Shown here piece by piece: positions 1-64,000 of a DNA stretch of 64,000 bases. A program made the translations under genes and the position numbers. Source of the DNA: Acidobacteriota bacterium (GTDB lineage: Bacteria > Acidobacteriota > Thermoanaerobaculia > Multivoradales > UBA5704); the NCBI GenBank assembly GCA_040005235.1, contig JBDTZG010000004.1:1-64000 (forward strand), given 5' to 3'. The notes under the pieces are model-generated. The model ran no database searches. It saw only the letters and a program-made list of their open reading frames with translations, and was not told where the DNA came from. How positions within the stretch are numbered: the first letter of the stretch is position 1; each line of letters begins with the position of its first letter.

Positions 1-87
1 CAGGCTCAGTGGACCTGAACCTCAGGAAAACGGCCCTTCTGCCACGGGCTGCTAGAGAGGTGAGAGCCTTCAGTCCTGGCGCCGCCG

Positions 88-265
88 CTCGGCGAATGGC
101 GACCGGGATCGAGCCTCTGGGCGCCGCCGCGATCCTCCGCCAGCATCCGTTCACCGAGCCGGTCAAGACCAAGAGGTCCCCCGCGCCGTGGGTCCACGCC
201 GCAAGCAAGAGGGTCCGAACCGAGGTCAAGATCGCCTGTCCTGGTGGCTGCGGTTCCGCGTTTCG
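88..265 (+). pseudogene. C-terminal fragment of HUH/Y1 transposase plus start of its 3' end region
   Basis: Encodes ATGIEPLGAAAILRQHPFTEPVKTKRSPAPWVHAASKRVRTEVKIA, matching the C-terminus of 3449..4396. Followed by CCTGTCCTGGTGGCTGCGGTTCC, similar to 4443-4466. Confidence 0.85.
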
Positions 266-285
266 ACGCTACGGTCCGACGCTTG

Positions 286-564
286 TCAGACCAACTCGAT
301 CTGAAGTTTCCGCCCAACCAGTGCCGCCGCCCGCTGCAGCGTGGAAAGCGTGACATCGCGTGTGGGGTCCAAAAGTCTGTCGACTTGCGATCGGCTGGTT
401 CCAAGCAGCGTGGCAAGGCGAGACTTGCTAAGTGACCGTGCCTGCATTGCGTCAGTCAGCTGCCACACGACAACTTCTTTGATGGCGAGGGCTTGATTTT
501 CCTCGAACGTCCCTTCCTCTCTGAGGAAGTCGTCAAGGGTGCTGCCGTGATGTCGCTTGCTCAT
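286..564 (-). CDS. XRE/HTH antitoxin (HigA-like), orphan
   Basis: HGSTLDDFLREEG ... TSRSQVDRLLDP ... VTLSTLQRAA is typical of HTH antitoxins paired with Gp49/RelE toxins. Confidence 0.8.
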   Translation of the reverse strand: MSKRHHGSTLDDFLREEGTFEENQALAIKEVVVWQLTDAMQARSLSKSRLATLLGTSRSQVDRLLDPTRDVTLSTLQRAAALVGRKLQIELV

Positions 565-614
565 GATTTCAACTCCTTCAGGCGCTTCCGCGCAATAGCG
601 AGATCATTGCTCAG
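561..614 (-). pseudogene. C-terminal tail of a RelE/Gp49-like toxin
   Basis: Reads LSNDLAIARKRLKELKS-stop and overlaps the antitoxin ATG (ATGA). The rest of the gene is absent. Confidence 0.55.
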
Positions 615-740
615 TCATGGCTCACCACGAATCACGTGTACCACGAAAGGTACATCGCCGGCAAGGCCATCGGAGGGCGGGGAAGCAAGCCTGGCGCTGG
701 TCGCGCCCTTTCCGGGGCACCTATTCCCGCTCCACTCAGT

Positions 741-1061
741 TTATGCAGCAGCGGCGGTCACGCGGAGTTTGACCTGGGTCTTCTTCTGAAGCGCGCTAAT
801 GATCGAGAAGAAGTTCTCGGTGCTCGGGTTTCCGTTCGGCCCCAGCATCCGGTGCAAGCTCTTGCTTGGGGTGGCGATTTCGGCCGCAAGGCCTTCGAAA
901 CCGATGGTTGCATTGACGAGGTCGCGCAATACCGCCCTTCCCTCCGCAGTCTGGCCGGCAAGGAATGCGTTGATCGCCTCGCTGAAAAGGGCTTCGCGGA
1001 AGCGGGGGTCGCTGCCAGCGCGAGCCACGATGGTTTCCTTGAAATCCCGTGTCAGTGCCAT
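741..1061 (-). CDS. Addiction-module antidote / HTH antitoxin
   Basis: MALTRDFKETIVAR ... KSLHRMLGPNGNP; lies directly downstream of the killer gene. Confidence 0.8.
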   Translation of the reverse strand: MALTRDFKETIVARAGSDPRFREALFSEAINAFLAGQTAEGRAVLRDLVNATIGFEGLAAEIATPSKSLHRMLGPNGNPSTENFFSIISALQKKTQVKLRVTAAAA

Positions 1062-1085
1062 GTCAAACTCCTCGCTGTTAGAACC

Positions 1086-1418
1086 TTAGGGCCGTTTCTT
1101 GCGCCGTTTATAATCTGCCCAGCGGCCTTGCGCTATCGCAATCGCGTCCTGCTGCCGTTGCTTGCTGCTTCCCCCGAGCAAGATCACGAAGCGATTCCCG
1201 TCCTTCCCAAAGTAGATGCGATAGCCCGGTCCAAAATCGACCTTTCGCTCGAAGACTCCGGAACCGACCCCTTTGACGTTCGAGAAGTTGCCGGCTTCCA
1301 ATCGGTAGAGAGCCATGGCTACCTTCGCCGCCGCTTCGGCGCTCAAGTTGCCGAACCATGCTGCATGAGGTGAGGAGCCTCGCTCATCAAGGTACTCAAA
1401 AAGCTCAATCGGCAGCAT
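1086..1418 (-). CDS. RelE/ParE-family addiction-module killer toxin
   Basis: RLEAGNFSNVKGVGSGVFERKVDFGPGYRIYFGKDG ... ILLGGSSK; ATG at 1418. Confidence 0.85.
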   Translation of the reverse strand: MLPIELFEYLDERGSSPHAAWFGNLSAEAAAKVAMALYRLEAGNFSNVKGVGSGVFERKVDFGPGYRIYFGKDGNRFVILLGGSSKQRQQDAIAIAQGRWADYKRRKKRP

Positions 1419-1467
1419 GAGGTATGGTAACACAAGAGTTACCCAAGATCGGTCCCTCCTTAAACTT

Positions 1468-1552
1468 GGCCGAGCCCTCTGCTCAACGAAGTGATTGTTG
1501 GCGCCCTCGGCCCATGCACAGCGCCTCAATCCGCTCGAAATCTGCGCGCTCT
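1468..1552 (+). pseudogene. N-terminal fragment of HUH/Y1 transposase
   Basis: CTGCTCAACGAAGTGATTGTTGGCGCCCTCGG...CCGCTCGAAATCTGCGCGCTC resembles 3545-3616 and 9505-9575, with indels. Confidence 0.7.
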
Positions 1553-1830
1553 CCCGATTCCCGAAGGAGGCCGGCGGTCGTCCTGTCCCCTGTCGCCCCA
1601 CGAGGATCGGGCTTGTCCTTTGGTTAGGCTGGCACCCAATCCAGGCAGCACCCAATCCAGGCACCCATTCCAGTCCCTTTCACCGAACCGAACTCGTTAC
1701 CGCCGACCTGGATCTCGGCGAGCGGGAGGCGATTGCGCTCGCTCATCTCCTTCGCGCCGATCGGATGCGGGAGAGGGAGCCGGTTATAATGGCTTGGCGA
1801 TCGGCTGTTGCCGATCCGGAGGCCTCTAAC

Positions 1831-2070
1831 ATGCCAAGCTCCGCGACCGTGACGTTTCAGCAGGTTCTGGAGATCGTCGAAGGACTGCCGGAAGACCAGC
1901 AAGGAGAGCTGATCGAGATCGTGCGCCATCGACAGAGAGAGCACCGCCGTGAGACCCTGGCGGCCGGAATCGAACAGGCCCGCGGTGAGTTCGCCCGCGG
2001 AGAAGCTCGGCGCGGCACGGTCGAGGATCTGATGTCGGATCTCGCCGAGAACACCGAGACCAACGAGTGA
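1831..2070 (+). CDS. Putative antitoxin
   Basis: GGAGG RBS; short acidic helical protein whose stop overlaps the toxin start (GTGA). Confidence 0.7.
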   Translation: MPSSATVTFQQVLEIVEGLPEDQQGELIEIVRHRQREHRRETLAAGIEQARGEFARGEARRGTVEDLMSDLAENTETNE

Positions 2071-2351
2071 GAGAGCTGGTCTGGAGCAACACTTTTCGCC
2101 GCGCCTTGCGGCGGACGCTCAAGCGCCAGCCACAGTCCCTCGCCGACATCCAAGCGGCGTTGCGCCTCCTGCAGGAAAATCTTTTCGCCCCCCAGCTCTC
2201 CACCCACAAGCTCAAAGGAAAACTGGCCGGCACCTGGGCCTGCACCGCCGGCTACGACCTCCGCATTCTGTTCGAGCTGGTTCCCAACCCGGAGCGAGTT
2301 GAGGAAGACCTGTTCCTGATCGAAATCGGCACCCACGACGAAGTCTATTGA
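2067..2351 (+). CDS. RelE/YafQ-family mRNA interferase toxin
   Basis: LSTHKLKGKLAGTWAC ... YDLRILF ... IEIGTHDEVY. Confidence 0.85.
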   Translation: MRELVWSNTFRRALRRTLKRQPQSLADIQAALRLLQENLFAPQLSTHKLKGKLAGTWACTAGYDLRILFELVPNPERVEEDLFLIEIGTHDEVY

Positions 2352-2559
2352 AGGCTCCACCAGCTCCGATCGAGACCTGACTACCGCCTAACTAAGACCA
2401 GCTGCAGCTTGCGCTGCCGGCTGCCATTTTCGACCGAGAGCGGTCGTGCTGACCCCTTTCGTCGCTCGAGGATCGGTCCCGTCCTCGGGTTAGGCTGGCA
2501 CCTATTCGGGTTGATCGTTATGACTGCCGAAGTCCCAAAGTCTCGCCGACCGTCACGCG

Positions 2560-3143
2560 GAAGCCACGCGAGCGTTCCCGCGAAGCCACGTAGCATGGGG
2601 GTACGAAGCCACGCCAAACGGGGCTGAAGCAACGCGAACGGACCAAAATCGGCCGCTGGGGCCGGCGAAGCCACCGAGAAATTCGGCGAAGCCACCGAGA
2701 AATTCACTGAAGCCACACATTTAAGGGACGAAGCAACGCTCGGAGCCGGTGAAGCCACGCACATCGCTGGTGAAGCCACTCATCGAATGGCAAAAATTAC
2801 CGAGCCGTCCGCCGGAGTCACCGAGGAATGTGCCAAAATGGCCGGAAAATTCGGTCGATCCACCGATGTGGCGGGTCGACGGCGGGACTTCAGTGAATTT
2901 CTGCGTGGCTTCAGGGGTTTTCTCAGTGGCTTCAGTGAATTTCTCGGTGGCTTCAGCGAATTTCTCAGTGGCTTCAGTGATTTCCTCAGTGGCTTAGGCG
3001 TTCCGCTCTGTGGCTTCACGCCTCGCCGCGGTGAAACCAGCGTTCCGTTGTGTGGCTTCACCGTTCGGCGCGGTGGCTTCACCGTTCTGCCGGGCCGCTT
3101 GAATGATCGGCGCGGCGGCTTCAGCGAATTTCTCTGTGGCTTC
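2560..3143. repeat. Inverted array of 21-bp-period repeats (GAAGCCAC left arm, GTGGCTTC right arm)
   Basis: Left cores at 2560, 2582, 2605, 2626, 2667, 2688, 2709, 2730, 2751, 2772. Reverse-complement cores every 21 nt from 2884 to 3136, some degenerate. Confidence 0.9.
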
Positions 3144-3448
3144 CGGCCGCAACCGAACGACCTTGGCGCCACGACCACTGGTTCGGAGGTTTCGCCGCCC
3201 GCCGGCCTGCAGCGCGGCTCCCCCGTAAAAGATCTCGCGTCTGTCAGGATCTTTTGACACTTAGGTAAGCCCTGCACAATCAGTGCTTTCCACCCGATTG
3301 AATCAGATTTCCCTGGTTACCCCGCAAGATCTTTTGCGGGGTCGGGTCGCTGCCGGGAACTTGATCGCTCGGCGAAAGCCATGCGTTTTCTGTCGTTTCA
3401 CTCGACGCGCCTCGCCTGGCAGGGATTTTGAGATGCCCGGCTGCCGAA

Positions 3449-4396
3449 ATGGCCCGGAAGATCCGATTCACGCCCGAAGGGGGAGCCCTCTACGAGGTGA
3501 CCTGTCGCACGGTCCACAGCCGATTCCTTCTGCGGCCGGGGCCACTGCTCAACGAGATCATCGTTGGCGCGCTCGGCCGAGCGCAGCGCCTCTATCCGCT
3601 GGAGATCTGCGCGCTCATCTTCGCCTCGAATCACTTTCACCTTCTCGCCCGGGCGGAGGACAGCGAGCGCCTGGCCCGCTTCATGGGCTATTTCAACTCG
3701 AAGCTCGCCCGCGAGGTCGCCCGATCGACCGGCTGGCGGGACAAGGTCTTTTCTCGCCGCTACCAGGCGATTCTCGTGAGCGACGAGGAGGAAGCTCAGG
3801 TTGGGCGCCTGGTGTACATCCTCTTGCATGGCTGCAAGGAGAATCTGGTCGCCCGGCCCCAAGACTGGCCGGGGGTTCACTGTGTAACCGCGCTTCTCAC
3901 CGGCCAGCCGATCGAGGGGACCTGGTTCGATCGCACACGGGAATGGGAGGCGCGCTTGTGCGGTCAGGAATTCGGCGCTCGCCAGTTCGCGGAGACCGAA
4001 ACCGTAAGCCTCGCGCCCTTGCCCTGTTTGGCGCATCTCTCGCCCGAGCAGTACCGCGAGCGGATCGCCGAGTTGATCAACACGATCATCGAACAAGCCG
4101 CAGCTCGTCGAGCGGCGACGGGAATCGAGCCTCTGGGCGCCGCCGCGATCCTGCGCCAGCATCCGTTTACCCAGCCGGCCAAGACCAAGAAGTCGCCCGC
4201 GCCGCTCGTCCACGCCGCCAGCAAACGGGTCCGGACGGAGATCAAGAACGCCTACGCCTGGTTCGCCCGGGCTTTCCTAGAGGCGGCGGATTTTCTGCGG
4301 GCCGGAGATCGGCTGGCTCGGTTCCCCGGGGGGAGCTTCCCGCGCGGATTGCCGTTTGTTCGAGCGAGGCGGTTGGCGATCAGCCCAGCGGCGTAG
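3449..4396 (+). mobile_element. Intact HUH/Y1 (IS200-like, RAYT-like) transposase, 315 aa
   Basis: YEVTCRT near the N-terminus, HUH motif SNHFHLL, WRDKVFSRRY, and candidate catalytic Tyr in VYILLHGCKENLV. Confidence 0.85.
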
Positions 4397-4429
4397 GCAG
4401 GACCAGCCGCTTAAAGCCAAAAGGCTTCG

Positions 4430-4660
4430 GATAGCTACGACCGGCTGCCCAGGTGGCTGCGGTTCCACGTTCCGACACCTGGTTCGACCCTCCCGAAGGC
4501 CCTACGAGCTCCGATCTCGACCTGATTTCCACCCAAGACAGGCTGCAGCTCGCGCTGCCGGCCGCCGTTCTCGGCCGGGAGCGGTCGTTCTGACCCCTTT
4601 CGCCGCACGAGGATCGGTCTTGTCCTCGGGTTAGAGTGGCACCTATTCCCGGCACCTATT
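4430..4660 (+). repeat. Conserved 3' end region of the Y1 element ending in hairpin plus GGTTAGAGTGGCACCTATTC
   Basis: Recurs at about 2370-2507, 6251-6482, 8010-8200 and in part 1600-1670. Hairpin CGAGGA-N9-TCCTCG. Confidence 0.85.
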
Positions 4661-4669
4661 TCCGGTGGC

Positions 4670-4945
4670 TCCAAGACTGGCCAGGGGTTCACTGTGTCAC
4701 TGCGCTTCTCACCGGCCAGCAGATCGAGGGGACCTAGTTCGATCGCACACGGGAATGGGTGGCACGGTTACGGGGTAGGGAGGTCGGCGCTCAGTTCGCG
4801 GAAACCGAAGTCGTGAATGTCGCGCCCCTGCCCTGCAGGCAGGATCTTGCGGCAGAGCAATACCGCGATCGGATCGCGGAGTGGTCGTGGCGATCATCGC
4901 CAAGGCTGCCACTCGGCGAGCGGCGATGGGGATCGAGCCTCGGGG
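4670..4945 (+). pseudogene. Internal fragment of the Y1 transposase
   Basis: Similar to the intact gene from about 3860 to 4140, with a stop and deletions; begins right after the end motif. Confidence 0.8.
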
Positions 4946-5000
4946 CGCAAGACTCGCCAGTCCAGGTTGTTGTGATCTAGGATGAAATCGGAGGGACACA

Positions 5001-5276
5001 ATGGTCGTTACGATCAGCCTGCCAGAAGACATCTCTGAATCCCTCGCAGGGCATTGGGGAAACGTGTCTCGCCACGCCCTTGAAGCTATTGCCGTGGAGG
5101 GCTACCGAACGGGCGCTCTGACCGAGACGCAGGTGAGGCGTCTCCTCTGCCTAGAAACGCGGTTCGAGGTCCATGCGCTGTTCAAGGAGCACAGAGTGCC
5201 CCTCCTCTACACGAAAGCCGATCTGGAAGTAGACATCGCCGCCCACCGGGATCTCGGCCTCCTGGCCGGCCGATGA
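5001..5276 (+). CDS. UPF0175-family antitoxin
   Basis: ALEAIAVEGYRTGALT ... RFEVHALFKEH; overlaps the DUF3368 gene (ATGA). Confidence 0.8.
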   Translation: MVVTISLPEDISESLAGHWGNVSRHALEAIAVEGYRTGALTETQVRRLLCLETRFEVHALFKEHRVPLLYTKADLEVDIAAHRDLGLLAGR

Positions 5277-5761
5277 TCGTCATTGCAGACAGCGGGCCGC
5301 TCCACTACCTCATTCTTCTGGACAAGACAGAGCTTCTGCACCGTGTCTACGGGCAGGTCATTGCCCCAGAGGCAGTCCTCAGAGAGTTGACCGTGGCGAG
5401 TGCGCCCCAGCCGGTGAAGGACTGGCTCTCCCTACCTCCTTCCTGGCTGCAGGTCCAAGCGGTGCCTTTCGCTGAAACCGAGCTCGTTACCGCCGACCTG
5501 GATCTCGGTGAACGGGAGGCGATTGCACTTGCTCATCTCCTTCGCGCCGATCTGCTCCTGATCGATGAAGCCGCAGGGCGAGCCGAGGCGCGTCGTCGAA
5601 GCCTGCGAGTGACGGGTACGTTGGGTATCCTTCGGATCGCAGCCGAAAAGGGATGGATCGATCTACCGGAAGTTCTCACTCGCCTGCGCTGTACGAGCTT
5701 CTATGTGAACGAGGACCTGCTCAGGTCGATCTTCGGTCAGTGGCTGGGAGAAGTTGAATAA
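5273..5761 (+). CDS. DUF3368 PIN-domain toxin
   Basis: MIVIADSGPLHYL ... LDLGEREAIALA ... LLIDE ... GTLGIL. Confidence 0.85.
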   Translation: MIVIADSGPLHYLILLDKTELLHRVYGQVIAPEAVLRELTVASAPQPVKDWLSLPPSWLQVQAVPFAETELVTADLDLGEREAIALAHLLRADLLLIDEAAGRAEARRRSLRVTGTLGILRIAAEKGWIDLPEVLTRLRCTSFYVNEDLLRSIFGQWLGEVE

Positions 5762-5774
5762 CCGAGCTCAGATA

Positions 5775-6484
5775 GGTGGCGCGGCCAAGAATTCGGCGCT
5801 CGACAGTTCGCGGAAAGCGAAACCGTAAGCCTCGCGGTCTTGCCCTGTTTGGCGCACCTCTCGCCCGAGCAGTACCGCGAGCGGATTGGCGAGTTGATCA
5901 ACACGATCATCGAACAAGCCGCAGCTCGTCGAGCGGCGACGGGAATCGAGCCTCTGGGCGCCGCCGCGATCCTGCGCCAGCATCCGTTTACCCAGCCGGC
6001 CAAGACCAAGAAGTCGCCCGCGCCGCTCGTCCACGCCGCCAGCAAACGGGTCCGGACGGAGATCAAGAACGCCTACGCCTGGTTCGCCCGGGCTTTCCTA
6101 GAGGCGGCGGATTTTCTGCGGGCCGGAGATCGGCTGGCTCGGTTCCCCGGGGGGAGCTTCCCGCGCGGATTGCCGTTTGTTCGAGCGAGGCGGTTGGCGA
6201 TCAGCCCAGCGGCGTAGGCAGGACCAGCCGCTTAAAGCCAAAAGGCTTCGGATAGCTACGACCGCCTGCCCTGGTGGCTGCGGTTCCACGTTCCGACACC
6301 TGGTTCGACCCTCCCGAAGGCCCCACGAGCTCCGATCTCGACCTGATTTCCACCCAAGACCGGCTGCAGTTCGCGCTGCCGGCCGCCGTTCTCGGCCGGG
6401 AGCGGTCGTTCTGAGCCCTTTCGCCGCACGAGGATCGGTCTTGTCCTCGGGTTAGGCTGGCACCTATTCCGGGCACCTATTCCG
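5775..6484 (+). pseudogene. 3' half of the Y1 transposase plus end region, near-identical to about 3965-4660
   Basis: Direct repeat at offset 1821, identical over most of its length. Confidence 0.9.
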
Positions 6485-6612
6485 GCAGATCGATCTCCCT
6501 GAAGTCCTCGCTCGCTTGCGCCGTACGAGCTTCTATGTGAGCGAGGACCTGATCCGGTCGATCTTCGGTCGGTGGCTGGGGGAAGTTGAATGATCGGCCG
6601 ATAGAAATTGAT

Positions 6613-6921
6613 AGCCGCGATCCTCCGGCAGCAACCGTTCACCCAACCGGCCAAGACCAAGAGGTCCCCCGCGCCGTGGGTCCACGCCGCCAGCAAGAGG
6701 GTCCGAACCGAGGTCAAGATCGCCTACGCCTGGTTCGCCAGGGCTTTTCGAGAAGCGGCGGAGAATGCGGGCCGGCGATCGACTGGCTCGGTTTCCCCGG
6801 GGTTGCTTTCCTCCCGGTCTGCCGTTTGTCCGAGCGGATCGGTTGGCGATCGGGCCCGATCTATTGCGGCGCCGAGCGCCGAAGGCTGGGCGGGGTCGGG
6901 CCGCAGGTTAAGGTGGCACCT
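6613..6921 (+). pseudogene. Y1 transposase C-terminal fragment and end motif
   Basis: AAILRQQPFTQPAKTKRSPAPWVHAAS, frameshifted; GGTTAAGGTGGCACCT at 6906-6921. Confidence 0.8.
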
Positions 6922-6952
6922 GTCTGGCGCGCCTCAAGCGGCGTCCCGCGCC

Positions 6953-7144
6953 TCAAGCGGCGTCCCGAGAATTGCTTTCGCTAGCTTCACCATGGCCTTC
7001 TGGCCCATAGATCAGCCGTCCCTTAAACTGTGCCTGCAACTCCTCGTAGTGGGCAATCAACCGAGCCGGATCGTTACCGAACTCCCGCGAAATCTCGCTA
7101 CGGATCTTTCGGACCGCGGCGAGAGCCGGATCATCCTTGGTCAT
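6953..7144 (-). CDS. Small putative antitoxin downstream of the PIN toxin
   Basis: MTKDDPALAAVRKIRSEISREFGND; overlaps the 3' end of the toxin gene. Confidence 0.65.
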   Translation of the reverse strand: MTKDDPALAAVRKIRSEISREFGNDPARLIAHYEELQAQFKGRLIYGPEGHGEASESNSRDAA

Positions 7145-7616
7145 CGCTGCCTCCAAGCATTTCAAGCGGAGTGACGAGAGAGGGACTCAAGAGTCCGAGA
7201 AGGCTATTAACACGTCGGATATGTCCGAACTTGTTGGCGTTCGCCAGGTGCTTGCAGTTCCACGTCACGAGAAAGTCACAGCGGTGGTAGGAAGCGAGAG
7301 CCAGGTGCAGCGCGTCCCCCGCAGGATCCGCGGGCATAACTTGGTGGCGAATGTACCCCGCAACGATTTCGAGGACTGCCGGTTCGATAGCCAGAGCAGG
7401 AAGTTCTGCTACCAAATCAAGGCAGGCCTGCCGCGACGGAAAGTCCCCCCTCCCCAGTTCTTCGACGACGGCCAGGCTCGTAACCAACTCGACCGTGTCT
7501 GAGGCCCGGGCCCACCACTCGCGTGTCCACTCGCGACGCGCCACCATCTCAGCCTCCGGCCTCGTTTCGAAGTAGAAGCTGGGGATCGAAGTCTCCACGT
7601 ACGCGCGGCTTCTCAT
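7131..7616 (-). CDS. PIN-domain (VapC-like) toxin
   Basis: AYVETSIPS ... DALHLALAS ... DFLVTWNCKHLANA. Confidence 0.85.
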   Translation of the reverse strand: MRSRAYVETSIPSFYFETRPEAEMVARREWTREWWARASDTVELVTSLAVVEELGRGDFPSRQACLDLVAELPALAIEPAVLEIVAGYIRHQVMPADPAGDALHLALASYHRCDFLVTWNCKHLANANKFGHIRRVNSLLGLLSPSLVTPLEMLGGSDDQG

Positions 7617-7696
7617 GAGAGCCTCAGTCTACCGCGCGGCGGCGGAAGCTCAATCAGGGATAACGAGTAGAGTGTCTCCCGGCCTCTGATGTCGCC

Positions 7697-8205
7697 TCGG
7701 CGAGTGGTGACGGGAATCGAATCTCTGGGCGCCGCCGCGATCCTCCGGCAGCATCCGTTCACCCAGCCGGCGAAGACCAAGAAATCCCCCGCGCCGTGGG
7801 TCCACGCCGCCAGCAAAAGGGTCCGAACCGAGGTCAAGATCGCCTACGCCTGGTTCGCCAGGGCATTTCGAGAAGCGGCGGAGAATCTGCGGGCCGGCGA
7901 TCGGCTGGCTCGGTTTCCCCGGGGTTGGTTTCCTCCCGGTCTGCCGTTTGTTCGGTTGGCGATCAGGCCGGCCACCTAGACCAGGGCCAGCCGCCTATCC
8001 CAAATCTTCAAATCGCTACGACCGCCTGTCCTGGTGGCCCCGCAGGCTCCGAGAGCGGCATGATTTCGCCTAAGACCGGCCGTAGGTCGCCCTGCCGGAG
8101 TCAGTTTTCGTCCAGGAAGCGGTCGTCCTGTCTCGTCGTCGCACGAGGATCGGTCTCGTCCTCGGGTTAGGATGGCACCTATTCGGGCCACCTATTCGGC
8201 ACCTG
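7697..8205 (+). pseudogene. Y1 transposase C-terminal fragment plus end region
   Basis: TGIESLGAAAILRQHPF ... FPPGLPFV; GGTTAGGATGGCACCTATTC at 8165-8184 followed by tandem variants. Confidence 0.85.
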
Positions 8206-8328
8206 CTCCCGCGTGGCTCAGAGAACGGCGGGGGCGACCAGCAGGCAGCGCCTTTGATTTTGTGGCGCGTGTGATTAAACCTTAAGCGACGCCGATAACG
8301 AAGAAGGATAAGTGGAAATATTTAGCCA

Positions 8329-9111
8329 GTGAGAAACTTAGCGGCGCGAAGAAGAGCCTGGGTCAAGGCGGGGCAAAGAACGCGCCCGAGGAGGAATCTC
8401 GCTCTGCTCTATGGAGTTCTCTACCTAGCAACTATTCCTGTCTTTGCAGCGATCTACACTCGATTGCCACGAGGCTTTTACCATGCAACCGCTAGGCACG
8501 AGATCGGAGCAATGCAGGCGAGGGTTGAGGCCGGAGCGGACGTTCTAGGATGGTTGCAAGGTGTGGTGATGGATCAGAGGTTGTACGTTTCAGGAATAGG
8601 CGACCTCGGAACGAATCCCGAGCTTGTAGGGATGAATCTGAAGGCGTCGGTGCATTTTTTTGGCGGTGGTGAGGAAGGGAAGATAGCAGAGCGTAATGTC
8701 GATATAAGCATCGCCGAGCGTGGATTTGTCTTGGGCATGAAAGGTGGCAGGATAGGTGCAATATATGTAGTGAAAATTAATGCTGCTGGCAAGACAATCA
8801 ATGATTTGAGAGAGATTTTTAAGTGCAGAACGGGGGAAAGTGACTCGAGCATTTGCTGTGTCGAGATGCCAGTCGAGGTTGCTGAGTCTATCGAAACATT
8901 AGACCGAGTGGAGGCGGGTTTTCCCGCCGAAAGCGGAAGTTTCGAGCGGATGCTGTACTTGAGTGCTGTGATTGCAACTACTGTGGGATTCGGTGATATT
9001 GTGCCACTGACGGTTACCGCCAGAACCGCAGTGGGAATCGAGGCTGTTCTCGAGATCATCCTGATTGGGCTGTTTCTGAACGCGCTTGCGACGAAGGCAG
9101 GCGGGCCCTAG
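8329..9111 (+). CDS. Two-TM potassium-channel-family protein
   Basis: C-terminal pore motif YLSAVIATTVGFGDIVP plus a TM helix; visibly AT-richer than the core genes. Confidence 0.75.
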   Translation: MRNLAARRRAWVKAGQRTRPRRNLALLYGVLYLATIPVFAAIYTRLPRGFYHATARHEIGAMQARVEAGADVLGWLQGVVMDQRLYVSGIGDLGTNPELVGMNLKASVHFFGGGEEGKIAERNVDISIAERGFVLGMKGGRIGAIYVVKINAAGKTINDLREIFKCRTGESDSSICCVEMPVEVAESIETLDRVEAGFPAESGSFERMLYLSAVIATTVGFGDIVPLTVTARTAVGIEAVLEIILIGLFLNALATKAGGP

Positions 9112-9408
9112 CTAGCTCAGCTAGGGGGCCCGCCCCCGGAAGGTGCCATGCGATCCTAGAAGCTCGAATCAGAGACGCCGACTCGCCCCCCGCAAAAGAT
9201 CTGGCGGACCGTCAAGATCTTTTGCACCCCCTGCCGCGCAGAGAGGAATCGGCGGGGATTTCCTCGATCGTCGCCTCGGCTTTGGCCAGATCCCTTGCGC
9301 CTCGGACGGACACTCAGCTCCGGCGCGACGACTCTAAGTTGCTGCTTCTCATGCAGCTAGCCCCTAGTGGGCAGATTGGCACTGACCTTGAGTTGCTGGC
9401 AGACTGCC

Positions 9409-10347
9409 ATGCCTCGCAAGATTCGCTTCACGCCCGAAGGCGGCGCCCTTTACGAGGTCACCTGCCGCACGATCCAGAGCTGATTCCTGCTGCGGCCGAG
9501 CCCTCTTCTCAACGAGGTCATCCTCGGCGCGCTCGGCCGCGCTCAGCGACTCTACCCGCTCGAAATCTGCGCGTTCTTCTTCGTTAGTAATCACTTCCAC
9601 CTCTTGGCGCGCGCAGACGACAGCCAGCGCCTCGCCAACTTCATGGGCTATTTCAACTCCAAGCTCGCCCGAGAGGTGGGTCGGCTGACCGGCTGGCGCG
9701 ACAAGATCTTTGCTCGCCGCTACCAGGCGATCCTGGTCAGTGAAGAAGAGGAAGCCCAGGTCGGGCGCTTGCTCTATCTGCTCTCTCATGGCGCCAAGGA
9801 GAACCTGGTCGCCGACCTTCGGGAGTGGCCGGGCGTTCACTGCGTCGATGCCCTTCTGACCGGTGAATCTTTGGAAGGCACCTGGTTCGATCGGACGGAG
9901 GAGTACACCGCCCGCCAGCGCGGCGGGGAATTCGGCGCCCGCGAATACTCCAGCGCCGAGACCGTCGCGTTGACACCCCTGCCCTGTTGGGCCGACCTCT
10001 CGCCGGAGGAATACAAGGCGCGAATTGCCGATCTCCTTGAAGCGATCGTCACCGGAGCCGCCAATCGGCGATCGGCGACGGGGATCCAGCCGCTCGGCCG
10101 GGCCGCGATCCTGAGCCAGCATCCGTTTTCCCAGCCCACCAAGACCAAGAAGTCGCCCGCCCCGCTCGTCCACGCCGCCAGCAAGCGCGTCCGCACCGAG
10201 ATCAAGATCGCCTATGCCTGGTTCGTGAGGGTATTCCGGGAAGCAGCCGAGTACCTGCGCGCCGGGGACCGCCTCGCCCGATTCCCGAAGGGGAGCTTCC
10301 CTCCCGGTCTACCCTTCGTCCGAGCGGCGGTCGGCCCGGCGGGTTGA
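9409..10347 (+). pseudogene. Full-length Y1 transposase with one in-frame stop
   Basis: ATG 9409 (MPRKIRFTPEGGALYEVTCRT); TGA at 9481-9483 where the 3449 copy has CGA; SNHFHLL is retained. Confidence 0.85.
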
Positions 10348-10939
10348 CCGCCGGCGGCGCCGGCCGCTCCACGCCATGATTCATCGCTACGACACAAACT
10401 ATCGGCGGTGCCTACCGCCGAAGGCCGAGCCGCACTCGTCGGCCGTGGTGAAGACCTGCTATTCAATGACTCTCTTCCCGAATGTGAATCGTCGCGACCG
10501 CCGGCTGCCTAAACCGGGACACTCGAACGGCCTTTGAAGCTCTTCTGGCAGAGGGGGATCTGGTTGGCTGCCTCTACTTGGCTGGCACCTCTTGCCGGGC
10601 GCCTATTCCACACCTATTCCGGGCGGCACCTATTCGTGATGGAGCGTTTCTTCCCGATTTCTCGCGTTCTTAGAAGGAAGCGATATCGGAGGTCGCGGTC
10701 GGACGGGAGGTCCCATGGAAGCCAATGGTCTGGTGTCATTGCTGATTGCGGTCATCGGTCTGGTGCTCATGTTCGCTCAACTCAAACTATTCTCGATCGA
10801 CAGCAGCTTAAAGCGGATTGTTGATCTGCTCGAACGCGGCGCCAAAGAGGAAGGGAGGGGGCCGTCCGGAGATTAGGCTGGCACCTATTCCGGGCTGTTG
10901 GCTGCCTCTACTTGGGTGGCACCTCTTGCTGGCGAACCA

Positions 10940-11095
10940 CGTGAAGGCGATCTTCATCGCGGTCCGAACCCGTTTGCTGGCAGCGTGGACGAGCGGCGCA
11001 GGCGATCTCTTGGTCTTGGTCGGCTGGGAGAACGGGTGCTGTCGGAGGAAGGCGGTCCGGCCGAGTGGCTCGATTCCGGTTTCGGCTCGGCGAGG
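10940..11095 (-). pseudogene. Inverted Y1 transposase fragment
   Basis: Reverse strand resembles the TGIEPLGR ... QHPFSQPTKTKRSPAPLVHAASKRVRT segment. Confidence 0.75.
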
Positions 11096-11130
11096 GTCGC
11101 TCTCGGTTAAGCTGGCACCTATTTTGGCAC

Positions 11131-11721
11131 CTATTTTGGGCTTGAAATCGGTGTACGTTCTTGCCCTTCAGGCACCACCTCGGAGGTGGCCTGACCGGTG
11201 GCCAGGCCCTCGTGCATCCACGCGTCCGACCGTTCAGTCGGTGACGCATTGTAGGGCGGCAGCGAGTTCATGAACTGAATGAAATCAGAATCGAATTGAG
11301 ATGAGAGTTCGAGATCCCAAGCCCGTCTGAAATTGGAACGCGAGAGCCACCAGCGCATATAGTCGCACCACCCGGTCCATTGTTTGTTGGCTGGATCAGG
11401 ATGCCCACGGTACAAGAGAAATGCCTGTTCCATGACCGAAACCAGTATATTGAAAGCAATCCATTCGCGTTTCACGTCGCGTGGAGTGGACGCCCCAGGA
11501 GAAACGAGATCGTAGATATCGAGTTCCGGATGCTCGAAGCACAACTTTAGGTACTCGATGTATTGATTGTTCGGGGATAAGTAGATCTGAGCCTGCCGCT
11601 CAAACCGCTCTCGACGCTGCTCAAACCAGAAGACCAGAATAGCAATCGGGATACCCAAGAACGTTGCGGCCGAGGCCAGAGCGTCGAGCCAATCCTTGAG
11701 CGCTGAGTCAATTTGCGGCAT
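11131..11721 (-). CDS. Hypothetical membrane-anchored cassette protein
   Basis: N-terminal TM segment, GGGAGG RBS, and GTTAGGC 34 nt upstream on the coding strand. The C-terminus runs into element DNA. Confidence 0.7.
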   Translation of the reverse strand: MPQIDSALKDWLDALASAATFLGIPIAILVFWFEQRRERFERQAQIYLSPNNQYIEYLKLCFEHPELDIYDLVSPGASTPRDVKREWIAFNILVSVMEQAFLLYRGHPDPANKQWTGWCDYMRWWLSRSNFRRAWDLELSSQFDSDFIQFMNSLPPYNASPTERSDAWMHEGLATGQATSEVVPEGQERTPISSPK

Positions 11722-11944
11722 GTGCCTCCCGGTGGCGAAGTATCGCTCTGAATCTGCCTAACGGTCTGACGATAATCACTGTCGCCCCGAGGCCCACGGA
11801 GTGTTTATGCCGCTACCTGGCTCCCTGAGGCCTCGGCATCCCAGAAGGAACTTCCCAGTGGTGCTCTGCGGCTTAGCGTCAAAGCTATGCGAGCTGGCAC
11901 GCCGCGTCAACTCGGAGCTTCGTGACGGAAGGTAACCAGCCGTC

Positions 11945-12240
11945 GTGTAGGCGATCTTCATCTCGGTTCGAACTCGTTTCGCTGGCGGCGTGGACGGGCG
12001 GCGCGAGAAATCTCTTGGTCTCGGTCTGCTGAGAGAACGGGTGCTGTCGGAGGACGGCGGCCCGGCCGAGGGGCTCGATTCCCGTTTCGGCTCGGCGAGC
12101 AGCGGCCTTGGCGATGATCGCCTCGACCAACTCCGCGATCCGCTTGAGGTACTGCTCCGCCGAAAGATCTCTCGCCAGTAGGGCAAGGGCGCGAGACCTA
12201 CGGTTTCGGTTTCCGCGAACTACCGAGTACCGAATTCCTT
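11945..12240 (-). pseudogene. Inverted Y1 transposase fragment
   Basis: DLSAEQYLKRIAELVEAIIAKAAARRAETGIEPLGRAAVLRQHPF. Confidence 0.8.
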
Positions 12241-12563
12241 GTGGCACAGTCGCGCTTCCCCTATTGCGGTCGAAGGCTGGGCGGGTCGGTTCGCAGGTTA
12301 GGGTGGCACCATCGGGGGGGGCACCTATTCGGATCGAGCCGCAGGTTAGGGTGGCCTGGCACTTTTCTTCCGTTGCCTTTGACACCAGGGAGACCCTTGC
12401 TTTAGCATCTGTCACGAATTGAAAATCAAGGAGAATAGGCCCCAGGAAGCGATCGACGTGGCAAGTCTTTGGCGGGCGGCAGTCGAAGCATGTCCCTCTC
12501 TGCCTCCTTAGCCTTTTTCTCCTCAAACCTCCACCTGGCCGACACTAGGCAACTGAGGTAACC

Positions 12564-14201
12564 ATGAACTGGAAGCCGCGGGTGTTCTTCTCGTATGCGT
12601 GGGGAAGTGATGTCCACAATGCTCGCGTTGAGGAAGTTGCCCGACGCCTTCGAGATCGGGATTGCGAAGTCCGCATCGATCGGAGAGACCTTGTGCCAGG
12701 CGACAGCATTCTCGACTATATTGAGGAGTCGCTGCGATGGGCTTCTAAGGTGCTGGTCATGTGTGAGCCCGCCTACGCTGAGAAGGCACGTAAGAACGCG
12801 ACTGGTGTTCGCGACGAGTATACGCTGATCAGGGCCGAGGTTCACCGTGACCGACGAACCCGCCGCATTATCCCAGTCTTGTTGGAAGGGGACGCGGTGG
12901 AGGCCATTCCGGAAGCCCTACAAGATCGCTTTTGGATCGATCTCCGGCGGGACGATTCCGCCGAATTCGGCCACCTCGTAAATACGTGCTTCGATGAGTC
13001 ACAGCGTCGTCCCAACGTCGGACGACCGCAGTTGCCATCGTTCAAGTCACTGGTTGACGCCCCCGATCCTGGTTGCACGCCCGGTGCCCTCCGCTTTCTT
13101 CGCTGGCTCTACGGCGAGAACTCACTGCTGAAGGCGCCATCGGGAGAAGAATTCCCCATTGCTGTCAGGCCCACAGCAAGCACCGACCCTGCCGTGCTGC
13201 CCCGGGCACTAGTTCCAGACAGTTGCGCCTTCGACGTGACGGGTGGCCTAATCGAACGAAGGCGACTCGAGGGAGCGAGACTGTGGGATCAGGCCACTTT
13301 CACACTCCGGAGCGTCACTGATGGAAGCGATGGCCGTATCGAAACAATAGACTGTTCAATCGGCGCGTACTTTGCCGCGGTCAACACTTGTGACGTCCTA
13401 GAAGAGGAACTCAAAGCCATCGGCTTGATGCCTCTAGAAGCAGTGGGCGACTTTCGAAAGGCGTACGAGGGCCTGCCCCTTCGACGGGGCCTCCATCACG
13501 GGAAGGTGGGTGCGACTACGCTGGCAGAAGTTTGGAGTGGTACGGGCAGGAGTGCGGCTATCGCCGTGTCGGTGCTGTTCGTATGTTTTGACGGTGACGA
13601 GTATCGCTTCTACGTTCGACGTCGCTCGCCGACCGTCGCGGTCCACCCGCTCAACTACCACGTGGTCCCTTCGTTCATGTTCCAGCCGATGCTTGTAGGC
13701 CATGAACTAAGTGAATTTAGTCTACGCTATAACGTACTTCGAGAGGTGGCGGAGGAACTGTTCTCACGACCCGAGGGTGGAGGAGCAGAGGAAGGTACGA
13801 CAATCACCACGCCGAAGGACTTGTACTTGCTTCCCGAAGTGGCGGCCCTGGAGTCGCTTCTGGAGTCGGGCGCAGCAGAACTAGTGGTCACTGGTATGTC
13901 GGTGAATCTGCTCAACCTTCGTCCCGAGGTGCTTTGCGTTCTTGTGATTCACGACCACAACTGGTTTCTGGCGTATCGCTCGGAGATTAAGTTCTGCAGG
14001 TTGGAGTACTCGCAGGATTTTCCGATAATGAAGGAGTACACTGTTGCCTTCGACCTATTCGAGGAGGACTTGTTCGAAGCAGGGGGCCCGTTGAAGGCAG
14101 GCAACTGGGTTGCACCAGGAGCCGCTTGCATAATTGCGGGCGTACCTGCTGCGCGGCGATTAGTGAATCAGCACGACCGCAGGGGGTCTGCCGCCTCTTA
14201 G
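12564..14201 (+). CDS. TIR/SEFIR-domain protein with a C-terminal NUDIX-like region
   Basis: RVFFSYAW ... IDRRDLVPGD ... GVRDEY ... IIPVLL (TIR/SEFIR); VRRRS ... LREVAEELF resembles a NUDIX helix. Confidence 0.7.
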   Translation: MNWKPRVFFSYAWGSDVHNARVEEVARRLRDRDCEVRIDRRDLVPGDSILDYIEESLRWASKVLVMCEPAYAEKARKNATGVRDEYTLIRAEVHRDRRTRRIIPVLLEGDAVEAIPEALQDRFWIDLRRDDSAEFGHLVNTCFDESQRRPNVGRPQLPSFKSLVDAPDPGCTPGALRFLRWLYGENSLLKAPSGEEFPIAVRPTASTDPAVLPRALVPDSCAFDVTGGLIERRRLEGARLWDQATFTLRSVTDGSDGRIETIDCSIGAYFAAVNTCDVLEEELKAIGLMPLEAVGDFRKAYEGLPLRRGLHHGKVGATTLAEVWSGTGRSAAIAVSVLFVCFDGDEYRFYVRRRSPTVAVHPLNYHVVPSFMFQPMLVGHELSEFSLRYNVLREVAEELFSRPEGGGAEEGTTITTPKDLYLLPEVAALESLLESGAAELVVTGMSVNLLNLRPEVLCVLVIHDHNWFLAYRSEIKFCRLEYSQDFPIMKEYTVAFDLFEEDLFEAGGPLKAGNWVAPGAACIIAGVPAARRLVNQHDRRGSAAS

Positions 14202-14337
14202 TCACGGCTAGCACGGCAGACCTCAAGTCGGCGCGGTGACAACCCGCCGCCGGACCCGAACCGATCGAGCGGACAGCAAAACGGCGCCTCCGCTCACCGG
14301 CAAAGCCATGACGTGACGCCGAGACAAGGACGGCCAA

Positions 14338-15102
14338 ATGAATCTTGACATCGTGCTTATCGACATGCTGAGGCCGGACGGCGTCCTCACGACGTATAAA
14401 GTTCTGCCGACTGCGGGTCCCAGGGGACTAACGATGGACCGGCTTCGGGACATCCACCCCGAGCGTTTCGGCGACGCCGATCTCGATATCGGAGGCACGA
14501 GGATCTACAACGCGTCGCGTTGCTCGATCGACAAGATCACCTCCAGACTGCGTGCGCTCGAGCTTGGGGCAGACGGGCACTCTTTCCGCTTTCAGTTCGA
14601 GCACATGGGCATACCACTCGGACCTTCTAAAGAGGCGCACGGCGGGGCGTACAACTTGGTACTTCCGCCGGGCTGGCGATGCCGGAGCCTGTTTTTCTCT
14701 GACCCCTACGATCGCAAGCACGAAGATGTCTCGCGCAAGAAGCAGTTCCAGTTCTCCGTGATCTGGGACCCCGATTGTTCAACGCAGTTGGCCGAAATGA
14801 TGATGCGGTCGAGCCGGGGCTCGTTCTCATTCGTGGTCGCAGGCACGGCATCTGTCGTCGCCGCTGACCCCAGCGACACGCAGTACGTAGAGGCCCGAGA
14901 AAGCCAATACTCCGTGGCTCAGCTTACTGACTCGCACCTAATCGACCGCGATGGTCGCGACCGGCTAGCAGCAGAGCTGGCAGAAAAGTCTGAATGGCTT
15001 GAACTCAAACCAAACTTCTTCGGGTTGGGCGTGAATCTGAACGAGGTGGTAAAAGATGCGATCCGGTTCTTTCGGAAGAAGATGATGGATCGCCGGTCAT
15101 GA
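14338..15102 (+). CDS. Hypothetical cassette protein
   Basis: 254-aa ORF with an RBS, flanked by attC-like sequences. Confidence 0.7.
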   Translation: MNLDIVLIDMLRPDGVLTTYKVLPTAGPRGLTMDRLRDIHPERFGDADLDIGGTRIYNASRCSIDKITSRLRALELGADGHSFRFQFEHMGIPLGPSKEAHGGAYNLVLPPGWRCRSLFFSDPYDRKHEDVSRKKQFQFSVIWDPDCSTQLAEMMMRSSRGSFSFVVAGTASVVAADPSDTQYVEARESQYSVAQLTDSHLIDRDGRDRLAAELAEKSEWLELKPNFFGLGVNLNEVVKDAIRFFRKKMMDRRS

Positions 15103-15112
15103 GGAACATCTC

Positions 15113-15176
15113 CCCTAACAACGCCATGCGGCCGACGCCGCTGCATGCCGCCGTTGATGCCGCGCCTCAGTTAGGC
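15113..15176 (+). other. attC-like recombination site
   Basis: CCCTAAC 11 nt after the stop codon and GTTAGGC 57 nt further on, with an imperfect internal palindrome. Confidence 0.55.
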
Positions 15177-15239
15177 GACCAGGCGAACACCTATGATAGT
15201 CCGGCAGCGGTCTGAATCGAGGGGACTACAGGAGTGCCA

Positions 15240-15812
15240 ATGAGCCAGTACGACTTCGAGAATCCAGACCCCGATGAGTCGCCTGCGGAATTCCCGCACG
15301 AGGAAAGAACCCTCGCCCAGTGCCTCGGCGAAACTGTCCTCTGGTTTGAGGAACTTGATGACTAGCTCTCGACGGCGATCTCCTTCCTTTTGCGGCGTGG
15401 CGAGGAAGTGGGACGAATCGTAACTTGCGAACTCTCCTTCAAAGCTAAGGTCAACCTCGTCGAGGTACTCTTCCGCCACGAGAGGCCGGAATCGAAGCAT
15501 TTAGACTCTCTCCGGCAACTCTGCGGCGCCTGCCTCCAGATCGAGCAGCGGCGCAATCAGGTCATGCATTCGAACTGGCGCCCGGTCGTCAATGGCACAG
15601 GCGTTACTCGCCACAAGTACACTGCTCGCGGAAAGCACGGACTTCGTGACCAGGCCGAAGTGCTTTCCCTAAACCAAGTCGAGGCAGTCTGGTGTCACTG
15701 CGGGTTTCTGGGTCATTGCGTGGACGAACTGATGTTCTGGGAGTTCGATGTCGAGTACGGCACCCTCGAGGACCCACCCGAGGTAAGGGCCGCTGGCTAC
15801 CGCATCGACTAA
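15240..15812 (+). pseudogene. Hypothetical cassette gene with a nonsense codon
   Basis: AGGAG RBS, ATG at 15240, in-frame TAG at 15363-15365; the frame continues to 15812. Confidence 0.65.
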
Positions 15813-15895
15813 ACTTGCCAAAAATTTTCCTGAGCACATGCCCCGCTGGCTACCGCATCGACTAAACTTGCCAAAAATTTTCCTGAGCACATGCC
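15790..15895 (+). repeat. Perfect 53-bp tandem duplication
   Basis: CCGCTGGCTACCGCATCGACTAAACTTGCCAAAAATTTTCCTGAGCACATGCC occurs twice in tandem. Confidence 0.95.
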
Positions 15896-15919
15896 CCGTC
15901 GGCTAACCCTGAGCCCAGT

Positions 15920-16801
15920 CTACGCCGCCAGCGCTTCGCTGGTGTACAGAAAATATTTGTAGCCAGGCTCGAATCCGACCTCGCCCAGCAGATCCGGTTC
16001 GATCTCGTCCGGAGCCGCCCGGGCGAGGACAAGCGGCGAATCGGCGGCGCGGGTCGCAAGCTCATCCATCACGGTGGAAAACCCGAACCGGCCGAGCGGC
16101 CCCTCCGCCGAACCCGTGAGGAAAATCTGACACGGCTCGCCCGCTGTCGCACTTGGCTCGTAGAGCGCCCAGGCTTCCAGCCGCTCCTGAGAATGGAACG
16201 CCAGACCTTCGATAGACCGGCCAGGTTTCGTGAGGGCGGGTAGGTCGCGTTGCCAGCAGCACAGGCCATTGCCCACCAGCCCGCCCGAAACTAAGTCATC
16301 AAGGCTCACGGGCCCCAAGGCCTCGCGGGCTGCGCCCCCTACCGGGAGTGCCGGTTCTCTGTTCCGACCGGCCGGTCGGCACCAGTCGCGGAATTCTCCG
16401 GTGAGCTTCCAGCCGCAGGCCTCGAACGCGGCACCGGCCACCTTGCGCCGCTCCGCCGGGACCTCCGCCAGCAGACCCGGCGGCCCGAGGATCGCGAGCT
16501 TCGAGCTGAGAGAGGTGAGGAGGTGCCGGGCATGCCCGAGCCGGCGATGCTCGGGGTGGACGCGCAGGCCGTAGACCAGGGTGGTGGTGGCTCGTTTGGC
16601 GCCGAGCAGGACGCCCACTGCGTCTTTTCCTTCGAAGGCCACCATGCAGCTGCTGCACCAGAGGTCGAGGTCGCGCACCAGCCGCTTGAAACCCTCGTTG
16701 TCGAGCGGCGGCTCGGCCTCGTCCTCTGGGCCGCGACAGCTTTCAAAGGCGGCGACCAGGAGGGCGCGGTCGTCGGTCCGGCAGAAACGGTACGCCGTCA
16801 C
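15920..16801 (-). CDS. GNAT-family acetyltransferase
   Basis: LRVHPEHRRLGHARHLL acetyl-CoA motif; likely GTG start at 16801. Confidence 0.75.
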   Translation of the reverse strand: MTAYRFCRTDDRALLVAAFESCRGPEDEAEPPLDNEGFKRLVRDLDLWCSSCMVAFEGKDAVGVLLGAKRATTTLVYGLRVHPEHRRLGHARHLLTSLSSKLAILGPPGLLAEVPAERRKVAGAAFEACGWKLTGEFRDWCRPAGRNREPALPVGGAAREALGPVSLDDLVSGGLVGNGLCCWQRDLPALTKPGRSIEGLAFHSQERLEAWALYEPSATAGEPCQIFLTGSAEGPLGRFGFSTVMDELATRAADSPLVLARAAPDEIEPDLLGEVGFEPGYKYFLYTSEALAA

Positions 16802-16827
16802 GTCATTCAGGCGAACAGGCGAGCCGC

Positions 16828-18987
16828 TTACGCGGCGCCGTCCAGCTCGGGGTGCGGTCCGGCGCGGCGGGCCTGGAGGGCAGAGGGCGATCCCACCTCG
16901 TTGATCGGGGGCTTGCGCTCGTCGGCGGCGAGAGGCGCTGCCTCCGTTCCGTTCGCTGTTCCGTTCCCGTTCGCCGCGTGGGAGGCCTCTCCGGAAGCCG
17001 AAGTTCCGCTGCCTTCCGGATGGGGGACCGTGGCCGCCTTCGCCGCCACCTGATTCTGGAGCATCTCTTCCATCATCTGGCGACCGACCGCGATTCCATC
17101 CTCGACCAGGCTCAAGTTGATCGTGCCGACCTGGCGTTCGCCGGCCAGCGCCTCGATCCGCTCCTGGGTCCGGTTGCGCATGAAGCCCGAGGGAACCCGC
17201 AGGATGCGCTCGACCGCCTCGCCCTGCCAGTGGAACGCCGAGAGCAGGGGCACGTTCTTGCTGTCCCGTGCGATCAGGCGCTTCTCGCCGTCCGGGTCCG
17301 GGGCCGAAGCGGAAGCTTGCGCCTCGAGCGCCTCCGGCGCGTCGTCCATCGACGCGGTGACCGGTGCGTCGCCCGCGGCGGCGATTCCGTCGGCGAGCGG
17401 CACGCCGGTCTCTTCCTCGACCACCTGCTGCGCCAGCTCCAGCGTGATGGTGGGCAGCTTCCGGGTCCGGGCGGTCTTTTCGATCCGTGCCTTGGCCCGC
17501 CGCCGCTTGTAGGCGTCCTTTAGGGTCCACAGCGCCCGCCGCGCGCTCTCGGTCCATTGGAGCTTCTTGCCGTCGTAGGTGACCTCCTCGGTCAAGCCCC
17601 CTTCGGCGCGGGCGATCCGTTCCAGCATCTCGCGGTCGATCCGCTCCAGCTTATCGCTGCCGCAGACGCCGCAGCGCACCGCGTCCGGCTCGCTTGCGGC
17701 GATTCCGCAGCTCTTGCAGATGGCGACCGGCTGGCGGGAAGCCAGCTCCAGCGCCATGCGCTCGGCCAGCTCGAACGTCAGGTCGCGCGACTGCTTGGGC
17801 ATGAAGCGGTCCATCGCCTCGTCGATCACCGAATTGGTGACCACGCTGTGCCCCTTTTCGAGCGCCAGGCGCAGGATGCCGGTGCGGGCGATGCCTTTCA
17901 CCTGGGGCGGTACGCGCTGCATGCGCTCTTCCGCCTCCGGCGTCCACTTGATGCTCTCCTCGGCGCGGACGTCGATGTCCGGATAGGCGAGCCGGGTCGA
18001 AAGCAGAATGTCGCAGGGGCTGCGGCGCAGGAGGTTCTCGGTGTTGCTGCCGAGCCCCGTCTCCGAGGCTTCGCTGTGGACGCCGATCCGGCCGACGATC
18101 AGCAGCCAGGGATTGGTCTTCCGCGCGTGGTCGAGAATCTTTTGGAACGCCTTGCCGTCGAGCAGCGTCTTGGTCACGATCGTGTCGTCGTCGAGCGCCA
18201 TGCGCTCCGCGACATCCAGGTGCGACTGGTAGATCTGCGCCAGGCCGGTGTCGATGATCTCCTCGTGGAGCTGGTTCTGCTCCTCAAAGCGGAAGACCTT
18301 CGAAGCCTTCTCGGAGAGGACGCCGACGATGCCGTGGAACACCGAGTAGTGAAGGTACGGGTCGTAGACGCCGATGATCTCCACCTTCTTGTCGAATCGC
18401 TTCGCCAGGTCCAGCGCGGTCTTCAAGGCGCCGAACGACTGCGGGCTGCCGTCCACGCCGACCAGGATCGTGTCGCCTTCGGGCTCGTCCTTTTTGTACA
18501 GACGCTTCACCACCCAGACGTCGCGCTTGGCGCTGCGGGTCACCCGCTCGCAGACCGAGCCGATCTCGCTGTCCTTCACCCGGCCGATGCCCAGCGCGCC
18601 CATCACCACCAGGTCGCAATCGACGTCCTCGATGTCGCGCACCAGCTCGGTGTGGTGCTTGCCGTCCATCATCCGCGGCTCGAAGGGGAGGCCCTGGTCG
18701 CGGCAGAGGTTCTGCATCTGGTCGAGGTAGCTCTCGGAGATCAGCTTCAAGCCCAGCGTGATCAAGCTGTCGTGGATCTTCCTCTGCCGCTCGAGCTCGA
18801 CCTCGTCGAGGTACTCCTCGGGAAGCGTGTACTCCATCTGCTTGAAGCGGTAGTCGTGCATGCGGGCGGCGTAGACGTGACTGCCGACCAGCGAGGAGCC
18901 GAAGGTTTTGCCCAGTGCGACGCTGTTGACGATCGCCCGATTCGAATGGTCGGAGTTGTCGACCGGAACGTAGATCTTGCTATACAT
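16828..18987 (-). CDS. Tandem universal stress protein fused to PCP_red-like repeats and a CxxC/CxxC knuckle
   Basis: KIYVPVDNS and ILVGVDGS USP starts; three WTPEAEERMQRVP-type repeats; CKSC...CGVC. Confidence 0.8.
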   Translation of the reverse strand: MYSKIYVPVDNSDHSNRAIVNSVALGKTFGSSLVGSHVYAARMHDYRFKQMEYTLPEEYLDEVELERQRKIHDSLITLGLKLISESYLDQMQNLCRDQGLPFEPRMMDGKHHTELVRDIEDVDCDLVVMGALGIGRVKDSEIGSVCERVTRSAKRDVWVVKRLYKKDEPEGDTILVGVDGSPQSFGALKTALDLAKRFDKKVEIIGVYDPYLHYSVFHGIVGVLSEKASKVFRFEEQNQLHEEIIDTGLAQIYQSHLDVAERMALDDDTIVTKTLLDGKAFQKILDHARKTNPWLLIVGRIGVHSEASETGLGSNTENLLRRSPCDILLSTRLAYPDIDVRAEESIKWTPEAEERMQRVPPQVKGIARTGILRLALEKGHSVVTNSVIDEAMDRFMPKQSRDLTFELAERMALELASRQPVAICKSCGIAASEPDAVRCGVCGSDKLERIDREMLERIARAEGGLTEEVTYDGKKLQWTESARRALWTLKDAYKRRRAKARIEKTARTRKLPTITLELAQQVVEEETGVPLADGIAAAGDAPVTASMDDAPEALEAQASASAPDPDGEKRLIARDSKNVPLLSAFHWQGEAVERILRVPSGFMRNRTQERIEALAGERQVGTINLSLVEDGIAVGRQMMEEMLQNQVAAKAATVPHPEGSGTSASGEASHAANGNGTANGTEAAPLAADERKPPINEVGSPSALQARRAGPHPELDGAA

Positions 18988-20668
18988 GAGCCTGGACCTC
19001 TCCGTTTTGGCTTGCTCGTTGTCGCCGCCGCACCCACAGTACCAGGAGAATTTCGATGCCCAAGACCGCTACGGCGGCCTCGATCATCGGGACGATCGGC
19101 GAAGGCGCTTCCTGCGGCATGGTGTACAGGTACATCCACTGCGTCAAGCCCCGCTTGCTGCCGCGCTCTCGGCTGTAGCCGTCCCAGACCGAGAACGCCA
19201 CCGGGACGAACTGGCCCGGCTCGAAAGAGACGCTGCCGCCGCCGCGCAGGGCGCGCTTCATCACCACCGTCCATTCGCCGTGATCGTAGCTCGCCACAGC
19301 CGTCACGTCCTCGCCTTCGACCACCGTCACGCTCGAACTTCCCGCTCCGGTGTAGCGCTGCACGGCCTTGGACGCGAGATCGATGAACCAGAGGTCGACC
19401 GGGTTCTGCGAGTCGCCGAAGATGAAATACGGCTTGCGGATGCCGCTCGGGAGCGTCACCGGCAGCTGAATCGCCAGGGCATCGGAGAACTCGGTCTCCG
19501 GTGTGACCGCCGGTGCGGCACCCGGTGCCGCTTCGACCTCGTCGCCCCAGACGCCGCCCTCCGTGCCACTGCCGGAGGCCGCCGGCTCGGCGGCGGGCGT
19601 TGCGGTTTCCTCGCCGCCCCAAACGTCCCCTTCGGCGGCCGGCACTGCGGCGGCCTCTGCAGCCTGTTCTTCCGCGGGCGGCACGATGAGGTCGGGGGCA
19701 TTGTGGCCCACCGCATCGGCGCGCAGGTCGTGCCAGGTGACGCGGAACGCGATCTCCCGGGCGTTATAGACCGCGCGGACTTCGACCGCCGTGGCGGACG
19801 GATGGAACGCGCGGCCGGGCTCGGTCACCTGACCGATCACCGGGAAGAGCGAAGACGGGGCGGTCGCGAACAGATCCTTGGTTTTCGCGAGGTCGAGTTC
19901 CTCGTTGCTCCACTGCACCTGCAGCAGGTTCGAGTAGCCCGGCGCGTCGCGCGGATCGAGCGATTCGATGTAATCGACCAGCTGCCAGCGCTCGGCGTCG
20001 GTGAGCGACTCGGCGAACGCTGGCATCGGCGTGCCATTCAGACCGGTGGTGAAGGTGCGGTAGATGTCCTCGCGCGTCGGTCCGCCGCGATACGTCCAAC
20101 GCATCGTGAGGTCGGCCGGCCGGATCGGGTGGTCCCAATCGTCCTTGAGCGTCGGGGCGGAGGTTCCGTCGCCGCGCCCGACCTCGCCGTGGCAGGCCGC
20201 GCAGCCGATTTTGGCGTAGACCTCTTTGCCCTTCTTCGCCGACTCTTCGGAGTAGCTCGGGGCTTTCGGGATCTCGATCGCTTTCGGCTTCTTGGCGGGA
20301 TCCGCGAAATCCGGCGAGAACGACTTGACCGCCGCCACCAGGGTCTTGATCTCCTCGTCGGACAGCTGCTTCCAGGCCGGCATCGAGGTGTAGGGCATTC
20401 CCTCGCGAATGACGTGGGTGAGATCCTCGTCGGTCGGCAGCGAGCCGCTCGGCGTGTGGCGGATCTTGAACTTGCCCGCGGTGAAGTCGCGCGGACGCGG
20501 CATCAGCCGCAGCGCCGCAACGCCCTGACCGTCGCCTTTTTCGCCATGGCACTGCGAGCAGAGCTTCTGGTAGAGCGGTCCGCCCGGGACCTGGTCGGCG
20601 GCGCGCGCGCCGGGGGCCGCCAGCGCCACGCCCAGCGTCACGAGGATGAAGGCTCCGCGAGCGCTCAC
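18980..20668 (-). CDS. Diheme cytochrome c fused to an ethylbenzene-dehydrogenase-gamma-like heme b domain, with a C-terminal TM
   Basis: Signal peptide; CSQCH and CAACH; FSDALAIQLP ... WTVVMKRAL ... VAFSVWDG. Confidence 0.75.
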   Translation of the reverse strand: MSARGAFILVTLGVALAAPGARAADQVPGGPLYQKLCSQCHGEKGDGQGVAALRLMPRPRDFTAGKFKIRHTPSGSLPTDEDLTHVIREGMPYTSMPAWKQLSDEEIKTLVAAVKSFSPDFADPAKKPKAIEIPKAPSYSEESAKKGKEVYAKIGCAACHGEVGRGDGTSAPTLKDDWDHPIRPADLTMRWTYRGGPTREDIYRTFTTGLNGTPMPAFAESLTDAERWQLVDYIESLDPRDAPGYSNLLQVQWSNEELDLAKTKDLFATAPSSLFPVIGQVTEPGRAFHPSATAVEVRAVYNAREIAFRVTWHDLRADAVGHNAPDLIVPPAEEQAAEAAAVPAAEGDVWGGEETATPAAEPAASGSGTEGGVWGDEVEAAPGAAPAVTPETEFSDALAIQLPVTLPSGIRKPYFIFGDSQNPVDLWFIDLASKAVQRYTGAGSSSVTVVEGEDVTAVASYDHGEWTVVMKRALRGGGSVSFEPGQFVPVAFSVWDGYSRERGSKRGLTQWMYLYTMPQEAPSPIVPMIEAAVAVLGIEILLVLWVRRRQRASQNGEVQAHV

Positions 20669-21489
20669 TCATGCACCTCGTGCGCCCGGGGGGTCTGGCC
20701 CGAGAAGTCGTAGAGGAACAGGATCACGTCCCACATCTCGTCCTCGGTCAGGAACTTCTCCCATTGCGGCATGGCGGTATCCCACGGACCGGCCTCTTCC
20801 GGCAGGCCCGGGCCGCCTTTGGAGATGCGCCAGAACAGGAACGATTCCTGGAGCAGGGCGATCGCGCCGGCATCGGCGAAGTTGGTGGGGATCGGGTTCA
20901 AGCCCCGGGAGTACATTCCGTCGCCGCGCATCGCGTCACCGTGGCAGAAGACGCAGTTCTGGTAATAGACCCGCCGGCCATCGGCCAAGTGAACGGCGAA
21001 CGCCGCCGGATCGGTCTTCTGGAGCGGCCGGTAAGGGTTGTCCAGCTTCACTAGGTCGAACGGCTTCTCGTGCACCGAGATCGAGTCGGGCGGTGCCGGG
21101 TGGATCGTGCGGCCGAACGCGGGGGCTTCGAGCTTGACCGACATCTTCCGGTAGACCCCGAATGCCACGATCGCCGGAATCAGCAGGACGACCGCATAGA
21201 GGATCGGGCGTCGGCGCGGCTCGACGCACAGCCGGACCAGCGGCCCGGTGAACGCCTGGAGCCGTTCGCGGCTGGAGGTGACGTAGGCGATCGTCGCGAG
21301 CGTCACGATCCCCATGTAAAGCGTGATCACCGACTGCGGGATCGGCACTTTGAATCCGAAGCGCAGAAAGACCCAGACCGAGGCCCAGGTCACCAGGGTC
21401 CAGAGGAACGTGCCCGCCCGGCGCAGGCGCAACAAGAATTGCACCGCGGCAAGCGCCAGCACCACCCACAAGATGATCGGCAGGCTCAT
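20665..21489 (-). CDS. Membrane-bound monoheme cytochrome c
   Basis: Several N-terminal TM helices; CVFCH; distal MP. Confidence 0.8.
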   Translation of the reverse strand: MSLPIILWVVLALAAVQFLLRLRRAGTFLWTLVTWASVWVFLRFGFKVPIPQSVITLYMGIVTLATIAYVTSSRERLQAFTGPLVRLCVEPRRRPILYAVVLLIPAIVAFGVYRKMSVKLEAPAFGRTIHPAPPDSISVHEKPFDLVKLDNPYRPLQKTDPAAFAVHLADGRRVYYQNCVFCHGDAMRGDGMYSRGLNPIPTNFADAGAIALLQESFLFWRISKGGPGLPEEAGPWDTAMPQWEKFLTEDEMWDVILFLYDFSGQTPRAHEVHE

Positions 21490-21519
21490 CGCGTCATTAT
21501 CCCTCGGTCGGTCCTTGAC

Positions 21520-22182
21520 TCACTGACCCGAGCCTGGGGCCGCCGGAGCGGGAGCAGACCCCGGGGCTTCAGAGGTCGTCGGGACTTCGGCCGGCGTGGC
21601 GGAGTCGGTGGCGCCCGGGGTGGCGGCCGGTGCGGTGTCTGCGGGGGTCGCAGGGGCTGCCGGCGGCGTCGCGCCGATCGCGGCATCTCCGCCGCCGCCC
21701 GCCTGCCAGGGCAGCTTGGTCTGCATGGTCACGGTGGTCGTTCCCCCGAGGCTCTGGAGATACGCGATCACCGCCAGGATTTCGTCGTCGGTCAAGCCGA
21801 TCGGCGGCTTGCTGATCTCCGGCATGCCCGGGTTGAAGCCGGGCACGATGAATTTGGCCGGTTCGTACATCGACTGCGCGATGTACTCGACGTCGCTCAT
21901 GCCCGGGATCCGGGTCCCGGCGCGGGAGCCGATGCCGCCGAGGTCCGGAAAGCGGAACGGGCCGGAGGACTTGCCGATCGTGTGGCAGGTGAAGCAGAGC
22001 CCTTTGCCTTCCATGATCTGGCGGCCGACCTTCTGCATCTCCTCCGGCTTCATGTCCTTGGCGAGGACGATGTCCTCGGGCGGATGCACTTCCTTCTGGG
22101 GCACCAACTGACCGACGTAGGTGTAAAAGCCGGTCGTGGCGACCGCCAGCGCGGCGATCCGCAAGCTCACCGGAACCTTCAC
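21520..22182 (-). CDS. Membrane-anchored monoheme cytochrome c
   Basis: CFTCH; YIAQSMYEP ... GMP; Ala/Pro-rich tail. Confidence 0.8.
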   Translation of the reverse strand: MKVPVSLRIAALAVATTGFYTYVGQLVPQKEVHPPEDIVLAKDMKPEEMQKVGRQIMEGKGLCFTCHTIGKSSGPFRFPDLGGIGSRAGTRIPGMSDVEYIAQSMYEPAKFIVPGFNPGMPEISKPPIGLTDDEILAVIAYLQSLGGTTTVTMQTKLPWQAGGGGDAAIGATPPAAPATPADTAPAATPGATDSATPAEVPTTSEAPGSAPAPAAPGSGQ

Positions 22183-24047
22183 GCGGCAGCTCCTTCTTCG
22201 AGGGCTTTGACGGCTTTGGGCTTCTCTTCCCAGTCTTTCTTACCGGCGAGACCGGAGAGCCAGAACACGAAGCTGATCAGCAGGAAGAAGATCAGCACGG
22301 TCGCCGAAACCACCTTGGTGGCGAATCCGAGAGTCGGCGTGAAGGCGTCCACCGAGGTGTCCCGCATGACGCCGTAGACGTGCCAATGTTGGCGCAGCCC
22401 GGAACGGACGTAGCCCATCAGGCCCATCAGCCAGGTGAACGTGACGGCGATGAAGATCAGCACGTATTGCGAGATCGGGTTGATCTGGCCCCAGCGCGGC
22501 TCGGCGGCCTTCTGCGCGTTCTTGAACAGGAAGACATCGATCACCGTGACCGAGATCATCGCGAGCAGCACCGAGAGAACCTGCGGGATCGAGAACGCGA
22601 TGCGCACGGCCGCTTCGACGAAATAGCCGTAGACGCCGAGGAAGATGACGATCGACGCAGCGACGAGGAAGATCGCAAGCTGCGCCCGGTTTCCCGCCTT
22701 CGCCCATTTGACGGTCGGCGTCTTGCCGCTGCGGCGATAGAGCAGGAAGCTCACGTAGGTCGTGAGGATCAGGATGTTGACGGCGGTGTTCTTCGCCGAC
22801 ATGACGCCGAGGAAGCCGAGCGCCGGGTGGGACGAGCCACCCATGGCCCGAATTTCGGAGACGGTCGAGATGATCGAACGCGGCGTCGCCCAGACGGCGA
22901 AGCAGATCGCCACGAGAATCAGCAGGTACTTGATATATTTTTGGAACTTCTCGGCTCCGTTGATCCGCCCCATGCCCAGCCAGAGGTAGTAGTTGGCGGC
23001 GAGGAACAGGTTGCCGATCAACACCGCCTGGATGATGAACAGCCAGGAGAACGCGCCGCCCATCATCGTCAGGCCGAGCGTCTGGGAGTAGGCGTAGATC
23101 TCTTTCGCCAAGTAGTAACCGGCGAACGGGAGCGGCAGGAAGGCGCAGATCGCCACGAAGTTGCCGATGTAGCCCATCCAGTCGTAGTGGGCTCGATCCT
23201 CGTCGGTCTTGGCGCCCAGGAACTTGAATGCGGCGTAGGCGGCGGCCACCGAGCCGCCGAAGGCGACGTTGGCGACGATGCGGTGGATGTTGATCGGCAT
23301 CCAGGTGTAGTTGTGGACGGCGTCCCAGGTGCTGATCAGCGCGCCTTTTTCCGAGATTCCCGAAGGCGAGGTCATGAACGTCAGCCAGGCGTTGGCGATC
23401 AGCATGATCGCCGTGCCGACCAGGTTGAGCCCAAGGCCGAGCAGCAGATGGACTCGGGGCGAGAACTTCCCCCAACCGTAGTAGTAGGTATAAAGGAAGA
23501 ACGCCTCGGCGAAGAACAGCAGCACGTAAGGCAGAAAGGTGACCGAGAAGACGCTCACCAGATAGGCCGTGAACTTGGGGTACAGGATGATCAACATGAA
23601 GGTGAGGAAGGCGCCGAACGTGCCGGTGAGCGAGAACGACACCGAGAGCAGCTTGGTGAACTCGTGCGCCAGCCGGTCGTAGCGAGGATCCTTGGTGCGG
23701 TAGCCGATGAACTCGATGATCAGCGCGAACAGCGGCACCGCCAGCACGAACGCAGCGAACAGCAGGTGAAGCTGCGCGACAATCCAAATCGCGACCCGGC
23801 TGCCGATCTTCGGAAACGCGCGGTACTCGACCTCCTGGTAAGGCTTCGCCTTGTCGGCCTTCTCCTGCTCGGCCTTCTGGTCGGCGATTCCCTGATCGCG
23901 CGGGGTTTCCGCGGCGACCGCGGCGGCCGAGGATTGCGGCCGATAGGGCGCGTGGTACTCCCGGCCCATCAGGAACTTGGCGACCCCGGCAGCCAGGCCC
24001 AGTCCCACGACGGCGGCCACGATGGCGAGCAACATCCGGTTTTTCAT
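22179..24047 (-). CDS. Cytochrome bd-like oxidase subunit I (CydA-like, no CydB)
   Basis: AQLHLLFAAFVLAVP, FFAEAFFLYTY, ANAWLTFMTSP, NIHR, MGYVRSGLRQHWHVYG; polytopic membrane protein. Confidence 0.75.
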   Translation of the reverse strand: MKNRMLLAIVAAVVGLGLAAGVAKFLMGREYHAPYRPQSSAAAVAAETPRDQGIADQKAEQEKADKAKPYQEVEYRAFPKIGSRVAIWIVAQLHLLFAAFVLAVPLFALIIEFIGYRTKDPRYDRLAHEFTKLLSVSFSLTGTFGAFLTFMLIILYPKFTAYLVSVFSVTFLPYVLLFFAEAFFLYTYYYGWGKFSPRVHLLLGLGLNLVGTAIMLIANAWLTFMTSPSGISEKGALISTWDAVHNYTWMPINIHRIVANVAFGGSVAAAYAAFKFLGAKTDEDRAHYDWMGYIGNFVAICAFLPLPFAGYYLAKEIYAYSQTLGLTMMGGAFSWLFIIQAVLIGNLFLAANYYLWLGMGRINGAEKFQKYIKYLLILVAICFAVWATPRSIISTVSEIRAMGGSSHPALGFLGVMSAKNTAVNILILTTYVSFLLYRRSGKTPTVKWAKAGNRAQLAIFLVAASIVIFLGVYGYFVEAAVRIAFSIPQVLSVLLAMISVTVIDVFLFKNAQKAAEPRWGQINPISQYVLIFIAVTFTWLMGLMGYVRSGLRQHWHVYGVMRDTSVDAFTPTLGFATKVVSATVLIFFLLISFVFWLSGLAGKKDWEEKPKAVKALEEGAAA

Positions 24048-24721
24048 GGAGTCCCCGCTGGAGGAGCGGCTGCAGGCGTCGAAGCGGCGGCGGGCGCTTC
24101 CGCCCCGGGCGCGGCGGTTTCAGCCGCTGCCGCCGCCGGCTGACTTCCCTGGCGTTCGAGGCGACGCGCCTGCAACTCGCGCAGGTGGACGATGATCGCC
24201 CAGCGATCGGCGACGGGAATCGGGTACTTGTACGAGGGCATCAGGCCGAACCCGTTGGTCACGGTGTCGAAGATCTGCCCGACGGGCATCTGGCGCAGCC
24301 GGTCGCTGTGGAACGTCGGGGTCGGCACCTTGCCGCGCTCGAACAGGATGCCCTTGCCGTCGCCGTGGGTGTCGTGGCAGGCGGCGCAATAGATGTCGAA
24401 CCGCTCCTGCCCCCGGGCGCTCACCGCGTCGGTCACTTCGATCGGCACGGTGGTCGCGAATTCGCCTTCGGGCGTCATGCCGGTCCAGTACGGACCGTCC
24501 TTGATCAGGTCGCGCAGCTCGCCGCGCGCCACCGTACCGGGAACCGGCGGCCGCATCACCGCGCCGTCGTAGAAGAAGGCGCTCGCGGCCTGCGGCTCGT
24601 AGCGGGGTTGGATGTCCATGTTGGGATTCAGATGGATCGGCGGCCGGCTGGAGGTGCAGCCCCGGGCACACCCGCCGAGGGCGAGCAGGACGAGCGCAAG
24701 CGAGGCGTGGTGTCTGCGCAC
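24044..24721 (-). CDS. actE: ACIII ActE-like lipoprotein cytochrome c
   Basis: Lipobox LGGC; NMDIQPRY; PVPGTVARG; CAACH; paralog of 60075..60797. Confidence 0.8.
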   Translation of the reverse strand: MRRHHASLALVLLALGGCARGCTSSRPPIHLNPNMDIQPRYEPQAASAFFYDGAVMRPPVPGTVARGELRDLIKDGPYWTGMTPEGEFATTVPIEVTDAVSARGQERFDIYCAACHDTHGDGKGILFERGKVPTPTFHSDRLRQMPVGQIFDTVTNGFGLMPSYKYPIPVADRWAIIVHLRELQARRLERQGSQPAAAAAETAAPGAEAPAAASTPAAAPPAGTP

Positions 24722-24724
24722 GGT

Positions 24725-27831
<3,107 letters not shown>

Positions 27832-27835
<4 letters not shown>

Positions 27836-28479
27836 CGGTGGCACCCCGTGCAGTCGAGGGGCGGCGCCAGCCGCTTCTCTTTGATGATTTGGGCGGCGAG
27901 CTGGGCTTGATCCTTGCCCGGGGTCCAATCCATGTTGGTGACCTCATGCGCCGGGCGAAGATTGGGGCCGGGGTTGCGGTGGCAATCGAGGCACCAGCTC
28001 ATCGAGAGAGGCTGCGCCTGGGCCACCACTTCCATCTTGTCGATCCGCCCATGGCAACTGGCGCAGCCGACCCCGGCGCGGATATGCGGCCGGTGGTCGA
28101 AATAGGCGAAGCCGGGCAGGTTGTGGACCCGCACCCAGCGCATCGGCCGGCTGGTCGAAGAGCTGTCGCGGATCGCGGCGAGCGCCGGAGAGTCGCGCTT
28201 GATCACCCGGTGGCAGTTCATGCAGATCTGGGTCGGCGGCACGACGGCCACCGGCGCCCGATCGACCGTGGCGTGGCAGTAGAGGCAGTTGATGCCGAGA
28301 TCGCCCGCGTGGAGCTTGTGGCTGTAGGGGACCGGCTGCTCCGGTTGGTAGCCGACATCGGTGAACTTGGGGGAAAAGAAGTACCCAATGCCGGCAACCA
28401 CCAGGCCGCCCGCGACCAGGCTGGCTGCGGCGATGCGCAGCGGCAAATCGTTAGTCCAGCGCTCGAAAATCTGCGCCAC
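27832..28479 (-). CDS. actA: ACIII ActA pentaheme cytochrome c
   Basis: One TM helix and five CxxCH motifs; QPVPYSHKLHAG. Confidence 0.9.
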
Positions 28480-28674
28480 GCGCTAGCCCCGCTCCCGATC
28501 GATCAGCTGCACGCGTGAGCGCTTGCAGACCTTCCTCAAGGCATCTCTCCAACGACTACCGGCTCTGGCTCGATGTGTAAAGCGGGCGCAGTCTACCGTG
28601 GGCTGTTTCGACGGGTCAAGGCGTTTTCGTCGGGTCCGCGAAGCCGCTGGGTTCCGTATACGATACGCCGGCTC

Positions 28675-29778
28675 ATGCCTACCTCTATAGAAGACCGCGT
28701 CGGTCTGCTGATCGTGAACCTAGGAACCCCGGACGCTCCGCGGACGCCGGAGGTGCGGCGGTATCTGCGGCAGTTTCTCTCCGATCCCAGAGTGATCGAT
28801 ACCTCGGCGCTCGCGCGGTTTCTCGTGCTGGAGCTGCTGATCCTGCCGACCCGGCCGAAGAAGTCGGCGGAGGCGTACGCCAAGGTCTGGGGTCCCGAGG
28901 GCTCTCCCCTTCTGGTGATCGGCCGCGAACTGGCGGCGAAGGTACAGGCCCGGTTGGGGGAGGCGGTGCAGGTCGAGCTGGCGATGCGCTACGGCAATCC
29001 CTCGATCGAGAGCGCGATCGATCGGCTGGAACGTTCCGGGGTGACCCGCATCGTGGTCTTCCTTCTCTATCCGGAGTACAGCTCCGCCGCGACCGGCTCG
29101 TCGATCGAGGAGATTCTGCGGGTCGTGGGCAAGCGCTGGAACACCCCGTACCTCCAGATCGTCCCGCCGTTCTACGACCACCCGGCCTACATCGAGGCGC
29201 GCGCCGCGGTGGCGCGACCGTATTTAGATCCTAGCCCCGAGCGGGTCTTCATGAGCTTCCACGGGCTGCCCGAGCGGCAGATCCGCAAAAGCGATCCGAC
29301 CGGCAGCCACTGCCTGGCGAAACCCGACTGCTGCGCCGTGATGGGGTCGGCGAACCGCTTCTGCTATCGCGCCCAGTGCTTCGCCACGGCGCGTGCGTTG
29401 ACGAAGCGGCTCGGCATCCCGGAGGAGCGCGTCACCGTCTGTTTTCAGTCGCGCCTGGGGCGCACCCCCTGGCTGACGCCCGCCACCGACCAGGTGCTCG
29501 CCGAGGAGGCCAAGAAGGGCACCCGCCACGCGGTGATCATTCCCTCGTTCGTCACCGACTGCCTGGAGACGCTCGAAGAGTTGAGCATCCGCGGCGCCGA
29601 GACTTGGGCTGAGAACGGCGGCGAGACGCTCAGAGTCGTGCCGGCGGTGAACGCCGACGACCGCTTCGTCGAAGCGCTGATCGGGATCGCCGCCGAGAAT
29701 TCGACCTGGCTTGAAGCCGCGATCGGTCGAATGGCAGGCGAATCGTCCGGCCTCGCTCGCAGGGCCTCGGCCTCCTGA
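28675..29778 (+). CDS. hemH: Ferrochelatase
   Basis: GLLIVNLGTP, AMRYGNPSI, MSFHGLP, FQSRLG, DCLETLEE. Confidence 0.95.
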   Translation: MPTSIEDRVGLLIVNLGTPDAPRTPEVRRYLRQFLSDPRVIDTSALARFLVLELLILPTRPKKSAEAYAKVWGPEGSPLLVIGRELAAKVQARLGEAVQVELAMRYGNPSIESAIDRLERSGVTRIVVFLLYPEYSSAATGSSIEEILRVVGKRWNTPYLQIVPPFYDHPAYIEARAAVARPYLDPSPERVFMSFHGLPERQIRKSDPTGSHCLAKPDCCAVMGSANRFCYRAQCFATARALTKRLGIPEERVTVCFQSRLGRTPWLTPATDQVLAEEAKKGTRHAVIIPSFVTDCLETLEELSIRGAETWAENGGETLRVVPAVNADDRFVEALIGIAAENSTWLEAAIGRMAGESSGLARRASAS

Positions 29779-29780
29779 CC

Positions 29781-31214
29781 ATGCCGCAGCGGGTGGCGAT
29801 CGTGGGCGCCGGAATCGGCGGCCTGGCCGCGGCCGATCATCTGCGCCGCCGAGCCGCCGAGCGCGGCTTGCCCGTCGAGATCACGATTCTGGAGGCGTCC
29901 GACCGGTCCGGGGGAGTGCTCGCGACCGAGACCTTCGAAGACGTGCTCCTCGAACGCGGCCCCGACACGCTGGTCACCCACAAACCGGCCGGCCTCGCCC
30001 TGTGCGAACGCCTGGGCCTTTCCGACCGGGTGGTCTACCCTGAATCCGGGCACATCGACATCCTGGAAAAAGGGCGCCTGCTTCCCTTGCCGGCGGGCTT
30101 CGCCCTGCTCGCCCCAACGGCTTGGAAACCGTTGCTCTCCTCGCCGTTGCTCTCCTGGCCCGGCAAGGTGCGCGCGCTCGCCGAGCCGCTGATCGCATCC
30201 AGAACGCAAGGATTGCGACCGACGGGCGAGCCGGCCGACGAGAGCGTCGCGTCGTTCGTGCGGCGGCGGTTCGGCAACGAACTCTACCGCCGCCTGAGCG
30301 AGCCGGTGGTCGGCGGGATCACCATGGCCGATGTCGAGAACCTAAGCCTCGCGGCCACCTTTCCACGGCTGGCGAGCCTGGAGCAACGGCCGGGCCGCCT
30401 CTCCGGCGGTTGGAGTCGACGCCCCGCCTCGCCCGGTTCGGCGGGCGGCCCTGGCAAAGCCGCCCCTCCTCCGACCGCGACGCTCTCCGGCGGCCTGGGC
30501 CAGATCGTCGACGCCCTGGTCGCGCGGCTGCCCGCTCGCTCCCTGCTGCTTGGCCAGGCGGTGGAGGGGATCGTCCGCCAGGGCGGCGAGATCCAGCTCC
30601 GGCTGGCCGGTGAAGAGTCTCTTTCCGTCGATGGCGTGCTGATCGCCATTCCGGCTCACGCCGCGGCGGCACTTTTCTCGGATCTCGATGCGAATCTCGC
30701 CGAAGGGCTGGGGAAGATCGCTTACGCCTCCTGCGCAACCGTGAACCTCGCCTGGCCCCAGGACGGCGTCGAACGCCCGCCTCAAGGCCACGGTTTTTTC
30801 GTACCTCGCACCGCGGGTCTCCCCGTTGTGGCGGCGACGTTCGTCAGCGTCAAATTTCCCGAACGGGTACCGAAAGGTCAGATCGTCGCGAGGGTCTTCT
30901 TAGGTGGAGCGCTCCACCCGGATGCCCTGAGCGGTAGCGACGCCGAACTCGTCGACCTCGCAGTGAGCACCTTGGAACCGCTCTTAGGGTTGCGGCAGGC
31001 CCCGGCGTGGAGCCGTGTTTGGCGTCATCCGCTGGCGATTCCCCAGCGCCCGGTTGGACACCTGGCGCTCACAGCGAGGCTTTCCGCGCAACTTGCGCAG
31101 CATCCCGGGCTTGAATTTGCGGGCGGGCCGCTCGGCGCCTACGGTCTGCCGGATTCGATCGCGGCGGGCGAGGCGGCGGCGGAACGGTTGGTTGAGTGGG
31201 TCGAGACGAAGTAG
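29781..31214 (+). CDS. hemG: Protoporphyrinogen/coproporphyrinogen oxidase (HemY-type)
   Basis: IVGAGIGGLAAA FAD motif, ERGPD, DESVASFVRRRFG. Confidence 0.9.
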   Translation: MPQRVAIVGAGIGGLAAADHLRRRAAERGLPVEITILEASDRSGGVLATETFEDVLLERGPDTLVTHKPAGLALCERLGLSDRVVYPESGHIDILEKGRLLPLPAGFALLAPTAWKPLLSSPLLSWPGKVRALAEPLIASRTQGLRPTGEPADESVASFVRRRFGNELYRRLSEPVVGGITMADVENLSLAATFPRLASLEQRPGRLSGGWSRRPASPGSAGGPGKAAPPPTATLSGGLGQIVDALVARLPARSLLLGQAVEGIVRQGGEIQLRLAGEESLSVDGVLIAIPAHAAAALFSDLDANLAEGLGKIAYASCATVNLAWPQDGVERPPQGHGFFVPRTAGLPVVAATFVSVKFPERVPKGQIVARVFLGGALHPDALSGSDAELVDLAVSTLEPLLGLRQAPAWSRVWRHPLAIPQRPVGHLALTARLSAQLAQHPGLEFAGGPLGAYGLPDSIAAGEAAAERLVEWVETK

Positions 31215-31219
31215 CGGGG

Positions 31220-31296
31220 TGGTGCACCCTGAGGGACTCGAACCCCCAACCCTCAGATTCGAAGTCTGATGCTCTATCCAATTGAGCTAAGGGTGC
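31220..31296 (-). tRNA. tRNA-Arg(TCG)
   Basis: GCACCCTTAGCTCAATTGGATAGAGCA-TCAGA-CTTCGAA-TCTGA-...GTTCGAGTC...GGGTGCACCA; CCA end is encoded. Confidence 0.95.
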
Positions 31297-31392
31297 GTTT
31301 TGGAAGCTCCGCGTGGGTATTGTAGGCGAGAGCGGGGGAGAGGGGGATATGCGGCGCGTTTAAGGTGGAAACGGAGGATCTGCCCAGCAGGC

Positions 31393-31625
31393 GCCGCGAG
31401 CGATTGAAATCGCTCGCTACGATACGACGTCCCTACGGGACGTGTTGTTCCCGTCCCGGCAGGGACGATTAATATAGCGAGGGGTTTCAACCCCTCGCGG
31501 CGGCTGCGGCGGCTCGCGAATCCTGCTGGCCTCGCGTCCTGCGGCGGCATTGCGAACCCTCCGGCGGCTCGCGAATCCTGCGGGCGCTCGCGAAATCCTG
31601 TGACGGCTCTCGAATCACGCGGCAT
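31393..31625. repeat. REP/REPIN-like palindrome cluster plus short tandem repeats
   Basis: Hairpins at 31396-31417, 31428-31442, 31452-31467 and 31477-31498, then GCGGCTCGCGAATCCT-like tandem units. Confidence 0.75.
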
Positions 31626-31638
31626 CCCCACAGCCGCC

Positions 31639-32352
31639 CTACCCCTTCGCCCCCTCCAGCGCCTCCAGATCCTTCTTCAGCTTCTTGATCGACGATTCGT
31701 CCTGGCTGTCGTAGTAGCCGCGGATTGCGCCTTGGGCGTCGATCAGGACGAAGCGGGTGCTGTGGATGATCGGATCGATGACGCCTTCGACGGAAGGGGG
31801 CGGGTTTGGATCGACCGCGAGCTTGAAACCGCCCTTGATCAGGTCGTACATCGTCGCCCGGTCCCCGGTTAGGAACCACCAGTGCTCCGGGGCGGCGAAT
31901 TTCTCGGCGTAGGCTTCCAGGACTTCCGGGGTGTCGTTGTCCGGATCGACCGTGAAGGAGACGAGCCTTGCGCCGATTCGGGGGGGCAGCTCGCGTTCGA
32001 GCTTCATCATCCGCTCCGTGATCAGCGGGCAGCTGGTGGCGCAGCGGGTGAAGATGAAATCGGCGATCCAGGGGGATCCGGCGAGGTCGGACGGTCCGAC
32101 CCGGCGGCCGTCCCGGTTGGTCAGCTCGAATTCGGGCACCTGGCCGAGGATCGGCGGCGGCGCGCCCGGGCGGCCGAGCGCGAGGCGGCTGGAGATCGCC
32201 GAAAAGGCGATCCCGGCGAGGGCGGCGACCAGCACGGCCCAGAGCAGCCGGCGCCGCCAACGGCCGGAGCCGTCGAGGATCGTCGAATCCTCGCCGTGCT
32301 CGCCTCCGCTCGGCGGGCCGTCTTGCGGCTCTTCGCTCACCGGTTCGCCCAT
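31639..32352 (-). CDS. SCO-family copper chaperone
   Basis: FIFTRCATSCP (CxxxC), VDPDNDTP, IIHS. Confidence 0.9.
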   Translation of the reverse strand: MGEPVSEEPQDGPPSGGEHGEDSTILDGSGRWRRRLLWAVLVAALAGIAFSAISSRLALGRPGAPPPILGQVPEFELTNRDGRRVGPSDLAGSPWIADFIFTRCATSCPLITERMMKLERELPPRIGARLVSFTVDPDNDTPEVLEAYAEKFAAPEHWWFLTGDRATMYDLIKGGFKLAVDPNPPPSVEGVIDPIIHSTRFVLIDAQGAIRGYYDSQDESSIKKLKKDLEALEGAKG

Positions 32353-32372
32353 CGTTCCCAATCAGGCCCGGA

Positions 32373-33296
32373 TCAGAACAGGATGCGATCGACCAGCATG
32401 ACGCCGAGCAGCGCGGGCAGATAGAGGATCGACGCGAACATCAGCCGCCTGGCCGAAGCGTCGCTCTTGTCGCGGCTGAAACGGAGTGCCGCGAAGAGAT
32501 AGGCGATCCCGATCGCCAATGCCGCCCAGAAATAGACCGGGCCCAGCAGCTTCAATGGCGTGGGCAGAAGGGAGACCGGCACCAGCGCCGCGCCGTAGAG
32601 GACCGCCTGGCGGGCGGCCTGGGTTCCCGTGGGATCGGTCACCGTGAGCATGGGGAAACCGCCGGCTCGGTAGTCGTCGCGGCAGAGCCAGGCGATCGCC
32701 AGGAAATGCGGCATCTGCCAGAAGAACAGGATGCCGAACAGGACCCAAGCGGGCAGGCCGACCTGGTCGCGCACCGCCGCCCAGCCCATCATCGGCGGGA
32801 TCGCGCCGGGCACCGCGCCGATGATCGTCGAGAGCGAGGTGATCGGTTTGAGCGGCGTATAGATGAAGACGTAGCCCACCAGCGCCGCGACCCCGAGCAG
32901 GGCGGTCAGCAGATTGACCCGGATCGCCAAATAACCGAGTCCGCCGATGCCGAGCGCCACGCCCCAGAGCAGGGCGGCATCCGGATGCATGCGGCCGGAG
33001 GGAACCGGGCGGTCGAGCGTCCTGCGCATTCGGGCGTCGCGCTCGCGCTCCAGCACCTGGTTGAGCGCCGACGCGCCGGCCGAGACCAGCCCCGTGCCGA
33101 TGAGGGTGTGGACCAGCAGCCAGAACGAGATCGGTCCCCCCCGCTCGGCGAGCAGGAAGCCCATCCCGGCGGTGAGCACGACCATCGTCGTGATCCGCGG
33201 CTTGGCGAGGGTCGAGAGATCGGAGAGCAGGCGGCTCTCCCGCGCCGGCCGGTCCGTGACCACCCCCTCCGCCTCCACGGCGTCCGCCGCTTTCAT
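32373..33296 (-). CDS. ctaB: Heme O synthase (protoheme IX farnesyltransferase)
   Basis: KPRI, ERERDARMRRT, YTPLK, GAIPP, FWQMPHF. Confidence 0.95.
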   Translation of the reverse strand: MKAADAVEAEGVVTDRPARESRLLSDLSTLAKPRITTMVVLTAGMGFLLAERGGPISFWLLVHTLIGTGLVSAGASALNQVLERERDARMRRTLDRPVPSGRMHPDAALLWGVALGIGGLGYLAIRVNLLTALLGVAALVGYVFIYTPLKPITSLSTIIGAVPGAIPPMMGWAAVRDQVGLPAWVLFGILFFWQMPHFLAIAWLCRDDYRAGGFPMLTVTDPTGTQAARQAVLYGAALVPVSLLPTPLKLLGPVYFWAALAIGIAYLFAALRFSRDKSDASARRLMFASILYLPALLGVMLVDRILF

Positions 33297-34318
33297 AGGG
33301 TCACCTGTCGCGTGCCGAGGGAATCCGGCCGCGGGGAGAGTCGGGGCGGCCCCGAGGCTGCCGGAGCGGCGGCCGATTCAGTCGCCCGGGCGAGGCGGGC
33401 GGCATGGAGCGACAGGATCAGGCTGCAGGCGAGCAGCGAGGCGCCGGTCGCCACGTGGAGGGTGTTCACCCACACGACTCGGCCGGTGAGCACCACCGCG
33501 CCGCCGAGCGAAATTTGAGCGACCACCAGAAGCGCCATCGCGAGGGCCGGCCGGGTGAGCGCGCCGAGGTCGGCATGGTGGCGGAATACCCGGACGACCG
33601 TCCAAGAGAGGAGGATCAGCACCAGCAGCGCGCCCACCCGGTGGGCGTAGTGCAGACCGATTTTCAGATCGAACTGCGCGGGCACCAGCCGGCCGAACGC
33701 GAGCGGGAAGTCAGGGATCGCTAACCCCGCGCCGTTGTGCCGCACGAACGCGCCGAGCAGAATCTGAAGATAGATGAGCCCGGTGGTCGCAAACGCCATT
33801 CGTCGCAGCGGCCCGACCGGCTCGGCCGGCGATTCCGTGCCGCCCCAATAGCGGGGCGAGGTGACGACGGCGATCGAAGTGACCAGGCAGAGGAACAGCT
33901 CGGCCAGCGCCGCGTGGGAGATCGAAACCGCGGGCGGCAGGAAGAGAAGGACGGTCAATCCGCCCAGCAGCGCCTGGGCGAACACCGCGGCGACCGCGAA
34001 GCCGCCGAGCCGCCGCACGCCAGGACGCCGCTCCGCCCGCGACAGCCAGATCGCGAGCGCCACGGTCAAAAGGGCGACCGTTCCGGCGAACAGCCGGTGA
34101 CCGTGCTCGGCCCGGACCGCATCGAGATGCCACCAGCCCGGCGGGTTCAGGCTGCCGTAAGAAAGCGGCCAATCGGGAACCGACAGCCCCGCCTCTTTGC
34201 TCTTGACCAATGCGCCTGCCGCGATCAGCAGGACGACCAGCCCGGCAAGGACCAGGGCGAAGCGGTGGAGCGCCCGCGAAACCGGGGGCGTGGAAGAGTT
34301 TGCGTCGAAAGAATCCAA
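33293..34318 (-). CDS. ctaA: Heme A synthase (COX15/CtaA)
   Basis: GLSVPDWP, EHGHR, QALLGG, HYAHR; start codon uncertain. Confidence 0.85.
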   Translation of the reverse strand: MDSFDANSSTPPVSRALHRFALVLAGLVVLLIAAGALVKSKEAGLSVPDWPLSYGSLNPPGWWHLDAVRAEHGHRLFAGTVALLTVALAIWLSRAERRPGVRRLGGFAVAAVFAQALLGGLTVLLFLPPAVSISHAALAELFLCLVTSIAVVTSPRYWGGTESPAEPVGPLRRMAFATTGLIYLQILLGAFVRHNGAGLAIPDFPLAFGRLVPAQFDLKIGLHYAHRVGALLVLILLSWTVVRVFRHHADLGALTRPALAMALLVVAQISLGGAVVLTGRVVWVNTLHVATGASLLACSLILSLHAARLARATESAAAPAASGPPRLSPRPDSLGTRQVTL

Positions 34319-34678
34319 GATTCGGGAATCCGTCGGAAAATGTGCCCCGGAGGGTCCCGGGGGAACCGGGTCAGTCTAACGCGGAATCCCGGCCGGAACC
34401 CCCCGAAGGAGTGGGAGCTCTCCGATTCGCTACACCTCCCCGAAAGAGCCTGGCCGCGAGCCGGACCTCGAAGGAGCGGCCTCGATCAGGACGTTGGCGA
34501 ACAGCGGATTGAATCCGGTCGCCGTGTGGTGGGTCTTTGAGAGGCGCTGGCGCGAGCCGAAGACGGGAATCCCTAAAATGTCGGCGAGCATGCGCGCGGG
34601 AAAAAAGGCGACAGGGGCGGAGATCACCCCGCATTCGATAGACTGGGCCAAACACTACTCCTGAAGGCGGAAGCTCCC

Positions 34679-35080
34679 ATGCGACGACTCGATTCAAAAG
34701 CGGCCAAAGCTCTCGCGTTCTCCCTCCTGCTTCTTGCGGCTTCGCTCGGAGCCGGGGCGGCGGCGGGCGGAATCGATTTCGACCGGTTCCAGGGTGGCGC
34801 CTGCCGCTCGGATCAGGCCGCGGTCGCCAAGGCAGAGGTTTCGGGCTGCGCCGCCAACGACCAGTGCGGCGCCGACGAGTTCTGCGCCCGCCTATACGGC
34901 GAGTGCGCCAAGCCGGGCGCCTGCGAAACCCGGCCCAAGGACTGCGCGGAGCACGGGCACAGTTACGTCAAACCGATGTGCGGATGCGATGGGAAGACCT
35001 ACGACAACGCCTGCCTGGCCGGTGCCGCCGGGACGAGCGTCGACCACGACGGTCCCTGCGCGGGCCAGCCCGCCCCGTAG
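34679..35080 (+). CDS. Secreted Kazal-type domain protein
   Basis: Signal peptide; PMCGCDGKTYDNAC ... HDGPC. Confidence 0.8.
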   Translation: MRRLDSKAAKALAFSLLLLAASLGAGAAAGGIDFDRFQGGACRSDQAAVAKAEVSGCAANDQCGADEFCARLYGECAKPGACETRPKDCAEHGHSYVKPMCGCDGKTYDNACLAGAAGTSVDHDGPCAGQPAP

Positions 35081-35210
35081 GGCGCGAGGTTAGGCTGGCC
35101 CGCGCGGTCCCGCCGGTTGATTTTGTGTATATCCAACAATCCGAGCACCCAGAGCGGCACTCCGAGCTTCGCGCCCTGGAACAGCGAAAAGCAACCCTTC
35201 AAGATGGGCT

Positions 35211-35543
35211 TTACCGGTTTCGGCTGGCGACTGCCGCGTGTCGCGACTCCGGCGTGCAGCTCGTCGCGAGCCACGGCAGTTCCGCGGAAGCCCGTCCGGC
35301 CGCCGCCTTCTCGCTCCCGCCGGCCGCGAATCCACCGCAGTCGTATCCTCCGACGCACAGGCCGACCTCGGCGCAGGTGTGGTTGAGGGGGCCGTTGAAG
35401 GCGAACGAGCAAGGCTTCGAGCAGAGAGAAGCGCAGTCACACAGCTCCGTGCATTCCTTCGATTGATTGGCGAGCGCCGGCATCGAGAACGAAATGGCGA
35501 AGACGACGGCGATTGCGTTGGAAATCCTAGCTATGCGGTTCAT
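35211..35543 (-). CDS. Small secreted Cys-rich protein
   Basis: Signal peptide ending in ALA, then CTELCDCASLCSKPC...C...C...C. Confidence 0.6.
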   Translation of the reverse strand: MNRIARISNAIAVVFAISFSMPALANQSKECTELCDCASLCSKPCSFAFNGPLNHTCAEVGLCVGGYDCGGFAAGGSEKAAAGRASAELPWLATSCTPESRHAAVASRNR

Positions 35544-35718
35544 GGGGGCTCCCAAGCGAAGCTCGCCTCCCGGCATTAGGCGCGAGCGCTCCTGTAAAGG
35601 CTGGTGCGCTCGTTTCGGTCAGGCGAGCCCGGCTCTACAAGAAGCCGCCTGCCAAGACGCAGGAGCCGTCCGCCAACTCGCAATAGCCACCTGCGAAATC
35701 GCATACCGCCCGCCCGCT

Positions 35719-35822
35719 AGAAGAGGGCGGCACCTATTTGGACCCCCTATTCGGACCGGAGCCGCGAGGTTGGAGCCCCAAGCTCGCCCGCTTCATGGGC
35801 TGTTTCAACTCGAGCTCGCCCG
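35719..35822 (+). mobile_element. Y1 end motif plus a tiny transposase remnant
   Basis: AGAAGAGGGCGGCACCTATT, then GCCCGCTTCATGGGCTGTTTCAACTCGAGCTCGCCCGC (compare 3674-3712). Confidence 0.7.
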
Positions 35823-35941
35823 CCAGCAGCGGCGGGGAGTCCAAAGCGTCACCCCTCGCCACTGAAGGTCCCCTGCTCGCCTGAAGAATCGTCCGGAAAT
35901 GGGGTTTCGCCGGCCAGGAAAAGGCAACGCCGCTCGCCAAC

Positions 35942-36390
35942 TGTGCGGATTTGAATCAACATTGTGCGAAAACCGATGGCGGAGCTCCTTTTCTGACCCC
36001 GGAAAACGCTTTCGCCGTTGCGCTCTGTGCGGACCTGGAAGAAATTAGTGCGAAGTTGGGAGAAATCGGGAATTTCTCGGGTCGTCGTTGTGCGGATTGC
36101 TAGTAAACTCTGTGCAAACCTCAATGGGGAGAGTACTGATCTGGGTGGAAAATACACAATTCTGGACGAGTGGCGATCTGAGACGGGTCAACTGCGGACT
36201 CTTTTGTCTGATGTCCGCACAAGCCGAGGATATTCTCTGTACAAAGCCGGTTGCAATTAAAGTAGGTCCACCCAGTTCTTGGCGTGCCCCAATTAATCTC
36301 GCACAGATCTCGTCCAGATCCGCACATGCGTCTTCCAGCAAAGGGGTTTGGTGTTCTAGGTTCGCACAGGCGCCACTCGCGTTTGCACAA
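35942..36390. repeat. Second inverted 21-bp-phased array (TGTGCG left arm, CGCACA right arm)
   Basis: Left cores at 35942, 35963, 36026, 36047, 36089, 36111; right cores at 36216, 36300, 36321, 36363, 36384. Confidence 0.75.
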
Positions 36391-36924
36391 ATCTGAACCA
36401 GAAAAGAAGTTCCGGTGGCCACGAATGTCGAGCGAGGTCGAAGCCGCGAGTTCCCGGCGGGTCATGTCTCGGATTTGTAAGGGAGGGCCTCGAGATCCAC
36501 AACGCCGTGTAAGGCTTCAAACTCGGGATCCTTGTGGACCAAGATTGCGCTCAACCGGCTGGCGAGCCCGGCGTTGTCCTAGAAGATGCTCTAGGAGCCG
36601 CTCTCCCTTGGCGGAGCCGCGAAGGGCGGCGACAGGGTCCGCCGGCACGGGAATCACGCGGATGACATCCCCTTCATCGAGCCACACCAGGCGGTCTCCC
36701 TCGCGAATCTGATGCCGCTTGCGGATTTTTTGGTGACCGCGGTTTCCATTGCGCCCTCCTTGGCCGAAAACCTAGCAAGGAGAGAGGGGCCACCGCAAGG
36801 AGCGGGGCCGAATTGCAAGGCGCTGGGCGACAACCGGCCAAGACCAGAGCGACCCCGAAAGCGACGATCGAAACCTGCCGACGTCGCTTGGCCGAGTATG
36901 ACCGCTACAAGTAGGAGGCTGCCC

Positions 36925-37248
36925 ATGGATTCAAAGAAGAGAGAGCGGCTCGAATCCCACGGTTGGAAGGTGGGCTCCGCCGAGGAGTTCCTCGGTCTCA
37001 CCGCCGACGAGAGTTCCTACATCGACCTGTGGCTCAAGCTCAGCGATGCCGTCCGCCGGCTTCGTAGGGAGCGGAGTTTGACCCAGCTGCAGCTCGCCGA
37101 GCGGCTGCAATCCAGCCAGAGCCGCATCGCGAAAGCGGAGGCCGCCGACGAATCGGTCTCCTTGGATCTATTGATTCGGACCCTGCTCGCGCTCGGAGCT
37201 TCCGATCGCGACCTGGCCGAGGTGATCGCAGGGGATCGAGCGGCGTAG
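36925..37248 (+). CDS. XRE/HTH antitoxin, orphan
   Basis: GWKVGSAEEFLGL ... LTQLQLAERLQSSQSRIAKAE; preceded by a toxin tail TIETCRRRLAEYDRYK-stop (36863-36914). Confidence 0.8.
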   Translation: MDSKKRERLESHGWKVGSAEEFLGLTADESSYIDLWLKLSDAVRRLRRERSLTQLQLAERLQSSQSRIAKAEAADESVSLDLLIRTLLALGASDRDLAEVIAGDRAA

Positions 37249-37327
37249 AGTCCCACTCGGGTCGAGCTGTGATCGAAACGACGATCCAGATGCTCCCGGG
37301 CGAGCTCCTCGTGCTAACATCTGATGC

Positions 37328-37570
37328 ATGCGCACCACTCTCGACATCGCAGACGACGTACTGATGGCGGTCAAGGACAGGGCACGACGGCAGAAGCGCA
37401 GTATCGGAGACCTCCTGTCCGAGCTTGCCCGGGCTGCTTTGACTCACAGGTACCGGGAAAACAGTGAAATCAAGCCGAAGAGCTTCTATGGCTTCGATCC
37501 GTTGCCTCTTCGGGGCGGGACGGTCTCCAACGAGCTGATCGACAAACTCCGAGAAGAAGACCTCGATTGA
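37328..37570 (+). CDS. VapB-like RHH antitoxin
   Basis: MRTTLDIADDVL ... VSNELIDKLREE. Confidence 0.85.
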   Translation: MRTTLDIADDVLMAVKDRARRQKRSIGDLLSELARAALTHRYRENSEIKPKSFYGFDPLPLRGGTVSNELIDKLREEDLD

Positions 37571-37998
37571 TGCGGGCGCTTCTCGACATCAACGTTCTCC
37601 TCGCGCTGCTGGATGCAGAACACGCCGACCATCAGCGAGCCCAAGAGTGGGTCTCCGCGGAGATCCAACACGGCTGGGCATCTTGCGCCCTGACCCAAAA
37701 CGGGTTCGTTCGCATCATCAGCCAGCCGAAGTACCCGAGCCCGGTGTCTCCCTCCGAGGCCGTCGAGCGACTCAACCGAGCGACCCGCACCGAGTACCAC
37801 GAGTTTTGGCCCTGTTCGATCAGCCTTCTCGACGACCGTCGCATTGACCCCAGCCGAGTTCACGGGCCTCGCCAAGTGACCGATATCTATCTTCTCGCGC
37901 TCGCCGTCGAGCACAAAGGAAGATTCGTCACTTTCGATCGCTCCATCCCGCTGTCGGCGGCCCTGGGAGCTACGCCCGAGCATCTCGTCGTTATCTAA
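37570..37998 (+). CDS. VapC PIN-family toxin
   Basis: ALLDINVLLAL ... QVTDIYLLALA ... FVTFD. Confidence 0.9.
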   Translation: MRALLDINVLLALLDAEHADHQRAQEWVSAEIQHGWASCALTQNGFVRIISQPKYPSPVSPSEAVERLNRATRTEYHEFWPCSISLLDDRRIDPSRVHGPRQVTDIYLLALAVEHKGRFVTFDRSIPLSAALGATPEHLVVI

Positions 37999-38059
37999 CG
38001 TACCGGGGCCGTCTGGCTGCGTATTCCGCTCGAAGGCGACCACCGGTTCCATTCGAAGG

Positions 38060-38195
38060 CGACCCCTGATTCCGAGTCGAGTCGCACCACAAAAGGCCGG
38101 TTGAAGAAAATCTCCTCGGCCTCCCAAAAGGCGACGCCGTGTTTTTCGAGGTTCTTCTCAAGGTTCCCCTCGTCCCACTGGAAGCCCGAAGCCAT
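38060..38195 (-). pseudogene. Truncated BrnT-family toxin
   Basis: GFQWDEGNLEKNLEKHGVAFWEAEEIFFN, after which similarity is lost. Confidence 0.7.
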
Positions 38196-38664
38196 CGCCA
38201 ACTGCCGCCGGATGGCTGCGCTCGATCGCCTGCCTGAGCGCGTAGGCCCTTCGCGTGATGAGTCGCTCCAAGTAACGACGAAGGAAAAGCGTGTCGGCCA
38301 GCCAGCCGAGAGGACCCAAGGGCGAGCGGAACTCGATCACATCCCTCATCTTCGTACGGCCGTCCATCTCCTCGAAGTAGTGGTCGTGGACGAACGACGC
38401 GAACACCCCTTGAATCATTCGATCCTGAAAGTACCGAGGCGGATCGAACGCCGTAATCCTCGAGGTGAGGTTCTGCACGACGCCCAAATGCCTCGCGCGC
38501 CAAGTGACCGTCTCGCCCAGGCCGATCAGGCCGCTCGTTTTCCCGCCTACCGCGCGTTCCCCCGTGTGCTTCAACGAGGACTCATGCAAGTCGATATCGC
38601 GCGCGGCGTCGAAGCAGCGGATGGCGGGGGCGGAGATCTGAGAGATGACTTCAAAACGCGGCAT
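38158..38664 (-). CDS. SRPBCC-family protein
   Basis: CFDAARDIDLH ... GETVTWRARHLG ... FVHDHYF. Confidence 0.8.
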   Translation of the reverse strand: MPRFEVISQISAPAIRCFDAARDIDLHESSLKHTGERAVGGKTSGLIGLGETVTWRARHLGVVQNLTSRITAFDPPRYFQDRMIQGVFASFVHDHYFEEMDGRTKMRDVIEFRSPLGPLGWLADTLFLRRYLERLITRRAYALRQAIERSHPAAVGDGFGLPVGRGEP

Positions 38665-38789
38665 GTGGAGGTTGCGGGCGCGTGGCCAAGAGCCCGACCG
38701 ATGCTACATCAGCTCTAGAGCGACATAATTCGGGGGGCGAGTAGCCCCCGGCGACGCGCAATCGGTAGGCTTCGAGGAGCGCCGGCGCA

Positions 38790-38867
38790 CCTGTCCGCCA
38801 GGTCACGGATCGAGTCCGGAAGACCTCGGTAGCACGCCCAAAAGTCGGCCGAGGCGCGATGCTTCAC
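38790..38867 (-). pseudogene. N-terminal fragment of a ParE/RelE-like toxin
   Basis: GTG start overlaps the antitoxin stop; reads MKHRASADFWACYRGLPDSIRDLADR, then unrelated sequence. Confidence 0.6.
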
Positions 38868-39064
38868 AGCTCGGTGGTTTCGCCTGAGCGCAAGTCGGAG
38901 AGCGCCTTTTCAGCCAAGTGGTCGAGCCGGCCAGCCCCAACATCGCCTTCGAACTGGACGTCCCAGGCCACCGCGTCGAAGGCTGCGAACCAGTTCCGAA
39001 ATACCGCCAGCTCTTCGGCTGTCAGCTCCTCGACTTCCCGCTCCAAAGCTTGGACTCGACTCAT
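38864..39064 (-). CDS. Small antitoxin
   Basis: GGAGG RBS; FRNWFAAFDAVAWDVQFEGDVGAGRLDHLAE. Confidence 0.75.
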   Translation of the reverse strand: MSRVQALEREVEELTAEELAVFRNWFAAFDAVAWDVQFEGDVGAGRLDHLAEKALSDLRSGETTEL

Positions 39065-39158
39065 GGTTGCTTCCTCCTTCTTCTACGGGACTATATCTTC
39101 CACTGTCGAGCTACTCGAGATCTACGCGGCGAAGACCTCGGCGTTTTGAGCGCCAGTC

Positions 39159-39368
39159 TTACCGAGGCCCCTGTAGCTTTCGGGCTTCTCGAAAGAGAGT
39201 GGATGCATCCCAAACCGGAAGCAGGGTCCTTCGCTCTTCGGTGTAGTTGCCCGAGCCAGGATCGTATTGGCGAAGGAACCGGACCGCATTGACCCACCCG
39301 AGAGCCTCTGTGAGAGCCTGAAAACCGCGGTGCCTCAACTCGCTCTGACTTGTGATCAGTGTGTCCAT
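39159..39368 (-). CDS. Small antitoxin-like protein
   Basis: GFQALTEALGWVNAVRFLRQYDPGSGNYTEER resembles small partners of PIN toxins. Confidence 0.65.
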   Translation of the reverse strand: MDTLITSQSELRHRGFQALTEALGWVNAVRFLRQYDPGSGNYTEERRTLLPVWDASTLFREARKLQGPR

Positions 39369-39407
39369 TGAGAGAACTCCTCAAGGAAGCTGACGGTGCT
39401 CATTCGC

Positions 39408-39656
39408 TCATTCGCCACCGGGCAGGCGATCCTCCGGTCTGGGCTCGGAAGAGGGCACCTTGGCGAGGACCCGCTCGAACAACGCGCGGTCGCCACGGCT
39501 CGCGCGACCCTCCAAATAGGCGACGGTCGTCAAAGCGGCGAGTTTCTCGGCTACGGCGGTCGCGATGAACTGATTCATCGAGATCCCTTCCTGCCGCGCC
39601 AGTTCGCCCACCGAGCGATGCAGGGATTCCGGGAGTCGAAGGCTTAGGGTACTCAT
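39408..39656 (-). CDS. HicB-like/RHH antitoxin
   Basis: MSTLSLRLPESLH ... GISMNQFIATAVAEK. Confidence 0.8.
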   Translation of the reverse strand: MSTLSLRLPESLHRSVGELARQEGISMNQFIATAVAEKLAALTTVAYLEGRASRGDRALFERVLAKVPSSEPRPEDRLPGGE

Positions 39657-40084
39657 GGCAATTCTCCTAGAACCGTGAGGAAGTCAGCGGGGGTGAGGAC
39701 TTCGATCCCAAACCGATCGGCGCCGACGAAATCGCGGATATTGAAAGTGACGATGAACTGGCAGCTGCCCGCAACTGCGACCTCAAGCACCATGTCATCG
39801 CCGGGATCGCGAAGCGTCGGGCGCCAGAGAAAGAAGATCTCTTGGCGATGGCTCGTGGCGCAAAGGTAATCGAGAACGACCGCGATATCCTCGACGGTGA
39901 TCGGCGTGATCGCCGGAAGCGGGGCCAGAGCATGTTCGTACTCGAGAACGAGAGGTACGGATACAACGACCTGGAACTTCGACCCGCCGACCAGCTGAAG
40001 CAAACGATACGAGGCACCCTTCGACGACCTCATTGCCGCGTAGAGAACGTTCGTGTCGAGGACGATACGAGGCACTCTTGGCAT
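39653..40084 (-). CDS. PIN-family toxin
   Basis: IVLDTNVLYAA ... LRDPGDDMVLEVA ... IVTFNIRDF. Confidence 0.85.
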   Translation of the reverse strand: MPRVPRIVLDTNVLYAAMRSSKGASYRLLQLVGGSKFQVVVSVPLVLEYEHALAPLPAITPITVEDIAVVLDYLCATSHRQEIFFLWRPTLRDPGDDMVLEVAVAGSCQFIVTFNIRDFVGADRFGIEVLTPADFLTVLGELP

Positions 40085-40169
40085 GGTGGCGCCGATGATA
40101 CCATCGAGTCCGGCCGTCTGACCCTTCCCCACCTGAGGTCCCCCGACCGTTTTCGATCCGGCTGGCCCG

Positions 40170-40760
40170 GGCCGCTTCTCAACGAGCGCGGGTTGAAGAC
40201 ATCGCCGAGTTGGTCGATGCGATCATTAAAAAAGCCGCCGCTCGGCGATCCGAGACTGGAATCGAACCCCTCGGCCCGGCAGCGATCCTCAAGCAACAGC
40301 AGTTCTCTCAACCGGCCAAGACCAAGAAGTCGCCCGCCCCGCTCGTCCACGCCGCCAGCAAACAGGTGCGGACCCAGATCAGGATCACCTACGATTGGTT
40401 TGTCCGGGCCTTCCGCGAGGCGGCGGAATTCCTGAGAGCTGGCGACCGGCAGGCGCGCTTTCCGCAAGGGTGCTTTCCGCCCGGGTTGCCGTTTGTTCGA
40501 GAGGGGCGGTTAGTAGCGATCATGCCGGCCACGTAGTCGGGGATCACCCGTTCAACGCAAAGCAGAGTCCTCTCGAAGTCCCGGCCGGTGGGCCGCGATT
40601 CGCCGCCCCGAGACCCCAAGTGCTTCGATTTTGGCCTCACTTCCTGCCAAGAGCTGGCTTACGCCAGGACCTCTCTACAGCTTCCGGACGCCGGGCGGAG
40701 TCTCTTCGCCTCGCGGTTGCCGCACTTCGAGCGGGGTCGCTCCACCTTTTAGGCACGTTT
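40170..40760 (+). pseudogene. Y1 transposase fragment(s) plus degenerate end region
   Basis: ETGIEPLGPAAILKQQQFSQPAKTKKSPAPLVHAAS ... FPPGLPFV; the downstream sequence resembles 46165-46420. Confidence 0.8.
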
Positions 40761-40921
40761 TGGGCCCGGGGTCAGGTGAAATTCCAAAGATAAGGGCGAG
40801 AGGGTGGCCTCAGGCGTGGCACGATGTGCGCTTGACCTGGCCTTTCGTCAGTGCTCTTATCCTCGATATTCTCACCGAGCGCTCTGTCTCTGTTGGTTAA
40901 GCGAACGATAGAGGAGGCAAT

Positions 40922-41080
40922 ATGAAGGAACGAAAATTCGCCAGAAAACTTTCCGTTTCTCGCGAGACGATTCAGCGTCTGGAAGTCCAGTCACTCCGGG
41001 AAGTCCTGGGGGCCTATACCATGTCGACCTGCAGCTGTATTCAAGGGTGTGCCGGCCAAAGCGCGACCTGCCCTCCTTAG
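40922..41080 (+). CDS. Lanthipeptide-like RiPP precursor 1 (52 aa)
   Basis: GAGGAGG RBS; MKERKFARKLSVSRETIQRLEVQSLREVLGA-YTMSTCSCIQGCAGQSATCPP; not in the ORF track. Confidence 0.8.
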   Translation: MKERKFARKLSVSRETIQRLEVQSLREVLGAYTMSTCSCIQGCAGQSATCPP

Positions 41081-41256
41081 CACACCGCCCTTCAGCGGAC
41101 TGAGGCCAGAAGCTTCGCGTCTTCCGCGAGACGGTAGAGCCGGCGTTCCCTTTGTTGGGAGGTTCGAAATACTATTTTCAGTTTTCTGGCCGTCGCGTGC
41201 CTGGGAGGCGTTGGGCCTTTCATTTTATTCTGATACGGCCATCTAAAGGAGGAAAG

Positions 41257-41436
41257 ATGAAAAACAAGGTCTTCCGGAAGCTTTCCATCTCCCGCGAGAC
41301 GGTTCATCGCCTTGAGGGTCTGGCACTCGAAGGAGTGGTCGGAGCCGCCACCCTTGCTTGCACTACGGTGACCCGACCAGGGTGCTCGGGTTGCGAGAGC
41401 TGCACCTGCCCGACCCAAGTCACCTGCCCTCCGTAG
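41257..41436 (+). CDS. Lanthipeptide-like RiPP precursor 2 (59 aa)
   Basis: AGGAGG RBS; MKNKVFRKLSISRETVHRLEGLALEGVVGA-ATLACTTVTRPGCSGCESCTCPTQVTCPP. Confidence 0.85.
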   Translation: MKNKVFRKLSISRETVHRLEGLALEGVVGAATLACTTVTRPGCSGCESCTCPTQVTCPP

Positions 41437-41474
41437 AAAAGGCGACCGACCGAGACGCTCAGGCGGAACGTTGG

Positions 41475-42776
41475 ATGGGCAGTCACGGCAAGCATTGGGC
41501 TCCGGTGCTTTCGGGCGATTTGGCCAGAGAAGCGCTCGGAGCCGTTGATGACGTGGCAAAGGACCTCCGCCTCACTTTTTGCGCAGATCCCGCCGGCCCG
41601 GCTTGGTCGCACTTTTCTGAGCGCTACGGCTCGCTAAGTGGCGGTCAGGCCGGGCTGGCCCTATTCTTCTCCTACCTCGACCGTTCCCAGCCGGATCGAG
41701 GCAACGACGTAATCGCTGCAAATTGCCTTGACCGGGCGATCGAATGGATGTCTTCGGCAGAGACCAGCGTAGGCCTATTTACCGGATTTGCCGGCGTGGC
41801 TTGGGCTCTCGAGCACCTTCGCGCGGAGATCGTCGATCCGCAGGCCGAAGACTTGGGCGCGGATGTCGCCACATTTCTTTTGAAGCTGGCCGACGAAACG
41901 CCCTGGCAAGGGGAACTCGATCTTATCGAGGGGCTCGCTGGACTCTGCCTCTACGGCCTTGAACGCCTGCCGCTGCCCGACAGCCGGGAACTGATCGAGG
42001 CGACCGCCACGCGGCTTTACGAGGCCGCTGTGATTCGCGACGATGGATCGAGCTGGTTGACCGCGCCCGAGCGGCTGATTCCGATGCGCCGAGGTCAATA
42101 TCCAAACGGAAACTTCAATCTTGGGCTGGCGCACGGCGTACCTGGAATTGTCGGAGCGCTCGCCCTCGCTGAAGCCGCAGGAATCATTCAGCCCAAGAAT
42201 CAGCTCGTGCTGCGCGACGCGGTGCGATGGCTTCGTGGACAGAGACTCTCGCCAGGAGAGAGGTCGCAATTTCCTTCCTGGGTGGGTGGTACCCAACCGC
42301 CGCAGCCGACGCGTCTCGCATGGTGCTATGGCGATCTCGGAATCGCGCTCGCACTTCACGCTGCCGCACTCGCCATCGGCGAGGAGACTTGGGAGCAACT
42401 GGCGCTGGAAATCGCTCGGGGTGCCGCGGTGCGTCCCGCAGACACTTGCGATGTGGTCGATGCGGGTTTTTGTCACGGCGCCGCAGGCCTGGGCCATCAG
42501 TTCAATCGTCTTTTCCAGAAAACGGGAGACGAGCTGTTCAGAGAGGCGGCGGTCTACTGGCTGCGCCTTACGCTCGAGCTCAGGAGTCCGGGCGAAGGGG
42601 TCGGAGGTTTTCGCGCGCGGGGTCCTGATCGCGCCGATCAAGAGACTTGGCTGGCGGATCCGGGCCTTCTGACGGGGGCTGCAGGTGTGGGCCTCGCTCT
42701 CCTCTCGGCCGCAACAGACGTAGAGCCGAAATGGGATCGGTTGTTTCTATGCTCCGCGCGTGACGACGGGTCCTAA
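41475..42776 (+). CDS. lanC: LanC-like lanthionine cyclase
   Basis: LGLAHGVPG, AWCYGDLG, GFCHGAAG (Zn ligands), GLLTGAAGVGLALL. Confidence 0.9.
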   Translation: MGSHGKHWAPVLSGDLAREALGAVDDVAKDLRLTFCADPAGPAWSHFSERYGSLSGGQAGLALFFSYLDRSQPDRGNDVIAANCLDRAIEWMSSAETSVGLFTGFAGVAWALEHLRAEIVDPQAEDLGADVATFLLKLADETPWQGELDLIEGLAGLCLYGLERLPLPDSRELIEATATRLYEAAVIRDDGSSWLTAPERLIPMRRGQYPNGNFNLGLAHGVPGIVGALALAEAAGIIQPKNQLVLRDAVRWLRGQRLSPGERSQFPSWVGGTQPPQPTRLAWCYGDLGIALALHAAALAIGEETWEQLALEIARGAAVRPADTCDVVDAGFCHGAAGLGHQFNRLFQKTGDELFREAAVYWLRLTLELRSPGEGVGGFRARGPDRADQETWLADPGLLTGAAGVGLALLSAATDVEPKWDRLFLCSARDDGS

Positions 42777-45238
42777 GCGCGACGGAGCAGGCTCAGGATG
42801 TCGAGGCGTACGGCCCTCCTCGCCGCGAGCAGGCTTGCCGCGAGCGCGATGCCAAGGAGGGTCAACGCGACGAGCGCAAGGGTCAGCCCGTCTCGCGGTC
42901 CGATTCCGAACAGCAGGCCGCGCAAGAGGCTGGAGACTGCGAGGGTCAGGGCAAGGCCGAGAACCACTCCTATCGCCACCGGTAAGAGGGCACGACCGAG
43001 GATGCCTCCGAGCAGCCTCCCGCGCGTCGAGCCCAGCGCCAAACGAACGCCGATTTCGAGGCGGGCGCTCGCAACGCTGTACGCCGTAAGGGTGAAAGTT
43101 CCCAGCGCGGCAAGGACCAGCGCCAAGACGGCGAAGAAAGCGGACAGCGCCGAGACGAAGCGCTCTCGAGCCAGCGATCGGGAGATCACCTCCCGCAGCG
43201 TTTTGATATCGGCAAAGGCAAGGTTGCGGTCGAGTGCTCCGAGTTGTCGGCGCATGGGCTGGGTCAGCGAACGAGGCGGGATCGTCGAACGGACGGTGAG
43301 CCTCATGGACCAAATCGGGGTTTGCAGATAGGAGGTAAAAACCTCGGGTCGAGCCGGTGCGCTTCCGCCCTCGAGCCTTTCGTCGCCGACGACTCCGACG
43401 ACCTGGTACCACGTACCGTCCCGGGCCTCGGGATCCTCCGCTAGCGAGATGCGGGACCCCAGCGGATTGGCACCGTGGAAGAGCTTCTTTTCGAGAGCGG
43501 CGTTGATGAGTGCAACCTGGGGAGCGGCCGCGACATCGCTCTCCGCCAGCAAGCGGCCCTTCAAGAGCGGCACCTTGAGAACGGCGAAATACCCTCCGCT
43601 CGCGATGCGATGGCTCGTCTCTACGACGCTCTCTCCCGAGGGGCGACCCTCCAGGTAAACGTCGACCGTCTCCTGGAGCCCTTGCGAAGGGAGAGCATCC
43701 ACCCAGCCTGATGCGACGACTCCTGGAAGCGCTTGGCTCCTTTCGAGAAAGAGATGAAAGAAAGAAGTGATTCGGGAAGGGGCGAAATATTCCGCCGGCG
43801 GCAGGGAGATGCGCGCGGTCAGTACTTGCTCGGGGTCGGCCCCCAGGTTCGCCCGCAGGAGATGTGTCTGGCTTTGCCCGAGCAGGACTGCGCTCGCGAC
43901 GAGAACCACGGCGAGAGCGACCTCCAGGACGACCAGCGCCGATTGCACCCGCTTGCCGCCGACATCGGAAGCTTCCTCAGCCAGGCCCATCGCGGCGGGG
44001 TGCTGCATCAGATGGACGGTGCGCAGAGTCGGAGCGATGCCGAGAAGCACGCCCGCCAACAAAGTGAGGAGAAACGCGAACCCTGCCGCGGTGCTGTCCC
44101 AGCCGATCTCGTTGAGTCGTGCTGCGCTTGGGGCCAGGTTCCGCAGAATGGAGAATGTCCAGGTGCCGAGAAACGTTCCAACACCTCCTCCGAGGAAAGA
44201 GAGAAGGAGCCCCTCGCAAAAAAGTTGCCGGCTCATGCGGAAGCGTCCGGCTCCCAGGGCCGTGCGGATGAAGATCTCTCGCCTGCGGCCCACGATCAGC
44301 GCCAGCTGTAGGATTCCCAGGTTCAGGCAGGCGATCAGCAGGACCATTCCCGCCGATCCGAGCGCCAACAGAAGAGGGCGCTGAAGGTTGCCTTGGATCC
44401 ATTCTTTGAGCGGCGTCAAACCGGGTCGTAGCGTGGCATTGGTGGTTGGAAATTCGCGGCTCAGCCGCTTGGCCACCGTCGCCAGATCGAGCTGCCCTTG
44501 CTGAAGCGAAATTCCCTTCCGGAGTCGTCCGATCGGGCGCAGGGAGTGGCCGCTACGAAAGTAAGGGTTCGTCACCTGGCTGGGCTGCCATTTGAAGGGC
44601 AGCCAAACATCCAGATCGGGAAACGGATAGGAGAAACCGTCCGGCATCACGCCGACGACGGTGCGCGAAATGCCGTCAATACGGACGGTCCGTCCTAGAA
44701 CTGCAGGATCTCCGCCCTGCCGGTGCCATAGCCCGTAGGAAAGGAGCACGACGGGAGAATGGCCCTCCCAGCTCTCCTCTTCGCGAAAGACTCTTCCGAT
44801 CAGGGGTTTCGCTTCGAGAACGGAGAAGAAGTTCCCATAGACCATCGCGCCGACGATGGATTGCGGCTCGCCTGCTCCTGACAGCGTCAGCTCGGTCGAC
44901 TGATCCGAGTGAGCGGTAATGTCGAGGAATGCCGACCGCGCTTGGCGATAGTCGAGGAAATCGGCGGGTGATACTTGGACGAATCGCCAATCTTTTTCGA
45001 GATCCTCTTCCCAAACCGCGACCAGCCGGTCGGAGTTGGGGAAGGGCAGGGGCCGAAGCAGCACCCCATTGACCGCTTGGAATACCGCAACGTTGGCGCC
45101 GATGCCCAGCGCCAGCGTGAGCGCCGCGCCAATAAGCTGGCCGAAACGGCGGCGATAAAAGCGCAGAGCGAAAAAAAAGTCTTGCGCCAGACCAAGCCTC
45201 CCCTGACCAGGCGATCGCGCAATTCTCCCATCCGGCAT
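42773..45238 (-). CDS. ADOP-type duplicated MacB/FtsX ABC permease
   Basis: ALGIGANVAVF...LLRPLPF, LIACLN, EIFIRTALGA, EIGVRLALG; no adjacent ATPase gene. Confidence 0.85.
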   Translation of the reverse strand: MPDGRIARSPGQGRLGLAQDFFFALRFYRRRFGQLIGAALTLALGIGANVAVFQAVNGVLLRPLPFPNSDRLVAVWEEDLEKDWRFVQVSPADFLDYRQARSAFLDITAHSDQSTELTLSGAGEPQSIVGAMVYGNFFSVLEAKPLIGRVFREEESWEGHSPVVLLSYGLWHRQGGDPAVLGRTVRIDGISRTVVGVMPDGFSYPFPDLDVWLPFKWQPSQVTNPYFRSGHSLRPIGRLRKGISLQQGQLDLATVAKRLSREFPTTNATLRPGLTPLKEWIQGNLQRPLLLALGSAGMVLLIACLNLGILQLALIVGRRREIFIRTALGAGRFRMSRQLFCEGLLLSFLGGGVGTFLGTWTFSILRNLAPSAARLNEIGWDSTAAGFAFLLTLLAGVLLGIAPTLRTVHLMQHPAAMGLAEEASDVGGKRVQSALVVLEVALAVVLVASAVLLGQSQTHLLRANLGADPEQVLTARISLPPAEYFAPSRITSFFHLFLERSQALPGVVASGWVDALPSQGLQETVDVYLEGRPSGESVVETSHRIASGGYFAVLKVPLLKGRLLAESDVAAAPQVALINAALEKKLFHGANPLGSRISLAEDPEARDGTWYQVVGVVGDERLEGGSAPARPEVFTSYLQTPIWSMRLTVRSTIPPRSLTQPMRRQLGALDRNLAFADIKTLREVISRSLARERFVSALSAFFAVLALVLAALGTFTLTAYSVASARLEIGVRLALGSTRGRLLGGILGRALLPVAIGVVLGLALTLAVSSLLRGLLFGIGPRDGLTLALVALTLLGIALAASLLAARRAVRLDILSLLRRA

Positions 45239-45317
45239 CGCTCATTATTACGACAGCCGCGCTAGCAGCGCAACGATGCAGCGTTCGAGTTTCGCGCCCG
45301 GCCGCCCCAAGGAGGTT

Positions 45318-46422
45318 CGCTCTACGAGGTGACCTGCCGCACCTTCCAGAGCCGGTTCCTCCTGTGGCCGGGTCCGCTGCTCAACGAGATCATCGTCGGC
45401 GACCTCGGCCGAGCGCAGCGCCTCTACCTGATCGACATCTGCGCGTTCTTTTTTGCCTCCAATCACTTCCACCTCTTAGCGCGGGTCGAAGACAGCGAGC
45501 GCCTCACCCGCTTCATGGGCTATTTCAACTCGAAGCTCGCCCGCGAGATCGCCCGATCGACCGGCTGGCGGGACAAGGTCTTCTCTCGCCGTTACCAGGC
45601 CATCCTCGTGAGCGACGAGGAAGAGGCTGGGTCGGGCGCCTGGTCTACATCCTTTCCCATGGCTGCAAAGAGAACCTGGTCGCCCGCCCCCAGGATTGGC
45701 CGGGAGTCCAATGCGTCACCGCCCTGCTCACCGGCCAGCCGATCGAGGGAACCTGGTTCGATCGCACCAAGGAATGGAAGGCGAGGGTAGGCGGGGAAGA
45801 GTTCGGCGTCCCGCAGTTCGCCGAAACGGAAGTCGTGAACCTCGCGCGCTTGCCCTGCTGGCAGCATCTCTCGGCGGAGCCGTACCGCGGCCGGATCGCC
45901 GAGTTGGTCGAGGCGATCCTCCGGCAGCAACCGTTTTCCCAGCCCGCTAATTAAGACGAAGAAGTCGCCCGCGCCACTCGTCCACGCCGCCTGCAAGCGG
46001 GTCCGTACCCAGATCAGGATCACCTACGCCTGGTTCGTTCGGGCCTTCCGCGAGGCGGCCGAGTACCCGAGAGGCCGGCGACCGGCAGGCGCGATTTCCC
46101 CAAGGATGCTTTCCGCCCGGCTTGCCGTTCGTTCGAGCGGGCCGGTAGGGAATCACACCGGCTACGTAGTCAACATCACCCGCTCAACTCGAAGCAGAGC
46201 ACGCTCGAAGTCCCGGCTGTCAGGCCTGTGGGCTGCGATTCGGCGCCTACGTGGCCGCCACGATCGTCAGCCGGCCCGATCTCCACCTCATTCACCGCCA
46301 TGGGCTGGCGGCGAAGGGGCTCCGTCTCCAACTTCCGGTTGCCACGAGGGGGCCTTTCGACACCCCTTTTCCGGGCTGCAGGCTTCGAGGTGTTCTTCTC
46401 CCAGAAGAGGGTGGCACCTTTT
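45318..46422 (+). pseudogene. Frameshifted near-complete Y1 transposase plus end region
   Basis: LYEVTCRT ... SNHFHLL with several frameshifts; ends CTTCTCCCAGAAGAGGGTGGCACCTTTT. Confidence 0.85.
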
Positions 46423-46519
46423 GGGGCGGGAGGACCGGGAGGACCACAACCACTCCTGCAAAAGCTTGAAGGGGTGCTAGGCTGCTTCCGTCGGCCACCT
46501 AACGGCTTAGGAGAACTAG

Positions 46520-46672
46520 ATGAAGAATGCAGCCAGGAAATTGACCCTCGCCAAAGAAACCCTCCTGTCCCTCAAGAAGCCAGACCTCACCCATGTGGCC
46601 GGAGGGAATAAGGCCGCGTCCTCTCAAGCATGGCCCGACGGCATCTGCCCGGACTCATACTGTTTCTGCTAG
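46520..46672 (+). CDS. Lanthipeptide-like RiPP precursor 3 (50 aa)
   Basis: TAGGAG RBS; MKNAARKLTLAKETLLSLKKPDLTHVAGG-NKAASSQAWPDGICPDSYCFC; not in the ORF track. Confidence 0.75.
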   Translation: MKNAARKLTLAKETLLSLKKPDLTHVAGGNKAASSQAWPDGICPDSYCFC

Positions 46673-46858
46673 AGAACTCCAGCGAGGTGCCTTGAAGCTT
46701 CCAAGGGCCCCGCCTGCTCCAACCCGAACTCCCTCTCTGCTCGTGTCCGGGTCGAGCAGAGAGATTCTGCACCTTCTGCGATTCGGGTTATTCCAGAACC
46801 GGCTGGCACGCTTTGCTGCGGGCTCTTCTCCCAGAAGAGGATGGCACCTTTTCCGGTT

Positions 46859-47774
46859 GGACAAGGTCTTCTCTCGCCGTTACCAGGCAATCCTCGTGAG
46901 CGACGAGGAAGAGGCCCAGGTCGGGCGCCTGGTCTACATCCTTTCTCATGTCTGCAAAGAGAACCTGGTCGCCCGACCCCAGGATTGGATTGGCCGGGAG
47001 TCCAATGCGTCACCGCCCTGCTCACCGGCCAGCTGATCGAGGGAACCTGGTTCGATCGCACCAAGGAATGGGAAGCCAGGCTTCGCGGCGAAGACTTCGG
47101 CGTCCGGCAGTTCGCCGAAACGGAAGTCGTGAACCTCGCCCCCTTGCCCTACTGGCGGCGTCTCTCGGCGGAGGAGTACCGCGACCGGATCGCCGAGTTG
47201 GTCGAGGCGATCGTTGAAAAAGCCGCAGCTCGGCGATCCGAGACGGGAATTGAACCCCTCGGCCGGGCAGCGATCCTCAAGCAGTACCCGTTCTCGCAGC
47301 CGACCAAGACCAAGAAGTCGTCGGCGTCGCTCGTCCACGCCGCCAGCAAACGGGTGCGTACCCAGATCAGGATCACCTACGCCTGGTTTGTTAGGGCCTT
47401 CCGCGAGGCAGCCGAGTACCTGAGAGCCGGCGACCGGCAGGCGCGCTTTCCGCAAGGATGCTTTCCGCCCGGCTTGCCGTTCGTTCGAGCGGGCCGGTTG
47501 GCGAGCACGCCGTCCACGTAGTCAGGATCACCCGCTCAACGCGAAACAGAGCCCGCTCGAAGTCCCGGCCGCTTGGCCGGTGGGCCGCGATTCGGCGTCT
47601 ACGTGGCCGGCACGATCGTCAGCCGACCCGATCTCCACCTCCTACCGCCATAGGCTGGCGGCGAAGGGGCTCCCTCTCCAACTTCCGGTTGCCACGAGAG
47701 GGCCTTTCGACCCCCTTTGCCGGGGCTGCTGCACTTCGAGGTGCTAGTCTCCCAGAAGAGGGTGGCACCTTTTG
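46859..47774 (+). pseudogene. 5'-truncated Y1 transposase plus end region
   Basis: Starts at DKVFSRRY right after the end motif at 46839-46852; GATTG duplication frameshift near 46985; end motif at 47760-47774. Confidence 0.85.
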
Positions 47775-47899
47775 GGTTCGATGAGCGGCGGTGGGAAACG
47801 GAACTGCGGCCGAGACTGAGGCACCGGCATCCACGCGAAAGCCGCCGGTCAACAGCGACTCCCTCGAACTACAGCCACCGCGCCCGCCGTCGGCTGTAC
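47775..47899 (+). ncRNA. Group II intron 3' remnant (half of domain V plus domain VI)
   Basis: GGTTCGATGAGCGGCGGTGGGAAACGG ... CCACCGCGCCCGCCGTCGGCTGTAC, paralogous to 49207-49325. Confidence 0.75.
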
Positions 47900-48159
47900 C
47901 CTTTTGCCGCACCTTTTGCCGGAACTTGCCGAGCTGTACGGCAAGCCTTTCCAGTTCTTCTTGGAGTAACAAAGGGCACAAGAAAAGAAAAATAGCCCCC
48001 AGATCTTCGGAGAGCTGCGCTGTTATCACCTGCAACATAGTGCTCAAAGATTTCGTGATCTGGATCCCAGCCACTCTATTAGCGAAGGCATGTTTATTGC
48101 TCCCGTATCTTCGTCTAGTCGGATGTCACGAAAGGCGCCTACTCTCGAAAAGAGGTTCT

Positions 48160-48423
48160 ATGAAAACCTTCGGTCTTCTTCTCTGCATGCTTCTAGTAGC
48201 CGGAACTCTGATGGCAACCCCAATTCTCGCTCCGACCGCGATTGAGGCCTCAGCCATCCCATCCCCTGATCTTCAGGCGATCTTCAGCAAGATGTCGTGT
48301 CAGACTAGTGCCGTCAACGACCCGGTAAACGAGAACGTATCGCCGTCGCAGTGCGGTCGTTGCTACTGCGACCCGGGACAGGCGTGCCATCTCTTTGCCG
48401 ACGGCTCGTGCAGCTGCGGCTAA
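48160..48423 (+). CDS. Small secreted Cys-rich peptide
   Basis: AGAGG RBS, signal peptide, C-terminal CGRCYCDPGQACHLFADGSCSCG. Confidence 0.7.
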   Translation: MKTFGLLLCMLLVAGTLMATPILAPTAIEASAIPSPDLQAIFSKMSCQTSAVNDPVNENVSPSQCGRCYCDPGQACHLFADGSCSCG

Positions 48424-48444
48424 CAAGCATTCCAGAACCATCAG

Positions 48445-48476
48445 GCCAGCCCCGGGGGTCACCTCCTGGGGCTGGC
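48445..48476 (+). terminator. GC-rich hairpin after the Cys-rich gene
   Basis: GCCAGCCCC...GGGGCTGGC with a weak U tail. Confidence 0.5.
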
Positions 48477-48657
48477 TTGGTCATAGCTCTTCAACGTAGT
48501 GCCGAAGGTGCCACGAGCGTCGGATGCGACGGCCGTGCCCTCCCCGGCCTCCCCAGGCCTCGACAGTTTCTCGTTGGAGCCGACCCTGCTGCCATAAAGG
48601 GAAGGCCGTCGGAGAGCGGGGGAGCAACCGACCGAAGAACCCGTTCTCTCCAACCGG

Positions 48658-49325
48658 GGCCGCCAGGCGGAAGCAAGTCTGGCGCTGGTCTCGCAATGGC
48701 TGGCGACGCTCGGTCTGACGATCCATCCCACCAAGACGCGCCTCTGTCAGGCCCGCGAAGAGCAGTTCGACTTCCTGGGCTACACCTTCGGTCCGGCACG
48801 GCACTGGCTGACCGGGAAGAGATTCCTCTCGGCCCGGCCCTCGAAGAAAGCCCAAAAGCGGCTCAAGGAAAAGATCAACGCTCTGGTCTATCGGGGCAAC
48901 CCCACGCCCTGGCCGGAGCTGCAAGCTCGGCTCAATCAGCTCCTGAAGGGCTGGGCCGGATACTTCAGCTTTGGCCACACTGGGCAGGCCGATACGGCTA
49001 TCCGGTGGCACGTCGCGGGACGGGTACGGCGGTTTCTCTGTCGTCGGCACAAGCTCCCTCCAGGAACCGGCCACTTTGGATTCAGCGAGGTGTACGGCAA
49101 GAAGGTGGGGGTGACCGACATCCGCCAGATGCGCCTGCAACGAAGGCCCGTGCATGCTCGCTTGTGAAGTCCGTCCGAGAGCCGGATGCGGGAGATCCGC
49201 ACGTCCGGTTCGATGAGCGGCGGTGGGAAACGGAGCTACGGTCAGGAGATTGAGGCACTCGCAACCGAAAGGGCGAGAAACAGATGGGCCTGACCTACAG
49301 CCACCGCGCCCGCCGCCGACTCTAC
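48658..49325 (+). mobile_element. 5'-truncated group II intron: RT C-terminus/maturase fragment plus domains V-VI
   Basis: LGLTIHPTKT ... FDFLGYTF ... LKGWAGYF, stop at 49165-49167; domain V GAGCCGGATGCGGGAGATCCGCACGTCCGGTTC at 49179-49211; ends GACTCTAC. Confidence 0.85.
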
Positions 49326-49464
49326 CCTTTTGACGGGAAGTTGGTGTATCTTGACGCCTCTAGATCCCGGATGCGCCTGCCCGTTGCGTGGAAGACGGCG
49401 TTCGCGCCTGTGGACTCGGAACCCACCGGGGTTCACTAGATCTGCGAAAGGAAGGAGGCTGTTT

Positions 49465-52440
49465 ATGCACCCTCGTGCGCTGTTCGCCGCCCTTTCCGCT
49501 GCCTTGAACCGTAGCTGTAGGCCGGTCCCACGAACGGCTGTGTCGATCCGCTCGCGATACGGCGCTTTCCTAGCATTCTTTTTCCTGGCAGCTGTTCCGG
49601 CCTTGCCGCAGGGCCATGCACAAGTCGAGTTCCTCACCTACCTGCCTCACACCGAAGCGAAGCTATCCGCACTGGTCAGCGGAATGCTGAGCGACAGAGA
49701 GGTCGAGGTGAACGTGTCACCTCTCCTAGATGGGAGCCATCGCCCGTTTCACCTCCAACTCCCTAATGGGGAGCAGTACCTGGTAACCGGTGCGCGTGAG
49801 GCTCTCAAGAATTCAAGGATATATACTTGGCAGGGGACTCTCTTGGTTTCCGGTGAGCGCGTAGGTCAAATCGTGATCAGCGTTCAGAACGGAGCCATCG
49901 CCGGGAAGATCTACACCAAAGAGGTGACTTACGTACTGTCTCCGCTCGGAAATGGCAGGGCAATCCTTTCACAACTCGACGATCCCGAGCCCTTGCCCTG
50001 TGGCGTCTCTCCTGAGGACGTCGTAATTGTTCGAGAGGGCAGTGACGGGGTCGCCTCAAGCCCTCCCTCGGTTTCTCCCTATGCTGAGGACGGCTCCATC
50101 ATTGACGTGCTCGTGTTCTACACGGCACAGGCACGCGAGATCGCTGGCGGGCGCGACAACGTCGAGTCCACTATCCTGATGGCTGTCAGCGACGCAAATC
50201 TCGCTTTCCAAAACAGCGAAGTCAGTACCCGTTTTAACCCGGTCGGCGTTCAAGAGATCGAGTACGAGGAGACCAGGAGCAGCGAAAGCGATTTGAATTG
50301 GCTAACGAACGACGACACCGTAGCTCAAATCCGGAACGAGCTTGCTGCCGACTTGGTTGGTATGGTGGTGTCCGTTATCGACGGCGATGGAGGGAGAGCG
50401 CGCATCATGGGACCCAACGACGTGGGCACCGGCTTTGCGCCCTATGCTTTCCAGGTCTCCGCCTGGAGTGGCCTGAATTTTCAAATTTTGGCTCATGAGT
50501 TCGGCCATTCTATGGGTGCCACTCATAATGTCGAGGTACCGGGTAGTGGTACTCCAGCTTTTCCTTACGGCCACGGTCATTACGTGGATGGCTCATTCCG
50601 GACCATCATGTCCTACCCAAACCTGGTTTATTGCCCGCACTCTTGCCCTGTGGTCCCGCATTTCTCTAATCCCGCGGTCGAAATAAATGGCGATCCGACC
50701 GGAGTGGCAGAGGAGCAGGATAACCACCGGGTTCTGAACCAGACGGCGGTCTATGTAGCGAACTTCCGAGTGCCTCTGCCCCGAACCCCGGAAAATGTTC
50801 AGGCATCGGACGGCACCTACATGGATCGCGTCCGAACCACGTGGAACTCTGTCGACAGGGCGGAGTTTTACGCGCTCTATCGCTCTGCCTCCACAACCGG
50901 CCCGAAGACGGCTATTGCGAGTTCCTTAGCTTTGACAAGCTTCGATGATACCTCGGCAATCGCGGGTACGACCTACTATTATTGGGTCAAGGCATCGAAC
51001 TCGGCTGGCTCAAGCAACCTCAGTCCCTACAACACTGGCTATCGCGCGGCGGCTCCTCCAGCGGCGCCGACGGGAGTTTCGGCAACGGATGGTGCTTACA
51101 CAGACCGCGTGCGGATCACCTGGAGCACGGTGTCCGGAACGACTTACTCCGTTTTCCGCGCGACCTCGACAAGCGGCGCTAAAACGTCCATCGCGACCTC
51201 CTTAACATCAACAAACTTCGATGACGCCTCGGTAATCGGGGGCACGACCTACTATTATTGGGTCAAGGCTTCGAACTCATCCGGTTCGAGTGACTTCAGT
51301 TCCTACAACACTGGCTATAGCGCGGTTGCTCCTCCAGCGGCACCTGCGGGGGTTTCGGCCACTGATGGCACCTACACAGACCGCGTGCGGATCACCTGGA
51401 ACGCGGTGTCCGGGGCGACGTACTCCGTCTTCCGAGCGACGTCGACAAGCGGCACCAAGACGACCCTCGCGACCTCCTTGACTGCGACCAGCTTGGATGA
51501 CACCTCGGCGGTCGCTGGCCAGACCTATTATTACTGGGTCAAAGCGATGAACTCATCCAGCTCGAGCGATTTCAGCTCCTACAACACCGGCTATCGCGCG
51601 GTTGCTCCCCCAGAGGCCCCGACGGGGGTTTCGGCTACTGACGGCACCTACACAGACCGTGTGTGGATCACCTGGAACGCGGTGTCTGGAGCCACGACGT
51701 ATTCCGTCTTCCGAGCCACGTCAACAAGCGGCGCCAAGACAACCATTGCAACCTCCTTAACGTCGGCCAGCTTCGATGACACCTCGGGAGCCGCGGGTAC
51801 GACCTATTATTACTGGGTCAAGGCATTGAATTCATCCGGCTCAAGCGACTTCAGTTCCTACAACGCTGGCTACCGTGCGGCTGCCCCTCCAGCGGCACCG
51901 ACGGGGGTTTCGGCAACAGATGGCTCGTACACAGACCGCGTGCGGATCACCTGGAACACGGTGTCTGGGGCGACTTATTTCGTCTACCGAGCGACCTCGA
52001 CAAGCGGCACCAAGACGACCATCGAAAACTCCTTAACTTCGACAAGTTTCGATGACACCTCGGCAGTCGCGGGTACGATCTACTATTATTGGGTCAAGGC
52101 ATCGAGTTCATCTGGCTCAAGTGACTTCAGTTCCTACAACACTGGCTATCGCGCGGTTGCTCCCCCAGTGGCACCGACTGGAGTTTCCGCAACCGATGGC
52201 ACTTACACAGACCGTGTGCGGATCACCTGGAACGCGGTCTCCGGAGCCTCCGGATACGTGGTTTATCGAGCGACATCAACGAGCGGGACCAAGACTGTCT
52301 TGGCATACTCATTGGCATTCACGAGCTTCGATGACACCTCGGCGATCGCGGGCACAACCTACTACTACTGGGTCAAGGCATCGAACTCATCCGGCTCAAG
52401 TGACTTAAGTTCTTACAACACCGGCTATCGGAGGAGATAG
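49465..52440 (+). CDS. Secreted reprolysin/M12-like zinc metalloprotease with six FN3 repeats
   Basis: IIDVLVFYT, HEFGHSMGATH, Met-turn FRTIMSY; six approximately 92-aa repeats of the APTGVSATDGTYTDRVRITW type. Confidence 0.9.
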   Translation: MHPRALFAALSAALNRSCRPVPRTAVSIRSRYGAFLAFFFLAAVPALPQGHAQVEFLTYLPHTEAKLSALVSGMLSDREVEVNVSPLLDGSHRPFHLQLPNGEQYLVTGAREALKNSRIYTWQGTLLVSGERVGQIVISVQNGAIAGKIYTKEVTYVLSPLGNGRAILSQLDDPEPLPCGVSPEDVVIVREGSDGVASSPPSVSPYAEDGSIIDVLVFYTAQAREIAGGRDNVESTILMAVSDANLAFQNSEVSTRFNPVGVQEIEYEETRSSESDLNWLTNDDTVAQIRNELAADLVGMVVSVIDGDGGRARIMGPNDVGTGFAPYAFQVSAWSGLNFQILAHEFGHSMGATHNVEVPGSGTPAFPYGHGHYVDGSFRTIMSYPNLVYCPHSCPVVPHFSNPAVEINGDPTGVAEEQDNHRVLNQTAVYVANFRVPLPRTPENVQASDGTYMDRVRTTWNSVDRAEFYALYRSASTTGPKTAIASSLALTSFDDTSAIAGTTYYYWVKASNSAGSSNLSPYNTGYRAAAPPAAPTGVSATDGAYTDRVRITWSTVSGTTYSVFRATSTSGAKTSIATSLTSTNFDDASVIGGTTYYYWVKASNSSGSSDFSSYNTGYSAVAPPAAPAGVSATDGTYTDRVRITWNAVSGATYSVFRATSTSGTKTTLATSLTATSLDDTSAVAGQTYYYWVKAMNSSSSSDFSSYNTGYRAVAPPEAPTGVSATDGTYTDRVWITWNAVSGATTYSVFRATSTSGAKTTIATSLTSASFDDTSGAAGTTYYYWVKALNSSGSSDFSSYNAGYRAAAPPAAPTGVSATDGSYTDRVRITWNTVSGATYFVYRATSTSGTKTTIENSLTSTSFDDTSAVAGTIYYYWVKASSSSGSSDFSSYNTGYRAVAPPVAPTGVSATDGTYTDRVRITWNAVSGASGYVVYRATSTSGTKTVLAYSLAFTSFDDTSAIAGTTYYYWVKASNSSGSSDLSSYNTGYRRR

Positions 52441-52494
52441 CTGCAGATAGCATCTTCAGGAGTAACGGGGCTCTAGCAGGGTGTCCCCTTATAG

Positions 52495-52932
52495 GTGCCA
52501 TGCGGACCTTCGCTTGGAGTGTTTTTTACTGTAAACGAGTTTGTGCTTATGCCGTTCGCCAAAGTTTTTGAGGACGTGTACCAACTTGGTGTCCGAGCCG
52601 CCTGCGTCGAAGTCGATGTCGACTGTCAGAGAGTAGACGAGCAGATTTTTCAAGAAACTATACTTGAGCGCATTGTCAGCCAGGTACGCCTGGCAGACCT
52701 AATAATCGCCTATGTTCGGCTTGCGGGCGGCGAAGAGCGCAATACAGCATTCCTAGAGAAAGTACGCGCTATGCCAATGGTAGAAAAGCAGAGTCGATTC
52801 ATTATTAGCGACGACAAGCAGGTATCTAGAATAAAGATCTGGAGTTACGAAGCACTAGACGCAGCGAAATTGCACGGCATTGCTAAGAACACAGATGCTG
52901 AGATAGTCGAGGTAGAGGTTGCGCCCGACTAG
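52495..52932 (+). pseudogene. Chimeric fragment of a nucleoside-deoxyribosyltransferase/TIR-like protein
   Basis: FVLMPF ... CQRVDE ... ILERIVSQVRLADLIIA, then unrelated sequence. Confidence 0.5.
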
Positions 52933-52984
52933 CTTCGACGGTGCTTTCGTTAGTGATTTTCTTGCACATATTCCGCTACTGGTG

Positions 52985-53833
52985 TTACCTATGGTCCCGG
53001 TCTGAAGTATTACCTATGAACCCAGTCTGTACCGTACCAAACCCAACCCCCACCCGCCCCACCTCCCCTTTTTCAACCGTAACCACCGCTTCCCTCACCC
53101 CCAGCGTCTCGTGCCAGACCCCGACCGTATAGGTCCCCGGCGGCACATCCCCAATCGAAAACTTCCCATCCGGTCCCGTCACCGCGAAATACGGGTGATC
53201 CAGCACTCCCACGTAAGCGGTCATCCAGGGGTGGACGTTGCAGTGGAGGGTGACCATGACCTCCGGTTTTTCGAAGGTCTTCTCGAAGCTCATTCCGGCT
53301 TGGGGGAGGCCTCGGTTGAATTGGGGGTTGGCTTGCGTCTGGGCGAAGACGTTGTGGATGGTCGGGTCGCTGTTTTTGAAGAGGAGGGTTTGGCCGGCGC
53401 GGAGGCCGAGGATGTGAGGGCGGTAGGCGCAGCCGTTCTGGTCGATTTCGGCATTTTCGGTGGGGGTTGGGTAGGTGCGGGGCGCCAGGCCGGCTTTGAT
53501 GTAGACGAAGACGTTGCCGAGGTGGCCGGCTCCGTCTCCCACGATTTTTTCGGTTTCTAAGGGTCCGGTGTGGAGCTTGGCGCAGGTGGGGTCGGCGGAG
53601 AGGGGGACCGCGACATCCGGGTCCGGGCCGTTGTAGGTGATTTGCCCTTCGATGCGACCGGCGTCGGCGGGGGGGAAGGGGGCGGTTGGTGCGGAGGCTG
53701 TTGGGGTTGGCTTGGAGTCCGGTGGCGGGGAGCCGCAGGCGAATAGGAGAGACAGGCCTAGGGGGCCGAGGAGGATGATGGCGAGGGTGGTGGCCTGGGC
53801 GAGGTGTTGGAGGGTGAGGCGGCGGTGGGGCAT
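52985..53833 (-). CDS. Lipoprotein with cupredoxin-like / carboxypeptidase-regulatory-like domains
   Basis: Lipobox LFAC; IDQNGCAYRPH, NSDPTIHNV, CNVHPWM, GTYTVGVWHE. Confidence 0.75.
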   Translation of the reverse strand: MPHRRLTLQHLAQATTLAIILLGPLGLSLLFACGSPPPDSKPTPTASAPTAPFPPADAGRIEGQITYNGPDPDVAVPLSADPTCAKLHTGPLETEKIVGDGAGHLGNVFVYIKAGLAPRTYPTPTENAEIDQNGCAYRPHILGLRAGQTLLFKNSDPTIHNVFAQTQANPQFNRGLPQAGMSFEKTFEKPEVMVTLHCNVHPWMTAYVGVLDHPYFAVTGPDGKFSIGDVPPGTYTVGVWHETLGVREAVVTVEKGEVGRVGVGFGTVQTGFIGNTSDRDHR

Positions 53834-53881
53834 GGGGTGGGGTCTCCTGGAGCCCGCTGGTGTTTGGCAGCGGGTGCTTTT

Positions 53882-53979
53882 CCTGGGCTCGCCAGGCTCC
53901 AGCCTGGCGTTTTTCGCAGTTTGGGAATGGCCCGGTGGCTCGAACCCAAGGCGTCAGGCTGGAGCCTGGCGAGCCCAGG
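53882..53979. repeat. REPIN-like 25-bp perfect inverted repeat
   Basis: CCTGGGCTCGCCAGGCTCCAGCCTG (53882-53906) and CAGGCTGGAGCCTGGCGAGCCCAGG (53955-53979). Confidence 0.85.
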
Positions 53980-54242
53980 CGGGTAGTTGTGGCGGTTCCC
54001 CTTTTGGGGTGTCATTATAGGTGGCACAGTGCCGACCTTAGGTCCGGTTTTATAGAGTTGACGCCCGGCAAAGGCGTTGCAGGAGAGGCGGAAGCCGGCG
54101 CCTTGCGGGAATCGGATTCGTGCTGCTAGGATGCTTGTGACGAATTTCACAAGGCCCAGCCACCGAGCATGACCCTGGGAGGGGGGGTGCTCACTTGCGG
54201 CTGGGCTTTGAGCTGGGTACCGCCGTAGCCCCGGGGGACGAG

Positions 54243-54893
54243 ATGGCGCAGATCTTCCACCGCAGCACGAACACGATCGCCAAAGTGAGCCTCTTTGGGG
54301 GAGTGATCTTCGTGGGCCTGTTCTTCTGGGTCTATTCGAGTCTCCTCGATTCCGGTTACGGCACGCAGCAGGGGGTCGTCCGGGAGCAGCCCGTGCCGTT
54401 CAGTCACGAGCACCACGTGGCCGGGCTGGGGCTCGACTGTCGGTATTGCCACTTCTCGGTCGAGAAATCGGCGAACGCGGGCATTCCTCCCACCCAGGTC
54501 TGCATGAATTGCCATCGATACATCTGGACCAACGCCGAGCTGCTCGCCCCGGTGCGCGAGAGCTTCGCCAAGAACCAGCCGCTGCGGTGGACCAAGGTGC
54601 ACGACCTGCCCGACTACGTCTACTTCAATCACAGCATCCACGTCGCCAAAGGGATCGGCTGCGCCTCGTGCCACGGCCGGGTCGATCAGATGGCGCTGAT
54701 GCGGCAGAACGCGCCGCTCACCATGTCGTGGTGCGTCGATTGCCACCGCAACCCGGAAAAGAACATCCGCCCGCGCTCCGAGGTCTTCAACATGGCCTGG
54801 GTTCGGCCGCCGCATTTCGGCGCGGAGGCGGCGAAGCTGATCCAGGAATACGACGTCAAGCCTCAGACGACCTGCTCGACCTGCCATCGGTAA
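54243..54893 (+). CDS. actA: ACIII ActA pentaheme cytochrome c
   Basis: MAQIF start, one TM helix, five CxxCH motifs. Confidence 0.92.
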   Translation: MAQIFHRSTNTIAKVSLFGGVIFVGLFFWVYSSLLDSGYGTQQGVVREQPVPFSHEHHVAGLGLDCRYCHFSVEKSANAGIPPTQVCMNCHRYIWTNAELLAPVRESFAKNQPLRWTKVHDLPDYVYFNHSIHVAKGIGCASCHGRVDQMALMRQNAPLTMSWCVDCHRNPEKNIRPRSEVFNMAWVRPPHFGAEAAKLIQEYDVKPQTTCSTCHR

Positions 54894-54914
54894 GGTCGGA
54901 GAGGAACTTTCGAC

Positions 54915-57900
54915 GTGAGAGACGAGATCCTTAGCGCTATGGAACTTCCAGACGGTCTGCCCGCCTTAAGCGAGGCGCCGATTCCCGGCCTTGGGCCGGA
55001 GCCCGCGGCTTCCGGGCCGATCGATTTGGCGGCGGTTCGAGAGCATCTGGGTGCCCAAGACCGGCAGGGCGCGCCGCTCTGGCGGAGCCTCGACGAGTTG
55101 GCCGCGACGCCGACGTTTCAAGACTGGCTGCACCGCGAATTTCCGCGCCAGGCCTCGGAATGGCTGGAGAATCCGGCGGACGGTCTCTCCCGGCGCAATT
55201 TTCTCCAGCTGTCCGGCGCGTCGTTGGCGCTCGCCGGTCTTGCCGGATGTACCAAGCAGCCGGTCGAAAAAGTCGTGCCTTACGTCAACATGCCGGAGGG
55301 GATGATTCCCGGCCGGCCGATGTACTTCGCGACCACGATCACCCAGGGGGGCTACGGCGTCGGCGTGATCGCCGAGAGCCACGAGGGCCGGCCGACCAAG
55401 CTCGAAGGCAACGCCGATCACCCTTCGAGCCTCGGCTCGACCGATGCCCGCACCCAGGCGGCGATCATCGGTCTGTACGACCCGGCCCGGTCGACCACCA
55501 TCCGCTACATCCAGCAGACGCGGAGCTGGAGCGATTTCACCGGCGCGATCGTGGCTGAAATCCGGGCGCTCGAAGCGCTCCAGGGCGAGGGGCTGCGGTT
55601 CATTTCGGGCGCCACCACCTCGCCGACGTTCGCCACCCAGATGACCGCGATCCTCGCCCGCTTCCCGCAGGCCAAGTGGCATCGCTGGGAACCGGCCGCC
55701 CCGCATGCGGCCCGGGCGGCGGCGATCGCGTCTTTCGGCAGTCCGCAAGAGACGGTCTACGACTTTACGAAAGCGAAAGTCGTCCTTTCGCTGGGCGCCG
55801 ATTTCCTGACCCAGGGTCCCTCGAGCATCCGCTACGCGCGCGATTTTTCCCAAGGTCGCCGGCCGCGCAGCGAACGGCTCGAAATGAACCGCTACTACGC
55901 GGTCGAGAGCTCGCCGACCGCCAGCTCGACGATCGCCGACCACCGGATGATCCTGGCCCCGGCGGAGCTTGAAGCGTTCGCGCTCGGCGTCGCTGCGGGA
56001 GTGGGAGCGGCGGGGGTTTCCGCGGCCACGGTGCCCGACAAGGCGAAAGCCTTCCTCGATGCGGCGGTCGCCGACTTGAAGGCCAACGCCGGGGCGAGCG
56101 CGGTGATCGCCGACCCTTACGGCTCGGTCGAAATGCAGGTCTTGGCGCATGTGATCAACTTGGGCCTGGGAAACGTCGGGCAAACCGTCTCCTACCCGCC
56201 CGTCCTCGAAGTCGATCCGATCGATCACGTGGCCTCGATCGTCGAGCTGGGCCGCGACCTCGCCGCGGGCAGAGTCGAGATGCTCGTGGTGCTCGGCTCG
56301 AACCCGGTCTATGACGCTCCCGCCGAGCTCAAATTCGGCGAGGCGATCAAGAAGGCGAAGAGCCGCGTTCATTGGGGTCTTCACGACGACGAGACCGGCG
56401 AGCTGTGCCAGTGGCACATCACCGGCACCCACGAGCTGGAGAGCTGGGGCGACGCGCTCGCTCACGACGGGACGGCTTCGCTGATCCAGCCGCTGGTCGA
56501 GCCGCTCTATGGCGGCAAGTCGGCCATCGAGTTCCTCGGCGTGTTCCAAGACAAGCTCGAAGCCTCGGGGTACGACCTGGTGCATGAGACCTGGGCCGCG
56601 CGGCTTGGCGGCGCGGGCGATCCGGAAAAGGCCTTTCGCAAGGCGATCCACGATGGTGTGATTCCGCCGACTGCGACCACCGCGACCCCTGCCGGAAGCT
56701 CCGGGGCTTTTTCGGCCGCCGCGGCGGGCACTGCGGCCCAGGCGATCGCCGGCCGGGCTGCCGGAACGCCCGGAGGGAAAGCCTCCGCGAGCGCGCTGCC
56801 GCTCCTGTTCCGGCCCGATCCGACGCTTGGGGACGGCAGCCTCGCCACCAACGCTTGGCTTCAGGAGCTGCCGAAGCCGATCACCAAGCTGGTCTGGGAC
56901 AACGGTCTGATCGTCTCGCCCAGGACCGCGCAGGATCTTGGGCTCGCGATGGAAGGCAAGGCCGAGATCGACCTGGCCGGCCGCAAGCTCGAAGTGGGCG
57001 TCTGGGTCCAGCCGGGGCACGCCGACGGTTGCGCGACTCTTCATTTAGGTCACGGCCGGTGGACCGCCGGACCGCTCGGCAGCGGCCACGGATTCAACGC
57101 CTACAAGCTGCGCGGCAGCGATTCGCTTGGGTCCGCGGTCGTGGCGGTCAAGCCGTTGCCCGGCCGTTATGTGTTCGCCAACACCCAGAACCATCACCTG
57201 CTCGAAAGCGGCGCCGACGAGTACAAGACGGCGACCGAAGAGGTGAAGATCCGCCAGCCGGTCAAGGCTCTCACGCTGGCCGAATTCGCGGCGATGCATG
57301 CCGGCGATCACGTCGGGAAGAAGGAAGGCGGGCACGGCGGCGAAGAAGAGAAGCCCGCGACGCTCTTCCCGCAGACTTGGGAATACAACGGTCACGCCTG
57401 GGGGATGTCGATCGACCTTTCGGCCTGCACCGGTTGCGTCGCTTGCGTGATCGCCTGCCAGGCGGAGAACAACATCCCGATCGTCGGCAAGGAACAGGTG
57501 ATCAAGGGGCGCGAGATGCACTGGATCCGGATCGACCGCTACTTCGCGGGCGACCTCGACGATCCGCAGCTGATGAACCAGCCGGTCCCCTGCATGCAGT
57601 GCGAGCAGGCGCCGTGCGAGGTGGTCTGTCCGGTCGCGGCGACGGTGCACAGCGAAGAGGGCCTGAACGACATGGTCTACAACCGCTGCGTCGGCACCCG
57701 CTACTGCTCGAACAACTGCCCGTACAAGGTGCGCCGCTTCAACTTCCTGCGCTACTCGAATCACGACGTGCCGGTGCTCAAGCTGGCGATGAACCCCGAC
57801 GTCACGGTGCGCATGCGCGGCGTGATGGAAAAATGCACCTACTGCGTCCAGCGCATTCACGAGGTGCGGATCGACGCCCGGGTCGCCCAGCGGCCGATCA

Positions 57901-58115
57901 AGCCGGGCGAGATCGTCACCGCCTGCCAGCAGGCCTGCCCGACCGAGGCGATCGTCTTCGGCGATCAGAACGATCCGGCCTGGGCGGTCACGCGGGAAAA
58001 AGCCCAGCCGAGCGGGTACACCCTGCTCGAAGAGCTGAACACCCGGCCGCGCACCACCTATCTGGCCAAGATCACCAACCCCAACCCGCAGCTTTCGAGC
58101 GCGGAGAGGAGCTGA
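54915..58115 (+). CDS. actB: ACIII ActB
   Basis: LWRSLDE, SRRNFL TAT motif, 4Fe-4S motifs CTGCVAC and CVGTRYCSNNCPY. Confidence 0.92.
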   Translation: MRDEILSAMELPDGLPALSEAPIPGLGPEPAASGPIDLAAVREHLGAQDRQGAPLWRSLDELAATPTFQDWLHREFPRQASEWLENPADGLSRRNFLQLSGASLALAGLAGCTKQPVEKVVPYVNMPEGMIPGRPMYFATTITQGGYGVGVIAESHEGRPTKLEGNADHPSSLGSTDARTQAAIIGLYDPARSTTIRYIQQTRSWSDFTGAIVAEIRALEALQGEGLRFISGATTSPTFATQMTAILARFPQAKWHRWEPAAPHAARAAAIASFGSPQETVYDFTKAKVVLSLGADFLTQGPSSIRYARDFSQGRRPRSERLEMNRYYAVESSPTASSTIADHRMILAPAELEAFALGVAAGVGAAGVSAATVPDKAKAFLDAAVADLKANAGASAVIADPYGSVEMQVLAHVINLGLGNVGQTVSYPPVLEVDPIDHVASIVELGRDLAAGRVEMLVVLGSNPVYDAPAELKFGEAIKKAKSRVHWGLHDDETGELCQWHITGTHELESWGDALAHDGTASLIQPLVEPLYGGKSAIEFLGVFQDKLEASGYDLVHETWAARLGGAGDPEKAFRKAIHDGVIPPTATTATPAGSSGAFSAAAAGTAAQAIAGRAAGTPGGKASASALPLLFRPDPTLGDGSLATNAWLQELPKPITKLVWDNGLIVSPRTAQDLGLAMEGKAEIDLAGRKLEVGVWVQPGHADGCATLHLGHGRWTAGPLGSGHGFNAYKLRGSDSLGSAVVAVKPLPGRYVFANTQNHHLLESGADEYKTATEEVKIRQPVKALTLAEFAAMHAGDHVGKKEGGHGGEEEKPATLFPQTWEYNGHAWGMSIDLSACTGCVACVIACQAENNIPIVGKEQVIKGREMHWIRIDRYFAGDLDDPQLMNQPVPCMQCEQAPCEVVCPVAATVHSEEGLNDMVYNRCVGTRYCSNNCPYKVRRFNFLRYSNHDVPVLKLAMNPDVTVRMRGVMEKCTYCVQRIHEVRIDARVAQRPIKPGEIVTACQQACPTEAIVFGDQNDPAWAVTREKAQPSGYTLLEELNTRPRTTYLAKITNPNPQLSSAERS

Positions 58116-58118
58116 GGC

Positions 58119-59527
<1,409 letters not shown>

Positions 59528-59531
<4 letters not shown>

Positions 59532-60085
59532 GCGCTTCCGTCGCCGGCCCTCCCGTCGGTCCGTGGGGCCTGATGGCCGAGTTCCCGGACCCGAAAAGCT
59601 TGGCCCAAGCAGCGCGCCGGACCCACGACGCCGGATATCGCAGAGTCGAGGCCTATACGCCCTTTCCAGTCGAAGAGGTGATGGAGGCGCTCGACCATCA
59701 CCATTCGAAGGTGCCTCTGATGGTGCTGATCGGCGGCATCCTGGGCGGCCTCGGCGGCTTCGGCCTGCAGATGTGGACCAACCTTTCGGCCTATCCGATG
59801 AACATCGGCGGCCGGCCGCTGATCAGCTGGCCGGCGTTCATCATTCCGACGTTCGAATGCACGATCCTCGGAGCCTGCCTCTCCGCGGTGATCGGGATGT
59901 TCGCGTTGAACGGCTTGCCGATGCCCTACCACCCGGTGTTCAACGTGCCGCGGTTCTCCGAGCGCGCTTCGACCGACGGCTATTTCCTGGTCATCGAAGC
60001 GGCCGACCCGAAGTTCGATCGCAGCGGCACGGAGATCTTCCTTCAGGACCTGAATCCCAGCGAGGTGTCCGAGGTTGAGCCCTAA
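59528..60085 (+). CDS. actD: ACIII ActD (DUF3341)
   Basis: AYTPFPVE, YPMNIGGRP, PAFIIPTFE. Confidence 0.9.
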
Positions 60086-60797
60086 ACCGATGAGCACCCC
60101 GAGGGTTTCCCCGGCCGCGCAGGCCGGCCGAGTCGCGAGGTTCACCACCCTGGCGGCCGGCCTGTTGCTTCTGCCGCCGCTGGCCGGCTGCCGCCAGAAC
60201 ATGCACGACCAGGCCAAGGCGAAGACCTACCGCGAGAGCGACTTCTTCGCCGACGGCGTCGAAGCGCGGCCGCTGCCGGCGCACACCGTGGCGCGCGGGC
60301 AATTGCGCGACGACGCCGTGTTCTATACCGGCCTTTCGGACGAGGGAGAACTCGCGACCGTGCCGCCGATGCCCGTGGGTCGCGACCTGCTGGTCCGCGG
60401 CCAGGAGCGGTTCAACGTCTATTGCTCGCCCTGCCACGGCCGGTTGGGCGACGGCCACGGCATGATCGTCCAGCGCGGATTCAAGCAGCCGGTGTCGTTT
60501 CACGACGAACGGCTGCGCAATTCGCCGCTCGGCTACTTCGTCAACAACATGACCGAGGGCTTCGGCCAGATGCCGAGCTACGCGGCGCAGATTCCACCGG
60601 CCGACCGCTGGGCGATCGCCTCCTATATTCGGGTTCTCCAGTACGCCGAAAACGCACAGGTCGCGGATCTCGACCCGGCGGAAAAGCAGAAGCTCGACGA
60701 AGCTTGGAAGGCGCTCGAAGCGGCGCAGGCTCCGAAGCAGGGCGCTGAGCCCGGTTCGGAGCATGAGGCGACCGAAGGCGAAGGGAGCGCACACTGA
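60075..60797 (+). CDS. actE: ACIII ActE lipoprotein cytochrome c
   Basis: LAGC lipobox, QNMHDQ, CSPCH. Confidence 0.9.
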   Translation: MSPKPMSTPRVSPAAQAGRVARFTTLAAGLLLLPPLAGCRQNMHDQAKAKTYRESDFFADGVEARPLPAHTVARGQLRDDAVFYTGLSDEGELATVPPMPVGRDLLVRGQERFNVYCSPCHGRLGDGHGMIVQRGFKQPVSFHDERLRNSPLGYFVNNMTEGFGQMPSYAAQIPPADRWAIASYIRVLQYAENAQVADLDPAEKQKLDEAWKALEAAQAPKQGAEPGSEHEATEGEGSAH

Positions 60798-60798
60798 C

Positions 60799-62004
60799 AT
60801 GAGCTCGACCCCCGAAACCTCGCGCCCGCTGCTCTTGGAGGCGGCCACCTTCGCGCCGCCGAAAGACATCGCCGGGGTGAAATCCAAGGCGCTGATCGCC
60901 GGCGCGATCGGCTTGGTTCTCACCGCGATCGGCTTTTTCGTCAACCGGCCGGTGTTTTTCCGCGCCTATCTGCTCGCATGGGTCTTCTGCGTGGCGATCG
61001 CCCTCGGCTCGCTCGCGCTGTCGATGGTTCACCATCTGTCGCGGGGCGCCTGGGGCATCATGGCGCGGCGGATCTGGGAGGCCGCGGCCCGCACCCTGCC
61101 CCTCCTGCTCCTCCTCTCCCTGCCGTTGATGCTCGGCATGAAGGAGCTGTACGAATGGGCGCGGCCGGAAGCGGCGCACGATCCCATCCTGGTCGAAAAG
61201 TCGAGCTACCTGAATCCGACGTTCTTCTGGATTCGCCTGGTCGCCTACTTCCTGATCTGGATGCTTCTCGCCTGGCGGCTCGATCGTTTGTCGGTCGCCC
61301 AAGACCGCCGGGCCGATCCCGACCTGTTCCGCCGCATGCAACGGATCGCCGCGCCCGGCCTGGTGATCTACTGCCTGGTCTCGACGTTTGCCGCGGTCGA
61401 TTGGCTGATGTCGATCGAACCGCATTGGTTTTCGACCATCTACGGCGTCTACTTCTTCGGCGGCCATGCACTCTCCGCGATGGCGTTCCTGATCCTGGTG
61501 ACGCGCTGGCTCGCGAACCGCCCGCCGATGAACGAGCTGTTCAACCCGAACCATTTTCATGACTACGGCAAGTTGCTGTTCGCCTTCACCATGCTCTGGG
61601 CCTACTTTTCGTTCTCCCAGTTCCTGATCATCTGGTCGGGCAACCTGCCGGAAGAAACCTCGTGGTACGACCACCGCATCGCTCATGGCTGGGGTCCGCT
61701 CGCGCTCTTCGTCGCCCTTTGCCACTTCTTCGTGCCGTTCGGCCTGCTCCTATCCCGCGGCTTGAAGCGGCGACCGAAGGCGCTCGCCGCGGTGGCGGTC
61801 TGGATGCTGGTGATGCGCTACTTCGACTTCTTCTGGCAGGTCGAGCCGAGCTACCATCCGAACGGTCTCTATTTCCATTGGCTGTTCCCCGCGGCTCTCG
61901 TCGGCGTCTTCGGTCTCTGGCTCTGGGCGTTCCTGGGCCAGTTGCAGAAGCGTCCGCTGGTGCCGATCCATGAGCCGTATCTCTCGGAGGCTCTTCGCTC
62001 ATGA
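60799..62004 (+). CDS. actF: ACIII ActF
   Basis: DWLMSIEPHWFSTIYG, HDYGKLLFAF, QFLIIWSGNLPEE. Confidence 0.9.
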   Translation: MSSTPETSRPLLLEAATFAPPKDIAGVKSKALIAGAIGLVLTAIGFFVNRPVFFRAYLLAWVFCVAIALGSLALSMVHHLSRGAWGIMARRIWEAAARTLPLLLLLSLPLMLGMKELYEWARPEAAHDPILVEKSSYLNPTFFWIRLVAYFLIWMLLAWRLDRLSVAQDRRADPDLFRRMQRIAAPGLVIYCLVSTFAAVDWLMSIEPHWFSTIYGVYFFGGHALSAMAFLILVTRWLANRPPMNELFNPNHFHDYGKLLFAFTMLWAYFSFSQFLIIWSGNLPEETSWYDHRIAHGWGPLALFVALCHFFVPFGLLLSRGLKRRPKALAAVAVWMLVMRYFDFFWQVEPSYHPNGLYFHWLFPAALVGVFGLWLWAFLGQLQKRPLVPIHEPYLSEALRS

Positions 62005-62498
62005 CCAACCCGCACGGGCATTCGACCGATCCGTCCGGCGAGGCCACGGACAGCGAGCTGAACGTCAAGGCGATCGTCTACGCCGGGGTCGGAACCGTCG
62101 TCGTGACGCTCGTTTCGATGATCCTGGTCTTCTGGATGTTCCAAGGTTTCAAGAAGCTGGAGGACCGGGAAGACCCGAAGCCCTCCGCGCTCCCCGAAGC
62201 GGCGGAAAGGCAAGTGCCCCCCTCGCCGCGGCTGGAGCTCTCGCCGCCGGAGAACCTCAAAGAGCTGCGCGAGAGCGAGGCGACGGTGCTCGACGCCCCG
62301 TCGTGGATCGATCAGGCCCAGGGCAAAGTCCGTTTGCCGATCGATCTCGCGCTCGACGTCGTCGCGCGCCGCGGTCTGGGCGAGGCGCCGTCCGCCGAAG
62401 CCGCTCCGACCCCGGCGGAGACCCCCGCGGCGCCTGGCACCACGCCGGCGGCCGCCGATTCCACCGCTGCCGCCCCGCCGGCCGGAGGCGCGCATTGA
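62001..62498 (+). CDS. ActG-like single-TM subunit
   Basis: One TM helix, PPSPRLE, WIDQAQGKVRLPI; position after actF. Confidence 0.7.
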   Translation: MTNPHGHSTDPSGEATDSELNVKAIVYAGVGTVVVTLVSMILVFWMFQGFKKLEDREDPKPSALPEAAERQVPPSPRLELSPPENLKELRESEATVLDAPSWIDQAQGKVRLPIDLALDVVARRGLGEAPSAEAAPTPAETPAAPGTTPAAADSTAAAPPAGGAH

Positions 62499-63355
62499 GC
62501 CATTCCCGGCCAATTGCGAAGCCTGCGGCGCGTGCGGTGCGGATCGCCCTGCTCGCTCTACTTGCAGCGGGCGGCTCGGCGTCGGCGGGCCGGGCGCAGC
62601 TTTCGCCGCCCCCTCCCACCCAGCTGCCGCCGCAGCTCACCGGCGTGGGCTACGACCAGCGCCTGGGCGACCGGCTGCCGCTCTCGCTCGCGTTCAAAGA
62701 CGAGGCGGGCAAGGCGGTCCATCTGGGCGAATACTTTCAGAAGCGACCGGTGGTCTTCGCGCTCGCCTATTACAGCTGCCCGATGCTCTGCACCGTGGTG
62801 CTCGACGACCTCGCCTCGACGCTCAAAGCGGTGGGTCTCACTCCGGGCAAGGATTTCGACATCGTGGTCGCTAGCTTCGACCCGCGCGACACGCCGGGGG
62901 CGGCGGCCGAGACCAAGAACAAGGTGGTCGCCCGCTACGGCGACGAGGCGACGGCGCCGGCCTGGCACTTCCTCTCCGGCGACGAGGCATCGATCCGCCA
63001 GCTCACCCGCGCGGTCGGCTTCCGATATCAATGGGACGAGAAGACCCGGCAGTTCGCCCACGCGGCGGGGGTGATCGTGCTGACGCCCCAAGGCCAGATC
63101 TCGCGCTACTTTTACGGCATCGACTACCCCCCGCGCGACGTTCGGCTCGGCCTGGTCGAGGCGGCGTCGCTGCGGATTGGCACGGTGTCCGATCGCCTAT
63201 TGTTGTTCTGCTTTCACTACGATCCGGCCGTGGGCAAATACAGCGCCGCGACCTTCAACATCCTCCGCGTAGCAGCTGCGCTGACCCTCCTCGGCCTGGT
63301 GTCGATGATCGTCATCCTGCGGCGGCGGGAGATCAACTCGCTGAGGGCTGCGTGA
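62495..63355 (+). CDS. SCO-family protein
   Basis: YYSCPMLC, SFDPRDT, QFAHAAG; start approximate. Confidence 0.85.
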   Translation: MSHSRPIAKPAARAVRIALLALLAAGGSASAGRAQLSPPPPTQLPPQLTGVGYDQRLGDRLPLSLAFKDEAGKAVHLGEYFQKRPVVFALAYYSCPMLCTVVLDDLASTLKAVGLTPGKDFDIVVASFDPRDTPGAAAETKNKVVARYGDEATAPAWHFLSGDEASIRQLTRAVGFRYQWDEKTRQFAHAAGVIVLTPQGQISRYFYGIDYPPRDVRLGLVEAASLRIGTVSDRLLLFCFHYDPAVGKYSAATFNILRVAAALTLLGLVSMIVILRRREINSLRAA

Positions 63356-63357
63356 CC

Positions 63358-64000
63358 ATGCGGAGCGAGCTCCAACTCTTTCCCGATGCGGCGTCGAGCC
63401 TGGCCGGCCAGGTCGACGGCCTCTATCTCGTGTGGGCGGCGGTCAGCGTCTTCTTCTCGCTCCTGATCGCGGTGTTGCTGGTCTTCTTCTTCGTCAAATA
63501 CAAGCGCCGCAACGAAGACGACATCGGCCAAGAAGAGCGCGAGGCGCCGCTGCTCGAGATCGCCTGGTCGGTGATCCCGTTGCTCATCTGCCTGGTGATG
63601 TTCGTTTGGGGCACGCGCGTCTTTTTCGACATCTACCGGCCCCCCGGAAACGCCCAGGAATACTTCGCGGTCGGCAAGCAGTGGATGTGGAAGTTCCAGC
63701 ATCCGGAAGGGGTGCGGGAGATCAACGACCTCCACGTGCCGGTCGGCCAGGCGATCAAGGTGACGATGACCTCGGAGGACGTGATCCACAGCCTCTACGT
63801 GCCGGCGTTCCGCACCAAGCAGGACGCGGTGCCCGGGCGCTACACGACGCTCTGGTTCAAGGCGACCAAGGCGGGGACCTACCACTTGTTTTGCGCCGAG
63901 TACTGCGGCACCGAGCATTCCAGGATGATCGGCCACCTGATCGCGATGGAACCGCGCGATTACGAGCAATGGCTCAGCGGCAGCCCGGCGGGGAAGACCC
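63358..64000 (+). CDS. coxB: Cytochrome c oxidase subunit II (runs off the window)
   Basis: LEIAWSVIP, GKQWMW, DVIHS, CAEYCGTEHSRM CuA site. Confidence 0.95.
   Translation, partial: MRSELQLFPDAASSLAGQVDGLYLVWAAVSVFFSLLIAVLLVFFFVKYKRRNEDDIGQEEREAPLLEIAWSVIPLLICLVMFVWGTRVFFDIYRPPGNAQEYFAVGKQWMWKFQHPEGVREINDLHVPVGQAIKVTMTSEDVIHSLYVPAFRTKQDAVPGRYTTLWFKATKAGTYHLFCAEYCGTEHSRMIGHLIAMEPRDYEQWLSGSPAGKT

What the first reader, a model, noticed from the sequence alone, without database searches (positions are those of the whole stretch)
1..15900. Integrase-free gene-cassette array punctuated by copies of one HUH/Y1 transposase
Seen: about 11 copies of one transposase family in 12 kb (88, 1468, end-only at 2370, 3449 intact, 4670, 5775, 6613, 7697, 9409, and inverted at 10940 and 11945). 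They alternate with one- or two-gene cargo: four complete TA pairs, an orphan antitoxin, a K-channel, a TIR protein and hypotheticals. Most copies are 5'-truncated at different points but keep the 3' part and the same end motif. Known: HUH enzymes of IS91/ISCR and eukaryotic Helitrons capture flanking DNA by one-ended ssDNA transposition, whereas RAYTs are usually described as mobilising REPINs. Inference: this RAYT-like enzyme builds integron-like cargo arrays by repeated insertion at its own end, which may be an undescribed gene-capture system.
Basis: partly seen in the sequence, partly recalled or inferred. Interest (0 to 1): 0.92.

Follow-up and report, generated by a model that had tools for sequence, protein, structure and literature searches.

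The report
Transposase-fragment and toxin-antitoxin gene array
A soil acidobacterium carries a 12-kb patchwork in which one working copy and ten broken copies of a single-strand-DNA transposase gene alternate with toxin-antitoxin genes, and the same kind of patchwork recurs in related genomes, so the element's end sequence looks like a local recombination hotspot rather than a proven new gene-capture machine.

Summary

The enzyme is a 315-aa Y1/HUH protein. Its closest solved structure is E. coli TnpA-REP. Complete elements are about 1.4-1.5 kb and carry about 21-nt terminal inverted repeats, which is the published "TIRtron/TIRYT" layout.

The terminal 11-mer GGCACCTATTC occurs 15 times in window 1-12.4 kb, always on the + strand.

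Similar co-oriented arrays recur in many of 59 related loci. 5'-truncated copies outnumber 3'-truncated ones 51 to 12. Array cargo is TA-rich. Contigs built independently from two public runs bridge the unique junctions. No tyrosine recombinase lies nearby.

Cassette capture is not shown. Only 10 of 136 ends of shared cargo segments lie at a site (2.4 expected). No cargo unit was shared from site to site. The island's edge next to the core gene has no site.

Best reading: a self-clustering TIRtron-type insertion sequence in a TA-rich hotspot, whose end motif drives polar rearrangements. An integron-like HUH cassette system stays possible, at about 0.2. The scan earlier noted comparable motif-punctuated mosaics in other genomes.

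The parts
45..267 (+). Transposase fragment (aa ~212-275) fused to a piece of the 3' untranslated region. The contig starts at window position 1, so the array is cut here.
286..564 (-). Orphan HTH (HigA-like) antitoxin gene.
   Evidence: HTH_37, HTH_26, HTH_31, all below the Pfam cut-offs
716..727 (+). Solo 12-mer site GGCACCTATTCC. Homology to a second copy of the next cargo (C4 36525-36762, 97.5%) begins exactly here.
741..1370 (-). TA pair: putative antitoxin 741-1061 and RelE/ParE-family toxin 1086-1370.
   Evidence: TIGR02683, 77 bits; the antitoxin has no family hit
1468..1672 (+). Transposase fragment aa 36-63 (1468-1551) joined to the right-end module (1574-1647) and three tandem terminal 11-12-mers.
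1673..1763 (+). Internal fragment of a DUF3368 toxin gene (copy of ~5460-5552). It starts right at the end-motif terminus.
   Evidence: (D15)
1789..2351 (+). TA pair: antitoxin 1789-2070 and YafQ toxin 2067-2351. The same unit is 97% identical in L034, where it directly follows a right-end terminus.
2350..2508 (+). Right-end module only, fused to the YafQ stop codon over the 8-nt microhomology GAAGGCTC.
2550..3200 (.). Block of 21-bp tandem repeats in both orientations. It is joined where the left-end motif of the intact copy should be. Related blocks lie in L001, L009, L017 and four other contigs of this genome.
   Evidence: (D3, I14-I18)
3220..4663 (+). The only intact copy: conserved upstream region with palindromes, transposase gene 3449-4396 (HUH = HFH, Tyr in RLVYILLHG), 3' untranslated region, possible 6-bp hairpin, motif GGTTAGAGTGGCACCTATTCC and one extra 11-mer.
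4667..4948 (+). Transposase fragment aa 145-238 that starts 3-4 nt after the preceding right-end terminus. Probably the same junction occurs in L031 and L032.
5001..5761 (+). TA pair: UPF0175 antitoxin 5001-5276 and DUF3368 (PIN-like) toxin 5273-5761.
5781..6485 (+). Transposase fragment aa 179-322 plus the full right end with two tandem 11-mers. 97% identical to 3960-4665, so a recent duplicate.
6488..6925 (+). Duplicate of the DUF3368 3' end (6488-6596), starting right after the site. Then transposase fragment aa 239-320 (6614-6851) and a degenerate motif of the left-end type (6899-6925).
   Evidence: (D12)
6953..7616 (-). TA pair: putative antitoxin 6953-7165 and PIN toxin 7131-7616. 97% identical in L001, where its neighbours differ.
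7696..8205 (+). Transposase fragment aa 227-321 plus the right end and tandem 11-mers.
8329..9111 (+). Two-TM K+-channel-like gene (Ion_trans_2).
9135..10635 (+). Second full-length copy, dead: degenerate left end ~9135, gene 9409-10347 with one in-frame TGA, and site-like 11-12-mers in tandem at 10583-10635 (two of them within 1 mismatch of the core).
10871..11137 (.). Motif at 10871-10890 (+), inverted transposase fragment aa 208-280 (10931-11149, -), and its left-end motif with a tandem 11-mer, which reads on the + strand (11105-11136).
11131..11721 (-). Hypothetical 196-aa gene with no family hit.
11947..12355 (.). Inverted transposase fragment aa 174-266 (11947-12260, -), followed by two motifs of the left-end type and one 11-mer on the + strand (12282-12355). 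This is the last site of the array.
   Evidence: (D13)
12564..15900 (+). TIR-domain protein 12564-14201, hypothetical gene 14338-15102 and small ORFs. This is variable island DNA, but it is not delimited by sites. The conserved core begins at the stop codon of the GNAT-like gene at 15920.

Best explanation
The stretch is a pile-up of one insertion-sequence family inside a variable, TA-rich chromosomal hotspot.

The element is about 1.4-1.5 kb. It holds a 315-aa Y1/HUH transposase gene between inverted copies of a ~21-nt motif. The left end reads GGAATAGGTGCCACCCTAACC and the right end reads GGTTAGGCTGGCACCTATTCC. Extra tandem copies of the terminal 11-12-mer often follow. This is the published TIRtron/TIRYT layout, a TIR-flanked relative of RAYTs.

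Shown: the family is multi-copy in Thermoanaerobaculia, and its copies cluster locally in one orientation. Most copies are broken, and breaks preferentially remove the 5' part. Many breakpoints lie exactly at the outer or inner edge of the motif.

Inferred:
- The transposase nicks the strand that reads ...CACCTATTCC, leaving a 3'-OH at the motif end.
- New copies tend to land beside resident ends.
- Repeated nicking makes the motif a polar hotspot for adjacent deletions, tandem duplications and template switches at short microhomologies.

TA pairs survive between the wrecks because they resist deletion and because the hotspot collects them anyway. They are reshuffled along with the fragments, but nothing shows that they are captured as defined cassettes.
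For: Enzyme:
- Pfam Y1_Tnp scores 23.2 bits and NCBIfam REP_Tyr_transpos 43 bits.
- The model has pLDDT 83, and its best PDB match is TnpA-REP 4ER8 (TM 0.65 on the target). ISDra2, IS608 and IS200 TnpA follow.
- H69, H71 and Y130 are invariant in 30 homologues.

Ends:
- The inverted motif sits ~230 nt upstream of full copies in C18, L003, L004, L008, L015 and others. The direct motif sits ~240 nt downstream.

Insertion-sequence behaviour:
- At least 1,561 homologues reach E <= 1e-5.
- A complete 7.7-Mb relative has 28 matches, about 17 of them full-length open frames. Some are isolated; six groups of 2-4 lie within a few kb of each other, each group on one strand.

Clustering here:
- All tblastn hits in 6.2 Mb lie in C35 and C18, plus one weak hit in C8. 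Remnants lie in C4.

Co-orientation:
- 124 of 131 merged fragments are on the locus's + strand. Counted against each locus's own majority, only 5 are discordant.
- Cores on the + and - strands number 125 and 34. That is 159 in ~1 Mb, against ~16 expected.

Polarity:
- 51 copies are 5'-truncated and 12 are 3'-truncated (p = 7e-7). For secondary fragments only the numbers are 30 and 9.

Motif-edge junctions:
- 14 junctions of the form site|element interior were found.
- Left end fused to interior: L015, L020 and window 11094.
- Right end fused to truncated cargo: window 1672 and 6485, and L032.
- Right end joined to 728 nt of 5' flank plus a second copy in L018.

Microhomology:
- GAAGGCTC at 2350, and CCGG/TCCG-type overlaps at several junctions.

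Hotspot:
- The same core gene borders the arrays in the window, L001, L009, L023 and L028, and the content beside it differs in each.

TA-rich cargo:
- Of 70 array ORFs, 7 are PIN, 3 MazE and 2 FitA-like, with single HicB, ParE, VapB, UPF0175 and DUF433/DUF5615 hits. A control set of 70 flank ORFs is mostly housekeeping.
- The C18 island also holds HicB and an AbiEii-like gene.
Against: - No biochemical or read-level evidence shows that the enzyme nicks at the motif.
- The subterminal hairpin expected for IS200/REP-type recognition is weak. It pairs in 79% of cells, shows no covariation, and folds no better than shuffled sequence.
- Left ends of full copies are mostly not next to a resident site: about 3 of 15 examined are. 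Self-end targeting is therefore only partly supported.
- Polar truncation could also reflect survivorship of units that remain mobile, which is what the cassette model predicts.
- Some recurrent junctions argue that tnp-less or truncated units do spread. Right end|aa 141-145 occurs in three genomes, and site|ref 4315 in three.
- The motif core is conserved even in subfamilies only 50-60% identical in protein. That points to a functional site rather than decay.
- The fragment counts rest on loci found with peptide patterns that over-sample the C-terminal half. Dropping each locus's primary fragment corrects this only partly.
Confidence: 0.55

Rival explanations
1. HUH cassette platform (integron-like). 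Any DNA lying between two co-oriented end sites is a unit. The transposase nicks two successive sites on the same strand, releases the intervening strand as a circle, and re-inserts it at another site. TA and other genes would then be truly mobilised, and the transposase gene would be just one more cassette.
For: - All 15 cores in window 1-12.4 kb are on one strand, whether they serve as the right end of a + copy or the left end of an inverted copy.
- Units start within 0-6 nt of a site at 716, 1673, 4667 and 6485.
- The same cargo follows a site in different contexts: window 716 and C4 36525; the YafQ unit after a right end in L034; the PIN unit after a motif of one type in the window and of the other type in L001.
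- Cargo order differs between the window and its syntenic relative L001 at 92-99% identity. A contig from another study shows the L001 order.
- Ends of shared cargo lie near sites 10 times in 136, against 2.4 expected (1 of 2,000 randomisations reached 10).
- Truncated units recur behind sites in three genomes each.
- Some full copies are flanked by direct rather than inverted sites: L039, L019 and L004.
- Tandem terminal 11-12-mers are conserved across divergent subfamilies, with up to about 7 copies in L018.
Against: - No cargo unit cut from site to site is shared end to end between contexts (68 units compared).
- 126 of 136 shared-cargo ends are not at sites.
- The HicAB cargo lacks flanking sites in L010.
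- The YafQ unit has different right boundaries in the window and in L034, explained by a microhomology deletion.
- The island border and the TIR gene are not site-delimited.
- No circles or empty sites were seen. The only data were contigs, which cannot show rare forms.
Confidence: 0.22
2. Passive decay. The element is an ordinary insertion sequence that happened to insert several times in a tolerant island. Homologous recombination, replication slippage and random deletion among the repeats then produced the mosaic. The enzyme and its site play no part, and TA genes persist by addiction.
For: - Most homology breakpoints are away from sites.
- There are microhomology junctions and internal deletions inside cargo genes, such as DUF3368 and PIN in L031.
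- Ten of the 11 copies in the window are dead.
- The variable island reaches beyond the last site.
Against: - Random deletion does not predict the 51:12 polarity.
- It does not predict the one-strand arrangement of 15 of 15 sites.
- It does not predict the four-fold excess of breakpoints at sites, or the junctions exactly at motif termini in several genomes.
Confidence: 0.18
3. Assembly artefact. The mosaic is a chimera made by a short-read assembler that collapsed or mis-joined repeats.
For: - The window starts at a contig end.
- Independent contigs break inside the long repeated transposase stretches, so the order of units across the 700-bp, 97%-identical repeat is unverified.
Against: - Contigs built by another assembler from two runs bridge all unique junctions with 0 differences.
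- The same junction (DUF3368 fragment joined to the antitoxin) is 99.4% identical in a MAG from another study, L001, and in a contig of a third study's run.
- Arrays of the same kind occur in many MAGs and in contigs of 0.25-7.7 Mb.
Confidence: 0.03

Closest known systems
TIRtrons / TIRYTs (TIR-associated tyrosine transposases; Di Nocera et al. 2013, PMC3733652; discussed as subclass 2.1 in Quentin et al. 2018, PMC6006769)
   Same: A RAYT-like Y1/HUH gene flanked by terminal inverted repeats rather than REP hairpins. The protein is longer than IS200 TnpA and has a conserved C-terminal extension. The type occurs in Acidobacteria, and its TIR copies can form dimers or clusters (passages read).
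   Different: The published TIR consensus GGGGWSAS does not match GGTTAGGCTGGCACCTATTCC. The Tyr motif here is Y-x-L-S-H-G, not the class-2 signature Y---NP. The passages I read describe neither arrays of truncated gene copies alternating with TA genes, nor polar truncation, nor tandem terminal 11-12-mers. The alignment of Acidobacteria TIRYTs is in a supplement I could not open, so direct kinship is untested.
REPtron: RAYT / TnpA-REP with REP, BIME and REPIN repeats (E. coli TnpA-REP, PDB 4ER8)
   Same: Best structural match. The gene is bracketed by inverted copies of its presumed substrate. IMG annotates many homologues as 'REP element-mobilizing transposase RayT'.
   Different: RAYTs are typically single-copy, with hundreds of REPs spread over the genome (PMC5581495; passages read). 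Here the gene is multi-copy and the motif is confined to three islands. The NCBIfam RAYT model scores 43 bits against a cut-off of 80. The hairpin has no covariation support.
IS200/IS605 family (IS608, ISDra2 TnpA)
   Same: Y1 HUH fold with a single catalytic Tyr. Behaves as a multi-copy insertion sequence. Strand-specific sites.
   Different: The protein is twice as long. The ends are inverted repeats, whereas IS200/IS605 ends are non-inverted subterminal hairpins (recalled from general knowledge). No tnpB gene is present.
Integrons, including sedentary chromosomal integrons and attC clusters without an integrase (CALINs)
   Same: A co-oriented series of short recombination-site-like sequences separates one- or two-gene units that are rich in TA pairs. 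Content varies at a fixed chromosomal place. Group II intron pieces sit at the sites, as reported for attC sites (PMC7923331; search listing only).
   Different: No IntI-type tyrosine recombinase lies anywhere near. Rfam gave no match in 1-17 kb. Units carry transposase fragments, and most cargo boundaries are not at sites.
IS91 / ISCR elements and Helitrons (rolling-circle HUH transposons with one-ended capture)
   Same: One end is fixed and the other is variable. 5'-flanking DNA is carried along in L018. Units lie in tandem in the same orientation.
   Different: Those enzymes are Y2 HUH proteins, with a helicase in Helitrons (recalled). This is a Y1 enzyme with one conserved catalytic Tyr, and complete copies have two defined inverted ends.

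Membership tests
Y1 HUH transposase superfamily (Pfam PF01797) | HUH motif and a single catalytic Tyr on an IS200-like fold | tested here: met
   Pfam 23.2 bits against a cut-off of 23. H69, H71 and Y130 are invariant in 30 sequences. Foldseek hits 4ER8, 2XM3, 2F4F and 2A6M at E 2e-6 to 2e-4.
TIRtron / TIRYT | RAYT-like Y1 gene flanked by terminal inverted repeats instead of REP hairpins | tested here: met
   An inverse motif lies ~230 nt upstream and a direct motif ~240 nt downstream of full copies in C18, L003, L004, L008 and L015.
TIRtron / TIRYT | Sequence membership in the published Acidobacteria TIRYT group, or the GGGGWSAS-type TIR | not testable with these tools
The TIR found here does not fit GGGGWSAS (compare).
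RAYT / REPtron | Scores above the curated RAYT model cut-off and carries the Y---NP motif | tested here: not met
   NF047646 scores 43.3 bits against a cut-off of 80. The motif is YxLSHG.
RAYT / REPtron | One or few gene copies, with cognate repeats dispersed over the genome | tested here: not met
   Copies and the 20-nt motif are confined to islands on C35, C18 and C4. Outside them the 11-mer occurs at about the chance level.
RAYT / REPtron | The repeat is a hairpin (REP) with a conserved foot | tested here: inconclusive
   A 6-bp stem is possible and pairs in 79% of cells. It shows no covariation and folds no better than shuffled sequence.
IS200/IS605 | Short TnpA (about 130-150 aa), ends that are not inverted repeats, subterminal hairpins | tested here: not met
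   The protein is 315 aa with a conserved 170-aa C-terminal domain. The ends are inverted repeats.
Integron / CALIN | IntI tyrosine recombinase and attC sites | tested here: not met
   PF00589 matches occur only on C12 and C5. attC sites were not searched for directly; the Rfam scan of 1-17 kb found nothing at E <= 1.
IS91 / ISCR / Helitron | Y2 HUH Rep-like transposase (plus a helicase in Helitrons) and one-ended rolling-circle capture | tested here: not met
   The fold is Y1 with a single catalytic Tyr. Carried 5' flank was seen once, in L018.

The most novel reading that the evidence does not exclude
A Y1/HUH nickase and its ~21-nt end site form an integrase-free cassette system. DNA between two co-oriented sites would be copied or cut out as a single strand and re-inserted at other sites, building and reshuffling TA and defence gene arrays in Thermoanaerobaculia. 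This would be a single-strand, HUH-based analogue of the integron, with the transposase gene itself as one of the cassettes.
Probability: 0.2. Interest if true: 0.9.

Novelty: new variant of a known kind. Interest (0 to 1): 0.6.

Why it matters
RAYT- and TIRYT-type enzymes are widespread, but what they do to genomes is largely unknown beyond REP and REPIN spread.

This family gives a concrete, recurrent case in which the enzyme's end site marks polar rearrangements inside TA-rich hotspots. The family has at least 1,561 homologues and arrays in many MAGs. The site is well defined and an intact gene is available for testing.

If the nick-driven model holds, it explains how such enzymes shape variable islands. 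If the cassette model holds, it would be a second, mechanistically distinct route to integron-like gene arrays.

Either way, the system offers a simple substrate for in vitro and reporter tests: one protein and one 21-nt site.

Tried and rejected
- Rfam scan of 1-17 kb at E <= 1: no match.
- Genome-wide REP idea: the 20-nt motif is not dispersed.
- Site-to-site cassette comparison: all the best pairs among 68 units were driven by transposase homology, and no cargo unit was shared end to end.
- First tally of cargo breakpoints near sites. It was inflated by a group II intron whose 3' end resembles the site. I redid it with the intron masked and a stricter site definition.
- Hairpin covariation in the right end: none.
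- Empty-site search for an isolated copy: 2 kb of the L019 flank searched in 41 genomes of its genus. Only the genome itself and one 77%-identical partial match were found, so the target site could not be read.
- A solo motif on C100 was checked as a possible isolated cassette. The two neighbouring ORFs have no Pfam family, so it was uninformative.
- Earlier-findings look-ups by the protein and by the end module found nothing.
- Literature searches for a described HUH or RAYT cassette array found none: RAYT/REPIN/toxin-antitoxin/cassette; HUH/integron-like/gene cassettes/single-stranded; REP-associated tyrosine transposase/toxin-antitoxin/array/Acidobacteria. One further search failed on term format and was not repeated.
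- Laid contigs showed no excision circles or empty sites. Contigs cannot show rare forms, so this says nothing either way. The apparent 'goes back' joints in X1 and X2 are paralogous copies on C18 and C4.

Full report
**What is there**

The window is the first 64 kb of a 214-kb contig (C35) of a 6.2-Mb Acidobacteriota genome. Related loci are labelled Thermoanaerobaculia or Holophagales.

Only 3449-4396 is intact. The other full-length copy, 9409-10347, has one in-frame TGA.

Between the pieces lie:
- a RelE/ParE pair;
- a YafQ pair;
- a UPF0175/DUF3368 pair;
- a PIN pair;
- an orphan HTH antitoxin;
- an Ion_trans_2 channel;
- beyond the last site, a TIR_2 protein.

Fragments of cargo genes are duplicated too. 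DUF3368 pieces lie at 1673-1763 and 6488-6596.

**The enzyme**

The protein matches Pfam Y1_Tnp at the cut-off (23.2 against 23 bits). It matches NCBIfam's RAYT model below its cut-off (43 against 80 bits).

At least 1,561 database proteins match at E <= 1e-5, most of them 305-315 aa. Many are named "REP element-mobilizing transposase RayT" by IMG.

In an alignment of 30 homologues, the HUH histidines, Tyr130 (in RLxYxLSHGxKENLV) and many residues of a 170-aa C-terminal domain are invariant. The AlphaFold model (pLDDT 83) is closest to E. coli TnpA-REP (4ER8), followed by ISDra2, IS200 and IS608 TnpA. Those matches span only 116-154 alignment columns, the size of the Y1 core, so the 170-aa C-terminal domain has no assigned fold.

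**The element**

Full copies in C18, L003, L004, L008 and L015 are bracketed by an inverse motif and a direct motif. The left motif is (G)GAATAGGTGCCACCCTAACC, ~230 nt upstream. The right motif is GGTTAGGCTGGCACCTATTCC, ~240 nt downstream. This gives a 1.4-1.5-kb unit.

Extra tandem copies of the terminal 11-12-mer follow many ends. They occur even in a subfamily with a different core, GGCACCTCTCC, which has about seven copies in L018.

A 6-bp hairpin can form inside the right end, but it has no covariation support and folds no better than shuffled sequence. The conserved feature is therefore the linear motif.

This is the "TIRtron/TIRYT" arrangement of Di Nocera et al. 2013, who singled out an Acidobacteria group. 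Quentin et al. 2018 link TIRYTs to long Y1 proteins with C-terminal domains (passages read). Two differences remain. The Tyr motif here is not the class-2 Y---NP, and the TIR is not GGGGWSAS.

**Is the array more than chance or an artefact?**

- The 11-mer core (at most 1 mismatch) occurs 17 times in the window, all on the + strand, 15 of them in 1-12.4 kb. The rest of the genome holds about what chance predicts.
- Transposase homology in the whole genome lies in C35 and C18, plus one weak hit in C8. C4 holds short remnants.
- Contigs built by another assembler from two public runs of one study match with no differences across every unique junction. They break only inside the repeated transposase stretches.
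- A contig from a run of another study reproduces the arrangement of the related MAG locus L001.
- The order of units across the 700-bp, 97%-identical repeat remains unverified.

**Relatives**

Fifty-nine loci were fetched from one-genome-per-species collections. At least 15 hold clusters of four or more fragments or motifs.

Over all sequences:
- Of 131 merged fragments, 124 are on the + strand. Counted against each locus's own majority, only five are discordant.
- 34 fragments are full length, 51 lack the 5' part but keep the 3' end, 12 are the reverse, 25 lack both ends, and 9 are cut by sequence ends.
- After dropping each locus's longest fragment, to reduce the bias of the search patterns, the ratio is 30 to 9, p = 0.001.
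- The core occurs 159 times in ~1 Mb (about 16 expected), 125 of them on the transposase strand.

A complete 7.7-Mb relative has 28 matches, about 17 of them open full-length copies. Some are isolated. Six groups of 2-4 lie within a few kb of each other, each group on one strand. The family is therefore a live, multi-copy insertion sequence that tends to cluster.

**Cargo**

Seventy ORFs picked inside arrays of 17 loci were scanned. They hit PIN (7), MazE (3) and FitA-like (2). Single hits include HicB, ParE, VapB, UPF0175, Rv0623-like, DUF433/DUF5615, NTP_transf_2 and a group II intron RT.

Seventy ORFs at least 1.5 kb from arrays are mostly housekeeping, with a few defence-type hits. ORF picking was crude, so these counts are rough.

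No tyrosine recombinase lies on C35, C18 or C4.

**Hotspot**

The conserved chromosome begins at the stop codon of a GNAT-like gene (window 15920). The same gene borders arrays in L001, L009, L023 and L028, and the DNA beside it differs in all five, with no site at that border.

The window and L001 share three segments at 92-99% identity, but in a different order. These are the PIN pair, the DUF3368-fragment plus YafQ unit, and the 21-bp-repeat block.

**Junctions**

Several junctions lie exactly at the motif.
- Right end followed within a few nt by a 5'-truncated transposase: window 4667 and 46859, and L008, L009, L031, L032. Fourteen site|element junctions were found in all.
- Right end followed by truncated cargo: window 1673 and 6485. 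In L032, a HicAB unit is cut to 261 nt between two sites.
- Left-end motif fused to the transposase interior: L015, L020, window 11094.
- The same cargo starting at a site in two places: window 716 and C4 36525.
- In L018, the right end is joined to 728 nt of 5' flank, including 370 nt of a host gene's 3' end, followed by a second transposase copy.

Short overlaps mark several junctions. GAAGGCTC lies at 2350, and CCGG- or TCCG-like overlaps lie elsewhere.

Against a strict cassette picture:
- Only 10 of 136 distinct ends of shared, non-element, non-intron cargo segments lie within 10 nt of a site. This is still four times the 2.4 expected (1 of 2,000 randomisations reached 10).
- No unit cut from site to site is shared whole between contexts.
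- The HicAB cargo lacks flanking sites in L010.

**Reading**

The best-supported account is a TIRtron-type insertion sequence that accumulates, co-oriented, in a TA-rich variable hotspot. Its end motif, presumably the enzyme's nick site, acts as a polar hotspot for adjacent deletion, duplication and template switching. TA genes persist and are reshuffled with the debris.

The steps that are shown: the enzyme class, the ends, the clustering, the co-orientation, the polarity and the junction positions.

The steps that are inferred: nicking at the motif, the strand and the polarity of the nick, and its causal role.

It is not excluded. The one-strand arrangement of all sites, the site-adjacent starts of units and the recurrent truncated units behind sites are what it predicts. 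But no precise, whole-unit movement of cargo was found.

I found no description of such arrays in three full-text searches or in the passages read from three papers. Their supplements, which I could not open, may hold relevant alignments.

The scan had earlier noted comparable motif-punctuated mosaics in another Acidobacteriota genome and in a Bacteroidota contig. I did not re-test those.

Noticed in passing
window 2550-3200 (also C24 ~13.0-13.2 kb, C54 23.8-24.4 kb, C7 49.3-49.9 kb, C74 2.7-3.3 kb; L001 5551-6143; L009 2586-3141; L017 411-633): A ~650-nt block of 21-bp tandem repeats (GTGGCTTCAGTGAATTTCTCA-like) in both orientations sits where the left-end motif of the intact copy should be. 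Related blocks (65-92% identical) occur on four other contigs and in three related arrays. It could encode a heptad-repeat protein on either strand, or be a set of binding sites. Its nature is unknown.
   Followed up: partly
window 47775-47917 and 48746-49331; C18 17380-18100; L015 11021-11296; L020 11124-11240; L035 8301-8932: Pieces of a group II intron (RT/maturase and 3' end) recur in these arrays. In three loci a 5'-truncated intron piece starts right after an end site, at three different truncation points. The intron's own 3' end (…CCACCCTATTCC) resembles the site. This looks like an intron that homes to the element's ends, as group IIC introns do at integron attC sites.
   Followed up: partly
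window 35783-35826, 40195-40561, 45303-46187, 46773-47546: Further pieces of the same transposase family, two of them preceded by the site (35729, 46843). The pile-up therefore extends in patches over at least 47 kb of the contig.
   Followed up: partly
window 15780-15900: A ~65-nt direct tandem duplication (…CCGCTGGCTACCGCATCGACTAAACTTGCCAAAAATTTTCCTGAGCACATGCCC… twice) lies just before the conserved GNAT-like gene. It gives two overlapping minus-strand ORFs with identical N-termini.
   Followed up: no
window 3220-3330 and equivalents upstream of the C18 and 9409 copies: Conserved palindromes lie upstream of the transposase start (AAAAGATCT…AGATCTTTTG and CCCCGCAAGATCTTTTGCGGGG). They may be an operator or promoter region of the element.
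   Followed up: no
L018 7440-10000 (G003): A host LanC-like gene's 3' end (370 nt) is duplicated together with the element, directly behind the first copy's right end. The two copies are ~92% identical, so the duplication is not recent.
   Followed up: yes
window 12564-14201: A 545-aa protein with an N-terminal TIR_2/SEFIR domain and a 400-aa C-terminal part that matches no family. It is followed by a 254-aa protein that also matches no family. This may be a defence gene pair in the variable island.
   Followed up: no

Follow-up and report, generated by a model that had tools for sequence, protein, structure and literature searches.

The element and its copies at the locus

The window analysed here is a stretch of 64 kb in which two islands (0-12.4 kb and 40-48 kb) hold one intact gene for a Y1 HUH nuclease, two pseudogenes and about 12 truncated or internally deleted pieces, most of which retain the right end, and toxin-antitoxin modules are interspersed among these ends, as they are found beside ends in other genomes. 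The best-preserved copy, identified by self-BLAST, Pfam and NCBIfam, lies on the + strand at 3190-4665 and comprises a left region without an inverted tip (3190-3427), the intact gene (3428-4396), a 3' region conserved at about 4495-4628 and a terminal block with two cores (4629-4665); its segment 3190-4653 is 93% identical to locus L007.

The gene at 3428-4396 (+) encodes a TIRYT-like Y1 HUH nuclease of 322 aa, as indicated by Pfam, NCBIfam, alignment, an AF2 model and Foldseek, and is the single protein encoded by a family that belongs to the RAYT/TIRYT branch, ranges from 305 to 322 aa and has homologues named 'RayT' in databases. The HUH motif reads NHFH (H69, H71) and the catalytic Tyr130 lies in YILLHG; these three residues are invariant across 30 aligned homologues, and the Y motif (YILLHG / Y-x-L-S-H-G) is without NP in all 30. 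Pfam recognizes Y1_Tnp alone, at residues 55-126 (PF01797, E 8e-5, 23.2 bits, at the cut-off of 23), while the match to NCBIfam NF047646 (E 3e-11, 43 bits) is below the cut-off of 80. In the AF2 model (pLDDT 82) the best Foldseek match is 4er8_A, the E. coli TnpA-REP (E 1.7e-4), followed by ISDra2/IS608 TnpA. The C-terminal half, although conserved and modelled with confidence, is without a PDB match and gave no Pfam match to an HTH domain (Bac_DnaA_C / HTH_23 / HTH_28).

The remaining pieces are all given on the + strand. A solo core without TTAGG (GGCACCTATTCCCG, 716-729) is, together with the module on its right, 97.5% identical to C4:36525-36762, with different DNA on the left side. Self-BLAST revealed an internally deleted derivative at 1467-1673, which combines a 5' gene piece (1467-1552), a right end (1574-1647) and, at 1622-1673, a block whose three cores are variants, and, together with Pfam, a solo 160-nt right end at 2350-2510 (block 2488-2510) beginning where a YafQ-like toxin gene (2067-2351) has its stop codon. 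A 5'-truncated gene piece covering aa 145-238 (4667-4948) begins directly after the terminal block of the best-preserved copy, and a 3' fragment (aa 179-322) with right end and two-core block (6450-6485) at 5781-6485 is 97% identical to 3960-4665. At 6614-6926 a gene fragment (6614-6856) is followed by a left-end-type block, CGCAGG-TTAAGG-TGGCACCTGTC (6906-6926), and 7696-8210 holds a 3' fragment and right end with a three-core block (8165-8210). The full-length pseudogenised copy at 9137-10636 has an inverted left tip (CCGGAAGGTGCCA, 9137-9150), a gene with an in-frame TGA (9388-10323) and, on the right, a block (10575-10636) containing four cores, all degenerate. Two blocks (10871-10895 and 11105-11140, the latter with a perfect 12-nt duplication) surround an inverted gene fragment (10931-11149) at 10871-11140, and a composite piece at 11947-12370 consists of an inverted gene fragment (11947-12260), a block of the left-end type that includes an additional core (12296-12333) and a further, incomplete block (12345-12370). 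Further along, an isolated block (AGAAGAGGGC-GGCACCTATT) and a 45-nt gene scrap (35783-35826) make up 35716-35826. A second subfamily is represented by a gene 3' fragment (aa 211-321) at 40201-40605, with a degenerate core (GGCACGTTTT) at 40752, and by a frameshifted copy at 45303-46426 that ends in the hairpin CTTCT-CCC-AGAAG and the block AGGGT-GGCACCTTTTGGGG (46391-46426). Finally, at 46830-47776 a block (46830-46856) is followed by a 5'-truncated copy (46859-47749) and a closing block (47750-47776).

Occurrence and orientation of the end motif

A sequence-only reading of this DNA had described a polar motif, a hairpin followed by GGxTGGCACCT(A/T)TT, that was said to mark cargo junctions. 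The motif is real: the window contains 16 exact GGCACCTWTT matches (716, 2497, 4638, 4651, 6459, 6472, 8174, 10625, 10880, 11114, 11126, 12320, 35729, 46413, 46843 and 47764), 16/16 on the + strand, vs 0.22 on average and never more than 1 in shuffled versions, and a scan allowing up to two mismatches (67 matches observed vs 30 expected) also recovered the degenerate cores listed at 1631/1660, 6915, 8187/8198 and 10584-10609. Both reported hairpin subtypes are present, CGAGGA-N9-TCCTCG-GGTTAGG at 1622, 2488, 4629, 6450 and 8165, and CTTCT-CCC-AGAAG-AGG at 46409, 46839 and 47760, and so are tandem cores at 1631, 4638, 6459, 8174, 10584, 11114 and 12320. A third context had been overlooked, CGCAGG-TTAGGG-TGGCACC at 6906 and 12296, which is the form taken by left ends at other loci.

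The 6.22-Mb genome contains 39 exact matches, with 16 on the window's contig and 9 on C18. The motif is limited to element islands and is not as frequent in core regions. Scattered singleton matches number 14, close to the approximately 16 estimated by chance, a level that is a rough composition estimate and not the output of a tool.

An intrinsic polarity was not supported: the motif is an outward-pointing terminal inverted repeat that occurs at both ends. Its orientation had been thought to stay + even beside inverted transposase fragments; at 12296 and 11105 (a third context) the inverted fragment lies on the inner side of the block. The bias towards the + strand arises because 6906 and 12296 are left-end-type tips and because there is, in addition, a true surplus of right ends, which in turn results from the many 5'-truncated or internally deleted copies that retain this end. 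Among three proposed reverse copies, that at 9141 stands, as the left end of the 9137-10636 copy, whereas 48507 (GAAGGTGCCA) and 52491 (ATAGGTGCCA) may be chance occurrences, because each matches in the core only, without the rest of the block and without element context.

The terminal block and its common breakpoint

The motif is the outer tip of a terminal block of about 23 nt, GG-TTAGG(C/G)-TGGCACCTATTCC(G)G, that ends an element of about 1.5 kb. When flanks were aligned, a common breakpoint emerged, with conservation dropping to background about 21 nt after TTAGG, and comparison of the flanks also bore out that unrelated DNA begins directly after the block. Across 70 distinct sites the fixed pattern is followed by C (.99), T (.90), A (.83), T (.93) and T (.80), then by C (.73), C (.59), G (.67) and G (.67), base frequencies being given in brackets, and no base exceeds.46 beyond this point. 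The motif marks boundaries between mobile element and foreign DNA, as had been suggested, although it is not a free-standing signal and 'cargo junction' would be a tentative designation for it.

The 70 block sites include 30 proper right ends and 6 proper left ends; at 9 of them the inner side is joined to an internal point of the element, and 10 have an element piece in the same orientation within 50 nt on the outer side, starting anywhere in reference 3222-4483, all of these context counts being skewed to gene-linked sites by the retrieval of loci via the nuclease gene. Block junctions with arbitrary internal sequence are frequent; they, the element's anatomy and the common outer breakpoint are all shown here. 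Breakpoints are found both before and after the core: at the junction between C4 and C35 paralogues the break lies at /GGCACC (here and below, a slash marks the junction). In part, the block acts as a separable unit. The right-end block sits behind a short inverted repeat; the corresponding hairpin has 77% of cells paired, no better than shuffles, and is without covariation support.

In many copies the block also stands, inverted, at the left end. Among 14 copies found by a single landmark pattern in the left region, 7 carry AATAGGTGCCACCCTAACC 20-45 nt upstream of the landmark and an eighth (L010) has the variant tip CCCTGACC; both the intact C18 copy and the 9137 copy of the window have the inverted block as well, and typical left and right tips match at about 19/21 positions. 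The tip is absent from 6/14 left regions, including that of the intact window copy at 3190, and its distance to the landmark is variable, which is why it may not be obligatory. Further conserved palindromes are found in the left region (CAAAAGAT...ATCTTTTG and CCCCGCAAGATCTTTTGCGGGG), and comparison of left-region copies revealed no conserved short target 5' of the left end.

Distribution across the genome and its relatives

Copies of the gene in this genome (two intact, two pseudogenised and about 13 fragments) are found only in C35 and C18, and the strict block TTAGGSTGGCACC occurs 10 times in 6.2 Mb, only in C35, C18 and C4 (three islands). In the genus the strict block has 68 matches in 7/8 genomes, vs 4 for the reversed control, and none in 4 genomes from other genera of the family; the block is restricted to islands and to one genus. 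The core itself lies near the 3' end of the gene in 27/27 gene-bearing loci (other Thermoanaerobaculia and Holophagales MAGs), mostly about 120-340 nt past the end of the gene match, and this holds for proteins down to 54% identity. Element copies within one genome show a similarity of no more than 83-88%, so that recent activity can at most be conjectured.

A group II intron homes into the core

The block tip is also where a self-splicing intron lands. Members of one family of group II introns sit exactly within the core, at GGCA/CCTATT: at L096 the 5' junction of a 2.03-kb intron reads ...GGTTAGGCTGGCA/GTGCG (also written GGCTGGCA/GTGCG) and the 3' junction CTCTAC/CCTATTTGG, and L091 has an identical 5' junction. 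Intron 3' junctions were found in the window, in C18 and at 9 other loci, and a half core follows the intron 3' end in 11/20 BLAST rows, some of which represent one place twice. In the window, a 5'-truncated 3' piece at 47775-47925 (+) joins the block on its left side; CCTTTTGCC-GCACCTTTTGCC, a half core plus a core, comes after it. A second 5'-truncated intron at 48746-49325 (+), with maturase tail and domains V-VI (Rfam RF00029, 45.6 bits), is 90.7% identical to C18:17450-18041 and is followed by the half core CCTTTTG. An intron 5' GUGYG and 3' end thus interrupt one fixed target position, as group II homing demands.

Tandem cores

Extra cores are present at 23/70 sites. In 13 of 18 close pairs the copies differ by at most one mismatch over the whole 9-20-nt unit, idiosyncratic spacer included; most tandem cores are local duplications of recent origin, 9-20 nt in length. 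They had been read as scars of successive insertion or excision, yet juxtaposed ends of separate insertions do not fit copies that are near-perfect even in the spacer. Where the register is unambiguous, duplications start at T/GGCACC (C18), TG/GCACC (L046) and TGG/CACC (L014), and hence their left boundaries span 3 nt (T/GG/CACC) while the right boundaries vary, as would be expected for synthesis from a fixed nick. Near-perfect local duplication fits nick-and-repair or slippage at a hot site, and the 3-nt window is a candidate nick site. Simple slippage during replication of a short sequence prone to repeats, in which the nuclease would play no part, is a serious contender, if somewhat short of an even chance: near-perfect units with a period varying from 9 to 20 nt and the microhomology CGG common to the larger duplications (L016:3132 and L046:2304) speak for it, whereas 23/70 sites is very frequent for one 12-nt sequence without internal repeat, and left boundaries clustered in 3 nt with variable right ones are likewise at odds with it.

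Interpretation and alternative explanations

We consider it probable that the block ends a TIRtron-type element of about 1.5 kb with one Y1 HUH nuclease, and that the islands are decayed pile-ups of such elements. The assignment to this type is made because the block also sits inverted at the left end in many copies. It is reasonable to infer that the block would be the cleavage and strand-transfer site of the nuclease, as previously proposed; neither a nick nor an excision product nor an empty site was seen in this analysis. The nuclease would bind the block and nick one strand, at the core or next to it; joining of ends, deletion and repair at this nick could then give rise to truncated copies, head-to-tail right-end arrays and tandem cores.

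The same-orientation arrays, which have a spacing of 0.2-2.4 kb and recur in several genomes (for example five + sites in G002:C103, and G004:C36, C53 and C152), also invite comparison with integrons, in which small cassette-like genes, many of them toxin-antitoxin genes, lie between sites of this kind. The block might accordingly be an autonomous attC/REP-like recombination site, between same-orientation copies of which the Y1 nuclease exchanges segments, with toxin-antitoxin modules as cassettes. Such modules adjoin blocks with neighbours that differ between two genomes (window 1764-2357 vs L039; module 716-949 vs C4), close relatives differ in module order, breakpoints fall on either side of the core, and the block contains the heptamer GTTAGGC, which we take to be identical to the integron R' core. 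IIC-attC introns home into attC, as the present intron homes into the block. We nevertheless regard this reading as unlikely: no integron integrase (IntI) was found, the best TIGR02249 match (71.5 bits vs a cut-off of 265) being on other contigs and similar sub-threshold matches occurring in 14/14 control genomes; the R''/L''-L'/R' symmetry is missing, with an R''-like GCCTAAC partner, and R''-R' pairing in the fold, in 1/5 window right ends (only at 2385); the inverted copy at element left ends fits a terminal inverted repeat and not a cassette array; nuclease gene pieces are present in 9/11 inter-block segments within the region 1-12.4 kb, as read off the self-BLAST and gene-copy results; and the same toxin-antitoxin module occurs in L039 without a downstream right end. 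A broader version, in which the block would be the crossover site of an integron-like exchange platform driven by the HUH nuclease, Y1 acting on single-stranded DNA would reshuffle modules and the intron would be a parasite, seems to us quite improbable. If true, toxin-antitoxin pairs and small modules between same-orientation blocks would be captured and reshuffled, and the block would be parasitised by a group II intron of its own, in the manner of IIC-attC introns at attC. Least credible, with only a slim chance, is conservation of the block for a role other than transposition, as a regulator operator or the intron homing site, the nuclease acting elsewhere, for example at subterminal palindromes. 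Exact intron homing, the further palindromes of the left region and TGGCAC, which presumably resembles the sigma-54 -24 element, are in its favour, but the similarity of copies stops at the block and not at the palindromes, the block is present at both ends in inverted form, there is no TTGC at sigma-54 spacing, and most blocks are without intron.

Comparison with known systems

With IS200/IS605 elements (IS608, ISDra2) the family shares the Y1 HUH catalytic fold (Foldseek 2xm3, 2vhg and others), the lack of a visible target-site duplication and a short inverted repeat just inside the right end, and its same-orientation clustering would fit strand-specific insertion. However, the protein of 322 aa is twice as long as TnpA (about 130-150 aa) and lacks Y---Q, terminal inverted repeats are present, the subterminal palindromes of the two ends have unrelated sequences instead of forming similar hairpins, and neither tnpB nor a conserved short target 5' of the left end accompanies the element. 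REP/REPIN-RAYT systems, in which a palindromic REP with a 5' tetranucleotide is dispersed in high copy number, are brought to mind by TnpA-REP (4er8) as best structural match and by inverted repeats flanking the gene, but the repeat is not a GTAG-headed palindrome and is not dispersed (10 strict blocks, three islands), and the gene is multi-copy and decaying whereas a REPtron gene is single-copy and domesticated. In IS91/ISCR and Helitrons one end is over-represented, truncated copies are anchored there and termini are tandemly duplicated, as in the present family; these systems differ in using Y2 or Rep-helicase enzymes and in having no terminal inverted repeats, and nothing in this analysis indicates rolling-circle replication.

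The family is of the TIRYT/TIRtron type (TIR-associated tyrosine transposases; Di Nocera et al. 2013, PMC3733652), which largely corresponds to TnpA-Y1 subclass 2.1 (Quentin et al. 2018, PMC6006769) according to the portions of these papers on which this comparison draws, and is here described in Thermoanaerobaculia. As in the published elements, a RAYT-like Y1 HUH gene lies between terminal inverted repeats (lacking in 6/14 copies) instead of REP hairpins, these repeats also occur solo, dimeric or clustered, and the HUH form NHFH agrees with the NH[YF]H of subclass 2.1 (class 2 and subclass 2.1 having NHVH or NH[YF]H). On the other hand, the repeat is GGTTAGGSTGGCACCTATT vs GGGGWSAS in many, not all, published repeats, and its closest approach in the left region, the GGGG run GGGGTCGA/G, departs from that consensus at position 7; the Y motif, Y-x-L-S/L-H-G, is without the 'NP' of the published Y---NP; no DnaA_C/HTH Pfam domain is found in the C-terminal half; and truncated copies and arrays are many, whereas subclass 2.1 is described as low in copy number (mean 1.9) and unlike IS elements. 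The published elements include a clearly delimited group from Acidobacteria, with which the present family might be identical.

TIRYT/TIRtrons are a little-studied kind of bacterial mobile element, the naming is rare in the literature searched, and the portions of Di Nocera 2013 and Quentin 2018 covered here contain no biochemistry of these enzymes. In the present family the 23-nt end has sharp limits, deletion derivatives occur naturally, tips are duplicated and an intron goes to the same spot, making movement and cut position of long Y1 nucleases directly testable by oligonucleotides and a mini-element. Elements of this kind give rise to islands that are rich in repeats and crowded with toxin-antitoxin genes, and these islands break Acidobacteriota genome assemblies; the window itself begins at a contig end.

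Core motif and the element that carries it

A motif scan showed that the core GGCACCTWTT is far more frequent in the window than expected, with 16 matches, all of them on the + strand, whereas dinucleotide-preserving shuffles contain 0.22 on average and never more than 1; the degenerate cores named in the sequence-only reading were recovered once two mismatches were allowed. In the 6.22-Mb assembly 39 exact matches are found, namely 16 on the contig whose initial 64 kb make up the window (C35), nine on a second contig (C18) and one each on 14 strand-contig combinations, and because about 16 would be expected genome-wide by chance (our own rough composition estimate), the excess is located in the islands. 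The original observation of the motif is real and far above chance. The longer 13-mer TTAGGSTGGCACC occurs 68 times across seven of eight genus genomes, compared with four matches for the reversed control, is concentrated on few contigs in each genome, and has 0 matches in four genomes from other genera of the same family. By our own count TTAGGC is present in 40 and TTAGGG in 28 of these 68 matches, and same-orientation runs of TTAGGC are recurrent, for example on contig C103 of genus genome G002 and on C36, C53 and C152 of G004. In the source genome the whole terminal block, which comprises the core and the GG-TTAGG(C/G) before it, is restricted to C35, C18 and a third contig (C4), while gene copies and fragments are restricted to C35 and C18; the block is absent from complete genomes.

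Self-comparison of the window revealed many complete and partial copies of one sequence of ~1.2-1.5 kb, and the motif position is the right end of these copies. They are located at 3417-4665, 9377-10335, 45303-46425 and 46859-47776, at 78-245, 4667-4948, 5781-6485 (97% identity to 3960-4665), 6614-6856, 7696-8196 and 40201-40605, and, as inverted pieces, at 10931-11094 and 11947-12260. Element copies within a genome share 83-88% identity, a level which indicates that they are old, too old to be of help in sharpening the ends.

The sole open gene among the window copies (3428-4393) encodes a protein of 322 aa, P0001, with a weak match to Pfam Y1_Tnp (E 8e-5, 23.2 bits, cut-off 23) and a sub-threshold match to the NCBIfam 'REP-associated tyrosine transposase' (E 3e-11, 43 bits, cut-off 80). 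More than 1,555 related database proteins of about 305-315 aa exist, many of which carry the label 'RayT', and in an alignment of 30 proteins H69 and H71 (NHFH) and Y130 are invariant, the C-terminal half being conserved throughout. The best structural match of the AlphaFold model (pLDDT 82) is E. coli TnpA-REP with its REP hairpin (4er8_A, E 1.7e-4), followed by ISDra2 and IS608 TnpA chains, and a profile search of PDB sequences again returned the TnpA-REP and ISDra2/IS608 TnpA families, weakly; for the C-terminal half of the model no structural match was found. A combined pattern and tblastn scan provided 65 loci, nearly all of them in Thermoanaerobaculia or Holophagales (Acidobacteriota) MAGs and often several per genome. 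In 27 of 27 loci examined, with proteins down to 54% identity, a core lies near the 3' end of the gene. Its distance from the last matching base of the gene is mostly ~120-340 nt and is shorter in a few truncated matches; in most cases ...GGTTAGGCT stands before it, and extra cores often come after it. The right-end block with its hairpin reads hairpin-GGTTAGGCTGGCACCTATTCCGG.

Element ends and breakpoint

To describe the extent of the block, 70 distinct sites matching TTA-R-V-N-TGGCAC were collected from the loci and the genome, in which the positions within the pattern are fixed by construction. Upstream, the free positions are GG at frequencies of.91 and.83, and downstream the pattern continues with C (.99), T (.90), A (.83), T (.93) and T (.80), followed by C (.73), C (.59), G (.67) and G (.67), while farther out the maximum is.46. 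This loss of conservation beyond C-T-A-T-T-C-C-G-G indicates that the copies share an outer breakpoint, about 21 nt past TTAGG, which alignments of the window copies place identically, in agreement with the earlier statement that unrelated DNA begins right after the motif.

In many loci the block is also present, as its reverse complement (A)ATAGGTGCCACCCTAACCTGC..., on the 5' side of the gene, in some cases with repeated cores. Among 14 copies found with a landmark pattern for the left region, seven have an inverted tip 20-45 nt upstream and an eighth, from locus L010, has the variant tip CCCTGACC; the other six, among them the intact window copy, are without a tip. In that window copy similarity to locus L007 begins exactly at CCTGCAGCGCG. 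Both ends are present in the intact copy on C18, whose left tip is perfectly duplicated over 20 nt, and in the window copy 9137-10636, and the usual reading is TTAGGC at right ends and TTAGGG at left ends. Because of the inverted block upstream and the two-ended copies, the element is classed as a Y1-nuclease gene bounded by terminal inverted repeats. Such a structure accounts for two of the + sites, 6906 and 12296, which are left-end-type tips (CGCAGG-TTAGGG...), the latter adjoined by an inverted gene fragment; the + orientation beside inverted fragments had been remarked on in the sequence-only reading.

Conserved palindromes, CAAAAGAT-N-ATCTTTTG and CCCCGCAAGATCTTTTGCGGGG, are present upstream of the nuclease gene (3322-3345) and in homologous left regions, and could serve as operator/promoter or as subterminal recognition hairpins. 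The stretch 2589-3189 consists of short degenerate repeats with GAAGCCAC-type words, including inverted copies at 2667-2716 and 2926-2975; both in the source genome and in locus L052 it is linked to the element's left side.

Junctions, tandem cores and a possible mechanism

Classification of the 70 sites, which is biased to gene-linked sites because the loci were fetched via the gene, assigned 30 as proper right ends and six as proper left ends, whereas in nine the inner side is fused to a point within the element (internal-deletion derivatives) and in 25 it holds no recognisable element DNA. On the outer side, within 50 nt, a same-orientation element piece starting between reference positions 3222 and 4483 is found at 10 sites (for example the piece that starts at window 4667), and an inverted piece at three further sites. 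Blocks also adjoin internal pieces of other genes, as at 1673-1762 (a copy of 5462-5552) and L006:1985. The right-end excess in the window stems from copies that were truncated or internally deleted but retained the right end. Of the proposal that the motif is a polar mark of cargo junctions, its role as a mobile-element end and likely processing site stands, while 'polar' and 'cargo' read too much into it.

One or two further cores lie within 60 nt in 23 of the 70 sites, with periods mostly of 12-16 nt. It had been suggested that such tandem cores are scars of successive insertion or excision; instead, near-perfect local copies of a unit are observed, as 13 of 18 close core pairs differ by at most one base across the whole 9-20-nt unit, unusual spacers included. 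Duplicated units sometimes take in flanking DNA (a 20-nt unit on C18 and a 16-nt unit in locus L046), and at two sites a 36-37-nt duplication begins inside the hairpin loop. The duplications are recent and arose in situ; they are not ends of separate elements brought side by side. At sites with an unambiguous register, duplication starts at T|GGCACC, TG|GCACC or TGG|CACC (own reading). Three observations suggest that DNA breaks repeatedly at the core: tip duplications begin within this 3-nt window, junctions occur on both its left and its right side, and blocks are frequently joined to arbitrary internal sequence. Most likely, the nuclease would recognise the block at both ends and nick a single strand, either at the core or just beside it, and same-orientation arrays could come from strand-specific insertion beside existing ends followed by end-mediated deletions.

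A right-end hairpin is present in the sequence, with fold z-scores of -0.1 to -2.5; no covariation was detected in it, its 77% of paired cells being equalled by 429 of 500 shuffles. Neither the genome nor the loci contain a palindromic empty target, in which a left core would abut a right core. When the sequences on either side of the 45-48 kb cluster were compared with 30 relatives, no empty site was found, the left flank having only paralogous matches and the right flank matching a conserved intron piece. Contigs from four of 20 public runs, none of them listed as an RNA run, gave no circle or empty-site evidence for window 1-13000, and their joints there represent only paralogous or relatives' arrangements, such as 6474 to 3384, which joins an L007-type right end to a truncated left region. 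GC skew is +0.005 on C35, too weak to count, and -0.014 on C18, on both contigs with the sign expected if the block strand is leading.

A group II intron inserted in the core

At 49177-49325 Rfam identifies domain V-VI of a group II intron, and the 130 nt directly after the block at 47764 are a 5'-truncated copy of that intron end. The window holds two 5'-truncated copies (47775-47925 and 48746-49325) of this intron family (RF00029 and RF02003), and other copies are located at L096:1361-3393 and at 17435-18050 of C18. The insertion site is seen in full-length relatives. In locus L096 the 5' junction reads ...GGTTAGGCTGGCA|GTGCGACACG..., followed by a 2.03 kb intron and the 3' junction ...GACTCTAC|CCTATTTGGGGGCACCTATTCC..., and locus L091 has an identical 5' junction. 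The intron 3' end is followed by a CCTATT- or CCTTTT-like half core in 11 of 20 BLAST rows by our own reading, the window and C18 among these 11 and some places being counted twice, and further cores are often present beyond it. The L096 and L091 junctions and the 3' half cores indicate precise homing of the intron into the core, GGCA|CCTATT.

Comparison with known systems

Di Nocera et al. (2013, PMC3733652) named RAYT-like genes flanked by terminal inverted repeats (TIRs) TIRYTs or TIRtrons; they reported that TIR families can form dimers or clusters, and they delimited a sharply defined group from Acidobacteria. According to Quentin et al. (2018, PMC6006769), most TIRYTs belong to TnpA-Y1 subclass 2.1, which is characterised by NH[YF]H, Y---NP and a C-terminal HTH, averages about 1.9 copies in a genome and is described as not IS-like. 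Within the literature searched these terms are used only in the two papers. As a RAYT-like gene with flanking TIRs, the present family conforms to the definition of a TIRtron but departs from subclass 2.1: it is without NP in the Y motif, its protein has no HTH Pfam domain, its TIR is devoid of the GGGGWSAS motif, and it is multi-copy with many remnants. It is regarded here as a new variant within the barely studied TIRtron class.

Three other readings were rejected. The GTTAGGC of the blocks and their cassette-like spacing are reminiscent of an integron, but there is no IntI, attC symmetry is lacking (no R''/L'' partners) and an inverted copy stands at left ends. If the element were IS608-like and the core its target 5' of the left end, a direct core should precede tip-less left ends, which is not consistently the case. 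TGGCAC might also recall a sigma-54 promoter, for which the spacing and the -12 element are unfit.

Other features of the window

Small toxin-antitoxin-like pairs are densely set among the remnants, at 286-561, 741-1373, 1826-2351, 5001-5758, 7131-7834, 37328-37995 and 39408-40129 (HTH, YafQ-like toxin, UPF0175 with DUF3368, PIN, and HicB with PIN_3), two of which also adjoin terminal blocks elsewhere, on other contigs or in other genomes. Directly past the first island, 12564-14198 encodes a protein of 545 aa whose N-terminal part is a TIR domain (the protein domain PF13676, E 1.4e-20), which could be a defence gene, and the two parts of the second island enclose a LanC-like lanthionine synthetase gene (41358-42773; PF05147, E 7.5e-42). 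A diverged inverted duplication (24194-28342 and 54383-60617, 66-77% DNA identity) comprises a respiratory gene cluster with a multihaem cytochrome c, a 4Fe-4S dicluster protein and an NrfD-like membrane protein. A tRNA gene on the - strand (31223-31296) is accompanied by an Acido-Lenti-1 sRNA match (31397-31442; 38.5 bits, gathering score 37), and the gene at 49330-52437, for a 1036-aa reprolysin-like metalloprotease with fn3 domains, contains internal tandem repeats of ~277 nt (50802-52430, 78-82% identity).

Follow-up and report, generated by a model that had tools for sequence, protein, structure and literature searches.

Plasmid iterons are phased repeats of 17-22 bp that lie beside the gene of their initiator (Rep) protein, and iteron control loci are found in addition, as in the incC and incA loci of P1 with RepA and in R6K and pPS10. 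Plasmid centromeres also adjoin the gene of their binding protein, as in sopB-sopC of F, ParR-parC of R1 and TubR-tubC, and TubR is a winged-helix protein. In Bacillus subtilis, RTP is a small winged-helix protein that dimerises through a helical element; its Ter sites are polar and opposed, and its gene adjoins two of them. Foldback (FB) transposons of Drosophila and other eukaryotes have long inverted arms composed of short tandem repeats in variable number, and the REP/BIME clusters that go with RAYT (Y1) are dispersed intergenic repeats in both orientations, the unit of which is an imperfect palindrome of 20-40 nt. In Streptomyces, the TraB/clt system has an 8-bp core and cognate specificity (PMC4447253).

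Here we analysed positions 2524-3209 of the window, which is the whole stretch of 64,000 nucleotides under study (positions 1-64000 of contig C35 in a genome of 6.22 Mb and 140 contigs). This segment does not code for protein. It is a foldback array, in which two series of a single 21-bp repeat face each other, plus an outer tail. A CRISPR locus is taken to have unique spacers between direct repeats of about 23-55 nt that all point the same way. In the window array, the conserved part of each 21-nt unit is an 8-nt core, units point either way and the spacers are all versions of a single consensus, so the statement of the initial annotation that it is not a CRISPR array holds. No publication on such arrays was found in the literature on tandem inverted repeats in Thermoanaerobaculia, and a literature search for bacterial foldback elements with tandem inverted repeats turned up only a nematode transposon.

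Layout of the window array

The repeat unit has the 21-bp consensus GAAGCCAC followed by CGAGAAATTCACT. The core GAAGCCAC is matched 16 times in the 64-kb window, and every one of these matches lies within 2560-3143, eight on the plus strand (starts at 2560, 2582, 2605, 2667, 2688, 2709, 2751 and 2772) and eight on the minus strand (2905, 2926, 2947, 2968, 3010, 3052, 3073 and 3136). By chance, 2.6 matches (sd 1.7) are expected in 64 kb, and 16 or more were reached in none of 100 dinucleotide-preserving shuffles. A palindromic array of about 580 bp with strict 21-nt phasing had been proposed for this segment; the array itself was confirmed, but the phasing is strict only from 2667 rightwards, because the outer cores are spaced 22, 23 and 21 nt. 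Period 21 was called by Tandem Repeats Finder at 2663-2716, 2888-2995 and 3054-3123.

The outer, X-distal tail (2524-2666, plus strand; X is the gene that adjoins related arrays, see below) carries four cores, at 2560, 2582 and 2605 (GAAGCCAC) and at 2626 (GAAGCAAC), and the blastn matches to the copies on contigs C7, C24, C54 and C74 begin at 2524-2560. Within this tail lies a terminator-like G+C hairpin (2641-2664) on the minus strand, which is the strand of gene X; its stem runs from 2664 to 2650 and is followed by ATTTTGG. The other copies have a hairpin and TTTTGG at the equivalent position, and there the stem sequence differs while the pairing is kept. The inner left, X-distal arm (2667-2863, plus strand) comprises 10 units of 21 nt, with cores at 2667, 2688, 2709, 2730, 2751, 2772, 2814 and 2856 and degenerate ones at 2793 and 2835. 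The orientation of the repeat switches at about 2864-2883, where GTCGAC stands at 2875-2880. The right, X-proximal arm (2884-3143, minus strand) consists of 13 phased units, eight with a perfect core and five with a degenerate one (2884, 2989, 3031, 3094 and 3115), so that the reverse-complement core does recur at 21 nt from 2884 as described. It is followed by an X-proximal tail (3144-3209, minus strand), which is homologous to the sequence directly 3' of the X stop codon in complete modules.

The mutual complementarity of spacers was borne out as well, since 2667-2716 and 2926-2975 are 94% complementary over 50 nt; these two segments are not in mirror register about the centre. The offset from arm to arm equals 7 modulo 21 in 23 of 26 copies. 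Across the array, the G+C content drops to 55-59%, compared to 65.9% for the genome, and the AT skew changes from +0.48 to -0.51 over the centre. A scan for sigma-70 consensus promoters in and beside the array found none. The open reading frames within 8 kb belong to the transposase, to toxin-antitoxin genes and to other genes without an assigned function.

Since 21 nt equal seven codons, the array could encode a heptad-repeat protein in one gene or in a convergent pair, the heptads being EATEKFx on the strand of the core and GFSEFLG on the opposite strand. On either strand, two reading frames of the consensus unit contain no stop codon (EATEKFT and KPPRNSL on one, SEFLGGF and VNFSVAS on the other), so that open frames are to be expected here and carry little information. 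The plus-strand SEFLGGF frame was stop-free in 26/26 right arms, against a null expectation of 4.1 (sd 1.9; P about 0.012), and the EAT frame had 10 stops against 16.3 expected, but this deficit is given little weight because the null, a column shuffle, ignores kinship and mixes consensus-type with distal-type units. The information content by codon class (0.90, 1.01 and 0.93 bits over 214 phased units) has no codon pattern, and the substitution rates by codon class were 8.8, 8.1 and 7.5% in four close pairs. Moreover, the EAT frame is interrupted by stops in 7/26 right arms, including that of the window (TAA at 2993-2995, which is GAA in the orthologue of genome G003), and the KPPRNSL frame in 9/26. 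The frame is shifted between the arms in 3/26 copies, the array G007:C565 has a 22-nt unit, the outer cores of the window array are out of frame at spacings of 22 and 23 nt, and the stop codon of X before the array is conserved. The SEFLGGF frame lacks a conserved start, the ATG at 2838 being GTG in G003 and missing in L003, L004 and L035. Furthermore, when 5.8 billion protein clusters were searched, the 156-aa plus-strand ORF at 2787-3257 matched only four, each in part (35-54% coverage), and a protein made of a repeat and then of its own reverse complement is not expected. With these stops and frame shifts and with no pattern by codon class, this alternative is very improbable, and the array, judged from its sequence, is not coding.

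Gene X and the core of the repeat

Searches with nhmmer and blastn revealed five homologous copies of about 620 bp in this genome, on C35 (the window), C74, C54, C7 (reversed) and C24. The four other copies are 65-72% identical to the window copy, and the cores and the 21-nt phase are kept in all of them. A search of 40 related genomes found that 6 of the 7 remaining members of the genus carry several copies each; the 17 genomes from elsewhere in the family gave a single weak match, and the 16 from other families of the order gave none. The orthologue of the window array in G003 is 92% identical and sits in a rearranged context, so that the array behaves like a discrete block of about 620 bp. 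Between the two orthologues there are 22 substitutions, a difference of one complete 21-nt unit, a deletion of 3 nt and three 1-nt indels, two of which are 40 nt apart and offset each other. In four public DNA runs the array was present and the assemblies break inside it; one run carries three of the base variants of the G003 copy.

A gene of about 168 aa that adjoins the arrays, here called gene X, came to light when the sequence flanking the C24 copy was searched for in related genomes. It is preceded by a conserved TGnTGCAAT-like element. It reads toward the array, the first units of which come immediately after the X stop codon (...IPE-x-x-E*); the position of this stop codon is common to 28 of 29 aligned homologues. 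The window copy is homologous to the modules on C24 and G002:C55, the tail after the X stop codon included, and its alignment with the G002:C55 module begins 1 nt short of the end of that codon. Gene X itself is missing beside the window array, and the G003 orthologue ends at the same point.

All of the 31 X homologues in the protein collection are annotated as hypothetical, and those with names come from Thermoanaerobaculia bins. An AlphaFold2 model built from 29 sequences (mean pLDDT 71) has a helix at residues 4-42 with pLDDT above 90, a disordered Pro/Ala-rich linker at 46-88 and a C-terminal winged helix of the order H-b-H-H-b-b at 94-169, so that X is predicted to be a small DNA-binding protein. 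In VIA-align comparisons, the winged-helix domain reached Z 7-8 to the DNA-binding domains of SarA, SarS, YtfH, Z-alpha, MarR and Fur, and the best Foldseek match was Sso10a-2 (E 6.5e-3). These matches of the model are generic and assign no family, a Z of 7-8 being typical for the best hits of unrelated models. X had no match in Pfam, PADLOC or the PDB sequences, none in PHROGs (0 of 29), none above threshold in NCBIfam (one sub-threshold SlyA, E 0.025), and only scores below 0.9 in the ESM Atlas.

Within the family, 40 of 61 genomes and 6 of 11 genera contain X; the number of matches per genome is 1-16, and 5-7 in the complete single-contig genomes. Only 2 of 200 other genomes sampled from the class had X, both from the same family, and 0/300 other genomes sampled from the phylum did at E<=1e-6, a negative for which the search profile, drawn largely from a single X clade, may have been too narrow. 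The genes adjoining X differ from locus to locus, so X has no conserved partner gene. Along the complete genome G255, with the record taken to start at the origin, the orientation of X followed no obvious replichore rule.

The association between X and the arrays was examined in 37 loci with a full-length X by autocorrelation. A 21/42-nt signal of z>=3 was present in the 900 nt downstream of X in 29/36 loci, in the 900 nt upstream in 5/36 (some genera), and on either side in 34/37, counts that overstate the independent support because the loci are relatives of each other and not independent trials. Among random 900-nt pieces of this genome, 45 of 3000 reached the same threshold.

This genome has four X paralogues, on C24, C21, C28 and C87, each with its own foldback array 3' of the gene. 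Their cores are GAAGCCAC, GAGATCAC, (A)CATCA(C) and TGCAACGC, respectively, and at other X loci the cores GAAGTCAC, GAAGTCCC, GCATCAC, GTGACGC and TCCGGACG were found. The 21-nt phase thus stays constant while the core differs between X subfamilies, and in every paralogue the core changes on both arms together. Where the same recognition helix of X occurs in different genomes, it goes with the same core (L046/L047; L069/L074; L041/L054); the helices of L043 and L055 differ from that of L041/L054 by 1-2 residues. The converse fails, as nearly identical helices are found in C21 with GAGATCAC and in G002:C55 with GAAGCCAC. A comparison of the recognition helix with the core for residue-to-base covariation gave no clean pattern with an automatic core extraction that was noisy.

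Substitutions were then compared in four close pairs of arrays with 82-92% identity, three of which are pairs of orphans. The core (positions 1-8) had changed at 27 of 535 sites (5.0%), the spacers at 87 of 869 (10.0%) and the unphased parts at 76 of 739 (10.3%), and the Fisher test gave an odds ratio of 0.48 (P 8e-4). The information content over 214 units gave the same picture, with the core more conserved. Since the core rate is half the spacer rate and three of the four pairs are orphans, orphan arrays still keep their cores.

Of the two options offered initially, a protein-binding lattice or a long fold-back, the first is favoured, because the core is more constrained than the spacers and changes with the winged-helix gene at a fixed 21-nt phase. 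We therefore read the array as a probable lattice of X binding sites, and its copy in the window as an orphan served in trans by the X of C24; we put the probability of this reading at about 0.6. A complete module consists of the X gene with the array right after its stop codon, and the window copy is an orphan of such a module. The winged helix of X would read the 8-bp core and bind to double-stranded DNA. As 21 bp correspond to two turns of B-DNA, every bound X would lie on one face of the duplex, and each arm would become a polar protein-DNA filament, with the two filaments pointing at each other. The intact X of C24 could bind the window copy in trans, the C24 array using the same core.

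The second option takes the element as a long single-stranded fold-back in which the pairing of the arms matters, either an RNA hairpin in the 3' UTR of X (for stability, processing or dsRNA) or a DNA cruciform. The array is probably transcribed together with X, because the phased arms are flanked by the X stop codon on one side and by the conserved terminator-like hairpin with its T-run on the other. The stems of this hairpin differ between copies and yet pair. The placement of the arms also fits the RNA reading, as does the joint change of the core on both arms in all paralogues. Folded as single-stranded DNA, 2540-3210 reached -175.7 kcal/mol (z -9.0 against 20 dinucleotide shuffles). However, this energy is not specific, because any inverted array of one repeat would fold back, and when the order of the right-arm units was shuffled the folds were as good (z from -2.2 to +2.8, mean about +0.2, 1 of 26 below -2). 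A long fold-back is thus possible on energy, but the order of the units bears no sign of selection for it. The arms of some paralogues are also very unequal (about 2 versus 13-17 units in L045, 2 versus at least 7 in L050 and 13 versus 4 in L040), in 5/36 loci the array lies upstream of X, and spacer positions that would pair have twice the substitution rate of the core. Moreover, orphan copies are without the promoter of X and yet keep their cores, and Rfam gave no family match, the only hit on window positions 2000-3600 being IMES-4 at chance level (E 0.86). We regard the fold-back as unlikely.

If the array is a lattice, our guess at its role, by analogy with iteron control loci and RTP-Ter, is that the coated array would act as a high-capacity sink for X and/or as a polar roadblock inside the transcription unit of X itself. 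The orphan copies might then place the same block elsewhere.

Orphan copies and the neighbouring transposase

The X genes beside the arrays form a graded series. X is intact at C24 and G002:C55, frameshifted at G002:C9, reduced to C-terminal stubs of the last 40 or 9 codons at G002:C99 and C74, and missing at the window copy. The loci L020 (frameshifted X) and L022, L001 and L050 (C-terminal stubs) belong to this series. On C74, the neighbouring NAD-binding dehydrogenase-like gene ends in the codons of the stub (...IPEVEE*), and the homologue of this gene in G002 has a different end and no array. On the simplest reading of these sequences, the module was duplicated and the X that had become redundant was then lost, which left the orphans.

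The same series could also be expected if the arrays were relics of a mobile element of the foldback type, copied in the past and now without function, with the orphans decaying. The copies across the family are dispersed among chromosomal genes and 65-80% alike, and they end sharply on the distal side (at about model position 75 in 12/26) but raggedly on the X-proximal side; around the window copy, transposase fragments and toxin-antitoxin genes form an island. Nevertheless, the cores of the orphan pairs change at half the spacer rate; in G002 the C7 copy still has its left flank, and G003 has the copy too. In addition, when the sequences flanking the copies on C74, C54, C7 and C24 were searched for in five related genomes, the contexts proved to be rearranged, and neither a target-site duplication nor a clean empty site was found. 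Relics without a present function are therefore a distinctly unlikely explanation.

With a similarly low probability, X and its array could form a minimal self-propagating element, a bacterial counterpart of the foldback transposons. X might then recruit host replication or repair to the convergent polar arrays, the several orthogonal classes in one genome would be specificity classes, and the orphans would be its non-autonomous members, with copying that started at the fixed distal end and ran inward. Alternatively, a machine that tracks along DNA could be trapped or guided on a small scale by the convergent sites, much as KOPS surround dif and Ter sites surround the terminus.

The initial annotation had proposed the neighbouring HUH enzyme as a possible partner of the array, which would make the array a substrate or product of an IS200-like (Y1) transposase, as in REP/BIME with RAYT. 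This transposase unit (about 3221-4665, plus strand) lies outside the element and contains the ORF 3428-4396, whose match to PF01797 (23.2 bits) is just at the Pfam cut-off of 23. The window array ends 12 nt before the complete unit, and on its other side stands a solo 3' flank of the same type of unit (2350-2510, plus strand; also outside the element), which is 82-83% identical to 4495-4648 and 6316-6472; the array is thus wedged between two pieces of transposase units. The G003 orthologue also abuts transposase fragments, and the distal end of the element carries small core palindromes. Among 26 full arrays with flanks, a transposase fragment on either side and in either orientation was found within 2 kb of 6, compared to 0.58% of this genome lying that close. 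However, 20/26 arrays have no such fragment within 2 kb, and where one is present its side, strand and distance vary. The 15 transposase loci of this genome are confined to two contigs, and 4 of its 5 arrays lie elsewhere. Moreover, the 21-nt units are not individually palindromic, and the arrays track gene X instead; three in this set have X alongside. We thus see some co-location in plastic regions and no specific link to the transposase; a role of this enzyme is very doubtful, and its adjacency in the window looks incidental.

Comparison with known systems

The array resembles REP/BIME clusters in being dispersed and in both orientations, and in the window a Y1 transposase stands next door. 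Nevertheless, its units are not palindromes, they keep a strict 21-nt phase, and most copies are far from a Y1 gene. With FB transposons it has in common inverted arms built of tandem repeats, but it differs in having no transposase, in its bacterial host and in arms that nearly touch, and no target-site duplication was found at the four copies whose flanks were compared. The opposed polar sites beside a winged-helix gene are reminiscent of RTP-Ter; RTP, however, is one system per genome with few sites, whereas the X arrays have 20-25 phased units. As in plasmid centromeres, at least 10 repeated sites lie directly beside the gene of a small binding protein, which X is only putatively. Unlike those centromeres, X, whose neighbours differ between loci, apparently has no conserved gene for a partner NTPase beside it, and one chromosome holds many paralogues and orphan arrays. 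TraB differs in being an FtsK-like translocase, a domain that X does not have, and the clt repeats are direct only and are not known to be dispersed as orphans, unlike the X arrays.

If the lattice reading is true, one family of Acidobacteriota would have several orthogonal protein-DNA address systems with 20-25 sites each. Possible purposes are a titration sink, a roadblock, a hub that structures the chromosome or a new kind of selfish element. The pairs of a winged helix and an 8-bp core would also be natural specificity variants for the study of DNA recognition. For annotation, such stretches of 600 bp call for caution, as they are neither genes nor CRISPR arrays and break short-read assemblies.

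Plasmid iterons share with the X arrays a phase of about two helical turns, a conserved core with a variable spacer, a position beside a winged-helix gene and a specificity that differs between relatives; the 21-nt repeats adjoin X in 34/37 loci, the window copy being without it. Extra arrays without the gene could act as sinks in both cases. X differs in having a single winged helix and no match to a Rep family (Pfam, NCBIfam, PHROGs and PDB sequences), and its arrays differ in lying among chromosomal genes and in having two convergent arms. If X coats the arrays, they would represent a chromosomal version, with multiple paralogues, of the plasmid principle of a protein plus its iterons, in which the convergent architecture would be unusual and free-standing satellite arrays would be added.

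Upstream region of the X genes

The region upstream of X, the gene of approximately 168 aa with a predicted winged helix that adjoins the arrays, was inspected in the window genome and its relatives. An extended -10-like element (TGTGCTGCAATCC, TGTGATGCAATCC, TGCGTTACAATCC and similar) was conserved approximately 10-15 nt upstream of the X start codon. In the paralogue on contig C24, it was located at positions 5800-5850 of the extracted locus L004, and an equivalent stretch preceded every X paralogue. The closeness of this element to the start codon suggests that the X mRNA would be leaderless or near-leaderless. Furthermore, in the C87, C28, and G011 subfamilies of X, the element overlapped a copy of the paralogue's own core, and this overlap hints that X may be autoregulated in some subfamilies.

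Genes at the array ends and array breaks in assemblies

On contig C74 of the window genome, an NAD-binding dehydrogenase-like gene (L001:3327-3360) was found to terminate in ...LLATIPEVEE*, which corresponds to the C-terminal codons of X. The native end of this gene was replaced by the X-proximal stub of an array; its homologue on contig C39 of the related genome G002 ended in ...FGEVGQG* and was without an array.

One gene family was present at the left flank of three arrays, L023 (G002:C65), L028 (G004:C13), and L029 (G004:C164). In each case, the distal array end, away from X, preceded the start of the neighbour gene by 20-100 nt; the N-terminus of this family was MSSSFFERPILNSPYDYP... The array and the neighbour gene may have been co-duplicated, or the site may be a preferred one.

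In short-read assemblies, breaks were observed inside the arrays (G003 contigs C88 and C1, and contigs from sequencing runs), and in G003, the module orthologous to that on C24 was divided between two contig ends. None of the sequencing runs examined gave a contig covering the entire window array.

Transposase island and other tandem repeats

Window positions 1-12000 formed a dense island, in which one IS200-like Y1 transposase family was interleaved with toxin-antitoxin genes, including a YafQ-like toxin (2067-2351) and two ORFs judged by eye to be PIN-like (5273-5761 and 7131-7616). The family had 15 loci in the genome, confined to contigs C35 (the window contig) and C18; the 11 on C35 comprised two near full length and fragments. 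Moreover, the transposase units carried recurrent short tandem repeats of 12-13 nt on their 3' flank, the repeat unit being GGCACCTATTCC-like at 4638-4665, 6459-6485, and 11113-11139 and GGCACCCAATCCA at 1631-1673. These repeats may be an end structure of the transposase element.

Elsewhere in the window, a 53-bp tandem repeat (15790-15905; 2.2 copies, 96% matches) and a 276-bp tandem repeat (50888-52430; 5.6 copies, 81% matches) were found, the latter probably representing repeated protein domains.
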